This document shows, piece by piece, positions 1 to 64,000 of a stretch of 64,000 nucleotides of DNA; within the stretch, counting starts at the first letter, position 1, and each line of letters opens with the position of its first letter. A model generated the notes under the pieces. The model saw only the letters and a list, made by a program, of their open reading frames with translations. It was not told where the DNA came from and searched no databases. The position numbers were made by a program, and so were the translations under genes. The stretch comes from Spironucleus salmonicida (lineage: Eukaryota): positions 558,001-622,000 of the forward strand of contig NC_090602.1 of the NCBI RefSeq assembly GCF_000497125.1. Reading direction: 5' to 3'.

Positions 1-615
1 TTTACCAAAGACACTGCTTTAACAGCTTAACATTTTATTGTTTAAAATTACTTCAATTTTACTTTTTCGTTCTCTAGAATTACTAGCAACTCCAGCTGCC
101 AAGATCCCATTTCTTTAAACAATTATGACTCTATTCGCTGCAGTCTATTCGTACATTAAAACAACTCTTTCGGTACCATTAGTGATAAAATAACCCCCTG
201 GGTCATAAAAATCTTCACCGTAAGAAAATTGTTCATTAATAGAAGCGTTACTTAAAACACATCGTGAAGATCTTAACATTATTGGAAGTTATCCAATTAA
301 TACTTCTTAAATAATATTTAGCTATTAAGATTTGATTCGGATCTTAGCGAAAATTGGAGCAGAGTATGTTGATTTTCTAAGCCTACATTCTTAAGGAGTC
401 AATGGTCTGTTAGACTCAGTTGGGATTGAGGGTGATTTAACTGATATGTTTTCAAAAGAAATTTAAAGTTTATTTGTTTTTAGTGCTACAATAGAGTGAT
501 TTCTAACAATTTACTTAATTGTAGTATCACAAAATGTATTAAATGAATCTAAATGATGTCTTACAAGTGAATTTTCATTAACATAATTAGTTACTAGCCT
601 AAACTAGTTTTTCAT
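1..615 (-). CDS. RPC2: RNA polymerase III second-largest subunit, N-terminal part (runs off window)
   Basis: With TAR=Gln reads MKNQFRLVTNYVNENSLVRHHLDSFNTF...LTPQECRLRKSTYSAPI...IGQLPIMLRSSRC...DPGGYFITNGTERVVLMYEQ, typical of the Rpb2/Rpc2 family. LVRHHLDSFN and DPGGYF best fit Rpc2. Confidence 0.8.
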
Positions 616-1078
616 TTTTGAAAAGGGATAGGGAGTGGAATATAAAATATATAATTTTATATCTTATAGAAAAATGAGTTGCGAAATAATAAGGGAGTAT
701 GTATCTTTTATTGATAATTATAATCTTTCAAATATTATTTGATATTCATTTTAAACATAAGCAAATAAGATTCAACTATATAATGATATAAATTGATATA
801 ATAAATTTATAAACATATATATATGATTATGTATAATTCACGTTTTAAATTATTGATTGTATATACCTTAACTTATAACCAAATAAACATACGGCTTACT
901 ATTTGAACGGTGACGTTTAACTAATTGCAGATAAATAATCAAAGAAGGACAGTAAAATATTTACATATCACAGTGTTATCATAGTTAATATTCATAATAT
1001 CAAAATATATTTTCATTCTAGACTGCACATAACTATCTCAATTAATATCTTATTCGATTCACTTCTAACTATCCTGCT

Positions 1079-1600
1079 TCATTTAGCTAATCGCAATCTC
1101 TACTTTACAATCTCATCTGCATTTTCCCCAAGTGCTATCTGCAACTCAGCAGAAAGTTTACCCTGCTTAACATCCCGAATTGGTTCAATCCACCCTCCAT
1201 TCCAGCAATCTCCGATTTCGAAAAATTATACTTTTTATATACTAACTTAGTCTATTTATGCAATATTATTTCTGCTATTTATTATATCTCCAAAATCTAA
1301 AATTTATTTTCGCGTTTTTTCGTCGAAAAACGTCTGCGGCTCACGGATAAGCTTCTGTGATAGGAACTTGTCGGGATGCACAAAATTGGTCTTAAGAAGA
1401 ACTGTATTTGGTTTTGAAACGAGTTCGGCATAAAATAGCGGGTCTGGGCCTACTAAATCATGCTGAGTTAGCCGCTGCGGAAAAGAGCATTTTTTCTTCA
1501 AATTTCGTAGCTCAATTGGATCTGCTTTGGTTTCTGTAGTCTTCTGGATCGGCTCTGATGTGCGGCGTAAGAAATTGGTAAAAACATCAGAAAAAGACAT
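1079..1600 (-). CDS. hypothetical protein (173 aa)
   Basis: ORF 1304..1600 reads through TAA/TAG to a TGA at 1079-1081. AAAAATG start context. Confidence 0.6.
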
Positions 1601-1965
1601 TTTTATATATAAAAAATAAATATATAATAAATATTTTTATTTTATATGGACAAGTATTACAAAATAATAAAGTGTCGGCATGGGGAGTGAAGGAGATTAT
1701 TGCATGTTTATGCAATGTAGTGATTAAAGTTATTTAGTTCATGCCTACTACACCTCAATTAAATTCAAGTAATAACTAACTCGGAGCTTCGTGATGTTAA
1801 ATATGGCATTCGTTGAGCTGGGAGTCTATACTGGCAGGTAGGGTATCGTCAAATCCGGGATAAATATGACCAAGTACTGACGTAATGACTTGGTTGTGCA
1901 ATGTTATTAGAAATACTACATTTTGCCTGATGTGATTGTGCATGATTATAATATGTATTGCTAAA

Positions 1966-2169
1966 ATGGACATGGACATCCGCAGGCAATTCCTCCCGGA
2001 AAGGAATGAGGCGAGGGTTCAACACACTAATAACGAAGTGGAGCTATTTCTGATGTAGGGACACGTCGTTGGTCCCAGTAAAGGTGGTGAGCGTGCGAGT
2101 ACTTGCCGCACCTAACTGGGCAGTGGAGGTAAGAAATTATATCAGCAGCTACGCGGACGGCACCTATGA
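1966..2169 (+). CDS. small hypothetical protein (67 aa), IR1 copy 1
   Basis: AAAATG start, open to TGA, followed by CAGTGA. Converges on Kae1. Confidence 0.35.
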
Positions 2170-2187
2170 CTCCAGTGAAGAAAAACG

Positions 2188-3225
2188 TCACCACTTTATC
2201 TCCACCGAATCGGTCCTCCATCTCTGCACTACATCAGCGGCGGCAACATCCACACGCCCAACACCGTTCGTCTCCTGCAGGTACCCTACAAGGCCAATCA
2301 TAGCCCCATTATCTATGCAATATCGCTCATCCATGCCACCGATTGACCCACCCCTCTCCTGACACATGATGGCAAGCATCTCTTGGAGACGCTCGTTGCA
2401 CCCAACGCCACCAACACAGAGGACGTTCTAGCTACGGAGGTGAGCACAGACGCGCTCCGTAATTTCAACAAGCGCAGCAAAAAGATTTTCCTGTAAAGAA
2501 TAGCAGAAGTACTGTACCAACTCCTCTTGGCTGGTGATGAATTCTGGCCACGCCATACTTAACTTTTCGAAGTGAGTACGCATATAGGAATTGATCCCAG
2601 AGCAGGATACATCCATACCTTTGATCGGTATAGGAACATCTAGAATGTGCTATTTGTGCGCAAACTTTCTAGCCAGCAGCTCGATGTTCAACCCAGGGGC
2701 TGGGTCGTTACTAATTCCAAGATCTCTTGCCACACGGTCCAGACAGTTACCTACTGCTACGTCGATAGCTTCACCAAAAATTCGATAGCGACCGTTTTCG
2801 AGTCCCAGCACCTGTGTGTTTCCCCCACTCGCATAAAGGACTACCGCACGATTCACTCCTAATACATGGCGACCCATTTCGGCATGCGCTACACAGTGGT
2901 TCACTGCCTATATGGGGATACCAAACCGCACAGCTAGTGTTTTTGCAACCAACAATACCGCAGCAAGAGGCCCTCCAAGGCCAGGACCGCGAGTATATGC
3001 GATTATGTTGATCTCAGTCATACGAACATGGGCAATGTGGAGGGCTTCGCGCAGCAGAGCAAGGATATGGCTACGGTGATGTTGTGTGACTTCTGGTGGA
3101 CGGAACCCAGACCCAGTAGGAGCTACGAATGTATGGCGAACGTTTGAAAGAATAATGTCGTCGCATAGGACAGCGACCCCGAGCTTATTGGCAGAGCCTT
3201 CTAGACCAAGCGTGTAGATCGGCAT
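2188..3225 (-). CDS. KAE1: tRNA N6-adenosine threonylcarbamoyltransferase Kae1/OSGEP (345 aa), copy 1
   Basis: [21 protein letters not shown] metal-binding motif, [39 protein letters not shown]. Four track ORFs join in frame across three TAG codons. Confidence 0.95.
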
Positions 3226-3242
3226 TCGGAGTGGTAAAGGGA

Positions 3243-3818
3243 TCACTCGTTCTTGGTATCGGATTACGCTTGAATCTGCGCTTTTACATCTCGAATTGTG
3301 ATGAGCCGCTTAGCTCCAAAGTAGCTCACCATGCCAAGAACACCCCATATTACTTCTAGAGACAGGAAGATAATGAGAGCCGCTTACCAGTCTGGTATAG
3401 CATGGCTATTACCTACTCCGTAGCAATGTGCACCAATTTGTTAAGACCCAGGAAGACAACTGTCACAACTGCCGTCTTCATTAAGTTAAAATCCCTGCAG
3501 ACAAGAAAAACACGTTGCTGGAGAACTGCATATCGCACAGTTTTTGGCAATTCCACAACTACAGGGCGTGTTCATCCCACTTAAGGGAGAACATATTTCC
3601 GCTTTCCCATTATTACAAAAGTGCATGATCTACAGGGAGTCACATGCTTTGGCACAGCGCCCATTGGTCTGCCACACAAATCCTTCTGCACATACTTCAC
3701 AAATATCTGTAGAAATGCAGGAGGTACAGTTTTCAGAGCAGGGCGTACATACCTATGCTCCGGATTCAGGGCAGTAGGAGAAATTAGGGCAGGGAGAATC
3801 AGAGGAGCAGGCGGCCAT
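3243..3818 (-). CDS. short cysteine-rich membrane protein (CXXC, 191 aa), copy 1
   Basis: Mirror of 7334..7909. Confidence 0.85.
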
Positions 3819-4015
3819 TTCGGTATTGCTGCATTCCTAGTATAATATTTCCTTAAATACTACTATGAAAGCAATAGAATTCTACTGATAAAAATATTAA
3901 CAATAAATACTAGTATTATATATTATATTATATAATTTCTCGCGTTAAAAAAGACTTAGATAATAAATTTTCCTTAAATAATAATTAATTATTTATATTC
4001 TATTAATTTATCAAA

Positions 4016-4396
4016 ATGCTACTTTTCCTATACTTCGAGTTTAGAGTTGAAATTTTAGAAAAAGGAGACGGAATTACGTATGCATCGGAAGAGGATAGGG
4101 TGACATACCATTATACTTCATTTATGGAAAATGGTACGTAATTTGCTTCTTCCCATGACTATAAGATTCCATCGGAAACAGATATAGGGTGTCCATTGAC
4201 AATATAAGGACTAAATATTGGTCTTACGAAAGTGTCTTTAAACGAAAAGGCACGTATATACATTCCATGGAATATGGCTTATGGTGATAAACATGTTGGT
4301 GTTTTAGTACCATAAAGTAATATTTATATCGATGTAGAGATTAAGAAAATTGAATTCGGTTCAGAGAATGATGCTAATCAATATTCTGAGCTCTGA
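4016..4396 (+). CDS. FKBP-type peptidyl-prolyl isomerase, probably ER-luminal (126 aa)
   Basis: VEILEKGDG..VTYHYT..NGTQFASSHD..IQGLNIGL..EKARIYIPWNMAYG..PQSNIYIDVEI. Hydrophobic N-terminus and C-terminal YSEL (KDEL-like). Confidence 0.85.
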
Positions 4397-4467
4397 CATG
4401 ATATTTATAAACATGTTAATGATTTTCATAATTATTTTAATTAAAATATTATTTAATATTAATAAAT

Positions 4468-4531
4468 TTTGAGATTCTAATATATATTAATCTAATATAA
4501 TTAAAAAATTCATATATATTAGAATCTCAAA
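4468..4531. repeat. 20-bp perfect inverted repeat with 24-nt loop
   Basis: TTTGAGATTCTAATATATAT (4468-4487) and ATATATATTAGAATCTCAAA (4512-4531). Confidence 0.85.
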
Positions 4532-4537
4532 TACAAA

Positions 4538-4786
4538 ATGTAAGCAGATAGTTTACTATCAATTTCGAAACTACTAAACAAAAATGCATTAGATGGATCT
4601 GGACACACTAGTCATCAATGTTCAATATAACTATTAAAATAACTCAATTAAACTAAAAAATAGTAATAATTTTAAAAATCATTATATTAAGCTGAATCGT
4701 AATTTGATCAGTTAATGAGCAAGATTTCAAATGTGATTGAAAGATAGGAGATAACTCTTAAAATAATATAAAAACTAAAATAGTGA
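4538..4786 (+). CDS. small hypothetical coiled-coil protein (82 aa)
   Basis: AAAATG start, ends TAGTGA. Confidence 0.5.
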
Positions 4787-4811
4787 GCTATTTATTGTGA
4801 TTTTATTCGCA

Positions 4812-5306
4812 TCAATCGCTTCTTTTCTTAGCAAAGCTTACACGTTCGGGAAGTGCTGTTTCTTGCTCTGTCTTTTTCTTCATAAATGATACTCTTTCTG
4901 GTTACTGAACTTCATTCTCATCATTTTGTTTTTTCTAAGTCTTTAAGCAGATTCTGTCTTAATTACATTAATTAGGTTATTAGTTTCCAAAGAAATTTGA
5001 AGCATTCGATGACGATTATTGATGTTTGTTAGCATTTGCAGTTTCCTAAGCATCTTAATCTTGTTGTTACAGATGCTATTCTTAGGAGTTGCAATTTTCT
5101 TATTAAAATTGAGTATTCTTTCTACCATAATCTGTAGGTGCATTGTTAAAGTTAAATGTATCATCGGATCTATTTTTTGATGGTACATTAAATTAAACTT
5201 CATGAGACTATTACTAACTATCTATTTTATGATAGTCAGAAGAACGATTTCCGGTATCGATTTCTGAGTTTTAGTTGGTTTTACGGAGTGATGCACGATC
5301 CTACAT
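4812..5306 (-). CDS. Gln/Asn-rich low-complexity hypothetical protein (about 164 aa)
   Basis: AAAAATG start MQDRASLRKTNQNSEIDTG. Hydrophilic frame open to a TGA at 4812-4814. Confidence 0.45.
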
Positions 5307-6211
5307 TTTTAAGGAATGTTAGAATTTGAATTTCTATGAATATAATGACAAATGGTAATATTATATTGTATATTAATACCACTAAAATTATATAAAATTT
5401 TCGGAACTAGTTTTCTAATAAAATTTATTCAAATTAGATTTAAATCTATTATGTACAACCTAAACTAATATATAAGTTAATTCCTCTACTTGTCAGATAC
5501 TTTTATTCTAAGAAAATGTTATTATAAATTTCGTAAACAATAAGTTTAGTTATAGCTAATTTTAGTCCACAGATCTTTAATAATAAATAATTCATGATGT
5601 ATTTAATATATATAAAAATTTAAATTTAGTGTATCTACTATGGAAATTAAATTAGTATCTTCTATTTTACGTTAATCAAGATTCGTAAATAGAAGCAATA
5701 TAGATAAACAGAAGTATGATTAAGCATAATATACATTAAAATACTACTTAGAAAGTTACTTAAATCCATAAAATTTACTAATATTGAAACAATTATTATC
5801 TTCATACTATTAATATTTCTGATTTATAACTTTCTAATTCAGTTAAATAGCTTAGTCTTAAAGTTAAATAAAGTATACAGTATATTTCGATTTAGTATAT
5901 TATACACACTGATCTCTACTTTAACCTCAAATACTTGTTCTATGTTTATATTTTTATAGATCAGCTAAAAAATACTAAAGGCTTTTAACCTAATATAATA
6001 TTAAGATAATCTAAATGAAACAAACTAAACTTATAAGCAACTAACTCAACTATCAAACTAATATCAATTAAATAATATTACTCATTCTAATAGTAATAAT
6101 AGTTATTTATTATAATATTATAAGTGAATATCTAATATATATTTTCTACATATTTTGTTAAATCACGAAACTATAAACATAACGCTAACATTAAATTATT
6201 AAATCTCATAA

Positions 6212-7186
6212 ATGCTCTATTTAGTCTTTTAATCAATAGATGATAATATTCCATTTATTGCTAACCGTACAGGGGCACCAGCACTTATGGATTTTGAATA
6301 GATATTTCGTCTATTTGATACTAATATCTAAGACGTTGATGTCTATCAATTGACATATAATGTTCCAATGTCAGGTGGCGCGCTGAACGAGTTTTTATCA
6401 CATCCTAATCATGACATACCAGTAAAATTTGAGATGATATCTAACATGATACGGTTATCATTTAATAAAGGTACAACAGTACATTAAGTTGAATATTTCG
6501 GAACCTCTTTACGCTCCAAAGTAAGTAATATTAGTGCTCCACCATTCAATGTTCTTATCTACTATCGTATTAATGATGCAAATTGGAATACATGGGAGAC
6601 TGAAAGCGTTAGATTGACGAATTTACATCGTACTGCCAACAATTTGCCGGTACTAGCCTTTTCAAAAAAAGCAAGTTGGATATCTAGGCTTAAAGCTATT
6701 GATATGGCTGCAAACAGCTATTTTGATCACAATTCACCATATTATGGTAATCCTTCTCAACTTATAAGAACATTTGGTACTCCTAATGTTAATTATGGTG
6801 AAATATTAGTTAAGGGAGGAATGGCTTTTACTCCATAAAGTGCATTTATGGTTTGGAAGAATTCACCTGTTCATAATAAAATTATGTTAAATTCTGATCT
6901 TTTTAATATTTTAGGTGCAGGTTGTGTCTTATAGACTGATCAAGGAACATATTGGGTGTAGGAATTTAATAAGTATTATGATGGTCTAGAAGATTCGTTT
7001 AACTATGGAAATGACTTAAAACTATAACCATCTTATGAAAATGAGAATGCTATTGTCAAAACTAACATGCCTATTATTGTAGGCATAGTTATCGCAATTG
7101 TAGTGGTTTTAATTGGTATTGGTTGTATTACTGCTATTGTTGTTATTAAAAAGAGAAATGAAGTAGCTGTGCAATAAATTAAATGA
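6212..7186 (+). CDS. CAP/SCP-domain membrane protein, bacterial YkwD-like (324 aa)
   Basis: VRLTNLHR..NNLPVL..SRLKAIDMAANSYFDHNSPYYGNP..GEIL..WKNSPVHNKIML..GAGC..YWVQEF. C-terminal TM followed by KKR. Confidence 0.85.
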
Positions 7187-7333
7187 GGTTGGTTATAATT
7201 TAGTTTTTTTAATAAATTATTTCATAACATTTAAAACAAAATATTATATTCTAATGATATAATAATATCTATTCATTAAATATTAATAGTAGTATTTAAG
7301 GAAATATTATACTATGAATGCAGCAATACCGAA

Positions 7334-7909
7334 ATGGCCGCCTGCTCCTCTGATTCTCCCTGCCCTAATTTCTCCTACTGCCCTGAATCCGGAGCATAGG
7401 TATGTACGCCCTGCTCTGAAAACTGTACCTCCTGCATTTCTACAGATATTTGTGAAGTATGTGCAGAAGGATTTGTGTGGCAGACCAATGGGCGCTGTGC
7501 CAAAGCATGTGACTCCCTGTAGATCATGCACTTTTGTAATAATGGGAAAGCGGAAATATGTTCTCCCTTAAGTGGGATGAACACGCCCTGTAGTTGTGGA
7601 ATTGCCAAAAACTGTGCGATATGCAGTTCTCCAGCAACGTGTTTTTCTTGTCTGCAGGGATTTTAACTTAATGAAGACGGCAGTTGTGACAGTTGTCTTC
7701 CTGGGTCTTAACAAATTGGTGCACATTGCTACGGAGTAGGTAATAGCCATGCTATACCAGACTGGTAAGCGGCTCTCATTATCTTCCTGTCTCTAGAAGT
7801 AATATGGGGTGTTCTTGGCATGGTGAGCTACTTTGGAGCTAAGCGGCTCATCACAATTCGAGATGTAAAAGCGCAGATTCAAGCGTAATCCGATACCAAG
7901 AACGAGTGA
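7334..7909 (+). CDS. short cysteine-rich membrane protein (CXXC, 191 aa), copy 2
   Basis: MAACSSDSPCPNFSYCP..CTPCSENCTSC..CEVC..NCAIC..CFSCLQGFQLNEDGSCDSC.., then TM AALIIFLSLEVIWGVLGMVSYF. Ends GAGTGA. Confidence 0.85.
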
Positions 7910-7926
7910 TCCCTTTACCACTCCGA

Positions 7927-8964
7927 ATGCCGATCTACACGCTTGGTCTAGAAGGCTCTGCCAATAAGCTCGGGGTCGCTGTCCTATGCGACGACATTAT
8001 TCTTTCAAACGTTCGCCATACATTCGTAGCTCCTACTGGGTCTGGGTTCCGTCCACCAGAAGTCACACAACATCACCGTAGCCATATCCTTGCTCTGCTG
8101 CGCGAAGCCCTCCACATTGCCCATGTTCGTATGGCTGAGATCAACATAATCGCATATACTCGCGGTCCTGGCCTTGGAGGGCCTCTTGCTGCGGTATTGT
8201 TGGTTGCAAAAACACTAGCTGTGCGGTTTGGTATCCCCATATAGGCAGTGAACCACTGTGTAGCGCATGCCGAAATGGGTCGCCATGTATTAGGAGTGAA
8301 TCGTGCGGTAGTCCTTTATGCGAGTGGGGGAAACACACAGGTGCTGGGACTCGAAAACGGTCGCTATCGAATTTTTGGTGAAGCTATCGACGTAGCAGTA
8401 GGTAACTGTCTGGACCGTGTGGCAAGAGATCTTGGAATTAGTAACGACCCAGCCCCTGGGTTGAACATCGAGCTGCTGGCTAGAAAGTTTGCGCACAAAT
8501 AGCACATTCTAGATGTTCCTATACCGATCAAAGGTATGGATGTATCCTGCTCTGGGATCAATTCCTATATGCGTACTCACTTCGAAAAGTTAAGTATGGC
8601 GTGGCCAGAATTCATCACCAGCCAAGAGGAGTTGGTACAGTACTTCTGCTATTCTTTACAGGAAAATCTTTTTGCTGCGCTTGTTGAAATTACGGAGCGC
8701 GTCTGTGCTCACCTCCGTAGCTAGAACGTCCTCTGTGTTGGTGGCGTTGGGTGCAACGAGCGTCTCCAAGAGATGCTTGCCATCATGTGTCAGGAGAGGG
8801 GTGGGTCAATCGGTGGCATGGATGAGCGATATTGCATAGATAATGGGGCTATGATTGGCCTTGTAGGGTACCTGCAGGAGACGAACGGTGTTGGGCGTGT
8901 GGATGTTGCCGCCGCTGATGTAGTGCAGAGATGGAGGACCGATTCGGTGGAGATAAAGTGGTGA
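7927..8964 (+). CDS. KAE1: tRNA N6-adenosine threonylcarbamoyltransferase Kae1/OSGEP (345 aa), copy 2
   Basis: As copy 1, with in-frame TAG at 8242, 8500 and 8722 and one Thr/Ala difference. Confidence 0.95.
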
Positions 8965-8982
8965 CGTTTTTCTTCACTGGAG

Positions 8983-9186
8983 TCATAGGTGCCGTCCGCG
9001 TAGCTGCTGATATAATTTCTTACCTCCACTGCCCAGTTAGGTGCGGCAAGTACTCGCACGCTCACCACCTTTACTGGGACCAACGACGTGTCCCTACATC
9101 AGAAATAGCTCCACTTCGTTATTAGTGTGTTGAACCCTCGCCTCATTCCTTTCCGGGAGGAATTGCCTGCGGATGTCCATGTCCAT
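8983..9186 (-). CDS. small hypothetical protein (67 aa), IR1 copy 2
   Basis: Mirror of 1966..2169. Confidence 0.35.
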
Positions 9187-9362
9187 TTTAGCAATACATA
9201 TTATAATCATGCACAATCCCCGGGCAAAATACTCTTAGAATATTTTGCATCATAGATATTAATTCAGTTTAAAGAACTCCCATCATATTTAATTATTTTT
9301 TAACAGTTATATATTATTATACAAAATAAAAGATAATAATTGATTAGAATTTTTAATATATT

Positions 9363-10802
9363 ATGAACGACGCAATCTAGATTAAAGAATATGCAAAAGA
9401 GTTAAATATTTCGTATTAACCTCCTCCTCTATAAATTATTAATGATGAAGTACTTCTTAAAATTAACCAATTTATATTATAAAATACAATCCCAGTGGAA
9501 ACATACAATTTATCGCTTAAAAAATTGGATTTATACAATTAGCTATAAAAACATTAAATTTTACTCAAATATTAATCACCAGCATAATTAGAACTAGCAA
9601 TTCAATAGCTTAAGTAAGAAATTCTGAAAAATAACTCTAAAGAAAATACACACTTAACCTCTAAGCTTTATTAATATAATAGAGAAATTAATAAACCTTT
9701 AAAGCAAATATCACTTTACGATGCGGAAAAAGCAATTTCTTTAAACGCATATTATTAAAATATTACGTCATTTATTGACAGATTCAATATCACAACTACG
9801 AACTCAATTACCTAACTTATGGATATTCAAGCTAAAATGGACAATTTCGAGCCAAAAATTTTCAAAGTTATACAAAGTGATATAGGGGATATAAAAATCA
9901 TTAATTATGACTAGAGAGCACAGGAATTAAAAACGCGTTTTCAGGCTTCCTACGAAAAGCACTCAAAATTGCTTGCAGAGAACCAAAACTTGGCAAAAAA
10001 ACTCGATTTTCACTCATAAACGTCTCACGACATTCTCAATTATGACATAAAAATCAACCAGTTAAACGTTTCCCTTTTTGACAAGATGCAACTTTTCCAA
10101 CAAATAAGTCTCCTAGAGCGCCTGAACTAAGGCCTCAGGAATGCAAATTTCTTCATCGAAAACGAAATTTTGCTTCTTTCTGATTCGTTCAAAATCAACG
10201 AAATTTACTTAGAAACCTTAATCGAAAATGCCCAAAACAATGCTGTTCTGAAAACCAAAAATGATGACATTTTTCACGTCGCTAAATCGCTAATTTCACA
10301 GATTTTTAACTTCTCAAAAGCGGCGCAGACGCACCTGAACCAGCTCCAGGGCGTCGCGTACTCCCAAATAGCAAAGCAAAAGGTCGGAAATGACCTGCTC
10401 TAAAGCGACTTTTTGGAGACCGGAAAGACCTATCTGGGACTCGAAAAAATAGACTTTCGGGGGCTGCGCGTCCTTAGCGGTAGCTCGTTCGTCTACGGCG
10501 GTGATATTCCGTAAATTTTGGATGTTTAGGGGTCATATTTTCAGTATACAGGGCAGTGGGATCGATTTTTAGGTAGAAATAACCTCGAAAATGGTCTTTT
10601 TGGCCTGTATGAAAAGCTGGCGTAAGATGGGGCCGAAATGACGCGGAACAGAGAATTAAACATTTTGAAAATGCTTCATTAGGGTGAATTGGAGGTCTAG
10701 TTAAAGCTATAGAATACCGAAATTTACTATGCTGAGACGATGAATATTGAGCTGGACGACATAATTATGCAATGCCAGCAGGCTAAAAGAACGATAGAAT
10801 GA
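9363..10802 (+). CDS. hypothetical helical/coiled-coil protein (479 aa)
   Basis: 1440-nt frame with no TGA, containing track ORF 10170..10403. Ends TGAGTGA. Confidence 0.75.
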
Positions 10803-10850
10803 GTGATTTATGCCAGTTGATAGGCTTATTTTTGTGCAATATGGAATTAA

Positions 10851-11990
10851 CTAGAGTGGGTCCTGCGCAACCCGGCGCTGGTGGAGGTGCAGAGCACGAG
10901 CCGCAGCGGGGGAGCCAGGATAATGTCGTTCTCGTATCTGGTTCTCGAGCTCTGCCAGGGCGTGGAGAACCCGCAGATCGCGCGGCTCACGGGTCGGCTG
11001 TGCGAGCGCGACGTCGGGATGTGCCTGGAGGCGTGGTACGGCATCGACAACGCCTACTACTTCGCTAACAATGGGAAGGTGAACGCGTTCCTGGGGCAGT
11101 TGTTGCAGGCCAACAGCGACATGGCTGACCTACTTCTGGTAATGAAGGGGGTGTACCGGCGGGAGCTTACCAGCCCGGCCCAGACGCGGCTCGCGACTAC
11201 GCATCTGGGAAGCGTGAAGCGGAAGTACCTGGCGAGCGTGGTGAACAACCGCAGCAGCCTGGAGCAGGCGCTGTACCGGTGCTACTATGGTTCCGATGTA
11301 AATATGTCAGTGTATCAGACGTGTGTGGGGCTAGACGGCTTCCTACAGAGCCTCCGCGGTGAATATCAGCGTGCGGCGATGCTGTTTTCGCCCTACAACG
11401 ATACACTAGCGGAGAAGACGGAAGCGCGGCTCGAGAAAAGCATTGAGTGGATGAACAACTTCGCGTTCGACATGGCTATTCGATTTAAGGACAACGTTTT
11501 TGCGCAGCTGGTGAATCTTGGAGTTAGCACCGAGGTCCCAACGATCAAAGCTGACCTAACCGAAGCGCTGAAAATGTTTCCCAATGACGATATTGACGCG
11601 CTAACTTAGTAGCAGAAGGTGAACCTCCTGCGCAAGATCCAGGGGTACGCCAAGGCAACAAATTTCTAGATAAAGATGAATGGTAAGGCCAGAACGAAGA
11701 CCCTGCCTGAACAGGACACCCCAGTTCGTCCCATTTTTGACTACGATTTGCTGCAAGTATTTGAACCCTAGCCGATGGTAGAGGCGATGACGTTGGGATA
11801 TCTATTTCTTGCTAGGAACAAGTGGAATATCCTAGCAGCACTGGTCCTTGCAGCCGCCCTATTTGCATCTGACCGTATACTCTTACAGTGGGCCGATACA
11901 GAGAGCCCAGAGGTAATAGACGACGAGGAAGATATCTTGGCAGCACTGGACGACCTTCAAGGCGGCTTTGCTGGCGATGTCGGAAAGTGA
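10851..11990 (+). pseudogene. 5'-truncated duplicate of the Sel1-like gene (last 379 codons; first in-frame ATG at 10923)
   Basis: Matches the 3' end of 19433..22330. An in-frame TGA lies upstream at 10818 and there is no leader peptide. Confidence 0.75.
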
Positions 11991-12039
11991 CAAGTTCCTA
12001 ATATATATATATACTATTTACACAATTTTTGAAAAATTA

Positions 12040-13566
12040 ATGCAGCGACTTTCTGTAGCAGCATCGCACCGACCCAGAACGCATTCCACGCACATTTCTA
12101 TAGAGGAACAATCGGATCTTGTTAATATCTTGCAGTCCTAGTTGTAGTCTTAGCAAAAGTAGCTGGACAAACTCAGGACTGCATTTGAAAGGTTGGATCA
12201 GAAGAACGCGATTCTCGATGTAGAAAACTTTCAACTCCGTGCTGACCTCAACCGAAAGACACTTATTGTGGAAGAGTAAGCTGGCTCGCTTTACCAGCTT
12301 AAACGGCGTAATGCAGCCTTGCTCGACAAGCTATAGAAAATCTAGGTTTACCAAGAGAAGTAAGGAATCTACTCTAGGAATATTCCTGCTGAGCATGCTT
12401 CGCTAAATTATAACCACCTAAAGTAAGAAAATATAAACCTTCAGACACAAGTAAAACGACTGTAAGCACAAATAAAAAAGCAGCCGCCAACCAACAAAGT
12501 TGCAAGAATAATATCAGAGTAATTATTACATTAAACCTTAGAAGAGAACTAACCTGAGACCATACTAACCGAAACTTGTGTTAAAAATGTGCTACATAAT
12601 ATTCTAGCAGCCCCAGATACGTATCCGGTCGAAACTGCGAGCTGGCACAACCCAATGCTAAAACCTAATCCTTAGGCGCTCTCAATTTGCTTAGGCGCTA
12701 ATACCATTAAGTTTATACGAAATTGTGCTAAACTTTCATCAAAGGAAGTTAAAATACAGAATTAGTTGCTGATAAATATTAACAAAGAAATGAAATAGCA
12801 GCTCAAACTATAAATGGTTAATAGCGCTCAGAGTACTTATAAGTGCCTCTCTCAAATGTGTTTACTGTCGTAGTTTATCCTTTTTGATCATGATAATTTA
12901 ATACGTATAGTAGACTAAATCATAGATGATATATATGACCATTCATCAGAGTGGTACATATTTAACTCTATATAGAACGAGTTACGCGATTTACTCAAAG
13001 CCTTAACCTGTGGATATAGATAACGCTTTAGTAAAAGCGAATTCGCAAAATAATTAGAATTCTATAAACACCGTGAGGAAGCTAACTTAAACAAGCAAAA
13101 CATTGAAAACTTTGCATTCGGAACATATTAAGCTATTATCAAATTCTTACTTTCGTGTTACCATGAACATCCTGAAGTTGTTCTTGCTGTATTAAGAAAT
13201 GTGATTATGGAGAATATGAATTCTGAGTATATTAGCAATATTTTTAAGGACATACACGAATAAAGCTTTGTTATATCTAGTCTGAAAATTTCTTATATAG
13301 AGTTATTTGTCGCAGACAACCCATAATTTATAAACTTTACAATATTGTATGGTGTTTTTGCAAGCCTATAATTAATGAATGATTGGGAGTTCTATCTATT
13401 TGATAGACTATATGATAAGAAAAATAAGTATTGGTAGAAATATGACACCTATATGGACCTAGAAGATGTTGCTGATATCGCAGATGATGACGAAATTGAA
13501 GTTTTTTGGCCTTCCTGGTCTAATTCTGGTAACGTAATAATCAATGCTGGAATATTGCTTAAGTGA
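12040..13566 (+). CDS. hypothetical protein with N-terminal coiled coil (508 aa), copy 1
   Basis: MQRLSVAASHRP...EVFWPSWSNSGNVIINAGILLK, a 1527-nt open frame ending AAGTGA. Confidence 0.8.
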
Positions 13567-15467
13567 ATTTCTATATAATAATAATGGAATACACTAATTT
13601 GTTGATCATATTAAATTTAATACACGTTGATTTCAATTTTACGAATAAAGTTCTTAATAATTTTTCTATGTTTACACACTATGGTGATATTCAGATTATA
13701 AGTGTATCTTAGCTAAAAATTTCTATACAAATTAATTCCTATTTAGCTGATTGAACTATAACGATATATTTATTTACACAGCGTTCAATGTTAATTAGTT
13801 AATGAAAAAATTAAGACTACGCGCAGGTGGGTGTTGCACGACGCAGGTGGATGTTTAGTTTCATGCCACGATTAAAGCATAAAAATTATTACAACTTATA
13901 AAATTATTTGATTGATCCTATATAAATTTCCTGGTGTACTAAGTAATTAGAAACTAATTGAATTTGACTAATAACGTAAAAGATATATAAAATAATTTGA
14001 TATTTGTTATACTAATAAGTTATTATAAAGAATAATATAAAACTTAAACAACACTTTATAAAATAGAAGAAGTGATTTTTTCAAATATTTGAATTTTCCT
14101 TGTACTTATTATTATAAGATGATGATACTAATATAATACTCGCTTATTTTGTCGGCTTTTATAATATATACTAATTATTAGTCATTATATTTTGAAATCA
14201 TATTAATATTATAGTTATCACTATAAATAATCCACGTATTAATATATTTGATAAATAGTAATTAAACCGCACATCAGTTATTACTATTTTTATTCGGTAA
14301 TAAGACTATTTGTTTATAGAACTCTAATATTTTTTCGCCTTACAATGACTGCATCGTTCTATATATTAATAAGTTATTCTTATTAAAATACAAATAATAA
14401 AAGTCATGCCAATATGTACTAAAACTGTTATATAATAACTAATTATATATATTTTGCTGTATTTATGTGTACATATATCAAATCTTGACAGTGAAAATTA
14501 TCATGCTATATTTGATTCTACGCTAAAGTACTGTTCCATAATCTTATGATATTTTTTGATATTATAAGATTATTTATAGATATATTTTATGGATTTAAAT
14601 GTAAAATTTCTGTACATCATTATAAATAAGGCATGTAATAGAATATGCAAATAGCTATCGTTTAGAATAATTATAAATATCGTGTTTTGTTATAATATTT
14701 ATGCATGAATTAATAATTTTATGAATTAATGATATTGGATGTTTGAAGTCCTTTTTGACCAATGGTATTTCATAAAACTTATTAGTTATTTCAAAAATTC
14801 AAAAAAACTTAGTATCCGCGAAGTAATTATAAATTTTATTTAAATTTCCTTAAAAATTAACAATATACAGAATATTTTGCTTCTCATCAAAATTAAGAGA
14901 TACGAGTGACTAATGAGAAGTTGAATACGTTAAGTTTAAAGAATACTGCCGGTGTAAGGTGATCCTAACTACATTATTTAGTAATTACAATTTAATATTC
15001 TAGAGGTAAGTCAACCGTTTATATACTGCACTGTCCAAATATAGTTAATATATAAAGACAATTAACCCCAATATTAACGGTAAATTACACAATTATATTT
15101 GTCAAATTAATCATAATTATAGCGTTAAATAGAAATTTATATTATTCGTTAGATATTTATATATTTTTTAAGTAGATGGTTAAAGAAAAATACTCACCCA
15201 TCATAAGAATTATATTTTCTATTTCTTCTTACTATAACTTCTCTTCCATCTTGAATTTTTTCTTACAATAGTTATGTTTATAATAGGATACAAGGTAACC
15301 TACTACATAAGAAAATTGTATTATTACTAGATTACTTACATAGGAAATATCATCAGGAAGTTCAATAAATTATCTTTCTTCTCTCATCATTGATAATAAA
15401 CGTTTTCTTTGAGATTATAATACGATGATAATTTCCATAGCTGCCAATTCGCAGGTGGTATATAAAA

Positions 15468-16137
<670 letters not shown>

Positions 16138-17592
16138 CGAATGTAATGATGCGAAAAGCAACGCATCAACTAATGTATCTATATAAGGTAAACCAATACT
16201 ATTTTTTTCTTTTTAAAGTTAATTTTTAGTGATTTATAACTAAAAAATTACTCTATGCCTATACTAGATGAATAAACTTAAAGTTACTGTAGTTATAATA
16301 GCAACAAAATATAAGATTATAATGAATTTTTCTTCATGATAAATTGAAGTATTACGCTAGAGCTATTAGATAATTTATAATTTACTTTTTGATCTTGATT
16401 AATTATTGTGGTTTTATTATAAAGATTTGCGGATCCTTAATAGGCTCTAAACTAACTATACGTTAAAATTTAAAGATTAACAGTGTTTAATATAAAATTT
16501 CCATATAAATAGAAGCTATACTCGCTTATTATAACTGGATATGTAACAATTGGTAATATTTTTAATTATCTTGTAATAGTAAGACCTAGCTTGTAGAAAT
16601 ATTCATACAAAAAACAATCTAATATAAATAAAAATATTTATCATGAATATAACCATCTACTTCCTATGATTATATGGTCGTCATAAGATGTATCAAAAAA
16701 ATAAGCTACCTGATAATATGGAATTATGAATAAAATAGATCAGTTACACATAGTAAAATGTAGACAGTTTTTATACTTATGATATTAGCTTTATAATTCT
16801 GTATATAAACAAGAAGTATTGATTAATTAGGTATTTGTATATGATTCATTTTTAAGAATATTGTGCTAAACATGCAAATATAGTTATCTGAATAATGCTA
16901 TTTGATTATTGCTGATAACTAACTATAATATGTATTTATCCTTGATATATATGTAATAATTGTATATTTTTATTTAACCTATAAAGATAATACATTAGTT
17001 TTAATATTTCTACATAAATATTCGAATAATATAAAATTTTGGAAGTATATATTTGTTTTAATCATCCTTTTAGTTATTGCCGATTTTACTAGTATTATTT
17101 ATTTTAATAATAGATTACCTCTATTTAAAATAAATAAATATTTTATAAATTGTAAAATTTAAAGATAGTATACTATGTATTTTTAAGAGGTATAATTAGT
17201 TTATACGTATTTTGTACTAAACATAATATATTAACAAAATATGAGTATATGTAGTATTAAAGTACTACAAAAACTATAATTTAGATTATAGAATAGCTGA
17301 AAAATTAGACAAAATTATTCGAAATAAGCATAATTTAATATATGAACAGTTATATTATATAAATCTATTATTCTCCTATAACAAATCATTTAGATTCAGC
17401 ATATAATAATTCTGTAGACTTATTCTTATATATAAAATATTGAAACGTTATGCGCGTTAATGTCTTAATATTTGTTTAAGATTATTTACCTCCAATTAAG
17501 TTTAATATTTATTTTAGTAACGAAATTCATCAAAATGCATCCTGATCTACATTTACAGAGAGTATTTCATCTGACATATCAAAAATAGACAT

Positions 17593-20572
17593 CCACCTGC
17601 GCGTAGTCTTAATTTTTTCATTAACTAATTAACATTGAACGCTGTGTAAATAAATATATCGTTATAGTTCAATCAGCTAAATAGGAATTAATTTGTATAG
17701 AAATTTTTAGCTAAGATACACTTATAATCTGAATATCACCATAGTGTGTAAACATAGAAAAATTATTAAGAACTTTATTCGTAAAATTGAAATCAACGTG
17801 TATTAAATTTAATATGATCAACAAATTAGTGTATTCCATTATTATTATATAGAAATTCACTTAAGCAATATTCCAGCATTGATTATTACGTTACCAGAAT
17901 TAGACCAGGAAGGCCAAAAAACTTCAATTTCGTCATCATCTGCGATATCAGCAACATCTTCTAGGTCCATATAGGTGTCATATTTCTACCAATACTTATT
18001 TTTCTTATCATATAGTCTATCAAATAGATAGAACTCCCAATCATTCATTAATTATAGGCTTGCAAAAACACCATACAATATTGTAAAGTTTATAAATTAT
18101 GGGTTGTCTGCGACAAATAACTCTATATAAGAAATTTTCAGACTAGATATAACAAAGCTTTATTCGTGTATGTCCTTAAAAATATTGCTAATATACTCAG
18201 AATTCATATTCTCCATAATCACATTTCTTAATACAGCAAGAACAACTTCAGGATGTTCATGGTAACACGAAAGTAAGAATTTGATAATAGCTTAATATGT
18301 TCCGAATGCAAAGTTTTCAATGTTTTGCTTGTTTAAGTTAGCTTCCTCACGGTGTTTATAGAATTCTAATTATTTTGCGAATTCGCTTTTACTAAAGCGT
18401 TATCTATATCCACAGGTTAAGGCTTTGAGTAAATCGCGTAACTCGTTCTATATAGAGTTAAATATGTACCACTCTGATGAATGGTCATATATATCATCTA
18501 TGATTTAGTCTACTATACGTATTAAATTATCATGATCAAAAAGGATAAACTACGACAGTAAACACATTTGAGAGAGGCACTTATAAGTACTCTGAGCGCT
18601 ATTAACCATTTATAGTTTGAGCTGCTATTTCATTTCTTTGTTAATATTTATCAGCAACTAATTCTGTATTTTAACTTCCTTTGATGAAAGTTTAGCACAA
18701 TTTCGTATAAACTTAATGGTATTAGCGCCTAAGCAAATTGAGAGCGCCTAAGGATTAGGTTTTAGCATTGGGTTGTGCCAGCTCGCAGTTTCGACCGGAT
18801 ACGTATCTGGGGCTGCTAGAATATTATGTAGCACATTTTTAACACAAGTTTCGGTTAGTATGGTCTCAGGTTAGTTCTCTTCTAAGGTTTAATGTAATAA
18901 TTACTCTGATATTATTCTTGCAACTTTGTTGGTTGGCGGCTGCTTTTTTATTTGTGCTTACAGTCGTTTTACTTGTGTCTGAAGGTTTATATTTTCTTAC
19001 TTTAGGTGGTTATAATTTAGCGAAGCATGCTCAGCAGGAATATTCCTAGAGTAGATTCCTTACTTCTCTTGGTAAACCTAGATTTTCTATAGCTTGTCGA
19101 GCAAGGCTGCATTACGCCGTTTAAGCTGGTAAAGCGAGCCAGCTTACTCTTCCACAATAAGTGTCTTTCGGTTGAGGTCAGCACGGAGTTGAAAGTTTTC
19201 TACATCGAGAATCGCGTTCTTCTGATCCAACCTTTCAAATGCAGTCCTGAGTTTGTCCAGCTACTTTTGCTAAGACTACAACTAGGACTGCAAGATATTA
19301 ACAAGATCCGATTGTTCCTCTATAGAAATGTGCGTGGAATGCGTTCTGGGTCGGTGCGATGCTGCTACAGAAAGTCGCTGCATTAATTTTTCAAAAATTG
19401 TGTAAATAGTATATATATATATTAGGAACTTGTCACTTTCCGACATCGCCAGCAAAGCCGCCTTGAAGGTCGTCCAGTGCTGCCAAGATATCTTCCTCGT
19501 CGTCTATTACCTCTGGGCTCTCTGTATCGGCCCACTGTAAGAGTATACGGTCAGATGCAAATAGGGCGGCTGCAAGGACCAGTGCTGCTAGGATATTCCA
19601 CTTGTTCCTAGCAAGAAATAGATATCCCAACGTCATCGCCTCTACCATCGGCTAGGGTTCAAATACTTGCAGCAAATCGTAGTCAAAAATGGGACGAACT
19701 GGGGTGTCCTGTTCAGGCAGGGTCTTCGTTCTGGCCTTACCATTCATCTTTATTTAGAAATTTGTTGCCTTGGCGTACCCCTGGATCTTGCGCAGGAGGT
19801 TCACCTTCTGCTACTAAGTTAGCGCGTCAATATCGTCATTGGGAAACATTTTCAGCGCTTCGGTTAGGTCAGCTTTGATCGTTGGGACCTCGGTGCTAAC
19901 TCCAAGATTCACCAGCTGCGCAAAAACGTCGTCCTTAAATCGAATAGCCATGTCGAACGCGAAGTTGTTCATCCACTCAATGCTTTTCTCGAGCCGCGCT
20001 TCCGTCTTCTCCGCTAGTGTATCGTTGTAGGGCGAAAACAGCATCGCCGCACGCTGATATTCACCGCGGAGGCTCTGTAGGAAGCCGTCTAGCCCCACAC
20101 ACGTCTGATACACTGACATATTTACATCGGAACCATAGTAGCACCGGTACAGCGCCTGCTCCAGGCTGCTGCGGTTGTTCACCACGCTCGCCAGGTACTT
20201 CCGCTTCACGCTTCCCAGATGCGTAGTCGCGAGCCGCGTCTGGGCCGGGCTGGTAAGCTCCCGCCGGTACACCCCCTTCATTACCAGAAGTAGGTCAGCC
20301 ATGTCGCTGTTGGCCTGCAACAACTGCCCCAGGAACGCGTTCACCTTCCCATTGTTAGCGAAGTAGTAGGCGTTGTCGATGCCGTACCACGCCTCCAGGC
20401 ACATCCCGACGTCGCGCTCGCACAGCCGACCCGTGAGCCGCGCGATCTGCGGGTTCTCCACGCCCTGGCAGAGCTCGAGAACCAGATACGAGAACGACAT
20501 TATCCTGGCTCCCCCGCTGCGGCTCGTGCTCTGCACCTCCACCAGCGCCGGGTTGCGCAGGACCCACTCTAG
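17593..20572. repeat. Inverted repeat IR2, right arm
   Basis: Reverse complement of 10851..13830. Confidence 0.95.
17857..19383 (-). CDS. hypothetical protein with N-terminal coiled coil (508 aa), copy 2
   Basis: Mirror of 12040..13566. Confidence 0.8.
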
Positions 20573-22330
20573 CGACGTCTCCTCTCCCAAAAAGCCGTAA
20601 ACAAGCTTATTATAACCAGCCTGAACCCACTCGTCAGCAGCGAGGCGCAGTGCTGCCTCGCGCATCAGCCTTGCGCCCTCGTTCCGGCTCTTTTCGAACC
20701 TCAGCTACGCACGCAGAATTTCACCACCGGCCAGACCAGCGTGGCCAGCGTGCGCGGCCAAAAGCTCAGTCAGAACGCGCGATTTTGGGATGTTGTCATA
20801 AATAGGCGAATTTTTGTCAAAAATGTACAAATTCGCCTTCCTGCCCCGTGGAAAGTTCGTCAAAACCCGTCGCGAAAGGATGAGGCTCTCGTAGAACGAG
20901 GATTCAAAGGAGCCCGCTTGCGACGCCACGTCAAACGCCATCAGCGACGCGTTCAAATTCGGCCTGTGCGGCCCCGCTGGCCCGAACCCCTCTAGTTCGA
21001 GCGCCCCCAGAGCCGTAAGACCCATGTGGCACCCGTGAAACGCCGTCGCCAGATTCAGCACCCGCTGCAGCTTTTTGACGTTTTACACTTCTTTCCTGGG
21101 CAGCAGAATTTCCAAATTCAGAAAATAGGAAAGGAGCCCGAAATTCTGCCCCCTGCGTGAGCAGGTCTCGCGGTGCGACCTGATCATTTTGGGCATCGTA
21201 GCCAGCGTTTCCGCGTAGGCACTGAAGCCCGAATTTGCACTCTGCGTGTTCGTGCGGACGTTTTACAGAATAGGCTCCTTGTCGGTTTGCTCGATGAAGA
21301 TCAGGACGGCCTCGTTGATGAGGCTCGACTTTGCGGTCAAAATGGCCTCCAAAACGAGCGAATCTGAGGGTGTGGACGGCAGCTCCGCGAAGATGTCCAG
21401 GAACGCGTATTTGGCGTAAATCTCGCCCGCTGCACGCGCCATCAGCTCGGAAAGCGCACCAAAGTAGGCCTCGTCCGTGAACGGCAGGACGCTGTTGAAC
21501 TGCAGCAGATTGATGCCGTCGAAGGTGAACTTTTGGGCGTATTTTGCGAGCTTCGACGGGATCCGCGCGCTGCGGATTTCAGGCTTTTCGGGGTCGGATT
21601 TGGCCTAAATTGGGCCCAAAACGCGTTTTGTGGCGCCAGAATCGGCAGCGTCGTGCTCCTGCAAGAACGCGTAAATCGCGTCGTAGCCGTTCAGCTCGCT
21701 GCGCATCGCTATGCCGTCCGCGCCCGCAGCGCCCAGGAGCGCGAATCTGACAGCGTTTTCGGCGTCTTTTTGCATCCCAAAATTGCCTGTCAGGCTGCCG
21801 CTCGCGAAGATGTTCCCGTAGAGCACGACGTCGTTCTGCGCGTTTAAGAGCTCCAGGAGCAGCTTCTGCCGCTCGGCCTTCTCGATGATTTTGCCGTCCT
21901 GGGACTGCAGTTTTTCGTCGATGAAGAAGCGGTTCAGCTCGTACTGGTAGGACCTTGAAAAGGTAGCGTTCTGGGTGTAGGATAACGCGATTTCGTTGTA
22001 GTAGTTGAAGGCCAGGCTGCTCGACTTCGGGAAGCCGTACTTGCCGTAGAAGTGCGCGTTGCCGAGGAACAGCGTGGCCTCGTTTGCGTTCAGTTTGTGG
22101 GCTTATATCAGTAGAAAATGCGCTAGCTTCTGGTCTCTGGGCGTCTGGAGCCCGAAGAGGAGCTGCAGGCCGTAGAGGAAGGCGAATGACGCGTTTTGAG
22201 AATTTGTAGACTCTGTGTTTAATGCGTCGTATGATGTCTTGAAGGAAGCGCTAAGCAGGTTTACTGAGAGGTTGTTGATGAGGTCTGTGGTGGTTTAGGT
22301 CGAAAACTAGGCGAGCACAACTAGAAGCAT
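19433..22330 (-). CDS. type I membrane protein with Sel1-like repeats (Hrd3/SEL1L-like, 965 aa)
   Basis: Four track ORFs share one frame. Leader MLLVVLA, Sel1-like segments (FLYGLQLLFGLQTPRDQKLA; ATLFLGNAHFYGKYGFPKSSSLAFNYY; GNFGMQKDAENAVRF) and C-terminal TM WNILAALVLAAALFA. The ORF is firm, the family call is moderate. Confidence 0.65.
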
Positions 22331-22403
22331 TAGAAAAGTTTGCTATTACCAATATTATATATTAATATATAATAAAAATAAAATAATCGATAATTGACGA
22401 AAA

Positions 22404-22637
22404 TCATTATTGGTTGTTGTGAACGGTTATCATATGTTCAAATTGCTGAATTAGTGCATCAAATTCTTTTTAGAGCTTAATTTCTTAGTCTTGCGCAGGA
22501 GTTGGTTCTTATTTCTAGGGTTCTTGGCTGCAGATCATAGAGACAAGCTTATCCATATCACATGTTTTAGATTCTTCTTACACTCCATCTTGAATTTCTT
22601 GTAACCAGGCAGATGAAAGACTAGCTCGTTTTTTCAT
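22404..22637 (-). CDS. small acidic hypothetical protein (77 aa)
   Basis: AAAAATG start, open to TGA. Confidence 0.5.
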
Positions 22638-22677
22638 TTTTGCAAAAATATATTATATATTATAATGTATAAATAAT

Positions 22678-23256
22678 TCACTTTTTGCCGATCAATGACA
22701 TAGTTCTGCCTCTCCATAATCTCCTTTCCATCTAAGGTTTCTATATAATTTCTATTTTGTTTGTATGATTTAACTGGCTGATTGTTATATCTTGTGTTTT
22801 AGATAGATACGGCAATATGATTTTCCGTCCTTTTAGACTAAGAAAAATCTGTAAATTTTGATAGAAATCTTTACCATATGAAGACAGTCTCTCTATCATT
22901 TTGATAATTAAATTAATGCTTTCAATTTAGTCTCCAAAGCCTATTTTGCATATATTTTTACCATAGAAATAGTTTGATAAAAAACTGAAAAATAGAAAAT
23001 GATCATCTAAGACATACATTGAAACTGCCTTAACACTAAAAACATCGCTTATTGATTTATAATTATTTTCTAGACACACTCTATGACAGAATTGATAGTA
23101 AGTCATTAAATCCGGTAAATTTTATGCACTAGCATAATAAAAAAGAGCTGCAATTCGTCTTCGTATGTAAACTGATGTTGTTTTTAGCAAATCTACATCT
23201 TTAAGATTCATATATTTCAGCTGCTGGTCGGGTTCTAGGTCATCGAATAACTGCAT
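22678..23256 (-). CDS. hypothetical protein (192 aa)
   Basis: MQLFDDLEPDQQLKYMNLK..., ends AAGTGA. Confidence 0.6.
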
Positions 23257-23458
23257 TTTTCTGATGTATGTATTTTATATTAAAATGTAATCTATAATAT
23301 CCTCTCTTCTTTCTTTAAAGTATCAAAAACATGGAAATTGTTCTAATTTGTTGATTGTATATTCCCATTTAAAGTATCATAATATTATACTATTTACTAT
23401 TGTAATGACTTTAAATATACTGAATATTTGCTTGCTAAACTTATTATTCGAAACATGA

Positions 23459-25042
23459 TCACTAAAAACTTATTTTTCCAATCCTGCTACTTGCTACTCT
23501 CGATGACGATAGAGTAGTGGTTTTACTCAATCCAGCTTTACCAGGAGTGGTTCTTCCAGGTGTAGCTTTTCCTGGTGTTCCTCTTCCAGGAGTCCTCTAT
23601 ATGTTAGGTGTTTTAATATAGTTAGTTGCACTTAAGTTGTTTACCTTGCGCGCAGATATTGTGGAGTTCTTGCTATAAAACTAGTAGAATTTTTCATATC
23701 TAAGGGTGAATGCCTTATCGTTCTATTATAATACCTATCCCAGCTCAGCTGTGTAATCCACCCCAAAAATTTCGCTAGCATTTATTTTAATCCCTAGCTC
23801 TTATATACGGATCTTCAGTTGGTCTACCTTAAATTTTAAATCAGCTATAGCTTTTGGAAAATTGCTAACAAGTTCTTTTTTCAAAATCTCTTCACGCTAC
23901 CTCATCTTCGATGCGTCACGCGACTTGCTAGTAAATCTGGATGAATCTTTCTAAATAGTAGATAACTCATTTTTAAAAGCTTTATATTCTCTATATTTTT
24001 ATATACTTTCGCCAATAGGTTGAATCAACTTTTGAAGTATCTAAACTTCCTAAATCTCACCCATTAAAGTCTCAATATCACCCGAAGTCTAATAATTCAC
24101 ATAGTTGGAGTGGAAAGTTGAAATTAAATTCGTTTTCATTTATATCAGTCCTAATATAATTTTATCATTATTTTTATACAGAATTTCCTAAACGCTCGAA
24201 AGTTCCAATCGTAGTTTCTAGACGAATGAATCGGTGTAATCACCATCCAAAACGAGGAAATTACTTCTATTTCCTATCTCTACGACAGAAGAGTCAACCA
24301 AAAACTCGCTGCAATTTTGCAAAATTTACTAGTACCTGAAGAGTTGTTAAATTTGTTATTTCACATCTTAGATTCTCACTTCTAATTCAGACTTAAACTC
24401 CTAAATTATAATTGCTAATTCGCTTATTTAACAGACTCTCCCCTGTTGTTAAAGGTTTTAAATAATTATTCTAGATGCGAAAGAATCTGGCTAAAATTTT
24501 CGTTAGAACATTCCAACGAAGTAGTTTAACTCCTTTTGTAGATTTTGTAGAACAAGTTATTTCGGCTTTAAAAGTGTTTCGAGCTGGTTGATTTTCGATT
24601 CCAAAAGGGTAAGATTTTCAAGCTTCAGAGATGTTTCTATGACGAACTGCTCTTCTGCATCGATAAGAAGGAGCTAAAGCGTTTGGGTTAGCATAGTGAG
24701 CTTTTCCGTCCTCTGGTTGAATTCCTCCTCGAAAAGGGCCTAAAATTTATTAATTTGGATAAGTTAGGCATATTTTTGCGTTGCTGTGATTTGAAAATCC
24801 GCAGATAAGGCAGTTGCTACTTCATTTAGTAGATTGGTTTTGTCTTTAATCTGCTCATTTAAAATTTATTCGAATCTAATTTACGAGCTAGTGAAATCTT
24901 GGGTAAGCTGCACAATATTGTCAAAAAATTATGTAGTATGGCTAATCTAATCGTTTTCTGGAAGAGCTATAACGTGCCATATCCGATTTGCCGAAGATAG
25001 GGCATCTGAAATAGTTTGAACAACATCAGGTAATGATTACAT
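23459..25042 (-). CDS. MAP65/Ase1/PRC1-like microtubule crosslinker (527 aa)
   Basis: Long helical rod. KDSSRFTSKSRDASKMRQREEILKKELVSNFPKAIADL resembles the PRC1/Ase1 DPNRFTNRGGNLLKEEK..KLPK motif. Basic tail with four TPG[RK] sites. Confidence 0.65.
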
Positions 25043-25140
25043 TTAGAATTTTGATTATAAAAATTAAAAACTATAATATATAATAATAATTTACGATCTT
25101 AACGAAAATCTTATAAAATGAAAAATGCATCAATAACTAA

Positions 25141-25362
25141 TCATTTATCAGTTAATTTCTCGTCAATTGTTTGAAATATGGCCTAAATATCTTGCTCAAA
25201 CGACTCATCTTCCATAAGCATTCTATCATATTCTCTTTGCCCTAATCTTTTAATTAAAAGCTGCACCATAAGGTTTCTAGGAATTTTAATATAATCTGCT
25301 GATTTTTACTCTAAATTTTCATCTTTGTCTATTTCACGATCTTCATTTTAATTTTCTGACAT
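25141..25362 (-). CDS. small acidic hypothetical protein (73 aa)
   Basis: AAAATG start MSENQNEDREIDKDE, open to TGA. Confidence 0.5.
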
Positions 25363-25674
25363 TTTATAATACACTTATAATATAATAGTATTCGTCTATT
25401 TCATAATATGACGTAATCTTATATTAAAGGAGGTTTAATGCTAGTAATAAATATCTGTATATAAATATCACTATTTAAGCTATTAACATATTATAGACTA
25501 TAAAAACTAGATATTAAGCATCCTGATAGATGTGAAAAGTATGTTGTTCATTTACCAGATGTAGTCTAAAGATATGAAATTACTGACTGTAGTGAAATAT
25601 CAAGCTAAAATATAAGCATTAAGATGTTTTTGAATAATAATTAGTGAATATTTGTAATATTAAATAATTTTCAC

Positions 25675-26226
25675 TCATATCATCCAAAAACACAAATTCA
25701 TTAATTCTTTTAAGTCTAAATTAACATAACCTTTATTTTATTTGTCAAATTTTTCTAATAACCGTTGTGAAAGCCTAAGAAAACAAAAAATTGCAGTAAC
25801 CCCATTAAAATCTAGCGAATCATTTCTCTCATATTTTTCATATAAGCTGGATAAAACCTAAATATTTTAATTTAATCCTAATAAATTTGCGGAAGATATC
25901 AGATTCTCCAATTAGAATGGCTGTCTTTCATTATTATATACTTTTTTGATGCGACTTAGAAAATGTTCTGCATCTAAGAATTAAAATTTAGTAAGATAAC
26001 ATTCATCTGAAAAACACCTTGTAAGATGCGTTATAGATTGTTGTGTTAACGCTGGAAATAACAAATGTGGTTATCCTTTGTTTAAGTTTAAAACATCAGC
26101 TTAGGAAAATTTGTATTACTGTTCGTCTGTTAATCGCGGTGATAACTTTGGAAAAGTTGGTGGAGGAGGGAGCTATGGTAAAGAGAATTGGTCAATTTTA
26201 GGTGGATATAGATTAAACGGTAGCAT
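25675..26226 (-). CDS. divergent penta-EF-hand protein (ALG-2/PDCD6-like, 183 aa)
   Basis: Pro-rich N-terminus, ERNDSLDFNG, and a C-terminal FDKQNKGYVNLDLKELMNLCFWMI resembling EF5 of PEF proteins. Confidence 0.6.
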
Positions 26227-27919
26227 TTTATTAGAAATAATTATCATATTAATATACTATAATTAATATAATCTTAGTTTGATATTTCTCTTATCCTTAT
26301 TTTAATTTATTAATTATTAATGAGAATTTAATATTATACAAATTGACCTAAAATACGTGTAATTATTATTATTAATTATATAATAATAGAAATATTTATA
26401 TTTGGTTTAATACAAATACCTTTTATACACATATAAACTTATTGGGAGAAATGAATTCGGAATGATTTTCCAAATGCCTATATAAATATATTAATTATAG
26501 GTGATATTACTCCAATGTTCAAAAGTTATATACTATTATATTATATATATTATCTTTAGTTAAAATAAAATGAGTCATATATGCTTCTGAATAATGTATA
26601 TATACTTATAATTAGTGCATGTATCTGAAATGGAATTGATGATGGAATATATTTGCCCACATTATGAGCATATCTACGATTAAAATAATTTTATCTCTTC
26701 GAATAATTATATCGGATTGCAATTATTTTCTGATTTTCTAAAGATTTATAATTACAGACCAGCTGTAACCTATAAATATCAGTATAATAAGTATTGCTTA
26801 TATAATTAATTCTACGTTATTTTTATAAATCAGATTAAAAAATTAGTAATAGTAATACAAATATGTTTTTTGAATACAATTCAACACTGATTAGTTTAAA
26901 CCCCAGTTTTAATTTAAAAATATATATTCCTTATATAGTTATCACATATTGGTTCTAATTAATATAAGAACTTAAAATCTGCATTTTGGTAGTGAATGCT
27001 TTTTTAAGAGTATTTTATATTGATAGTCTACATTATGTTTTGTAATTAATACTATTATATTCTTTCACTTAAAAGTCAATAGTAAGTAATAAGGAGTTAC
27101 TTATAACTAAGTTTTCCTATCAATAAATTTTATTACATATTACTCTATTCAATTGTAAAATAATGATTTGACACCTAATAACTTATTTATTCTAATAAAT
27201 TTATTATCAACAAGTTTTATACATTATTGAATGAGAATAAGGAAACCTTCTATTACTAAATAATATATTCAAATAAATGAATCATTTTAGAGTTTTATAC
27301 CATTTTGAAGCGCCTTAATACCATGGCATTCCACAAAACGACCACTAAATACTGCAACACAAAGTGTATAGGATTTTAAGGTCATTAGGGTGAATCAATC
27401 TTCCATAAATGTCTGCAAATAAGATAATATCAGACAGTGAAATTGAAGACATTTATGGGGCTAGTAAGATAAGCTCTTTATAGTGATTGCCAATTAACAT
27501 TTTTTATATAAGAATATAAATATATAAAAAAGCAATAATAATATATTATATAATATTTCAAAACATAATAGAAAAATAAATTAAAAATTTGTATTTATTA
27601 TATAATAGATATAAAGTATTAAGTATAACCTAATAATGATAATTACTTACTAAATTTGTATTCACTAAAATTTTGTCTGGGCTTTTATCATTAAATATCT
27701 ATATAAACTCTATTTGTATATATAAATTTTCATTTTAAAAAAAACATCAATACCTTATTTATCCGTTCTAATATAAATATTAATTGATTAAATTGAATCT
27801 CCTTTAATTTTTAAAGATGTAAATTATAACAAATTTACTAATAATATTATCTCTTTTTTAAGTAGGATAATGTTTATATATAATAACTATAAGTATAACG
27901 TGTGTTAAAACTTAAAAGT

Positions 27920-30738
27920 AATGTTCATAATAGGGTTTCCCAATTCTATACCGAAATGGATGGTTGATATGGCATATACCTGTGGAACTATTGTTGTAGT
28001 ACCAGTTATTCATGCATAGGCAGTAACTAATTCGAGTCATGTGTACTTTGTATAGGGGTTACGCAAGGTTTTGCATGTATATACTAAAATAAGTTTTATA
28101 CTTATGATTGTAAAGCGTAAAAATAAGACTTCTCCTCATAATATATTGGATTTTTCCTTAATTTTAGTGTTAACTGTAATGCACGTCATATTTTTTCTAC
28201 TTACATAAGTCAGTGCGCTAAGTATTAGGTTTTGATATGCAACACCATCAATATATTCAACTGCTAATCATGCGTATTAAGATAAATAATATCATGTGAA
28301 TGCAGAAATAAAACAAATTAACAGATTTGGGATACTAGTACGAAAAGATGCGGAGTCTGATTAGGAACATACATAATATTAGACACATACAGTGTTTCAG
28401 AAATTAATATTTGGTATTCATCTAAATGAAATATTCTATGTAATATTGGTTCGTATTGTAAAGGAAGTGTTGGAAATAAGTACGAAGAATGCTCCAATCT
28501 TAACTTTAATTAATATTGTAAATGCCAAATTGGATAAGTTAAAAATTATATTAACTGCAGCTAGTCAGGTTGTACGGAATGTATCTAGAATTATTATGTT
28601 TAATTTGGGAAGTATTATTTAAACACCTGAGAATAGATATAAAATATCTTTAACTATGCGTTTAATCATCTCTGAAAAAAATCTTTCCTCACTAAATTAG
28701 CTACGTGTTTTGTGTGATGACGCGTAGTAAAGCAACTATGGAAATATAATTTGCTGCAAAACATGTGACCTTTAAAATGAGACCTGTGGTTCATGTTTTG
28801 CAGGATATAATATAGAAATTCGCAGATTTGTGAATGACTCTAATAGCTGTGGAGAAAACTTTGACTCAACTCTTTGTGGGATACAATTTTACTGCAAGGC
28901 CCTTTTGATAATATCTGCTTAACTCGCTAGTATCTAAACTATGATATGGCCTGTAATTGCTAAGGTACCCAAATAAAAATTGTACACCGTGTATAAGTTC
29001 TATTTATACAGATTGTAAGCTAGATATATCTGCAATAAACAATATATGTACCTAAAGTACGTATGTTGGAGGATAAAAATGAACAAAATATGCCTTAACA
29101 ATTATTCTCCTTTATTACAAGTAATTATACCACAAATAGCGTCTAATATTTTGAATCCTCCAAAATATTCTACAATTGCAGAGTATGGGAAAACTATGTC
29201 ACATATGATCCAGCAAACTCTAAATATGATAAATTTTTAAAAGGATTTGAAGCTACTCATGAATGTCAATGCATTCAAATTCCGAATATTTGCAATTAAC
29301 ATGGAAAACCTACCAGATGCTTCTAGTAATAATTTAGTAATAGGTATTTCTTAGGCAAATATAATAATTGTTTAAATTTTATGATAGATCTCTCTTGTAA
29401 CTGCCGTGGAACCTTATTACAAAATTATATATAATACCACGGATCTCTTTGCAAAAATGTGTAACAACGTAGTATGCCATAAAATATTTCCTCGATTTGA
29501 ATATTTGCGATCAATTTTTATCGTATTCATAATATACTAATGGATTTTACTGTAAACTGGCAGCAAACACACTGATCCTTGTATGATTTGTTCTAAAATT
29601 TAAACTTAAACCTGTAAATATGGAGGAGCTATTTATAGCCTTACTTATAATACCAGCCAATATTATTTTCTAAATCAGGTTGCAAATCCAAATACGCTTT
29701 CTTGTGTTACGCCTTAAGTTGGAAATAATATTTGCAGTTAGTAACAGACATCATAGATGTGTTTTGATAACTATTTCTGCTCAGGGAATTAAAATGATAC
29801 ATGCTAATCACGTGTTAGCATTTATGAAGGTTAGAAATGCAAATATGATAAATTGTGTTTCGAAAACTGCCTATTTTGCGCAAATTAGACATTTTTATCA
29901 TATGTAACTGGATTTACACTAGAAAACAGCATTCATGCACCTTATATGTAACGCTGTCCGACAGGCTATTTTTCCCCATCTGGAAAGCCAGAATCGCCTA
30001 CCTGCCAACCGTGTTTGGTGGAAAATGAATAGCAACGTAACTACGCCGGATAAAAACACTGGTAATCGTATAATTCGCTTAACAAGTCGTGTCAGACTAG
30101 CAGAAATAGTCTATCCTTAATTAATGGAATATACGTAATTCAACCAAACCGGAACGCCATTAAATACTGCCCGATAGAATAATATTGAGACTATTTAATT
30201 TGTTCGATCTGCTTCGATTAGCATAGGGTGAGATTCTGTGGAGAGTCAGTTAACTGTTAAAATACCTATTGACAGAGACTCACAGTGTACGGACCGGATG
30301 TAATGCAAATCTGCTCAGAAAATAAAGTTATATTAAGCAGTACGCAGCATTCATATAATTACGGAATCAAACCTGATAGCAAGTTAGTTAATGGATACTC
30401 CTATTGCACATCGCCCATTTATTAATTAAAAATATACTGAGAAAAACATGCTTCTGAGCAAGAAACGTATATTTCCACCATCTGGTTATAGAGGTAGCTG
30501 CGACGATAATGTAGGATCTAAGCTGTGAGTAGAAGATACAGTCTGCAATAAACAAGTTTCATGCGAAGATGGTTCGATTATTGGCCTCTGCGTCTCTGTC
30601 TGCGTCATTGCAGGGGCGATTGTGGGCGTTGTGGCGTACAGAGTCATAAAGCACAAGTAGGGATAAAAGCAGAAGGCAGAGACGGAGAAGACCCCGCTGG
30701 TGGGCGAGGGCTCTGCGGAGAAGAGCTAGAGTGCGTGA
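27920..30738 (+). pseudogene. decayed cysteine-rich membrane protein sequence, joined at 30571 to a copied TM/tail
   Basis: Scattered CXXC remnants (e.g. CKTCDLQNETCGSCFAGY near 28755, NCLFC near 29865) in shifting frames with TGA stops. In-frame TGA at 30526 just before the TM. Left limit approximate. Confidence 0.6.
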
Positions 30739-31096
30739 ATTCGGTTTTACTTCAGTAGTGTTGGGATTGCGAGGTTTGGAAAAAGCTGGGTGATGTAGAT
30801 GTAGAAATATAGCGTACGGATAGATAAATTCGTATTTTTAAGTTTGCTGGTTTAATAGGTATAGCTGAGGTAATAAAGAGGGTTACTTGAAAATGTGTTA
30901 TAGTATATAATTGGGATTATAGTTAATATAAGTAAATTGTTTTATTATATGAATAATTAGTACAAATATGAATAAGTAAGGTTGTGTTGAGTATATTTGT
31001 TAACCCGCAGAATTTAGTACTAATATCGATATACTAGTTTTTCAGAAACCAAGATCCTTCATATATCTCTATAATACTAATAATATATTTTAAAAA

Positions 31097-31990
31097 ATGG
31101 AAGATACAGGCACGTGTTCAACTTCAGTTGCTACTTGCAAGGCTGGAAACTATTGCGCAACTATGTCAGATACATTAGAAGCATGTTTACCATGCAGTTA
31201 GAATATTTAAGATGGCTAAGGATGTTACTGTAAAAATAACACCATTTCTATTAATTGCTAATAATGTGCTAATAGCCAATGCATTAAATGCATTAAAGGA
31301 TAGTATCTCGCAAAAAATTCATGCGAATATTGTATTACTGACTGTGATGATTGTACTGCGGTATCTAATTGTCAAAAATGTGCTAAAGATCATGTCTTAG
31401 AGTAAAACCCATTGAAATGCGTACTGGTTTGCACTTCTAACAAATAGTGTGATGGCATTGGTTAAAAATTCTGTAACAAGATAACCAACAGATGTGAACC
31501 TTGCCATGGTAGTTGTAAAGAATGTTCGTCTCTAACTTTTTGTACTGTTTGTGAAAATAATTTTATTAGTACAATTAATGGTAAGTGCACCCCATAATGC
31601 AATAATATTGCTGATGGTAATTACTGTAACGATGGAGCAGCAGCTCCCTGTACAGCAGGCCTTACTTCACAATGCACTTGTGGTGATAAATAAAACTGCG
31701 CATCCTGTAATATGACAGAAAGCAAATGTGAAACATGCTTACCTAACAGTAAACTTAACGAAAGTGGAAGCTGTACCTCATGCGAAGATGGGTTCGAAAT
31801 GATAGGAACTATGTGTTGGCCTGTGGAAGCGGATGGTACCATTGACGACAATAAGCTTGGTGGAGGAGCAATTGCTGGTATAGTGATAGCCGTATTAGTG
31901 GTAGCCGGTGCAGTTGGTGCTGGAGTTTGGTTTATGATGAAGAAAAAAAGATGTATCGGTAGCGCTGGCACAAGGCATGGCAGGAAATGA
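31097..31990 (+). CDS. cysteine-rich membrane protein (VSP-like CXXC, 297 aa), IR3 copy 1
   Basis: Many CXXC motifs, GGGAIAGIVIAVLVVAGAVGAGVWF TM and KKKR tail. Confidence 0.9.
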
Positions 31991-34506
31991 TTGGAGGATA
32001 TATTATAATTCTATTCATATACTGGATCCATACTTAATTTATAGCCATAATATGCATCTAACTATCAGCAAACAGCAGACTAACATTAAAGCAGTAAGGT
32101 TAAGGATATATACTAATGTACATAATTTAGCTATTGCCTTTTAGTGTGAATATTAATAATAAAATAAAATATGTTTTCCAGCTTGGGAACCTCAGATAAT
32201 AAGGCATCATATTGGAATATAAACAAATGCACAGAAGCGCAAATAGATCCTTGCGTTAATCTGTTTATATGGCGAGTTTGTAGGCAAACATATAACACTA
32301 AGTTATAAAAAGCTCGTAAACACTTGGTTAGCAGTTTATAATCATGTGGATAGATAGTTTAAAGTGACTTTCATACGTAATTGTAAGTAAATTATTTTCG
32401 TAACCTAGACATTATTGCAATTTCTATTTTTCAAGAGATCGGCATGAGCTACTTTACACAAAAAATCGCAATATTACTGGTGATGGTATTGTGATTTGTG
32501 GTATTACCTGCTTCAATCTACGAAAGATGTTCATTAATAATCTGATGAATCTTAGTCTAAAACGAAAGTCATATTAATCCAATCAACATGACCTTAATAT
32601 CATACAATGCGCTACCAGCAATAGTTTGATGAGGTATCTATGCTTTTATTCTGAACTTGATCTCTTTTATAAAACATCTATTGGTAGCATGTTTGCATAA
32701 ATTAGTAAACACACGATTTCATACAGTGTTTGATATCTTTCACTAGAATTACTATTTTTCTAGTATGGGTAATTTTCACTATAAATTTCAAAATCTTGTT
32801 AGATTTCTTTCGAATTATTAATAACTCTGATATCAAATGGTTAGTATGTTTAGGTGTTTGACTTACCTATGAAAATCAGAATCCCAAAATAACAAGTTAT
32901 TTCCTTGCAATACCAGAGACCGTTACGTTGTGTGCTGGCTAATCATAACTTCTACGCTATATAAGCCGCAGTTAACGTATATGAAGGATTTTATTCCTGG
33001 ATAGAAGAGTATATGAACTAAGAATAAGTGTGCATACTATCAGCCAGTTTCTGGTATTGCGTGTAGGTGACTTATACTAATATATTTTTTTAACAAACGC
33101 TATCAATTAGAGATAGACAGTATCATATAAACAAACTTTTGAGAAAGCTAGCAGCAGGGGATCCTCTAGAATTGGAATCACCATCCTATGATTTTCAGAA
33201 ATACTCACATCCCGATCCTTTGTTCCTACATACAGAACTCCAGACAAAGTTATAATATTGGTACTTTATTATGGTATTCTATATTATATGATTTTCTCAA
33301 GTAAGAAAATACTATATATTACTATCCATTACCAATTCAGCTTCTAGCAGCTAAACCAGCCATATTCTGATACCTAAAGAACACTCGCGTTTTCTCAGCC
33401 TCGGATCGGTCGATATTACCTTTCGAGATAATTCATTCAGTCGAAGTTGCGCATCTCCTGTAAGAGCATAGCCAGATCAAAATACCAAATTGCACAAATA
33501 CTGAAACTATACTGTTTCTAAAATGATGGCAGCAGACAAATGCTGGAGCAGTCCGAATAAATAATCCGCATGCACCTTCTACCCACCCAACTCAAATAGC
33601 GCTAGGGAGTGCAAACCGTGACGAGCCTCCTCAATTTCATCCAAGTTTGCATGAGGCTGTCCTGCTGATGTCACCCCCAAAGCCTGCCAGCTGTGCGACA
33701 GATGAAAATCTGAACCGCTTGGATGGGGCCTGTTAAGATAGTTCTGGCTAAATAAGTTTCCGATAGGAGCTATACTCCCTGCGACTCTGGGCCAAACCGG
33801 TGCTCGTACTGCTGGGGAGGCCTTGTTTTCGCCAGAGCTGCTAAAATCTGTCCAGTAGCATGCTAGGTGCAATAAGATTGCGCAGGGTGCAGTATCAGAT
33901 ACTGGCACCGTTAACCTGACCCGTCTGGCATCTGCTGAAAGGTATGTGTTTTGCAGGTTTCGTCTGAATTTCGTGTTACCAATACTGGAACTGAGGATGT
34001 GCTGGCACTCAAAATTTAAAGCATGCACTCGAAGAAGTCTGCCGACCTATCTGCATGTAACCCAGCAACGACGGAGGTCGGCTGACTGCGCCTCCACTTT
34101 CGCAGTGGAATACATATTCAGCTAGAAGTATGTTTGAGCCACCTGCAGAGAGTTCGTAGGGTTTGACAGGTACCAGCTAGATTCCGAAACCGCCGGCGCA
34201 GGAAATGGTGCAGATTGCGCAGCTGGTACGACTCGGCGGGTGGCTGGCGACACTGCCAGAAGGTGCTTATATGAATTTATATGTTAGCAGAGCTCACTAC
34301 AGCAGGTACCATACGATGCTGCATGCGATAGCACTGCACCGTAAACGCAAAGAAGCGATCCCTCTGCCGCACAGTGGTATCCATTTCAGGGATGTTAAAT
34401 ATTATCATATAGTATAGTAGGAGGCCAGTGGTAAAATATTCTTGGGGATTACAAAATCTAGTTTCTCCGGATTGACATTATTACGTAGAACGCCCACCTT
34501 CTTAAA

Positions 34507-34791
34507 ATGGGCTGCTGCGAGACCGACTCGGCCCTGGGCGAAAAAATAGTGCAGGAGGGCAAAATATTTGAGGAGGTGAGGCTGGAGAGCCTGGCGTTGT
34601 TCAATTCCTGCAGCAACTCGAACGAGTCGTCCGACTTCTTGGTTTTCCAAAGGGGGACCTCCATAAGCTGCGCGCAGACTCCGTATTTACTTAGCATATA
34701 TAATACTTAAAATGACTTTTAGCCTTTACGATTATAGTATAGCAAATAGCAAGGTATTCACTCCGCCTAAAATGACCCTGCACCTCACTGA
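34507..34791 (+). CDS. small protein with MGCC acylation motif (94 aa), copy 1
   Basis: AAAATG start and MGCC N-terminus. The indel between copies is in frame (9 bp). The 3' end overlaps the next gene by 20 nt. Confidence 0.45.
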
Positions 34792-35326
34792 CAGGACCGC
34801 GCTGTCCAGCCACATGCAGACGCCGCTGTACGTTAACAAGCCGCAGCGTGCGCGAGAGCTCAAGTCTGTTCCGGTCCCGCAGCGCCTGCCCACCCCCAGG
34901 GTAATCGTCAAGCCGCAGGTCCAGCTCCCGCAGCACACCTGCAGCCAGACCATCTCCCGCAAAAGTGTCCCCCTCATCACGCAGAAGGACCCCTCCTGCG
35001 CGCGGTTCGACCCCTGCTGCACCGGGAAGCGCCTGCTCTCGGACCAGAAAACGCGCCCCAAGGAGCTGTACAACCGCTTCTACCAGGGGCGCAACGGCCC
35101 CATCCCCCAGGACACGCTGGGGCAGTTTACGTTCAAGGGGCGGCAGGTGGACCATGGGGCCAAGATGCGGTTCGGCGTCCACAACAGGGTAGAGCGGGAG
35201 GCGATCCCCGAGTGGAAGTTCGCGGACCTCGGCGTCGGAAAGCAGAACTGCGCCCGGGACCGGACTGGCGCGGGACTCAAGGGGCTCCTGGGGGCGACGT
35301 ACGCCGACGACGGGAAGTGGTAGTGA
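34772..35326 (+). CDS. basic Pro-rich hypothetical protein (184 aa; alternative start 34712), copy 1
   Basis: Strong GC3 bias, ends TAG-TGA. Confidence 0.75.
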
Positions 35327-36406
35327 GAGAATACGTTGGGCCGTAGCCAGGTTTATGTTTGCTTTGCATCCACTACGTGAGTAGTTTCTCGCACCTGTTG
35401 CAGCTGCTGGGAGTTTCTTGCCGCTGAGTGGCAGGAAGCCTTCTGATAATGGGCATTGCCGCATTAGAGTAGGCCAATAGGCCCCGGCGCACTGGAAAGT
35501 TCCGCCGAATCAGGCACCTAGCTTTACCTGGGTCCTACTCTACATTAGTCAACCGGCATACCGAAGTTACATATGGTTGCGTATCGTTCTCCAGTGGCAC
35601 CAGCAGCCTCTGCAACCCACCATCAGGGTTTCATCGCGCCACCGAGTTACCATATGCTTTCTAGAGGACTGCCTACATTGTAAAAGTATTTGCACCGCTA
35701 CCAATATGAATATATATTGTCTAATACACTATAAATTACTTTGCTGCAGAATGAAAGTTATCAAATTACGCGCACCCCAGAATACCAAGAGGAACTGAAT
35801 TCAAGTAGTCACTCGCACCGCCAGTTGCAGGATCTAAATCTCTCATACGGGCACCTGACTGGTTGATCATCGAAGGCTAGGTTAATCCATGAATCTGTTG
35901 GGAAGCAACCCCATGGTTCAGCAGCTCCGTATAGGCTATTGCATTATTATCATAGTTATCGCTGTAAGCTACCACTATCATCCAGCGATAGTTATTGGCG
36001 ATATTTGCTTCTTAGAGAAAAATATATAGCCTGCAAAATACAAATTGCTCATACTATATTGAACGTAAAATTTTAAATTTATACTTTTCTCTTGGTATTT
36101 TTTTTTGAAATCTGATGCTTCATATTACCACACGCACTCTGGTCTTTGACAAAAGGAAACTGCGCTGGTATTCTTTATGCAATGAAGTACTTATTAACAC
36201 GACGCAAGTCCTTGCAAACGAGCGTCATGCTGTTACCTTAGTTCTCCTGATCCACCTATCTCAGGATACCGTAAAAATAAAAGGGCTATACGGATATTAC
36301 TATCTCAGCCAAATACCTGAACTTATCCAAACTTCATGCTGCTTACCTTTAAATTTAAAAACTATCGCCACCCGCAATTATTTTGCACTAACAAGCTGCT
36401 AGGACT

Positions 36407-37300
36407 TCATATAACTTCTGCCGCCGCTCGTTTCTTCTGAATTATGTAGTGCGAAATCCCGCCGCAAATTGCTGCAATAATTAATATACTGCACCCAACA
36501 ATAATTTCTATAACCTCAACACTTAATTTTCTGTCAATATCCTCTCCTTAATATGGTAAACACATATGGCCGATTTTCTAGTACCCAGATACACATTCCT
36601 CGCACTTCCCAAACATATCCATCTTAAGATTAGGAAGGCAGGAACCACATTTTAGAGTGAAATCTGAACATGTTGCGCAATTTTTACTCTCCCCACACAT
36701 GCAAGTGGACGTTATATTTTCGTCACAAAGCGATACCACACCATCTTTGCAGTAGTACCCAATCTTGAGATCCTGACAGGTCTTGGTGCACGTACCATTA
36801 ATTGTTATTACACTATAAGAATTATCTTCTAAGCACTGTACGCAGAAGCTTCCTGAAAGACAAATTGAACATCCTTTTTGGCACGGTCTGCAGTGGCGTT
36901 ATTCCAAATCGCAGTAGCCAGCGTTCCATTCCTAGCAATCACTATTTTCCGTGCAAGCGCGATAACACGTGTTATCACGCGCATCAAGCAGGAACCCAGG
37001 TTTGCACGTCGTGCAGAACGCGCGCGAGTAGCAGGTTACGCAGTTTTCATCGCACTTGCTGCACATGCCAATCTGGTCGGGAAAGAAGCCTGAAATGCAC
37101 GTTTTGCATCTCTTCAGCCCGCAGACCTGACAGTTTTCGAATTCGAAATTGGCGACGCAGTTGCAGCCCTGGCCAAGGTGAATGTTGTGGTCGTCGCAAG
37201 GCAGACAGTCGATCATGTCCATGTCAGCGGCTGTTGCGGGGCAGAACGTGTCTTTGGGGCATATGTTGAAGTTAATCGAGCATTGGCCTAGTTGATTCAT
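36407..37300 (-). CDS. cysteine-rich membrane protein (297 aa)
   Basis: MNQLGQCSINFNIC.. with a CXXC array, TM IIVGCSILIIAAICGGISHYII and QKKRAAAEVI tail. Confidence 0.9.
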
Positions 37301-38427
37301 TTTAGCAGGATGATTTTATTTTTCGAATATTATCCGGTAAAACGTATAATAGAGAGAATTTGTGGCTGCAAATTCTACGGTTTCTTTGTATATATATTAT
37401 ATGATAATAAAGATAAAATAAGTAGAAAGTATTAGGAAGGGACTGTATTTATGAATAATAATTTGCTAAATTGTATAATACAAAACGGAGGCTAAATATA
37501 GTTTTTGGTGGAAAAATGTGAATTGGTTGGCTTGGGATGTTGCTTATGCGATTAATAAGTATAATTTTATCTATATTGTAGATAGATATCATAGGAAAAA
37601 TAAGCTTATACGGTAAATAATTCTTGTGAATATAATCTAAAATTAAGTATATAATCAAGTTTTATATTTTGTAAATTTTTAAGTTAAAAAATTATGTCCA
37701 AATTCTATTATTTTGCATTAAATTGTATTAATAAGCTTTTACGAATTAAAATTATGAATTTTTCTAAATGGTTTACTTCTTATATCTGTTATGATAACTT
37801 CTCATAATGCTGAACTATTATAATAAAAATTAGCATTATATGGTGTATGAGGTTTTATGGTCTACTGAATTATTCGGTTTTAATATATACCAGATATTCC
37901 ACTAACGATGAAGAAAAAATTTAGTTAGAAATTCTCCTAGTGAGTTCCATGTAATATCTAATCTTTGTAGTTTATGGTGTTAAATTTATAACTAATAGGT
38001 TGTTTCATGTGATTCAAACAACAGTATCTTACTTAGGTAAGTTTATGAAATAGTTAATCAATCAAGTATATAATGGGTATGGACATAACAAAAAATTCTA
38101 CTAATTATGAGAAACTATAATTATACTATTTATTGATAACAGATGCTGATGTATAAATTTTCTACACTTTTTGTAAAAATTTTCTACAGTAAGGGTTTTT
38201 ATATTATAATAGCTTTTACTTTTCTTTATTCTAATTATGATTGGATATATAAGCAAATAATAATTGTTTCTAGTTATTTGTTTTTAAAATAATTTTTATA
38301 CTAACGAAGATGAAATATAATAGCTTTAGTATCTTCAAAGAACTAGTATTAGTTTTTTGAGAACAACAAATATAGATATATAAAATAATAATAAAATAAT
38401 GCTGATTTATTTATTTAAAAAATAAAA

Positions 38428-38721
38428 ATGTTTCACACAGATTCATTTTCCGAAGAGCAAGTTATCCCATAGCTACATTCTGCAATTAATTAGTATGGCA
38501 CAGATTGGGTAAAAATATAGAAGAATAGACTTCCAAACTTTAAAATTTCAGAAATAAGATCACTCTACAAAGCTAGTACCGTAGATCACGTAGAAGAGAT
38601 TAAATCATCGACTTTAAAACACTGTTCTTCAGATGTATGTGTATAAGATATCGAATTTTCGTCCGAGCTTTCTTTTGCAGAGGACTGCGCGACGTGTGTG
38701 GAAGATTTCCTCCTGGGATGA
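38428..38721 (+). CDS. small Myb/SANT-like protein (97 aa)
   Basis: FSEEQ..QLHSAINQYGTDWVKIQKNRLPN..ISEIRSLY. Confidence 0.65.
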
Positions 38722-38814
38722 GTGATTACTGTCTATTGTCGAGTTATCCTTTAAATTACTAAATAGTTTATATTATATGTTATGAATACTTATCTCCATT
38801 TTCCTTCCGCGCTA

Positions 38815-39924
38815 ATGGGATGTGGAATTCCACCTGTGCTCACTGCGTCGGGGCCGCTTCCTGACGTGATGGAGGCGTCTCAAATTCCAGAGACAAGGAT
38901 GCAAATAGCCGATACACTCGATTTCTCGCTGACCGCTTCGGTATCGGCCTCCATGTCCATGCACATGCAGCGCCAGCCTGTCTTCGCTGCGTTCGTACGC
39001 AAAACAGACGCATATGCAGCCCCTAAGCTACACTAGGTGGCGTGCGAGTATCTTACTGCGGGGAGGACAGCTACGTTCTTCGGCGCCGAGCTGGAGGGCC
39101 TTGAGGTGCTGACTGGCACCGTGCTCTGCCTGCACAAGCTGGAGAACTTCAGCCAGTACGTGGTCGACTCGTTTGTGAACCAGCTGGTGCTGAGCGTGAA
39201 CCTGCCAGATATTTTCACGCGCACGCTGGACTTCCAGCCGCAGAAGATGTTGCAGGGGGTGGAGCAGGTGAACTACAGCGTACACCAGCTGATTTAGCAT
39301 TTTCACCAGCTGCCCATCCACCTCGTGCGGTTGGTGGTTAAGAACGTTTCTGCATTCATCATCTATCTGCAATAGTTCAACATCATCAGCAACGGGATCG
39401 CGCCGTCCAACGTAGCCATCAAGAAGAATATGGGATTCTCGCTGCAGAACCTGTTTGCCTCCAGCCGGGTCCACGCCTCGCCGAATGTGCCATATTGCGG
39501 CATCAACGAGGCGGAGAACATCGTGAATCTAGTGACCCGGATGTGCTACAACACCTGTATATTTTTTCAGTTCAAGAGCCTAGAGAGCCTCTTGATCTAC
39601 GATGGCGAATGCTGCTTTGATGACTATTTTACTGGAGATATAGAGGACTTCGTCAGGGCAGTGGGCGCGAGCGAGACCATGCAGGAGGTCGCCGATCACC
39701 AATTCGTCCGCGATGCCCAGGTCTCTTTCATTACCGAGCTAACTGAAATCCGAGATGACGTTGAGTTTAAGGAGGAGCGGGTGCTCCAGTAGTTCCTGGA
39801 CGGGTTCAGAGGATAGGTAGCACCTACCGAGGATTTTACAGAGGGTGTGGAATCGCAAGTTTGTCGTGGGTTTTCAGAAGCGTACTTCGGCAGGAGAGCC
39901 TGCGAGGGAGGGATCACATTTTGA
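38815..39924 (+). CDS. N-acylated pseudokinase-like protein (369 aa)
   Basis: MGCG start. LPIHLVRLVVKNVSAFIIYLQQFNIISNGIAPSNVAI fits kinase helix E and catalytic-loop spacing without HRD, QNL replaces DFG, and MQEVADHQFV resembles subdomain XI. Confidence 0.6.
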
Positions 39925-39962
39925 CCCAACTATAAAGTGAGAATTTTGTTAATGTAAAGCGC

Positions 39963-42900
39963 TCACTAGTCAATTTCAACACGAACTTCTACGCCTTCCT
40001 ATCTCTATTTTTCTGCCAAATCTGCGGCATTCTTAAGCTTTCCACTCATTTCCTCGCCCAATTTCTCTACCATTTCATAAAAAACACCCTTTTATCTCAA
40101 AAGCTTAGCAGGGCTATCCATTTCAACAATTTCACCTTTATCCATAACAATAATACGATCAAAATCAATAATAGTATCAAGTCTATGAGCTATAGACAAA
40201 ATAGCAGTACCTTTTAAGTTATCACGAAGTGTAATTTAAATGAGTTTATCATTTTCTCTATCAACCTATGCCGTAGCTTCATCTAATACTACCAAACAGC
40301 ATTCTTTAATTAAAGCACGAGCAACACAAACAAGCTATTTTTAACCAGCAGAAAGATTATCTCCATTCATTGCGATCTTACAATTTAACTAACCAGGTTG
40401 TTGTCTAAAGAAATCTCCCATTTAAACAGAGTCCAGAACACTCCATAATTTTTCATCGGGAATTCTTTCTACACCATCGAGAATAATACCTTCTGCTTCG
40501 GCTTAAGAGAATACACAAAGACATTATCTTAAAGTGCCAGAAAACAGGAAAGGATCTTAAGGAATAATTGTTAATGCTTACCTAGCCGTATGAAGGCCTA
40601 TCTCACGAATATTAACTCCATCTATAATTATTTGAGTTTCTTTTTCACATTCTGCTAATCTAAATAAGGCTACAGTAATAGATGATTTTCCTGCCCCTGT
40701 ACGTCCAACTATACCAATATGTTCTCCAGGGTCAATTGTGAAATTTATATTTTTGACCACTAAATCTAAGTCCGATCTGTATCTAAAGCTAAGATTTTTA
40801 ACTTCAATTTTGCTCGATTTTTAAGGCCAACCTTTTTTAGTATTAGTTACATAAACACCTTCTTCTTCCATATCCTGATACTCGACAATTCTTTCAACAG
40901 ATGCCATTTCAGACTCAACTTATACCAATGTAGTAACAAACTATAATAAAATATAGGTAATAGAGAAACTCTATGAAACTATAATACCTGTATAGCTAGC
41001 AATTTTCATACTATAAGGTGCAACTAATGTACAAACTATAGTAACTAAAAATGCAAAACTAGCACATAATATACCAAGTCTGAATGTAAGCCATCTTTAC
41101 AGTGCTAAAGTGAGCCAATTAGCTTAAAGGGATGCTTCTGCATCTTTTCTAAAGCGTTATAAAAAGTCATCCTTCCGCTAAAATGACCGAATTGATATAA
41201 GACAATCGACGGTCTCACCACAAGTTGAGAATACAGGAGAACGTAGAATAGCATCTATTCTTTTCAACTGAGGAGAAACTTTTCTGAAAGAAATGAAAAT
41301 ACTCAAGAAAATAATTATTGCAGGAATGATCAAAATAAGAACTGGGAAGTTCAAAATTGACATAGTAATGATCATACCGATAATCATGAATAAAGTCATA
41401 ATACCTTATGACATATAACGTAGAATATTGCTATCTACTGAATCAGTATCTTTAGAAAGTCTATTTTAAATTCTACCTTAAGGAGTTGTATCGAAAAACG
41501 CTGTTCTTTAACGTAAAATAGAACGCAGCATTCTATTATGTAAATTTTGAGAAGCATCAAGACAAAATTTTGTGAAAAATACATTACCAAGATAAACAAA
41601 TAACATTATCAAAAGAGTGAGGCCAATGTAAAGGTAAAGGTAATTTGGCGAGGTTTTAAGATTAAAACTTGGAAGTCCGGAACTTTAAGATGCTAAACAT
41701 GTGAAAACAGTTTACGTATCAGCATCTGTCTAAAAGAAAGCATTACAAGCCGATATTAAAGGATTTACTGGATTATTTGGCGGACAAGTCGAATTAGGAC
41801 AAACTTATTCGCAAACAGGTGTAACATCTTTAGTTCCAGACCAATTATATTCGTCTTGTGTCCAAGCAGTAACTAAAATTGTCATATATTATTAAAGAGC
41901 CTAGCTTATCATTTAGAAAAACAATGAACACGCGAATAGCATACCTGAACCTGCTGTTAACCACTTAATATAAGATTGAATTGAAACATTCCCATTTCCA
42001 GATTATTTCTCGTCATCAGTTAGTTTACCATCAGCTTAATTTTCTATAATAGCATCTTTCGGAGATACTTCTTCAGTACGCTTAGGAGCATGAATTACGG
42101 CTTTATCTTCTAAAATCTCGGTTTAGCTTACATTTTAAGCAGAGGTTTTAGTATGATCAGTTAGCCCCATAATAACGACATTTTCAGCCATTAGCTCGTC
42201 TAAAGTGCCAATATGCGCTAATTTACCGTCAATAATGTTAACAATCGAATCGCAGTCCTCGAAAAAGTGCGTTTAATGACTAGCGATAACAACCGTTTTG
42301 CCCCTACCGACTAAATACCCTTTTACCACCTCATTCCAGAGCGTAAACCCAACGTGCGAATCCACCGCAGACAGCGGATCGTCCAGAAGGTAGATATCGC
42401 TATCGCTGTAAACCGCTCTGGCAAGCGCCAAACGCGCTTTTTGGCCCCCTGACAGAGTCACGCCCTTCGCGCCGACCTCCGTTGCATCACCTGCCGCCAT
42501 AATCGCAAAATCTGGCACCAAACAGCAAATTTCGCAGATTTTGTCGTATTTTTGCTGGTCAAAAGCCTTCCCAAAAGTGATGTTTTCCCGCACCGTGCAG
42601 TTGAAAACCGCCGGATTTTGCGAGAAATACGCAATCGATCCGCTGACTTTCACGAAAATCGCCTCCATTTTCCGCTCCTTTTGCTGCTGTTTTTCGCATT
42701 TGTAGGCGAACGTCAAATGCGCAGGCGGCTCGATTAGCTCCTGAACGTGGTCCCTCTTGCGCGAACTGAGGCGCATTTCGCCCAAAATCGCACTGAAAAA
42801 TGACGATTTTCCGCATCCCACTTGGCCGCAAACGCCGTAAAGTTTGCCGTGCGGAATCTGGATTTCCAGGTCGTGCAGAACGTCCGGGAGGTCGTCAATT

Positions 42901-44573
42901 GCGGCTTAGTTTTGCTTGGAAATCAGCTTGTTGATGATCTGAATGTGCAGATAGAGCTTTCGCAGGCGGTCAAAGTCGCAGTCCTGCCTCTCAAAATCGA
43001 GTTTTCCGGGCAGATATTGCTGCAAATTCTCGAAGCGAGAGAGGAAAGTTACGTCGAAATCGACGCACCAGCGGTCTAAAACTGCCGCTGAGAGAGGTGG
43101 CGCCGTAGGGTCGTTTTGCAGTTCGAGCAGATCTATTTCTAGCACATTTTGCGTCTAAATTGACGGCAAAAGCCTCGATTTCATCTGCGTGAACTTAGCG
43201 ATTAGTTTGGGCAATGTCGTGGAAATTGTTTTTACGGTTTTCGTGTTTTCCTTGAAAAATGGGTCAAGAATTGGCGGCAGATACAAATCCTTTTTGTTTG
43301 CCCACGAGAAACTCGGTTTGTTGACGATTTCGATGGCGTTGGCGCCTTATTTATCTTGCCTCGAGACGACGCCGTTGTCAGGCTCTGAAAGCTGCATAAA
43401 CGTCGAAATTCTGTTGCCGGAGATCATCGCATCGGAATAAGCCGTTAGGACCATCGGAAGCATAATTATTGACATAGACAAAAATTAGAACAGGAAAAGT
43501 GTGGTAAATGCAGTCGAAATGTCGAAGCGGTCTAGGCCGATCATAGCAGCGAATGCAAAACACGTCATTAAAGGAGCAGTGGTTTGGGCAATTAGCATAA
43601 AAAGGCCCATGCAAAGACCAAATTTGAATAGCATTGCAATTTCTTAAGATCTTATATTTCTTAGTCTTTTCTCTTGGATGTCTTCTAAAGCGAATAATTT
43701 GACTACTTTGATGCCGTTAAGAATTTCCGTCGCTCTTTTAACACGTACATCTCTTAAATTCATAATTTTTCTTTGGGATGAGAAAACAAAACCCATGATA
43801 GAAGCCATAACAGGTATAACAACTAAATAGGCACACAATCCAACAAATGCTATAGGGTCTATTTTAACACCAAGATAAATTAAATAAGCTATAATGTCAC
43901 ATGGCATTTAAAATATCATGGGGAAGAATTAAATTAACATTGATATTTTTTAAGTATCAGTATATAGCAAATTAACTAAGTTTCCTGTTGCAGAAGAGGC
44001 TCGGGCTTAATCAGATAAAAGCAAAATTTTGTTGTATAAAAGGTCAAGTAACCCAGAATTAATTTTTAATGCAGCCCTTATTGTTGAAGAAAACGAAATT
44101 CCCTGCAATATCACTGATGAATACTAAGCAAAAAAAACAAGAATGATATATGGATATAATTATTTAATAACCTTTTTAAGTCCCGTTAGATATGGAATCA
44201 TTTGATATACTGGAGTTTGGCTTAATAGTAAGTCACAATCTGTAAAGCTTGTTGGTGTTAAATACTAAGTAAAGTTCTAAACAGCTAGAGGAGACATAAC
44301 ATTGCAAAGGGAAATAAAAGGGATTATAAAAATCAAAAATAAGAAGTTCTTTTTATTAGCCTTTATAGCTACTTACAATAAGCCTGGTGTTTTCTTGTTG
44401 TTTAAATTATACTTATCGATAGCTAAATTCCATTCCTTTTAGATTTATCCAGCTGTATTCACTGGTTTAAAAGCGGTATCCAACTCTCCAATATCGTTTG
44501 GCTACATAATTTAACCTTTCTTAATTTTCTTAATCAAAGGAGACAACCAACTAAAAGTAAGCATGTCTACCAT
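39963..44573 (-). CDS. ABCC/MRP-family ABC transporter (1536 aa)
   Basis: [11 protein letters not shown] start. NBD1 has [17 protein letters not shown] and [13 protein letters not shown]2 has [16 protein letters not shown] and LDEATA. Two TM domains, all in a single frame. Confidence 0.95.
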
Positions 44574-44896
44574 TTTACAGGTAATGAAATAAATATATAT
44601 AACATAATGATACAATATTCCTGTTCTATCAAAAACGTATACACACAATTTCAATAATTATTAAAAAAATATTGTTTATATAACTAATATTAATTTGATC
44701 ATTTTAATAATATATTTTTTATTATATTTAAGGCAGGTTTTTACATATTATAAACTATGTATCAAACTTTACGCTGCAAAATATAATCAAGGTAAATATA
44801 ATATTTTCACAGAATACATGATACTATACTGATAATAAGTGTATGACATATTTATCTGCCAATTAACGCTAATTACTAAAATACCAAATCACTCTT

Positions 44897-45268
44897 TCAC
44901 TCATCAATCGGATACTAGCCCTCGAAATACTCCATCAAAGGGATCCAGTCATCGATTTTCCCCTACTGCACAGTTGCAGTGCTTGGCAGCGCAACTTAGA
45001 CGATGAAGTTTCTGTTGGCATTATGGTTCCTAGCACGCGTTTTGCACTGGTCACGGAAATCGACGGGAAACGCTGATAAAACCGTCTGTTTGGAAAGCAC
45101 TGGGGAGGCCCCAAAACGCCTCACGCGGCTGCAGAGGCCGTTTATCGCGGAGGCGAGCGATTTGTAGAGCAACTCTCCCATTTCGGCGGTCGCATCGGCT
45201 GTAAAGACGCGCTTCAGCTTCTGGCGGTAAAATTCAGAGTCGTTCGTGACGCGCTTCTCGGAGCTCAT
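44897..45268 (-). CDS. possible divergent H2B-like histone-fold protein (123 aa)
   Basis: FYRQKLKRVF..ATAEMGELLYKSLASAINGL..PVLSKQTVLSAFPVDFRDQC spacing parallels the H2B helices. Ends GAGTGA. Confidence 0.45.
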
Positions 45269-45309
45269 TTTTAGCGGAGCGATTTTTATACAATTATTAT
45301 ACAATTATT

Positions 45310-47409
45310 TCACTAATTGTCGGTTGCGTTTTCCGAGCTGGGTTCGACCAGCGAGACCTCCTTTTCCGGCTCCATCCACTCTTTTGTGCTCTCGCCGGCG
45401 CTCTCCTCCATCCTGCTAACGTTCTTTTCGACCTGCCCCTTTTGCTCTGCCAGATTGTCCTAAAACGCCGTTTTCTCGCCATCCTCGCAGATGACCAGGC
45501 CGCCAACCTCGTCAACGTCTGTTTTGCCCACGAAGCTCTCGGTCTGCTTCTGGTACCTGTCGGCCGCGATTTTTGCGCCCGTAATAGCCAGATTTCCGGC
45601 CAAAATGAGCTTCTGCTGCTCCTTCGCGGCGCGCAGCATCAGCTCGCGCCGTTCGACCTCAGGAAGCAGGAAATTCTGCAAAATGTTCTGCAGAATCTCC
45701 GATTTGTCCGTTTTGACCTGTTTCGTGGTCTCGAAATCGAGCTCCACGAGCGCCTCCACCTGCCTGAGTGCGAGGTCCCTGGCGCGCACTTCTGCGTCCT
45801 CCGAGACCGCCTTCTTGCTCACTCGATGGACTATCATATCGACGAGCTCTCTGTGCGAATTTTGGATTATTTCGCGCGAAAAATCGATTCTGCAGCGCTG
45901 CATTTGCTCTTTTTGGCGCTATTGCGACTCTAAAAGCTCGCGCCTCGAGCGCTCTCTAAGCGCGATTTGAAGGATCGCCTGGGCTCTGAAAATCTGCTGT
46001 TCGCGCAGTCTGCTTTTGCTGATTGCGTCGATCGATTGACCAAGCGCCGTGGCGGCCGCTGATGTGATAACGGAAGACACCAAATTCTGCTAAAGAAGAA
46101 GCAGCCGTTCTTGTTAGCGGATTTCTTGTTTTTGAGAGTTTTGGACCAATTCATGCGCCAAACGGAGCTCCTGAACGAGCCCAATTCGCCTATTTTTGCC
46201 GTTTTGAAGCTTGATTTGGGTCGACACGCCCCGGATCATGTTCTGCATGTAATGCACGGCGTCCACTTCGGACAAATTTTCGATATTCGGCGGGTCCTAA
46301 AAGTAGTATTATTATACGCTTTTCTGCACTATTACCTCCTCGATATCGTCAAGTCTGCCACCCTCCTTTTCGAGCTGTTTTTAGATCTGTTTCTAAATTT
46401 TCTTCTTGTACGCGAGCTGGAGCGCCGCCGCCGGCGTCGGGAGGATCTTCGGAAGCGGATTTTCGCTCGAAACGGCGTACGATTTCGTCTATTTCGCGGC
46501 GCGTTTTGGCCTCGTAAATTCGTCCGGAAGGCGCGAATTTTCGCCGTCCAGAAACTGCAGAATTTCGTCGAAATCCTGCTGTGTACGCAGTTCCGTTCCA
46601 GCGAGTCGAATTACGCCCGCAAAGCGATAAGGGGCCTCTCCGGGCCGCAAAACCGGCGCGTTGAGCGAATTCGCTGAATGAACGGCCTGGTGGACGGCGT
46701 TTCGCGTGAGTTTCTGCTGCGGAAGCGCCAGCTGCGGCTTGTTGAGGTGATTCTCGAAAATCAGCCGATCTGAGGTCTATCTGAGGTTCTAGAGGTTTGA
46801 AATGTGTGCTATTTGACTATTTAGCTGCAGGCTATTTTGTTTGAGCCGCTGGATGCGTTTTTGGGCGAATTTCTCCTTCTGAATTTGCAGTTTCGCCTCC
46901 TGGGCGTCTGCGATGCGACCCAGCGTCATCGAGCGGATTTCGCACTTCGCAGCCTCCCTGTTCGTCAGCTGATCGACCAGCTGGTTGATTCGCAGCTCCT
47001 GAACATGCTCCATTTCGGCCTCCTTGCGCGCCCATTCTTTAATGTCCTTATCGACGAGCATTTTGACGCGCAGCTTCTCTTGCTCCAGCTCTTTCTGCGA
47101 GTATTACGTGCGCGTCGGGTCCAGCGCGGGCGGAATCGAGGCATCGTAAAGCCGGTTCTACTGGATCCTGTCGATGATTTCCATCGTCTTTTGGTGCGCC
47201 GGGAGCAGCTTGTTCGCGAACGTGAGCTCCTCCAGCGCCTTGAGCGCCTGGGAGTCGTCCGTGAGTGTTTTGTCGTCCAGCGGCGCGCTCCATGGATCCG
47301 TCTAAATCGCGTTCTCACGGAAATCCGTCTAGATCGAAACCGAGATCTGCGTAGTACGGCGGTACGGCGCCTGTTAAACGGTTGTGGTGTGGGATTTAGT
47401 GGCTTGCAT
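45310..47409 (-). CDS. CFAP91: cilia/flagella-associated protein 91 (MAATS1/AAT-1 family, 699 aa)
   Basis: IQTDFRENAIQTDPWS..LTFANKLLPA..MEIIDR..ASIPP..KEWARKEAEMEHVQELRI matches the CFAP91 N-terminal pattern. Confidence 0.8.
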
Positions 47410-48119
47410 TTTGCGGTGGAAAAATAGGAAAGTAAATAAATATATAATAATATATAATAATGTGAATTAATTAGTGGACAATGGGGGGACTGAATATGAT
47501 ATAGAGAAAATTGAACGTTGTTATACCTTTTATTATGTTTAAGTTGATAAAATGGATAAAAATGTGATTTTTTGGTCTAATCAGACAAATTACAGTATTT
47601 TTTGTAAAATGACGTGAATATTTAATAGGTACCTGAGATTTAGTGAGTAGGGATATTGTTTAACGAAGATAGAGCCGTAATATGGTTTTCAAATAATATT
47701 TGACTAGTGGATTAGTTAGATGAATCAATTTGCTTTAGTATAAAATTCACATAATAAATAAAATTAGTAAATAGTTAGACTTCATTATTCACAATTTACT
47801 AGTGAGTGGTAAAATGCGTAATTGAAATAAGCATTACATTTGAAAATAAATGAAGTCAACGTTTAAAAATGGTAAATTTTTAACTCAAGTATATTTAACT
47901 TTATTTTGATAACGAAATACTTTTATTCTCAAGACTATATAGACTGTATAATAAATGTTAATGATATCATAATTTATTGAATTAAAACATCTTTTGACTT
48001 AGTTAAAGCAGCTGATTAAATCTAATAACTCAAGATTATACTACATTTAATTTTATAAATACTAAGGAGGCCTTCTAGACTATATCTTAGGTTACCAATA
48101 AAGCAGCAAAACCATACTA

Positions 48120-48344
48120 TCACTTAAAAACTAATCTCTTCAACGATTATATATTCTGTTAGTCAAAGTTAAAATCATTATCGTCTGAAAGCTCTAAATT
48201 GAAAGAAATATTTATTCCTCGCTACAATATTGACTATGAAATGGCAACACTAGTTAGTGCCATTAATTTTGTATTGTGATTAGATAATGGTGGCAATATG
48301 CGCTTATTTCGTATCATTTTATAGGTATAATTATAGTTCTCCAT
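48120..48344 (-). CDS. small hypothetical protein (74 aa)
   Basis: AAAATG start, ends AAGTGA. Confidence 0.35.
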
Positions 48345-49007
48345 TTTATTTAGTATTGTAAATAACATTTTATGGCATATATGCATTTATACCATAATAC
48401 TTTTTACATTATAAATTAGTATACATAAAAATCTAAATATAATCTAATATATTCTCGAATTGTTTAAATGAAACATTCTATTTTAGTATATAGACATATA
48501 ATACTAATTAAATTTTTGAATACATAAGTTTGTAAAATATCACCTACATACTTAATGCTAGAAAATAAATGGTAGATTGCTGATTAAGTTCTACAGTATA
48601 ATGTGATCATCAAAGATAATATGTGCAAATAAATAAATTCAATCATTAGATTGTTAATAAAAATGTATTAAAATTAAGAAACTATGTACATGAATAAAAT
48701 ATTCCTTATAATAAATTATCAACTCCTAATTTATATCATTTAGTATTATGATAAACTAAATTTGTATAAATTTATAATCAGGAGATTATGAACTCTCAAA
48801 ATACAGAATAATATTATAATAAACAATGAATTTATAACGTGATTATAAAACTTTTGACATTCGATTATTTACTGAATAACTATTTAATCCAAATATGTTA
48901 ATTTTAATTTTTTACATTTTCCTCTAATTCTATTATCAGCATTATTGTTTTAAACGCAAATATAGAATTACACGTAAGATATTTTCATCTCACTAAAAAA
49001 ATCTAGA

Positions 49008-51503
49008 ATGATAGTCTTTGTACTAACTGAAACTATTTTCCCTTTATTTTCATAGTTTGATAAAGACAAACATATACCTAGAGGCCCAAATTCTAGAATT
49101 TTACCAGAAAAATTTTCTTATATTGATAATAAATGTATTGATAAATTTATAAGAAACTAAGGTTCATGTGGAAATTGTTGGGCTGTAGCTACTGTAACAG
49201 CTTTAGGTTTACGAAGATGCCTATAAGGTGATGATTAACTTCTATCTATTGAAGAGCATACTGGTTGCGACCATGTGAGTAAATATGGCGTCACCAACAA
49301 TGGCTGTAAAAATGGTAATGCTATTCCAGCTATGTATTACTCATAGAATATAGGCGACGTGTATGAATCTTGTATAAAATACAAATAAGCTAACGCATTT
49401 TATCCGTGGACTGATGTTGCTTGTTAATAGAAATGTGATAATGGATAAGAAAAGTAAAGATTTAAAGCCACTAATGCTAAAAGAATTTCAGGTATAGATA
49501 ATATCAAACAAGAAATCTTAGTTAATGGGCCTGTTGCTGCTTCAATCTTCTTATATTCAGATTTTCCTCCTAAAAATAAACTAGAGCCATATTATTAAAC
49601 AACTACCTAAAAATAAGGTGGTCATGCAGTAGTTATAGTAGGTTGGGGTGAATATAAGGGTGTTCCATATTGGGATATTGTAAATGGATATGGTAAAACC
49701 TGGAATTAAGATGGCCGAGTTAGAGTTAGATTAGGTACTAACGAAATGTCACTTGAGTCATATGTCACAGCTGCTGATGTTAAAATCAATAATGATATAA
49801 AACCACCTATTAATAATGGATAGTTTTCATTTTAAGATAATTTTATTTATCAATAATAAGCAGTTGTTTAGTATACTAAATTTAGTTAATGTTTGCTCAA
49901 AATAGATAATACTATAATTTAAACAATTGAAGGTACTGGAACGGTAAAGTTTTATGTAGACGTTATTCCAGGATAGCATACATTTTCATGTAATAATATT
50001 AATAAATAATTTAATGTTATAACGTACAATCTAGAATTTACTATAATGCCAACAATAGTCAAAGAAAATGATATGATAACAGTTTAGAGTCTTGAATTAT
50101 CAGCTAGCTAAACAGTTTCATACAACTATTAAAATTATTCTTTAATAAATGGAAAAGTTTAGATAAAAACTATTATTGGATAATCATAAATCTAGATATT
50201 CTCTATTAATACAAATCCTATCATGAAAGAAAATAAGATTATAGTATTCAAGGAATCTCCTTTGGATCCAGATATTTAACCACCATAGGATGGAACTGTA
50301 TTAAAAATTACTCAATAACCACTATAATTTTACGAAGTTCATGGAAAGGCAACTATATAACTTCTCATATAATTTATATTTAAATTAAAAGTAGAGGTTT
50401 TTAATACACATGGCACGAAAATCTAAATTATAAATTGGTAAAACCCTTAGAATATTAAATATGAAATATATTAAACTTTTACAAGTTAGTAATTGGCTTA
50501 AGGAGAGTATTATTTCTAAATAACAGGTACCAATAACTATATTATTCGATCTATTAAATTTTCTGTTGGTAAATAACTTTGTACTTTAGTATTTCCTTCT
50601 CATTTAGATTAAATTTATTAATTCCATGATTTTCCAATCTCAACTTTAAATTGTGGGGGGGAATTCATTAAAATAGACTAGTAGATAATACCTATTACGA
50701 ATCCATCTATCACTTATCAAAATATGTTAACTCTAGGAGCACATATGATTTTCTTAGGCGAACTATAAGCTACAATAAATATTATCTAACCTCCATCTTT
50801 TACAGATACTATTCTTTATGGGAATATTAATGAGGTTGTCGTATTACAGGTATAAAATCTACCTTAGAAGTATATCATTCAAACATAACTTTAGTATAAT
50901 GTGAACAGCTTATCCTTTAGCATCACATCTAACAAAGCAGGAACCTTTGACTTTACACTTAAATCATAATAGGTTTACCCGGATATTACATTAAAAGCAT
51001 AAATTGTGTTTTTAGCAAATTCTTGTACAATTAGTATAGATTAAAGTAATCCTCTTGTTAATAAATAAATAATTCTTACAACTACGTGTGTAGGCCAATA
51101 AGTTTTATACTATCCTTCTGGTGAGACAAAAGTTATTGAAAACTTATTTACACCACATATTTAAGGAAAATATAAAATATGCATTACTACAAATTGCATA
51201 GAGTTTTCTGTCAAAGGTATAAATGTTGAAATAGATTTTAATAAAATTAACAGTTTAATTGATAAATTTTCAATTTAATTTTCAATTATATAGTAATAAA
51301 AGTTAGTTATTTAGATTTTATGTCCAGAAAATAATTACAAATTGAATTTGATTGTGTTTGAATCAGATACTAAACTTTAGCATTTAATTTTACCAGAACT
51401 TGTATGTAAGAAGGCTTATATTAGGATTAAAAGTATTGGAACTACTAATTTAATATATGGTGATTCATCATATTTTGATGTACAATAAAATCTTTTAATT
51501 TGA
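49008..51503 (+). CDS. papain-family (C1A, cathepsin B-like) protease with long C-terminal extension (831 aa)
   Basis: RNQGSCGNCWA, NNGCKNG, NGPVAA, GGHAVVIVGWG, PYWDIVNGYG. The frame stays open for about 580 more codons. Confidence 0.9.
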
Positions 51504-51553
51504 CATTCTGAATACTTTTATAATTTTTATATATAATAGCGTTATTGTTAAAA

Positions 51554-52777
51554 ATGAAGATAGATACTGTTTACTTCTAAATTGTAACTTTTGGAGTTAT
51601 GATTTATTTCCCATTCTTCTCGTTATTAGCTTCTAATAATTATTGGACACAGTTCTATAGTTTATAGTTTACAACATATGCCTCATGTACTTATAATGTT
51701 TTAGAATCATTAGGCTCAATAGTATCTGTTCCTTTAATGAAAAAAGTTTCAATTCATTCTATAGTCAATATAACACTAATATTTAATTTATTAAGTTTAA
51801 TTCTCATTCCAGTACTTGTTTTCATTAGTAATAAATTAACTAGGAGTATCTTAACGTTAATTCCTATTGCATTGATGGGGATATGTGGTGGGACCTGTTT
51901 TACTGCATTGGCTACCTTTACCTCTTAAATTGAGTAATAATACGCTTAGGCGTTGTAATTAGGTACGGGGTTATCTGAATTAATAGTGTAGGTATTAAAA
52001 ATATTATTTTTCTACACTGGGACATTATTTGGTGGCTCAGACGAAAATTAAGTATTTTTAGAGAATTTATGTTATTTTTTAACAGCATTTTTATACATTG
52101 TTCTAGTTACATTTTTATGGCAATAAATGACAAAATAACATTAATTTGCGAGGCAAGTAATAGCTAACTATGATGAAGCAGAAGGCCTTTTACATGGGTC
52201 AGATAATGACAGTTTACAACCTATTAAAGTAAAATTGAGTAAAAAATCAATCAATATAGGGATAGCAATGTTCTTCACATAGTTCATTACTTATTTAACT
52301 TTTCCTGCACTTACTACGTCCATTCCTTTTATATAAAACATAAATAGTGGTTTATAATTTCTTGATCCCTAGTTTTCTTTATGGATCATGTCATCCTATT
52401 TATTTTCAGACTTCTTTGGCCGGATGATAATTAAATCTAGATTTATTTAACGTTTTTATAGTTACTAATTAGCAGTTACAGTGGCATATTTTAGAATATG
52501 TTTGGTACCATTATTCTTTATAGTAAATCTTCCTAGACCTAAAGAATAAGTTCTCCCATTAATCCATAATGATATATTTTCCTTTATACTCGTAGCAATC
52601 TTTTCTCTTACTGGGGGAATGAATCTGACGGTAATATTTGTTAGAGCATAGGATAATATCCTTAGCGTCTAAGAAATACATAAGATATCTAATTTTATTT
52701 CTATAATGTGTACTGTAGGTTGCACTGTTTCAAGTTTTGTAGCTATTCCAATTAGCCTTATTGTGAAAGATGAATGA
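51554..52777 (+). CDS. equilibrative nucleoside transporter family (407 aa)
   Basis: Multi-TM protein with YAQALQLGTGLS, FITYLTFPA, FSDFFGR, FRICLVPLF and FSLTGG motifs. Confidence 0.85.
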
Positions 52778-53407
52778 TTGTTGAGTTAGTATATTTATAG
52801 TAGAATTCGTAGTAAATTTATATTACTCTGGTAATCTAGATTTTTTCTACTATAAATATTGTAAAATAGAATAAGAAATAATACTTATATAATAATATAT
52901 TTATATTCTTATTAATGTTGCGGAAGTTTTAAATTCACTCCAATTCATTAAAAATATATAATATTTACAACAAAATTAATTATTTAAGAATACTTCTATA
53001 TAAAAGTATATATTAATATAAACTATATTAATAAATGGATTGATACTACTTCAACCATGGTCACTAATAAAGAAAACTAATTTATTAAATAATATTATTA
53101 TTATTATCTGAATATAAGCAGTAGAAATTATTATAACTATTTTAAATATGTAGTAAAACATAGAACTAAATCTATAACCATATTAGTAAATATTATTTTA
53201 ATAACCAAGTTTCATGAATACACACTAAAATTACTATTGAAATAATAATATTAGAATAGTCAAAATCTAAATATAAAATTTATTCTTTTTTATACGTATT
53301 AAATTATATAGATGTAATTATAATATATGGAATTCAAAAAAACAATATTATTCTTTAAACTAGATATCGTAATATAAATTAACAATCTAATTATTTTAAA
53401 TTTACTA

Positions 53408-54301
53408 ATGGGAAAATATGGTCAATGTTCAATTAATGTTAATATGTGTATAGTAAATTCATACTGCCCAGCAAATACTACTGACAATAGTCTAATTAAC
53501 TGTTTGCCATGTGACTCCAATAAGATTCAAATTGGTTAAGGTTGTAATTGTATAAATAATATATAATTCAATAACTGTGTAAAATGCATTGATAATAAAT
53601 GTGAAGATTGTTTATTAGGATATTTTCTTAATAATTAAGGAATTTGTATAAAATGCGAAGATAAGTGCAGTATATGTTAATCTGAGACATTTTGTATGAC
53701 ATGTGATGAAGGATTTGCTTTAGATATTGATGCAAATATTTGTTATCCTGTTTGTACATCTAATATTTAATGTCAAGATACTAATAATGGTTATTGCAAC
53801 TTTGATAACAATTATTGCAAGCCATGTTAAAATAATTGTAAAATTTGTTTATCTGAGGTATTTTGTGTTTAATGTGATTGAGATAGTTCGACTAGGGTAA
53901 ATACTATTGATGATATATGTACTAAGTCATGTTTCGATTTAAGCAGTGGCTATTACTGTAAGAATGGCGTTGCTACCATTTGTGATAATAATACATCTTC
54001 TGCATGCATGTGTTTTGGAAAGATTAACTGCAGCACATGCGGTAATAGTAATTATGGGTGTGGTAAATGTCTTCCTAATTTTTAACTTGACAATACCGGA
54101 AATTGTTCTTCATGCCAGCCAGGGTATCAAAATATTGGAAACTTATGTATTCCAATATAAGATGACGAAGCACGTACAAAAATAAGTAATCAAGTAATAG
54201 CAGTTATGATTGGGTGCAGTATATTAATTATTGCAGCAATTTGCGGCGGGATTTCGCACTACATAATTCAGAAGAAACGAGCGGCGGCAGAAGTTATATG
54301 A
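53408..54301 (+). CDS. cysteine-rich membrane protein (297 aa), paralog of 36407..37300
   Basis: MGKYGQCSINVNMC.. with the same Cys spacing. Last about 30 codons identical to the paralog. Confidence 0.9.
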
Positions 54302-55382
54302 AGTCCTAGCAGCTTGTTAGTGCAAAATAATTGCGGGTGGCGATAGTTTTTAAATTTAAAGGTAAGCAGCATGAAGTTTGGATAAGTTCAGGTATTTGGC
54401 TGAGATAGTAATATCCGTATAGCCCTTTTATTTTTACGGTATCCTGAGATAGGTGGATCAGGAGAACTAAGGTAACAGCATGACGCTCGTTTGCAAGGAC
54501 TTGCGTCGTGTTAATAAGTACTTCATTGCATAAAGAATAGCAGCGCAATTTCCTTTTGTCAAAGACCAGAGTGCGTGTGGTAACATGAAGCATCAGATTT
54601 CAAAAAAAAAATACCAAGAGAAAAGTATAAATTTAAAATTTTACGTTCAATATAGTATGAGCAATTTGTATTTTGCAGGCTATATATTTTTCTCTAAGAA
54701 GCAAATATCGCCAATAACTATCGCTGGATGATAGTGGTAGCTTACAGCGATATTTATGATAATAATGCAATAGCCTATACGGAGCTGCTGAACCATGGGG
54801 TTGCTTCCCAACAGATTCATGGATTAACCTAGCCTTCGATGATCAACCAGTCAGGTGCTCGTATGAGAGATTTAGATCCTGCAACTGGCGGTGCGAGTGA
54901 CTACTTGAATTCAGTTCCTCTTGGTATTCTGGGGTGCGCGTAATTTGATAACTTTCATTCTGCAGCAAAGTAATTTATAGTGTATTAGACAATATATATT
55001 CATATTGGTAGCGGTGCAAATACTTTTACAATGTAGGCAGTCCTCTAGAAAGCATATGGTAACTCGGTGGCGCGATGAAAACCTGATGGTGGGTTATACA
55101 GGCTGCTGGTGCCACTGGAGAACGATACGCAACCATATGTAACTTCGGTATGCCGGTTGAATAATGTAGAGTAGGACCCAGGTAAAGCTAGGTGCCTGAT
55201 TCGGCGGAACTTTCCAGTGCGCCGGGGCCTATTGGCCTACTCTAATGCGGCAATGCCCATTATCAGAAGGCTTCCTGCCACTCAGCGGCAAGAAACTCCC
55301 AGCAGCTGCAACAGGTGCGAGAAACTACTCACGTAGTGGATGCAAAGCAAACATAAACCTGGCTACGGCCCAACGTATTCTC

Positions 55383-55937
55383 TCACTACCACTTCCCGTC
55401 GTCGGCGTACGTCGCCCCCAGGAGCCCCTTGACTCCCGCGCCAGTCCGGTCCCGGGCGCAGTTCTGCTTTCCGACGCCGAGGTCCGCGAACTTCCACTCG
55501 GGGATCGCCTCCCGCTCTACCCTGTTGTGGACGCCGAACCGCATCTTGGCCCCATGGTCCACCTGCCGCCCCTTGAACGTAAACTGCCCCAGCGTGTCCT
55601 GGGGGATGGGGCCGTTGCGCCCCTGGTAGAAGCGGTTGTACAGCTCCTTGGGGCGCGTTTTCTGGTCCGAGAGCAGGCGCTTCCCGGTGCAGCAGGGGTC
55701 GAACCGCGCGCAGGAGGGGTCCTTCTGCGTGATGAGGGGGACACTTTTGCGGGAGATGGTCTGGCTGCAGGTGTGCTGCGGGAGCTGGACCTGCGGCTTG
55801 ACGATTACCCTGGGGGTGGGCAGGCGCTGCGGGACCGGAACAGACTTGAGCTCTCGCACACGCTGCGGCTTGTTAACGTACAGCGGCGTCTGCATGTGGC
55901 TGGATAGCGCGGTCCTGTCAGTGAGGTGCAGGGTCAT
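55383..55937 (-). CDS. basic Pro-rich hypothetical protein, copy 2
   Basis: Mirror of 34772..35326 with A/V and L/V differences. Confidence 0.75.
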
Positions 55938-56193
55938 TTTAGGCGGAGTGAATACCTTGCTATTTGCTATACTATAATCGTAAAGGCTAAAAGTCATTTT
56001 AAGTATTATATATGCTAAGTAAATACGGAGTCGGTGCGCAGCTTATGGAGGTCCCCCTTTGGAAAACCAAGAAGTCGGACGACTCGTTCGAGTTGCTGCA
56101 GGAATTGAACAAAGCCAGCCTCACCTCCTCAAATATTTTGCCCTCCTGCACTATTTTTTCGCCCAGGGCCGAGTCGGTCTCGCAGCAGCCCAT
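55918..56193 (-). CDS. small MGCC protein (91 aa), copy 2
   Basis: Mirror of 34507..34791 lacking three codons. Confidence 0.45.
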
Positions 56194-58709
56194 TTTAAGA
56201 AGGTGGGCGTTCTACGTAATAATGTCAATCCGGAGAAACTAGATTTTGTAATCCCCAAGAATATTTTACCACTGGCCTCCTACTATACTATATGATAATA
56301 TTTAACATCCCTGAAATGGATACCACTGTGCGGCAGAGGGATCGCTTCTTTGCGTTTACGGTGCAGTGCTATCGCATGCAGCATCGTATGGTACCTGCTG
56401 TAGTGAGCTCTGCTAACATATAAATTCATATAAGCACCGTCTGGCAGTGTCGCCAGCCACCCGCCGAGTCGTACCAGCTGCGCAATCTGCACCATTTCCT
56501 GCGCCGGCGGTTTCGGAATCTAGCTGGTACCTGTCAAACCCTACGAACTCTCTGCAGGTGGCTCAACCATACTTCTAGCTGAATATGTATTCCACTGCGA
56601 AAGTGGAGGCGCAGTCAGCCGACCTCCGTCGTTGCTGGGTTACATGCAGATAGGTCAGCAGACTTCTTCGAGTGCATGCTTTAAATTTTGAGTGCCAGCA
56701 CATCCTCAGTTCCAGTATTGGTAACACGAAATTCAGACGAAACCTGCAAAACACATACCTTTCAGCAGATGCCAGACGGGTCAGGTTAACGGTGCCAGTA
56801 TCTGATACTGCACCCTGCGCAATCTTATTGCACCTAGCATGCTACTGGACAGATTTTAGCAGCTCTGGCGAAAACAAGGCCTCCCCAGCAGTACGAGCAC
56901 CGGTTTGGCCCAGAGTCGCAGGGAGTATAGCTCCTATCGGAAACTTATTTAGCCAGAACTATCTTAACAGGCCCCATCCAAGCGGGTCAGATTTTCATCT
57001 GTCGCACAGCTGGCAGGCTTTGGGGGTGACATCAGCAGGACAGCCTCATGCAAACTTGGATGAAATTGAGGAGGCTCGCCACGGTTTGCACTCCCTAGCG
57101 CTATTTGAGTTGGGTGGGTAGAAGGTGCATGCGGATTATTTATTCGGACTGCTCCAGCATTTTTCTGCTGCCATCATTTTAGAAACAGTATAGTTTCAGT
57201 ATTTGTGCAATTTGGTATTTTGATCTGGCTATGCTCTTACAGGAGATGCGCAACTTCGACTGAATGAATTATCTCGAAAGGTAATATCGACCGATCCGAG
57301 GCTGAGAAAACGCGAGTGTTCTTTAGGTATCAGAATATGGCTGGTTTAGCTGCTAGAAGCTGAATTGGTAATGGATAGTAATATATAGTATTTTCTTACT
57401 TGAGAAAATCATATAATATAGAATACCATAATAAAGTACCAATATTATAACTTTGTCTGGAGTTCTGTATGTAGGAACAAAGGATCGGGATGTGAGTATT
57501 TCTGAAAATCATAGGATGGTGATTCCAATTCTAGAGGATCCCCTGCTGCTAGCTTTCTCAAAAGTTTGTTTATATGATACTGTCTATCTCTAATTGATAG
57601 CGTTTGTTAAAAAAATATATTAGTATAAGTCACCTACACGCAATACCAGAAACTGGCTGATAGTATGCACACTTATTCTTAGTTCATATACTCTTCTATC
57701 CAGGAATAAAATCCTTCATATACGTTAACTGCGGCTTATATAGCGTAGAAGTTATGATTAGCCAGCACACAACGTAACGGTCTCTGGTATTGCAAGGAAA
57801 TAACTTGTTATTTTGGGATTCTGATTTTCATAGGTAAGTCAAACACCTAAACATACTAACCATTTGATATCAGAGTTATTAATAATTCGAAAGAAATCTA
57901 ACAAGATTTTGAAATTTATAGTGAAAATTACCCATACTAGAAAAATAGTAATTCTAGTGAAAGATATCAAACACTGTATGAAATCGTGTGTTTACTAATT
58001 TATGCAAACATGCTATCAATAAATGTTTTAGAACAGAGATCAACTTGATCATAAAAGCATAGATACCTCATCAAACTATTGCTGGTAGCGCATTGTATGA
58101 TATTAAGGTCATGTTGATTGGATTAATATGACTTTCGTTTTAGACTAAGATTCATCAGATTATTAATGAATATATTTCATAGATTGAAGCAGGTAATACC
58201 ACAAATCACAATACCATCACCAGTAATATTGCGATTTTTTGTGTAAAGTAGCTCATGCCGATCTCCTGAAAAATAGAAATTGCAATAATGTCTAGGTTAC
58301 GAAAATAATTTACTTACAATTACGTATGAACGTCACTTTAAACTATCTATCCACATGATTATAAACTGCTAACCAAGTGTTTACGAGCTTTTTATAACTT
58401 AGTGTTATATGTTTGCCTACAAACTCGCCATATAAACAGATTAACGCAAGGATCTATTTGCGCTTCTGTGCATTTGTTTATATTCCAATATGATGCCTTA
58501 TTATCTGAGGTTCCCAAGCTGGAAAACATATTTTATTTTATTATTAATATTCACACTAAAAGGCAATAGCTAAATTATAAATATTAGTATATATCCTTAA
58601 GCTTACTGCTTTAATGCTAGTCTGCTGTTTGCTGATAGTTAGATGCATATTATGGCTATAAATTAAGTATGGATCCAGTATATGAATAGAATTATAATAT
58701 ATCCTCCAA

Positions 58710-59603
58710 TCATTTCCTGCCATGCCTTGTGCCAGCGCTACCGATACATCTTTTTTTCTTCATCATAAACCAAACTCCAGCACCAACTGCACCGGCTACC
58801 ACTAATACGGCTATCACTATACCAGCAATTGCTCCTCCACTAAGCTTATTGTCGTCAATGGTACCATCCGCTTCCACAGGCCAACACATAGTTCCTATCA
58901 TTTCGAACCCATCTTCGCATGAGGTACAGCTTCCATTTTCGTTAAGTTTACTGTTAGGTAAGCATGTTTCACATTTGTTTTCTGACTGATTACAGGATGC
59001 GCAGTTTTATTTATCACCACAAGTGCATTGTGAAGTAAGGCCTGCTGTACAGGGAGCTGCTGCTCCATCGTTACAGTAATTACCATCAGCAATATTATTG
59101 CATTATGGGGTGCACTTACCATTAATTGTACTAATAAAATTATTTTCACAAACAGTACAAAAAGTTAGAGACGAACATTCTTTACAACTACCATGGCAAG
59201 GTTCACATCTGTTGGTTATCTTGTTACAGAATTTTTAACCAATGCCCTCACACTATTTGTTAGAAGTGCAAACCAGTACGCATTTCAATGGGTTTTACTC
59301 TAAGACATGATCTTTAGCACATTTTTGACACTTAGATAACGCAGTACAATCATCACAGTCAGGAATACAATATTCGCATTAATTTCTTGCGAGATATGTT
59401 CCTTTAATGCATTTAATGCATTGGCTATTAGCACATTATTAGCAATTAATAGAAATGGTGTTATTTTTACAGTAACATCCTTAGCCATCTTAAATATTCT
59501 AACTGCATGGTAAACATGCTTCTAATGTATCTGACATAGTTGCGCAATAGTTTCCAGCCTTGCAAGTAGCAACTGAAGTTGAACACGTGCCTGTATCTTC
59601 CAT
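58710..59603 (-). CDS. cysteine-rich membrane protein (297 aa), IR3 copy 2
   Basis: Mirror of 31097..31990 with about 12 amino-acid changes. Confidence 0.9.
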
Positions 59604-59962
59604 TTTTTAAAATATATTATTGGTATTATAGAGTTATCTAAAGGATCTTGGTTTCTGAAAAAAGTAGTATATCGATATTAGTACTAAATTCTGCGGGTTA
59701 ACAAATATACTCAACACAACCTTACTTATTCATATTTGTACTAATTATTCATATAATAAAACAATTTACTTATATTAACTATAATCCCAATTATATACTA
59801 TAACACATTTTCAAGTAACCCTCTTTATTACCTCAGCTATACCTATTAAACCAGCAAACTTAAAAATACGAATTTATCTATCCGTACGCTATATTTCTAC
59901 ATCTACATCACCCAGCTTTTTCCAAACCTCGCAATCCCAACACTACTGAAGTAAAACCGAAT

Positions 59963-60520
59963 TCACGCACTCTAGCTCTTCTCCGCCGAGCCCTCGCCCA
60001 CCAGCGGGGTCTTCTCCGTCTCTGCCTTCTGCTTTTATCCCTACTTGTGCTTTATGACTCTGTACGCCACAACGCCCACAATCGCCCCCGCGATGACGCA
60101 GACAGAGACGCAGAGGCCAATAATCGAACCCTCAGGCATGGCCTCCGTGGCCACCTCGCACGCTCCCGAATCGCCCAATTTTGTGCCCGCCGGGCAGGAC
60201 TTGCAGAACGCCTTGGCGTCCATTCCGGACTCGCAGCGGCACACGAAAGCCTCGTTCACGAGCTTGCAGATGCCGTTTGGGTAGCACGATTCATTGCCGC
60301 AGTTCGCGGGGTAGCACTTTTGGTCCTGCAAAATGGAATGCGGGAAGCGAGCGCAGATTGCGCAGGCCTTCGTGAAGTCGTATCCCGGGTTGCACTTGCA
60401 AACTGCGTAAATCGGGTTTTCAGTAGACTGGACGCACTGGCCGTTATCGTGGCAGTTTTGATCGCACGTGTCAATGAGGCAGGTGTCGTTGATTAAAATT
60501 TCTTGTTGGCCGCAGTCCAT
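59963..60520 (-). CDS. EGF-like cysteine-rich membrane protein (185 aa)
   Basis: CHDNGQC..CKCNPGYD and CYPNGIC..CRCESG. TM IIGLCVSVCVIAGAIVGVVAY. Reads through the TAG at 60041. Confidence 0.85.
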
Positions 60521-61237
60521 TGATTTATTGGGGAAAGGAAATATTATGTATATAAATATATAATATATACTTAAAATATTGGAATCTTGAAAATTTTTGT
60601 ATGATGGGCGTTGACGTAATTTAGCATTGAATTTTGGGAAAAACTTTATTGATACACATAGTTAATAGTCAAAATACTGTTTAAGATTTATGGTATGGAA
60701 TGTTTTAAATTATTAAATGTGTACAGTATTTGTGGTAAATTTTGCAAAATTCTTATCAATCTTCGTAGATTCTGTAGTTTAGTGGTAGAGTTTGCTCGTA
60801 ATCTGCTATAGTTCTGAAAAAGTGTTAATTAGGAAAATTCATACTGACAAATTTCAACTTTCTTATATCTGAATATTATATATTTATAGCTGGAATTGTG
60901 TCACTTGAGTTTACCTAAATTTTAAATAAAAGTAATATTCTAGTTTAAAAGGAATATAATAATTTCACTGTTTTGATTATATATCTATAGGCTCCACAAA
61001 AATTACTTAGTAACTTAGAAAGTTAACATATTATCATTAACACAGTTTTTAGTTTTTATAATAAATTATTATGTTATTATTAAAATAATACAATATTAAA
61101 TAAACATCAATAGTTTTTATCATGGAATTATTCAATAGTAAATTTTTTAGTAAAATATTAAAATAAATTAAAAAATATTTTGATAAAATAAATTGTATTG
61201 TACAATTATTTATATTCTGCTATATTTATTTTATAAA

Positions 61238-62200
61238 ATGCTATATATTCTATAACAGTCCATAGGCGACGCCCGGCCAATCATGAATAACCGTAGTGGA
61301 GAACCACTATTATTGTACTTTGAATAAATATTTACTATTATTTATGATGATATTTCGGACTATAATGTTTATCAAATTACTTATAATACCCCAATGTTAG
61401 GTGGAAATATTAATGAGTTCATATCCCATCCAAATAAGGATAAACCAATTAAATTTGAACTTTTAGCTAATATGATACGATTATCATTTACTAAAAATGC
61501 TATAGTAAATTAAATACAGTACTTTGGTTCTTCTCTTAAATCTCAACTGTCAAATATTTAAGCACCTGTTTTCAATGTTTTATTATACTACCGTTTTTAA
61601 GATGAAAGTTTATCAAATTGGGAAAAAGAAAGCGTAAGGCTGACCAACGAACATCGTGTTAATAATAGTCTACCACCATATTAATTTTCTAAAAAATTAA
61701 GCTGGATAATGCGGCTTAAATCGATAGATATGTCTGTAAATAATTATTTTGATCATAATTCGCCATACTATGGAGGTTTATTGACACTTACATTAATATT
61801 TGGTGTTCCAAATGTAGCTAAAGGCGAAATTATATTTAGGGGTAGTGGTTATTAAACTCCTTTGTCAGCATTCATGGGATGGAAGAATTCACCTGTTCAT
61901 AATAATATCATGCTAAGTCAAAATAGATTTACTGCAGTTGGCGCGGGATGTTACGTGTAAACAGATATTGGAACTACCTGGACCTAAGGAATGTAAGGAT
62001 TCTGGGAAGGATTAGAAGCCACATTTACATATGGGGAAAATTTAGTATTAAAACCTCCATATACAATTGAAGATCCAACTATAGTCAAAAGCATTTTATT
62101 AGTTACAGGTTTAGTATTTGCTACAATTTTAACATGCTTAGGATTAGGTTGTGTTATAGCATTTATTGTTATTAAGAGGAAAAATGGAATGAGTATGTGA
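61238..62200 (+). CDS. CAP/SCP-domain membrane protein (320 aa), paralog of 6212..7186
   Basis: VRLTNEHR..MRLKSIDMSVNNYFDHNSPYYG..WKNSPVHNNIML, with a C-terminal TM. Confidence 0.85.
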
Positions 62201-62422
62201 CGTGTGAATGCTATTTTACTATATCCTATTCTTATTTTCGCGTATTAATATTTTATAATTACTTAAAATAGTTTTAAGTTTATCATATCAGGAATAACTA
62301 TTTTTTAGATTTAGAATATTAATTTGCATATCAAATCATTATGAAATTAATATCTATTAAATATTTAAATATTCTAAAAATAAATAACAATATCAATATA
62401 CACTATTATTAATCTAATCTAA

Positions 62423-62872
<450 letters not shown>

Positions 62873-63830
62873 ACCTCCAAATTAGCTTAATATAGTTGCG
62901 TATATCGAAACAGGTGTTACATTATTAGCTAATACAATGTTTAATATAAACTTATCATTTATATTATATAAATTATTTTTCTGTAAATAAAATATATCTT
63001 TTTTACTGTTAAGTGCATAAATATTAATTATTGATACGAGGGGTATGGTATATAATAAATAACTACTAAATGTTTATAAAATTATAATGATGAACATAAA
63101 AATGTGCATAATATTCACGATTATAATCTTCTAATTACAAACTCTAAAAAAGTAAATGATATTTACTATGGATTTTTCAGTATTCTATTAGAATTTACTG
63201 TAAATTAAGAGTAAGCCAAATTATAGCTTTTCAATTATGTAAATATAATATTAATAACCAATACTGTTAAATATTAGGAATATTTATTACATTTATAATA
63301 ACGGTCAGTGTAATTTGCATGTTATCCAGCTGATAACGTAATTAATGATAAATAATAGATAACTTTATTATATTAATAACCGATTTAACCAATACCATAT
63401 TGATGACCATATTCGATAAGATTTATCGAATATTAATAGTAATATGTCTAAAAAACAATATGACTCGATGTTTTACTATAAAATTATGCAACTGTTCCAT
63501 CAAAGTACAAATTTATGATTTTTCTGTTCCGCTTTAAGTATTTATTATAATCTCTTACATCATCGTATATCTAATACCCTAAAATACCTATAGCCACTAT
63601 TTTATCAAAAATTGTCATATATCGAATTTCAACAAATACTGACTTTACTATCAAATTATCCTGCTATATCTGTTCATAGAATATCCAGTCTATATCTAGT
63701 TACACTAAACCCTCAATAACTCTTATCTATCAACAGCAATTCTTTCATTCATGTAAAAATACAATTTAAACTATATACTATATAACAATGCGATTTCCTT
63801 CCATTTAGTTCCTTTTCAAATAATTCCACT

Positions 63831-64000
63831 TCACTCAACATCACCCTCGGCACTCTCCTCGTCTTCATATTCGTAAACTTCTTCGCCCTCATCTCCCTTC
63901 GCTTTCTACTCTGCGTCTTCTTTCGCCTTTCTAGCTGCTCTTTTCGCCTCTTATTTTTCCTTTTCCTTCTGCTTATTTACCTCCATTTGAGCGAACAGAT
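63831..64000 (-). CDS. 3' end of a gene with a charged/acidic C-terminus (starts outside window)
   Basis: LFAQMEVNKQKEKEKQEAKRAARKAKED..EYEDEESAEGDVE, then GAGTGA. Confidence 0.6.

Follow-up and report, generated by a model that had tools for sequence, protein, structure and literature searches.

The window analysed here is a stretch of 64,000 nucleotides from Spironucleus salmonicida, a diplomonad that uses genetic code 6. Self-BLAST detected three long inverted pairs within it (E 0.0 each), and both pairwise alignment and a repeat search agreed. The resulting spaced palindromes (IR1, IR2 and IR3) have arms of 1.93, 2.98 and 5.93 kb and spacers of 3,413, 3,754 and 17,647 bp. Their summed arm length of 21,675 bp amounts to 33.9% of the window, which confirms the statement of an earlier note on this DNA that three large palindromes cover about one third of it. 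The IR1 arms differ by 2 substitutions in a 1,933-bp core (with ragged ends reaching 1920 and 9230), the IR2 arms by 2 internal substitutions and 1 edge substitution, and the IR3 cores by 63 substitutions plus 11 gap columns over an alignment of 5,930 columns. Arm-to-arm divergence is 0.10% for IR1 and 0.07% for IR2 (both 99.9% identical), while the identity of IR3 is just under 99% (98.9%). The arm-specific differences are few and fall mostly in IR3, and the repeats are inverted rather than direct, as had likewise been noted. The only long near-identical direct pairs within the window are two (ATT)n microsatellites, and the only direct-orientation paralogues found, the CAP genes, are 64% identical with a GC3 of 0.22. 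A Pfam scan of 28 chosen ORFs, a selection and not every ORF, returned no transposase or recombinase family, so that the reported lack of a visible enzyme holds within this set. A transposon or a site-specific invertible element was rejected, given the lack of such an enzyme in the scanned ORFs and repeats that consist of kilobase blocks of host genes.

Each palindrome holds two mirror-oriented copies with abrupt edges, several of which cut through genes. The claim that all palindromes carry intact genes stands insofar as intact copies are present, but the IR2 left arm begins inside a 965-aa gene, and both ends of IR3 fall within cysteine-rich genes. The gene copies of IR1 and IR2 differ at 0-2 codons, and the IR3 pairs at 3 and 12 codons. 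The cysteine-rich membrane genes of IR1 are identical and head-to-head with 3,515 bp between the ORFs; IR2 contains no cysteine-rich gene, and its gene copies have 4,290 bp between ORFs. The 965-aa gene cut by IR2 has a homologue alignment spanning 86% of its length and a GC3 of 0.73 outside the arm as well. Its truncated copy lacks an A/T-rich upstream tract and has its first in-frame ATG at 10923, giving a 355-aa protein for which an exact record was found in UniRef and eukprot. No convincing gene was recognised in the IR2 spacer. The exact sequences of the 204-aa ORF pair of IR3 were absent from the protein collection searched.

Table 1 Features of the three inverted repeats and their edges (positions are those of the window)
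Feature	Position	Strand	Evidence or remark
IR1 left arm	1934..3866		Self-BLAST, alignment; outer flank seen as loose end at 9218 in 4/4 runs
Kae1/OSGEP (TsaD, PF00814) copy 1, 345 aa, code 6	2188..3225	-	Pfam E 2.6e-62 on mirror copy; a public collection contains the exact protein
Small cysteine-rich membrane protein copy 1, 191 aa	3243..3818	-	30-38% identity to the window's other cysteine-rich membrane genes
IR1 spacer	3867..7285		26% GC; contains Q-rich ORF and CAP-domain membrane gene
Q-rich ORF	4812-5306	-	RNA-type contigs in X5
CAP-domain membrane gene	6212-7186	+	RNA-type contigs in X5
IR1 right arm	7286..9218		Single 1,903-bp contig (7316-9218) in X1, X2, X3; fork at 9189-9218
Small cysteine-rich membrane protein copy 2	7334..7909	+	0/191 codons differ from copy 1
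Kae1/OSGEP copy 2	7927..8964	+	Differs from copy 1 at 1 amino acid
Single-copy gene between IR1 and IR2	9363..10802	+	GC3 0.20, climbing to about 0.6 in the direction of IR2
IR2 left arm	10851..13834		Extends to 13854 with an inner-edge indel of 20 bp allowed
5'-truncated Sel1-like gene copy	10851..11990	+	99.7% identity to residues 611-965 of full gene
Hypothetical gene copy 1, 508 aa	12040..13566	+	RNA-type contigs 12015-13567 in X5
IR2 inner-edge scar, near-tandem repeat of period 20	13822..13854	+	2 copies in left arm, 1 in right arm
IR2 spacer	13855..17588		21-22% GC; (ATT)n at about 15468-16137
IR2 right arm	17589..20572		Flanks are loose end at 10851 and contig pieces at 13801-13834
Hypothetical gene copy 2	17857..19383	-	0/508 codons differ from copy 1
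Full-length 965-aa gene	19433..22330	-	Weak Sel1 match; C-terminal hydrophobic segment; arm edge near codon 587
Decayed cysteine-rich reading frames against IR3 left outer edge	28600..30570	+	Final 12 nt match 31778-31789 within arm
IR3 left arm core	30571..36498		Ragged to 30568-36530; X1 10,058-bp contig stops where arm begins
VSP-like cysteine-rich membrane gene copy 1, 297 aa	31097..31990	+	Pfam VSP E 1e-5, under curated cut-off; cluster of 2 members
204-aa ORF	34712..35326	+	GC3 0.86; A/T-rich upstream tract; mirror copy 55383-55997 (-)
Intact cysteine-rich membrane gene across IR3 left inner edge	36407..37300	-	Last 30 codons inside arm
IR3 spacer	36499..54209		ABC transporter, CFAP91, papain-family and transporter-like genes
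Mirror paralogue of 36407-37300	53408..54301	+	Equal length; outside arm 56% nt identity, inside arm same tail protein
IR3 right arm core	54210..60130		Pairwise alignment
VSP-like gene copy 2	58710..59603	-	12 codon differences from copy 1, none synonymous
Intact EGF-like cysteine-rich membrane gene across IR3 right outer edge	59963..60520	-	GC3 0.76 outside, 0.78 inside

The near-identity of the IR1 arms and of the IR2 arms could also arise if the assembly had set haplotypes or fold-back chimeras side by side, and short-read contigs bear on this alternative. DNA runs X1, X2 and X3 come from one sample, possibly the source of the assembly, whereas X5 is a separate study with RNA-type contigs. 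Contigs fork at 9189-9218, 10851-10880 and 13801-13834, and in X1 and X2 each of the three forks shows both flanks. The raw arm-to-flank depth ratio is 2.4-2.7 in all three DNA runs and about 1.9 in X1 after a rough GC fit, although contig depth does not equal copy number. In X2, an unrelated 40.5-kb contig has a depth of 11.5, the flanks 10.8-16.3 and the arms 26.8 and 29.7. Each tested fork has both flanks at background depth, and the arm depth is doubled. Both alleles at 11669 are present in X3 (depths 4.6 and 4.5), and X5 contigs run into the arm at 10851 from both flanks. The lengths of two contigs, 1,692 and 10,058 bp (the latter from X1, 20543-30600), equal the window distances exactly. 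Forked contigs that reach both flanks at the arm edges, together with an arm depth near double that of the flanks, make an artefact unlikely for IR1 and IR2, and the real inverted duplication proposed earlier is supported at these two repeats by arms at double rather than half depth. The single contig lay-out leaves out the IR1 inner joints and most of IR3, and the listed DNA contigs leave the IR1 spacer mostly without coverage. Sequencing supports IR3 only in part and indirectly; its 63 substitutions and 11 gap columns also speak against an artefact, which we consider very improbable for the palindromes as a whole.

The arms contain 43.2% GC compared with 32.2% elsewhere in the window. Non-coding tracts follow the same trend, with 39% in the arms and 24.5% outside (6 vs 16 hand-chosen tracts, Mann-Whitney p 0.002). 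Parts of the arms are AT-rich, namely the IR2 inner half and the outer 2 kb of IR3 (24-35% GC). GC does not track the arm edges within the window, because GC-rich sequence extends past the arms at the IR2 right outer, IR3 right outer and IR3 left inner edges and two spacer genes have a GC3 of 0.69. Genome-wide, 19.2% of S. salmonicida is reported as duplicated, with 44.7% GC in duplicated regions and 30.7% otherwise (assembly paper of 2022, PMC9509377); the available text of that report contains no discussion of the orientation or local mirror geometry of the duplicates. The high-GC3 islands of S. salmonicida, less marked in S. barkhanus, were left unexplained by Andersson et al. 2007 (PMC1805757, PMC2874811), and the word "inverted" is absent from the available text of PMC1805757, PMC2874811 and PMC3916229.

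One IR3 edge is placed within an old pair of mirror-image paralogues (56% identical) and the other at a short microhomology, the outer-junction match being equalled by 2 of 400 controls. The inner edge coincides with the membrane anchor of a pair of colinear, inverted paralogues that are exact mirrors, with both ATGs 802 nt from the edge and no indels; the paralogue in 53408..54301 has one in-frame TGA near 53879. Their GC3 values are 0.51 on the left (131/258) and 0.17 on the right (45/261), with third positions of 58 vs 7 strong/weak. The tail that they share (GC3 12/30) differs from the right paralogue (p 0.006) and resembles the left (p 0.34), a test that weakens to p 0.096 when the last 89 codons serve as the comparison and that later conversion confounds. 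In addition, the intact, GC-rich edge genes of IR3 stand on opposite arms. This polarity of intactness and GC3 hints that the spacer may already be inverted relative to the ancestral order.

The reading that we favour, at a probability of roughly 0.55, is that three independent local inverted segmental duplications were born by template switching, persisted by flipping and were then homogenised by conversion that was probably GC-biased. At birth, repair or replication synthesis would jump to a nearby opposite-strand template and then return, guided by microhomology or by the conserved membrane-anchor ends of cysteine-rich genes. Such an event would leave two new joints per palindrome together with beheaded or chimeric genes. 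Because the native-looking IR3 edges stand on opposite arms, the IR3 spacer probably took its inverted orientation at birth or by a later flip. A crossover between inverted arms would flip the spacer and delete nothing, and inverted copies may therefore survive where direct ones pop out. Subsequent arm-to-arm conversion, probably GC-biased, would keep the arms alike and raise their GC; if a partner were lost, its GC-rich counterpart would stay as a single-copy island. The template switching suggested in the earlier note finds support in short scars, present at 2 junction sides and picked after inspection of all 12, and in the one edge within homeologous paralogues. The scar at the IR2 inner edge is a 14-nt match with 1 mismatch, and 0 of 600 control sites get to 13. 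Homogenisation by conversion is plausible; we infer it rather than observe it, since the comparison covers this genome only, IR3 divergence is not significantly uneven (permutation 0.31 for event density along the arms) and IR1 and IR2 could simply be young. The differences between the IR3 arms have no strong/weak asymmetry (28 vs 23, unpolarised). Substitutions are clustered (29 of 63 against 5.1 expected), and of 10 tight clusters only 1 has a reverse-complement template of 9 nt.

Young rearrangements that underwent no later conversion fit almost as well, although we hold them to be the less probable origin. They would be small inversions with a duplicated breakpoint, as in the staggered-break model for Drosophila (Ranz et al. 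2007, PMC1885836), or recent adjacent inverted duplicates, as in Caenorhabditis elegans, with divergence reflecting age and GC-rich islands breaking or duplicating more often. The divergence of IR1 and IR2 is near the allelic heterozygosity of 0.09% (PMC9509377), 5 of 6 edges are abrupt without decayed homology, and at several edges high GC persists on one side. Native edges on opposite arms, as in IR3, would follow from staggered breaks, and a shared tail resembling the left paralogue would agree, subject to the weakness of that test. In Drosophila, 17 of 29 inversions have inverted breakpoint duplications, which resemble the present arms in being exclusively inverted, non-repetitive duplicates, often of partial genes, on either side of a segment (PMC1885836). 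Those copies, however, have a median of 321 bp and a maximum of about 1.9 kb and have decayed to a mean identity of about 88% (PMC1885836), while the present arms span 2-6 kb and are almost identical. The predicted ancestral joins have no recognisable continuity, a weak test as they are mostly intergenic, and plain ageing is not expected to cluster substitutions. The position of the IR3 inner edge within pre-existing homeologous paralogues favours homology-guided switching over a random break. The youngest C. elegans duplicates are mostly adjacent and inverted, as here (as described in PMC4546093), and that description, in its available text, draws no link to GC islands.

The exact mirror geometry of the inner paralogues would also be expected of old, formerly longer palindromes worn back from their ends, whose edges would be boundaries of deletions or conversion tracts and whose GC-rich single-copy flanks would be former arm. 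In the collection, the proteins of these flanks stand alone in clusters of 1, lacking any near-identical partner, and primate arm/spacer boundaries do shift, leaving intermediate GC (PMC8981503). The contrasting GC3 of the two paralogues is hard to square with past joint conversion, residual homology extends past only 1 of 6 edges and AT-rich tracts are retained in IR3, which makes such erosion improbable. A selected switch, in which spacer flips exchange bodies or promoters of surface-antigen genes, is more doubtful still. Cysteine-rich membrane genes do lie on 2 of 3 palindromes, and a flip of the IR3 spacer would shift the two inner paralogues between arms. Near-identical arms mean that a flip alters the edge genes little, the scanned ORFs include no recombinase, one inner paralogue is broken, and the 12:0 non-synonymous ratio of the VSP-like pair, which might suggest selection, is weak (chance 0.10 for 10 single-base codons).

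Among known systems, the closest are the inverted vsp pairs of Giardia, likewise a diplomonad, whose identical or near-identical copies lie head-to-head or tail-to-tail (PMC2996952; G. intestinalis WB, PMC7000408; G. muris, PMC7641422). In both, near-identity runs into the flanks and ends abruptly (PMC2996952). The Giardia pairs have 2,190-3,847 bp between ORFs, a range that includes IR1, narrowly excludes IR2 and lies far from IR3 (PMC2996952). Adam et al. 2010 found identical vsp genes in inverted pairs only and interpreted the pairs as recent duplication, the term "gene conversion" being absent from the available text (PMC2996952). The Spironucleus arms differ in being multi-gene, with the housekeeping gene Kae1 and partial genes, in an IR2 without a surface gene and in the 17.7-kb spacer of IR3. 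The CRGKA ending of Giardia vsp genes occurs in none of the translated arm genes, and the best VSP Pfam match is below cut-off. Judged by their sequence, the window repeats appear to work like the Giardia vsp pairs without being members of that class. Spironucleus is a protist not known to have sex chromosomes. Its palindromes resemble those of primate X and Y chromosomes, with spaced, inverted, gene-bearing arms of high identity (98.9-99.9% here) and a GC content above that of the flanks, non-coding sequence included (Jackson et al. 2021, PMC8981503). An arm identity above 99%, taken as a mark of this palindrome type, holds for IR1 and IR2 and is narrowly missed by IR3. Primate arms reach over 1 Mb with a GC contrast of about 5 points, compared with 2-6 kb and 11 points here, and their age and GC-biased conversion were demonstrated via outgroups (PMC8981503).

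It is possible, if doubtful, that diplomonads have a genome-wide palindrome life cycle in common. Local template switches would keep making short spaced palindromes, with spacers often of about 3-4 kb in Giardia and Spironucleus; strongly GC-biased arm conversion, present and past, would make the Spironucleus GC islands; edges would swap the membrane anchors of surface antigens, and spacers would flip. To this the window contributes read-graph support and edge anatomy, with the caution that GC passes beyond the arm edges here. Its repeats appear close to the inverted pairs of Giardia, with housekeeping and partial genes in the arms as the addition. If short palindromes with GC-biased conversion gave rise to the GC islands of S. 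salmonicida, unexplained since 2007, the origin of these islands would become testable with one related genome. On that condition, the Giardia vsp pairs would be one instance of a wider diplomonad process in which housekeeping genes are also doubled and the tails of surface proteins reshuffled.

Self-alignment and pairwise alignment confirmed the three inverted repeats (IR1, IR2 and IR3) described in the earlier note, and their arms occupy 33.9% of the window, in agreement with its estimate of about a third. Long similarities in direct orientation are limited to the two (ATT)n tracts of the window and to two CAP-domain genes, which lie 55 kb apart and share 64% identity. The genes of the window are uninterrupted ORFs when TAA and TAG are read as glutamine (table 6). 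A Pfam analysis detected no transposase or recombinase among the 28 ORFs scanned, in line with the first inspection, which saw none, and no tRNA was found in the window. Each IR1 arm carries a small Cys-rich membrane gene and Kae1, the copies on the two arms being head-to-head, with intergenic arm edges; the best named match of the Kae1 protein is from Hexamita inflata (60% identity), which, like the genetic code, indicates a hexamitine diplomonad. Only the right copy of the Cys-rich gene is preceded, at a distance of 20 nt, by an out-of-frame ATG, which one of the two IR1 substitutions creates.

Coordinates of the inverted repeats and associated features in the window
Feature	Left copy or position	Right copy or mirror	Remarks
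IR1 arms	1934-3866	7286-9218	core 1,933 bp, 2 substitutions
IR2 arms	10851-13834	17589-20572	2,980 bp compared, 2 internal substitutions
IR3 arm cores	30571-36498	54210-60130	63 substitutions plus 11 gap columns across 5,930 alignment columns
IR1 substitution (ATG)	3837	7315	
Single-copy gene	9363-10802		
965-aa gene		19433-22330 (-)	weak Sel1 match
9-mer	13822, 13842, 15450 (+)	17593 (-)	all four matches in the window
(ATT)n, ~670 bp	within 13855-17588		IR2 spacer
(ATT)n, ~470 bp	about 62404-62872		
VSP-like arm gene	31097-31990	58710-59603	IR3
Substitution cluster	32650-32656	58044-58050	IR3
204-aa ORF	34712-35326	55383-55997	IR3
Spacer gene	38782-39924		IR3, GC3 0.69
CFAP91 spacer gene	45310-47409		IR3, GC3 0.69
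Papain-family protease fusion	49008-51503		~580 residues without Pfam match

The physical reality of the duplications was evaluated by aligning short-read contigs to positions 3900-15350, which contain the IR1 right arm and the IR2 left arm. Contigs from four of the eight listed runs were used; X1, X2 and X3 derive from one sample, which is possibly the source of the assembly, and X5 derives from another study. Among the contigs listed, beyond which lie 33 further contig pieces and 15 loose ends, the arm edges are fork points; at 9218 and 10851, the loose end is letter-for-letter identical to the flank of the other arm. Contigs of 1,692 bp and 10,058 bp equal exactly the window distances 9189-10880 and 20543-30600, respectively, and the latter stops at the start of the IR3 left arm. 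The contigs thereby cover the outer joints of IR1 and, of the four IR3 joints, the left outer one. Half depth over the arms, which the earlier note had named as the mark of an artefact, was not observed: among the contigs listed for this region, the arms in X1, X2 and X3 exceeded the median depth of the flanks by a factor of 2.4-2.7, which a five-point GC fit lowered to about 1.9 in X1, although contig depth is not equivalent to copy number. An unrelated 40.5-kb contig in X2 has a flank-like depth of 11.5, which argues against reading the flanks as haplotypes at half depth. X3 displays both alleles at 11669 with equal depth. These results indicate that the inverted duplications are genuine, directly for IR1 and IR2 and indirectly for IR3, and make an assembly artefact very unlikely; the contigs have no power to show spacer orientation. 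An apparent lack of DNA cover over the IR1 spacer was rejected as a real feature and reflects a gap in the contig listing. At 11493 and 11669, the X5 contigs match the right arm alone, which does not establish silence of the truncated IR2 left copy, since contigs drop variants; no listed run is recorded as RNA.

We favor, at a probability of roughly 0.55, an origin in which the copies would have been born by local template switching, would have persisted by escaping deletion through recombination, and would be maintained by GC-biased conversion between arms. What is observed is the presence of two copies, their geometry and the structure of their edges; the three steps are inferred. Recombination does not delete inverted copies. 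The arms have a GC content of 43.2% versus 32.2% elsewhere, and their non-coding tracts, taken from our own annotation, have 39% versus 24.5%. Against a simple picture of GC-rich arms, the inner half of IR2 is AT-rich, whereas two spacer genes are GC-rich and, at three edge sides, GC-rich sequence extends past the arm. The 965-aa gene has a GC3 (GC at third codon positions) of 0.73 in its 5' half, although contig structure shows this half to be single-copy. Single-copy GC islands of this type either remain as ghosts where arms once lay or indicate that GC richness came first. A tentative alternative, which we consider possible and less probable than birth by template switching with subsequent conversion, is that these are young inversions or duplications without conversion. 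In the single-copy gene next to IR2, GC3 rises from 0.20 to about 0.6 towards the IR2 outer edge; a comparison of this gene with the partner flank found no homology, and the gene shares an RNA-type contig with the sequence beyond its junction with IR2. The two GC-rich genes of the IR3 spacer have no duplicate in the window and are candidate ghost islands. The 204-aa ORF in the IR3 arms has a GC3 of 0.86 and an A/T-rich tract upstream; it has no Pfam match, and as its exact sequences are absent from the public protein collection, it may be unannotated or its true start may lie elsewhere.

The IR2 outer edge falls inside the 965-aa gene. The right copy is complete, and 86% of its length is covered by the alignment with a homologue; therefore, truncation affected the left copy. 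At the inner edge, a 13-14 nt word is near-duplicated 20 bp apart in the left arm and single in the right (0 of 600 controls), which can be read as a right-arm deletion or a left-arm insertion. Residual homology past the IR2 outer edge was rejected: a local DNA match at 300 bp was equalled in only 17 of 3000 shuffles but failed at the protein level, where 807 shuffles in 1000 and 490 in 2000 attained the score. Exact 12-nt outside matches were rejected on their own (present in 28 of 300 controls), as were an anchored match at the IR1 outer edge (4 of 250 shuffles, not significant across 6 edges) and a snap-back hairpin at its right outer joint (8 bp, reached by 9 of 600 controls, not significant across 12 sides). 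Homology decayed past the edge was found at one of the six edges, and erosion of older, longer palindromes is regarded as improbable. A 9-mer, picked after being seen, has four matches in the window (0.09 expected), all located either at the inner edges of IR2 or some 10 bp ahead of the (ATT)n tract in its AT-rich spacer; duplication does not account for the copy at 15450. The DNA around both (ATT)n microsatellites is very AT-rich and apparently without genes, and one of them lies mid-spacer in IR2. This arrangement loosely resembles those yeast centromeres that are flanked by inverted repeats; the IR2 arms, however, carry genes.

The right outer edge of IR3 interrupts no reading frame, the EGF-like membrane gene that spans it being intact. 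At the left outer joint, the tail of this gene is fused to decayed Cys-rich frames, and the sequence spanning the joint matches an arm gene at 19 of 20 positions (reached by 2 of 400 controls); no homology was found between the decayed gene and the EGF-like gene. The inner edges lie inside two mirror paralogues of equal length with 56% identity over 802 nt, the proteins being identical from the membrane anchor onward. The left paralogue is intact and GC-rich, while the right is AT-rich with one in-frame stop. The intact, GC-rich edge genes are thus on opposite arms, which modestly suggests that the 17.7-kb spacer may be inverted relative to the ancestral order, based on the GC3 of 30 codons with p from 0.006 to 0.096 depending on the comparison.

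Between the VSP-like arm copies of IR3, 12 codons differ; every one of these differences is non-synonymous and precedes the membrane anchor. Positive selection on this pair is not significant alone (p ~0.10), and a selected switch is considered highly improbable. Template switching was rejected as the source of the clustered IR3 substitutions, with a 9-nt template in one of ten clusters and at most 6 nt in the others. In one of the ten, four substitutions give the right arm a perfect inverted repeat of 6 bp, as expected from a quasi-palindrome template switch. Patch conversion from a third copy was also rejected (the protein cluster of the VSP-like gene has only 2 members at 90%), as was uneven conversion along IR3 (20 versus 19 events, with p 0.065 in a binomial test and 0.31 in a best-split permutation).

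The accessible texts of Giardia reports describe 14 inverted pairs of identical vsp genes, which have abrupt edges and are separated by 2,190-3,847 bp (PMC2996952), 19 inverted pairs in a later G. intestinalis assembly (PMC7000408) and 7 in G. muris (PMC7641422). In the openly accessible main texts searched, these vsp pairs were the only such architecture found for diplomonads, and multi-gene inverted palindromes of Spironucleus were not described. The mechanism of the inverted duplications is of known kinds, primate palindromes being a model for GC-biased conversion (PMC8981503) and Drosophila providing a duplicated-breakpoint model (PMC1885836), as far as the accessible portions of these papers go; that of PMC5954013 contains no statement on an absence of non-homologous end joining in diplomonads. 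In S. salmonicida, 19.2% of the genome is described as duplicated and GC-rich (PMC9509377), and the accessible sections of the reports on its GC islands give no explanation for them (PMC1805757; PMC2874811). The main value of the inverted duplications is as a way into this GC-island question.

What the first reader, a model, noticed from the sequence alone, without database searches (positions are those of the whole stretch)
30571..60130. Both ends of the 5.9-kb inverted repeat fall at transmembrane segments of Cys-rich surface genes: different ectodomains on identical anchors
Seen: the inner ends (36498/54210) fall near the start of the TM of two CRMPs. Those genes have identical length (894 nt) and Cys spacing but clearly diverged ectodomains, and share an identical GCSILIIAAICGGISHYIIQKKRAAAEVI end and 3' flank. 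The outer ends (30571/60130) fall at GSIIGL, the start of the TM shared by an intact EGF-like gene and a decayed CXXC sequence. Known: Giardia VSPs have variable CXXC ectodomains with a conserved TM/tail. Inference: recombination or gene conversion primed in anchor-coding DNA swaps ectodomains and drags neighbouring genes along, a candidate DNA-level surface-antigen diversification system.
Basis: partly seen in the sequence, partly recalled or inferred. Interest (0 to 1): 0.85.

Follow-up and report, generated by a model that had tools for sequence, protein, structure and literature searches.

The report
Inverted duplication primed at antigen anchor
In a fish-parasite genome, a 5.9-kb mirror-image duplication begins where two old sister surface-protein genes share their membrane anchor, but its other end is a chance join into a dead gene; it looks like ordinary homology-guided DNA repair, which here occasionally puts different surface proteins on the same anchor, rather than a dedicated antigen-shuffling system.

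Summary
The repeat is real at the stated coordinates (98.7% identical), and both ends touch TM-coding DNA. The two ends differ in kind.

Inner end: an in-register switch 6 codons into the TM of two 297-codon cysteine-rich membrane protein (CRMP) genes.

Outer end: not anchor-to-anchor. A long-dead ~1,090-aa-family CRMP is cut ~138 codons short of its own TM and joined to the EGF-like gene's TM.

In 864 kb of CRMP-rich DNA, other long-duplication ends are not enriched at TMs (1 of 58; 1.34 expected). However, identity edges between distantly related CRMPs do favour the anchor (5 of 8–10 vs 1.2–1.4; p 0.04–0.09 after merging related events), and several true ectodomain/anchor chimeras exist in arrays.

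Best reading: homology-primed repair synthesis, working like trypanosome VSG 3′ donation. It re-pairs tails and 3′ flanks and creates no new epitopes. No read-level check was possible. Earlier scan notes saw similar edges on other DNA of this genome.

The parts
30571..36498 (.). Left arm of the inverted duplication
   Evidence: blastn and alignment, 98.7% identity; 75 differing columns including a 9-nt indel
54210..60130 (.). Right arm of the inverted duplication
   Evidence: only these two copies found in the genome
36499..54209 (.). 17.7-kb spacer (ABC transporter, CFAP91, papain-like protease, others)
   Evidence: Pfam; no homology found between its two ends beyond the CRMP starts
36407..37300 (-). 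Intact 297-aa CRMP (L); CRMP2 class by tail; its last 30 codons lie in the arm
   Evidence: 12 CXXC, 14% Cys, no [KR][KR]x[KR][KR]; GC3 0.51
53408..54301 (+). Sister CRMP (R), 894 nt, broken by an in-frame TGA at 53879-53881; same anchor as L
   Evidence: ectodomain-only tree, sister of L with support 0.998; GC3 0.21
59963..60520 (-). Intact 185-aa EGF-like cysteine-rich membrane gene; arm ends at its TM start
   Evidence: EGF_3, below the curated cut-off; single full copy
30571..30738 (+). Orphan copy of the EGF-like gene's TM and tail, in frame with the last surviving piece of pseudogene X
27866..30570 (+). Pseudogene X: decayed member of a ~1,090-aa CRMP family found on C4, cut at about residue 945 of a frame whose TM starts at 1083
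   Evidence: tblastn; genome search; its missing 3' part not found in the C7 stretches held
31097..31990 (+). Arm-internal 297-aa CRMP, left copy
   Evidence: GC3 0.29; VSP Pfam hit below the cut-off
58710..59603 (-). Arm-internal 297-aa CRMP, right copy; 12 of 12 changed codons are amino-acid changes
33484..34049 (+). Decayed GC-rich CRMP relic inside the arm (mirror at about 56729-57177, minus strand)
   Evidence: tblastn and tblastx
34712..35326 (+). GC-rich 204-aa gene of no Pfam family carried in the arm (mirror 55383-55997, minus strand)
38657..39953 (+). Spacer gene with its own inverted copy at G000:C7:632272-633568, an interlocked repeat

Best explanation
The repeat is the scar of one-ended, homology-primed repair synthesis (SDSA/BIR-type template switch). 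L and R were an old inverted pair of sister CRMP genes 17.7 kb apart. After a break or stalled fork downstream of one of them, its 3' end invaded the other inside the TM-coding part, the best-matching stretch between diverged paralogs. It copied 5.9 kb of downstream DNA, then rejoined the far side of the break, inside dead gene X, through little or no homology. That second join lands at the EGF-like gene's TM start most likely by chance in a CRMP-dense cluster. X's last ~138 codons and the recipient's old anchor were lost. Later patchy arm-to-arm conversion left clustered differences. The spacer may have flipped between the arms, so which of L and R was the donor is not settled. The same homology rule, with no dedicated machinery, explains the distant-ectodomain/shared-anchor chimeras in CRMP arrays. 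SHOWN: anatomy, sister relation, non-homologous outer join, edge statistics. INFERRED: the break, the order of steps, later conversion, any flip.
For: The inner join is in exact codon register with a sharp step from ~55% to 100% identity and no gradient. L and R are sisters on ectodomain alone (support 0.998 among 53 sequences) and best mutual hits genome-wide (325 vs 221 bits); pS 0.89 and pN 0.33 make the pair old. The outer join is off-register by ~138 codons, with at most 2-3 matching bases at the join and an offset CATGC nearby. The arm is not a uniform GC island: its CRMP has GC3 0.29, and GC-rich DNA extends outside the arm, unlike long-converted palindromes (GC3 0.67-0.88). The TM bin is the most alike part among paralogs (identity 0.72 vs 0.58-0.69 within C9) and the only DNA-level match to distant paralogs. 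Distant-pair edges lie in the anchor in 5 of 8 to 5 of 10 cases vs 1.2-1.4 expected; close pairs 2 of 38-40. The 66 arm differences are clustered (26 gaps of 10 nt or less vs 6.9 expected), and arm identity falls with spacer length across 13 C7 repeats (rho -0.81). NHEJ is reported absent in metamonads and alternative end joining absent in parasitic diplomonads, leaving HR-type repair (PMC8516963, passages).
Against: The outer end at a TM start remains an unexplained 1-2% coincidence. Donor polarity is unresolved: anchor GC3 (12 of 29) fits L (p=1.0) better than R (p=0.008-0.10), but 3 of 13 AT-rich family members have anchors as GC-rich. The EGF-like ectodomain and L's 5' third are GC-rich without a present partner, which could mean an older, longer duplication. 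The distant-pair anchor bias weakens to 3 of 6-8 (p 0.04-0.09) when three events sharing one tail type are merged, and its thresholds were chosen after seeing the data. No read spans any junction in my hands.
Confidence: 0.6

Rival explanations
1. Old palindrome, two steps. An ancient inverted duplication ran from the CRMP start codons past the EGF-like gene. Arm-to-arm conversion kept the middle alike but never crossed the diverging ectodomains, so the inner end is a conversion-tract edge. A later deletion trimmed the left outer end into X.
For: It explains why L and R are sisters in mirror positions. Arm differences are clustered; identity tracks spacer length; the EGF-like ectodomain is GC-rich without a partner. 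Earlier scan notes describe such half-homogenised pairs elsewhere in this genome (unchecked lead).
Against: Conversion lasting long enough to saturate ectodomain pS (0.89) should have made the arm GC-rich, yet its CRMP has GC3 0.29 and intergenic bins are 0.28-0.34. No older homology was found upstream of the two start codons. There is no identity gradient at the edge. It needs a second event.
Confidence: 0.2
2. One reading: a dedicated, anchor-targeted recombination route that swaps ectodomains and diversifies surface antigens, dragging neighbours along.
For: Both ends touch TM DNA. 3'-shared edges pile up at the TM in the ~290-aa family (7 of 21 vs null share 0.11, p=0.006). One tail type (KRVEQQ) sits on 8 genes from three ectodomain subfamilies. 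The synonymous-distance correlation is lowest across the TM boundary (0.09 vs 0.16-0.47).
Against: No enrichment of long-duplication ends (1 of 58) or of all coding edges (7 of 63). No matching excess of 5'-shared edges, as swaps from extant donors would give (0 of 31 in the TM zone). Anchors are not more homogenised at synonymous sites (0.31 vs 0.26-0.37). Near-identical CRMP pairs show pN/pS 0.43 (21 pairs). No conserved signal was seen at the joins. The outer join makes a dead chimera. Ectodomains stay unchanged.
Confidence: 0.07
3. Staggered-break inversion: the 17.7-kb spacer was inverted and the 5.9-kb block was copied at the breakpoint, the ancestral order keeping L and the EGF-like gene intact on one copy.
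For: The intact genes sit diagonally (inner-left and outer-right) and the broken ones on the other diagonal.
Against: End-joining would not give an in-register join between sister genes. X's missing 3' part is not at the other spacer end. End-joining pathways are reported absent (PMC8516963). The same layout follows from the best explanation plus a spacer flip.
Confidence: 0.08
4. Assembly artefact: allelic haplotypes or a mis-join placed as an inverted repeat.
For: No read-level check was obtained. The species has two diploid nuclei and higher allelic variation near CRMPs (PMC9509377).
Against: Arms differ at 75 columns with indels and have four distinct unique flanks. About 13 similar inverted pairs lie in this part of C7. 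Four DNA runs of one study hold 0.89-0.93 of the sampled words of 29600-38000 (possibly the source sample, so weak).
Confidence: 0.04

Closest known systems
Trypanosoma brucei VSG '3' donation' (Hall et al. 2013, PMC3708902; passages read)
   Same: Genes of low overall identity recombine through local homology in the membrane-proximal, anchor-coding 3' part. The authors doubt that this combinatorial diversity adds antigenic variation, since the boundary is buried.
   Different: In VSG it occurs at an expression site during infection (358 of 629 sequences there) and changes which N-terminal domain is expressed. Here there is no known expression site, each ectodomain keeps its own upstream DNA, the events are fixed in one assembly, and the copied tract runs 5.9 kb into neighbouring genes.
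Duplicated regions and CRMP1/CRMP2 arrays of Spironucleus salmonicida (Xu et al. 2022, PMC9509377, parts 1-2 of 3 read; Xu et al. 2014, PMC3916229, passages)
   Same: 19.2% of the species' genome lies in duplications of at least 2 kb at 95% identity, GC-richer than the rest; 138 CRMP1 and 248 CRMP2 plus pseudogenes; the authors suggest gene conversion in repertoire expansion.
   Different: The text I read gives no breakpoint analysis, no anchor-sharing chimeras and no account of inverted orientation.
Giardia vsp and pseudo-vsp exchange (G. muris, PMC7641422; passages read)
   Same: Cys-rich type I membrane antigens; identical inverted gene pairs a few kb apart; evidence of recombination or segmental conversion; large families proposed as anchoring points for rearrangement.
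   Different: Those pairs are identical over the whole gene; no anchor-limited edge is described in the passages read. CRMPs lack the CRGKA tail and signal peptides, and RNAi genes were not found (PMC3916229).
Plastid inverted-repeat expansion by double-strand-break repair or conversion (Goulding model as summarised in PMC2275221; passages read)
   Same: One arm grows by copying DNA beyond the other arm, truncating a gene at the new border.
   Different: Organelle DNA with one standing repeat. Here the primer is a ~90-nt homeologous anchor between nuclear paralogs.

Membership tests
S. salmonicida CRMP2 (Xu 2014 definition) | Three or more CXXC or CXC motifs | tested here: met
   L 12+2, R 12+2, arm gene 12+2, EGF-like 2+2
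S. salmonicida CRMP2 (Xu 2014 definition) | C-terminal TM segment, no [KR][KR]x[KR][KR] motif | tested here: met
   Hydropathy calls; strict motif absent in all four
S. salmonicida CRMP1 / VSP-like | [KR][KR]x[KR][KR] after the TM | tested here: not met
   Strict motif absent in L, R, the EGF-like gene and the arm gene; only a shortened KKKR in the arm gene
Giardia VSP | CRGKA-type tail | tested here: not met
   Tails read directly; Pfam VSP hit of the arm gene is 25.7 bits, below the 31.4 cut-off
VSG-type 3' donation | In-register boundary in the membrane-proximal 3' part between genes of low overall identity | tested here: met
   Inner join; g012/g013, g098/g100, g119/g127/g129. Not met by the outer join
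VSG-type 3' donation | Occurs at an expression site and changes the expressed ectodomain | not testable with these tools
   No expression site known; no usable RNA reads
Programmed antigenic-variation recombination system | Breakpoints enriched at a fixed site across the family | tested here: inconclusive
   Long duplications 1 of 58 vs 1.34 and all coding edges 7 of 63 vs 5.7: not enriched. Distant pairs 5 of 8-10, 3 of 6-8 after merging. Sample is 5.9% of the genome, without the C2 arrays
Programmed antigenic-variation recombination system | Joins vary among clones or during infection | not testable with these tools
   One assembly; no read data obtained
Long-term GC-biased arm-to-arm converted palindrome | Arm is a GC island whose borders match the identity borders | tested here: not met
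   Arm GC 0.42 and patchy; arm CRMP GC3 0.29; GC-rich DNA continues outside both ends
Staggered-break inversion | The two novel flanks rejoin into one ancestral sequence | tested here: not met
   X's missing 3' part is not at the spacer end or in the C7 stretches held

The most novel reading that the evidence does not exclude
Anchor exchange is a recurrent, selected route in this RNAi-less parasite for re-pairing old ectodomains with new cytoplasmic tails and 3' flanks, and so for changing where a CRMP is sent or how strongly it is expressed. It would be a 3'-donation-like layer of surface-protein control without an expression site, of which this duplication is a long-tract case. My data do not exclude it: one tail type sits on three ectodomain subfamilies, distant-pair edges favour the anchor, and tagged CRMP1s were reported in different membrane domains (PMC3916229).
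Probability: 0.13. Interest if true: 0.72.

Novelty: new member of a known kind. Interest (0 to 1): 0.38.

Why it matters
How Spironucleus controls and renews its several hundred VSP-like genes without RNAi is an open question (PMC3916229, PMC6397501, passages). This locus and the array chimeras give concrete joins to follow in clones and isolates. They also show that the conserved anchor is the landing pad for recombination between distant CRMPs in an organism reported to lack end-joining. The effect on antigenicity is probably small, because the exposed part is untouched; any effect would be on tails, 3' flanks and gene copy number.

Tried and rejected
Standard-code ORFs gave few genes; code 6 was adopted.

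TGA as selenocysteine: rejected, since it aligns with a non-Cys column.

Outer join as TM-to-TM: rejected. Search for X's lost 3' end in the C7 stretches held: nothing. Older homology upstream of L and R: nothing above noise.

General positive selection on near-identical CRMP pairs: rejected, pN/pS 0.43 in 21 pairs. The arm pair alone (12 of 12 codons non-synonymous, p about 0.06) is only suggestive. Preferential homogenisation of anchors in the C9 array: not seen.

Conserved-TM artefact as the cause of the 3'-edge pile-up: a numeric null gave TM-zone shares of 0.04-0.12, so it does not explain it. The first stratified test was biased because shared tracts inflate identity; it was redone on unshared parts. 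GC3 could not settle the donor.

No RNA holder listed. No read-level check was obtained. The C2 CRMP arrays were not sampled beyond two loci used as queries.

Literature searches listed no paper on anchor-primed exchange or inverted duplications in Spironucleus; the library lacks most subscription papers and no supplements were read. Earlier-finding look-ups near this place and by words found nothing. No fold, complex or large homolog search was run, as none bore on the question.
Full report
SETTING. The window is G000:C7:558001-622000 of a 14.55-Mb genome in 42 contigs. Few ORFs open under the standard code; with TAA/TAG read as Gln (table 6), ordinary genes appear. [quoted passage not shown] For that species 138 CRMP1, 248 CRMP2 and 19.2% duplicated DNA are published (PMC9509377, parts 1-2 of 3 read).

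OBSERVATION. The inverted repeat is at 30571-36498 and 54210-60130, 98.7% identical, with 75 differing columns, and has only two copies in the genome. It is not unusual locally: the window has two more inverted repeats, and the 264 kb of C7 examined hold about 13. A spacer gene has its own inverted copy outside the right arm.

INNER END. Gene L (36407-37300, minus) is intact, 297 aa. Gene R (53408-54301, plus) has the same length and all 40 ectodomain cysteines, but an in-frame TGA at codon 158. Identity steps from 52-64% to 100% in codon 268, about six residues into the TM, without a gradient. On the first 250 residues alone, L and R are sisters among 53 family members (support 0.998); they are also best hits genome-wide (325 vs 221 bits). 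Synonymous sites are saturated (pS 0.89, pN 0.33), so this is an old pair long kept under selection, with R broken recently. Equal length is a family trait; the CRMP inside the arm is also 894 nt.

OUTER END. On the right, the arm stops at the TM start of an intact, single-copy 185-aa EGF-like gene. On the left, the flank is pseudogene X (about 27866-30570), with several stops and frameshifts. It is related to intact CRMPs of about 1,090 aa on C4 and is cut at about residue 945 of a frame whose TM begins at 1083. The join is therefore about 138 codons off register, with 2-3 matching bases and an offset CATGC nearby. X's lost end was not found in the C7 stretches held. This end is at a TM on the donor side only, and the chimera it makes is dead.

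TEST OF ENRICHMENT. I held 864 kb (5.9% of the genome: the window plus 80 stretches, most centred on CRMP clusters; the large C2 arrays are missing). It yielded 132 gene calls, of which 3 were dropped as false or frameshifted, leaving 129, and 141 anchors including broken ones. Of 60 independent ends of duplications of at least 1 kb and 97% identity, 3 lie in a TM zone (-30 to +60 nt). Without the window's two it is 1 of 58 against 1.34 from a sliding null (p=0.75); at 500 nt or more it is 2 of 76 against 2.0. Of 65 identity edges inside CRMP coding DNA, 9 are in the TM zone against 6.0; without the window's two, 7 of 63 against 5.7.

WHAT SURVIVES. All TM-zone edges are of one polarity: anchor and downstream shared, ectodomain different (7 of 32 vs 2.8 without the window; 0 of 31 for the opposite polarity; a split made after seeing the data). 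In the ~290-aa family it is 7 of 21 against a conservation-aware numeric null share of about 0.11 (p=0.006). Stratified by divergence of the unshared part (48 of 51 events measurable), distant pairs have their edge in the anchor in 5 of 8 (under 45% aa) to 5 of 10 (under 55%) against 1.2-1.4 expected; closer pairs in 2 of 38-40. Three of the five share one tail lineage; merged, the count is 3 of 6-8 (p 0.04-0.09). Clear chimeras are g012/g013 on C5 (42% aa, 99.9% over 1,562 nt from the TM on) and g098/g100 on C9 (37% aa, 99.5% over 646 nt); the KRVEQQ tail sits on 8 genes of three ectodomain subfamilies. A DNA search with one CRMP locus hits distant paralogs only in the anchor. Against a special role: anchors are no more homogenised at synonymous sites than ectodomain windows (0.31 vs 0.26-0.37), 43 of 51 pair-level edges lie outside the anchor, and 21 near-identical pairs show pN/pS 0.43.

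MECHANISM. The simplest account (0.6) is one-ended repair synthesis. A 3' end in one sister's TM invaded the other sister, copied 5.9 kb and rejoined inside X by a near-blunt template switch. Canonical and alternative end joining are reported absent in parasitic diplomonads (PMC8516963, passages), which favours HR-type routes. The arm is not a GC island (arm CRMP GC3 0.29; GC-rich DNA outside both ends), which argues against very long conversion. Yet its 66 differences are clustered, and identity of 13 C7 repeats falls with spacer length (rho -0.81), which suggests later patchy conversion. The intact genes lie diagonally, so the spacer may have flipped; anchor GC3 leans to L as the native owner but the family control is not clean. 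The break, the order of steps, the conversion and any flip are inferred. Rivals are an old palindrome with a conversion edge plus a deletion (0.2), a staggered-break inversion (0.08), a dedicated swapping system (0.07) and misassembly (0.04). I obtained no read-level check; four DNA runs of one study hold most sampled words of the left arm and its flanks, which is weak support.

COMPARISON. The inner join and the array chimeras work like VSG 3' donation, where genes of low overall identity recombine through local homology near the anchor and the authors doubt any gain in antigenic variation (PMC3708902, passages). They are not members of that system: no expression site is known here. Exchange among Giardia vsp genes and identical inverted vsp pairs are described (PMC7641422, passages). 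Growth of an inverted repeat by break repair is described for plastids (PMC2275221, passages). By the published definitions the four intact or near-intact genes are CRMP2, not CRMP1 or VSP (PMC3916229, passages). Passages of PMC11437800, PMC8957917 and PMC6397501 were read for context. Five searches listed no report of anchor-primed exchange in Spironucleus; supplements were not read. The terms SDSA, MMBIR and spacer flip-flop are partly from my own knowledge.

VERDICT. Real and well placed, but half of the claimed pattern is a non-homologous join into a dead gene, and long-duplication ends are not TM-enriched. What remains is a modest, testable sign that the conserved anchor primes recombination between distant CRMPs: a new instance of a known kind of process. 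Interest 0.38.

Noticed in passing
window 1920-3869 / 7283-9230: Second inverted repeat (99.6-99.9%) carrying a 191-aa CRMP; its inner ends lie about 48 nt upstream of the start codon, around a spacer with a CAP-domain membrane gene.
   Followed up: partly
window 10851-13834 / 17589-20572: Third inverted repeat (99.9%); its outer end cuts a 965-aa Sel1-like gene, leaving a headless 3' copy at about 10851-11990.
   Followed up: partly
window 15471-16137 and 62404-62871: Two long (TTA)n arrays, 222 and 156 copies, 96-98% pure; the first lies in the spacer of the third inverted repeat.
   Followed up: no
window 31097-31990 vs 58710-59603: All 12 changed codons between the two arm CRMP copies alter the amino acid and none hits a Cys (p about 0.06); a C9 pair (g078/g079) shows 9 of 9, although the family average is pN/pS 0.43.
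   Followed up: partly
window 6212-7186 and 61238-62200: Two related (68% nt) membrane genes; the first has a bacterial-type CAP domain by Pfam. Each lies next to an inverted repeat.
   Followed up: no
G000:C7:498001-762000 (L042-L061 and window): About 13 inverted duplications against 2 direct ones; arm identity falls as the spacer lengthens (rho -0.81).
   Followed up: partly
G000:C7:670177-672463 / 698506-700794 (L052-L055): Inverted repeat whose end falls at the stop codon of a CRMP pair, the opposite polarity to the finding; its upstream DNA is weakly related to the inside of the window's arm.
   Followed up: partly
L122-L124 (G000:C4): Three very GC-rich (GC3 0.82-0.87) CRMPs of about 1,090 aa with an identical last ~50 residues and patchwork ectodomains.
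   Followed up: no
G000:C9:367000-563000 (L072-L087): In the tandem CRMP1 arrays several shared tracts run from a gene's TM through the intergenic DNA to just before the next start codon, leaving both ectodomains out.
   Followed up: partly
window 49008-51503: 831-aa papain-family protease with a long C-terminal extension, in the spacer.
   Followed up: no
L021:3445-3870 (G000:C2): A ~420-nt dispersed repeat with at least 10 copies at 84-90% on several contigs; nature unknown.
   Followed up: no
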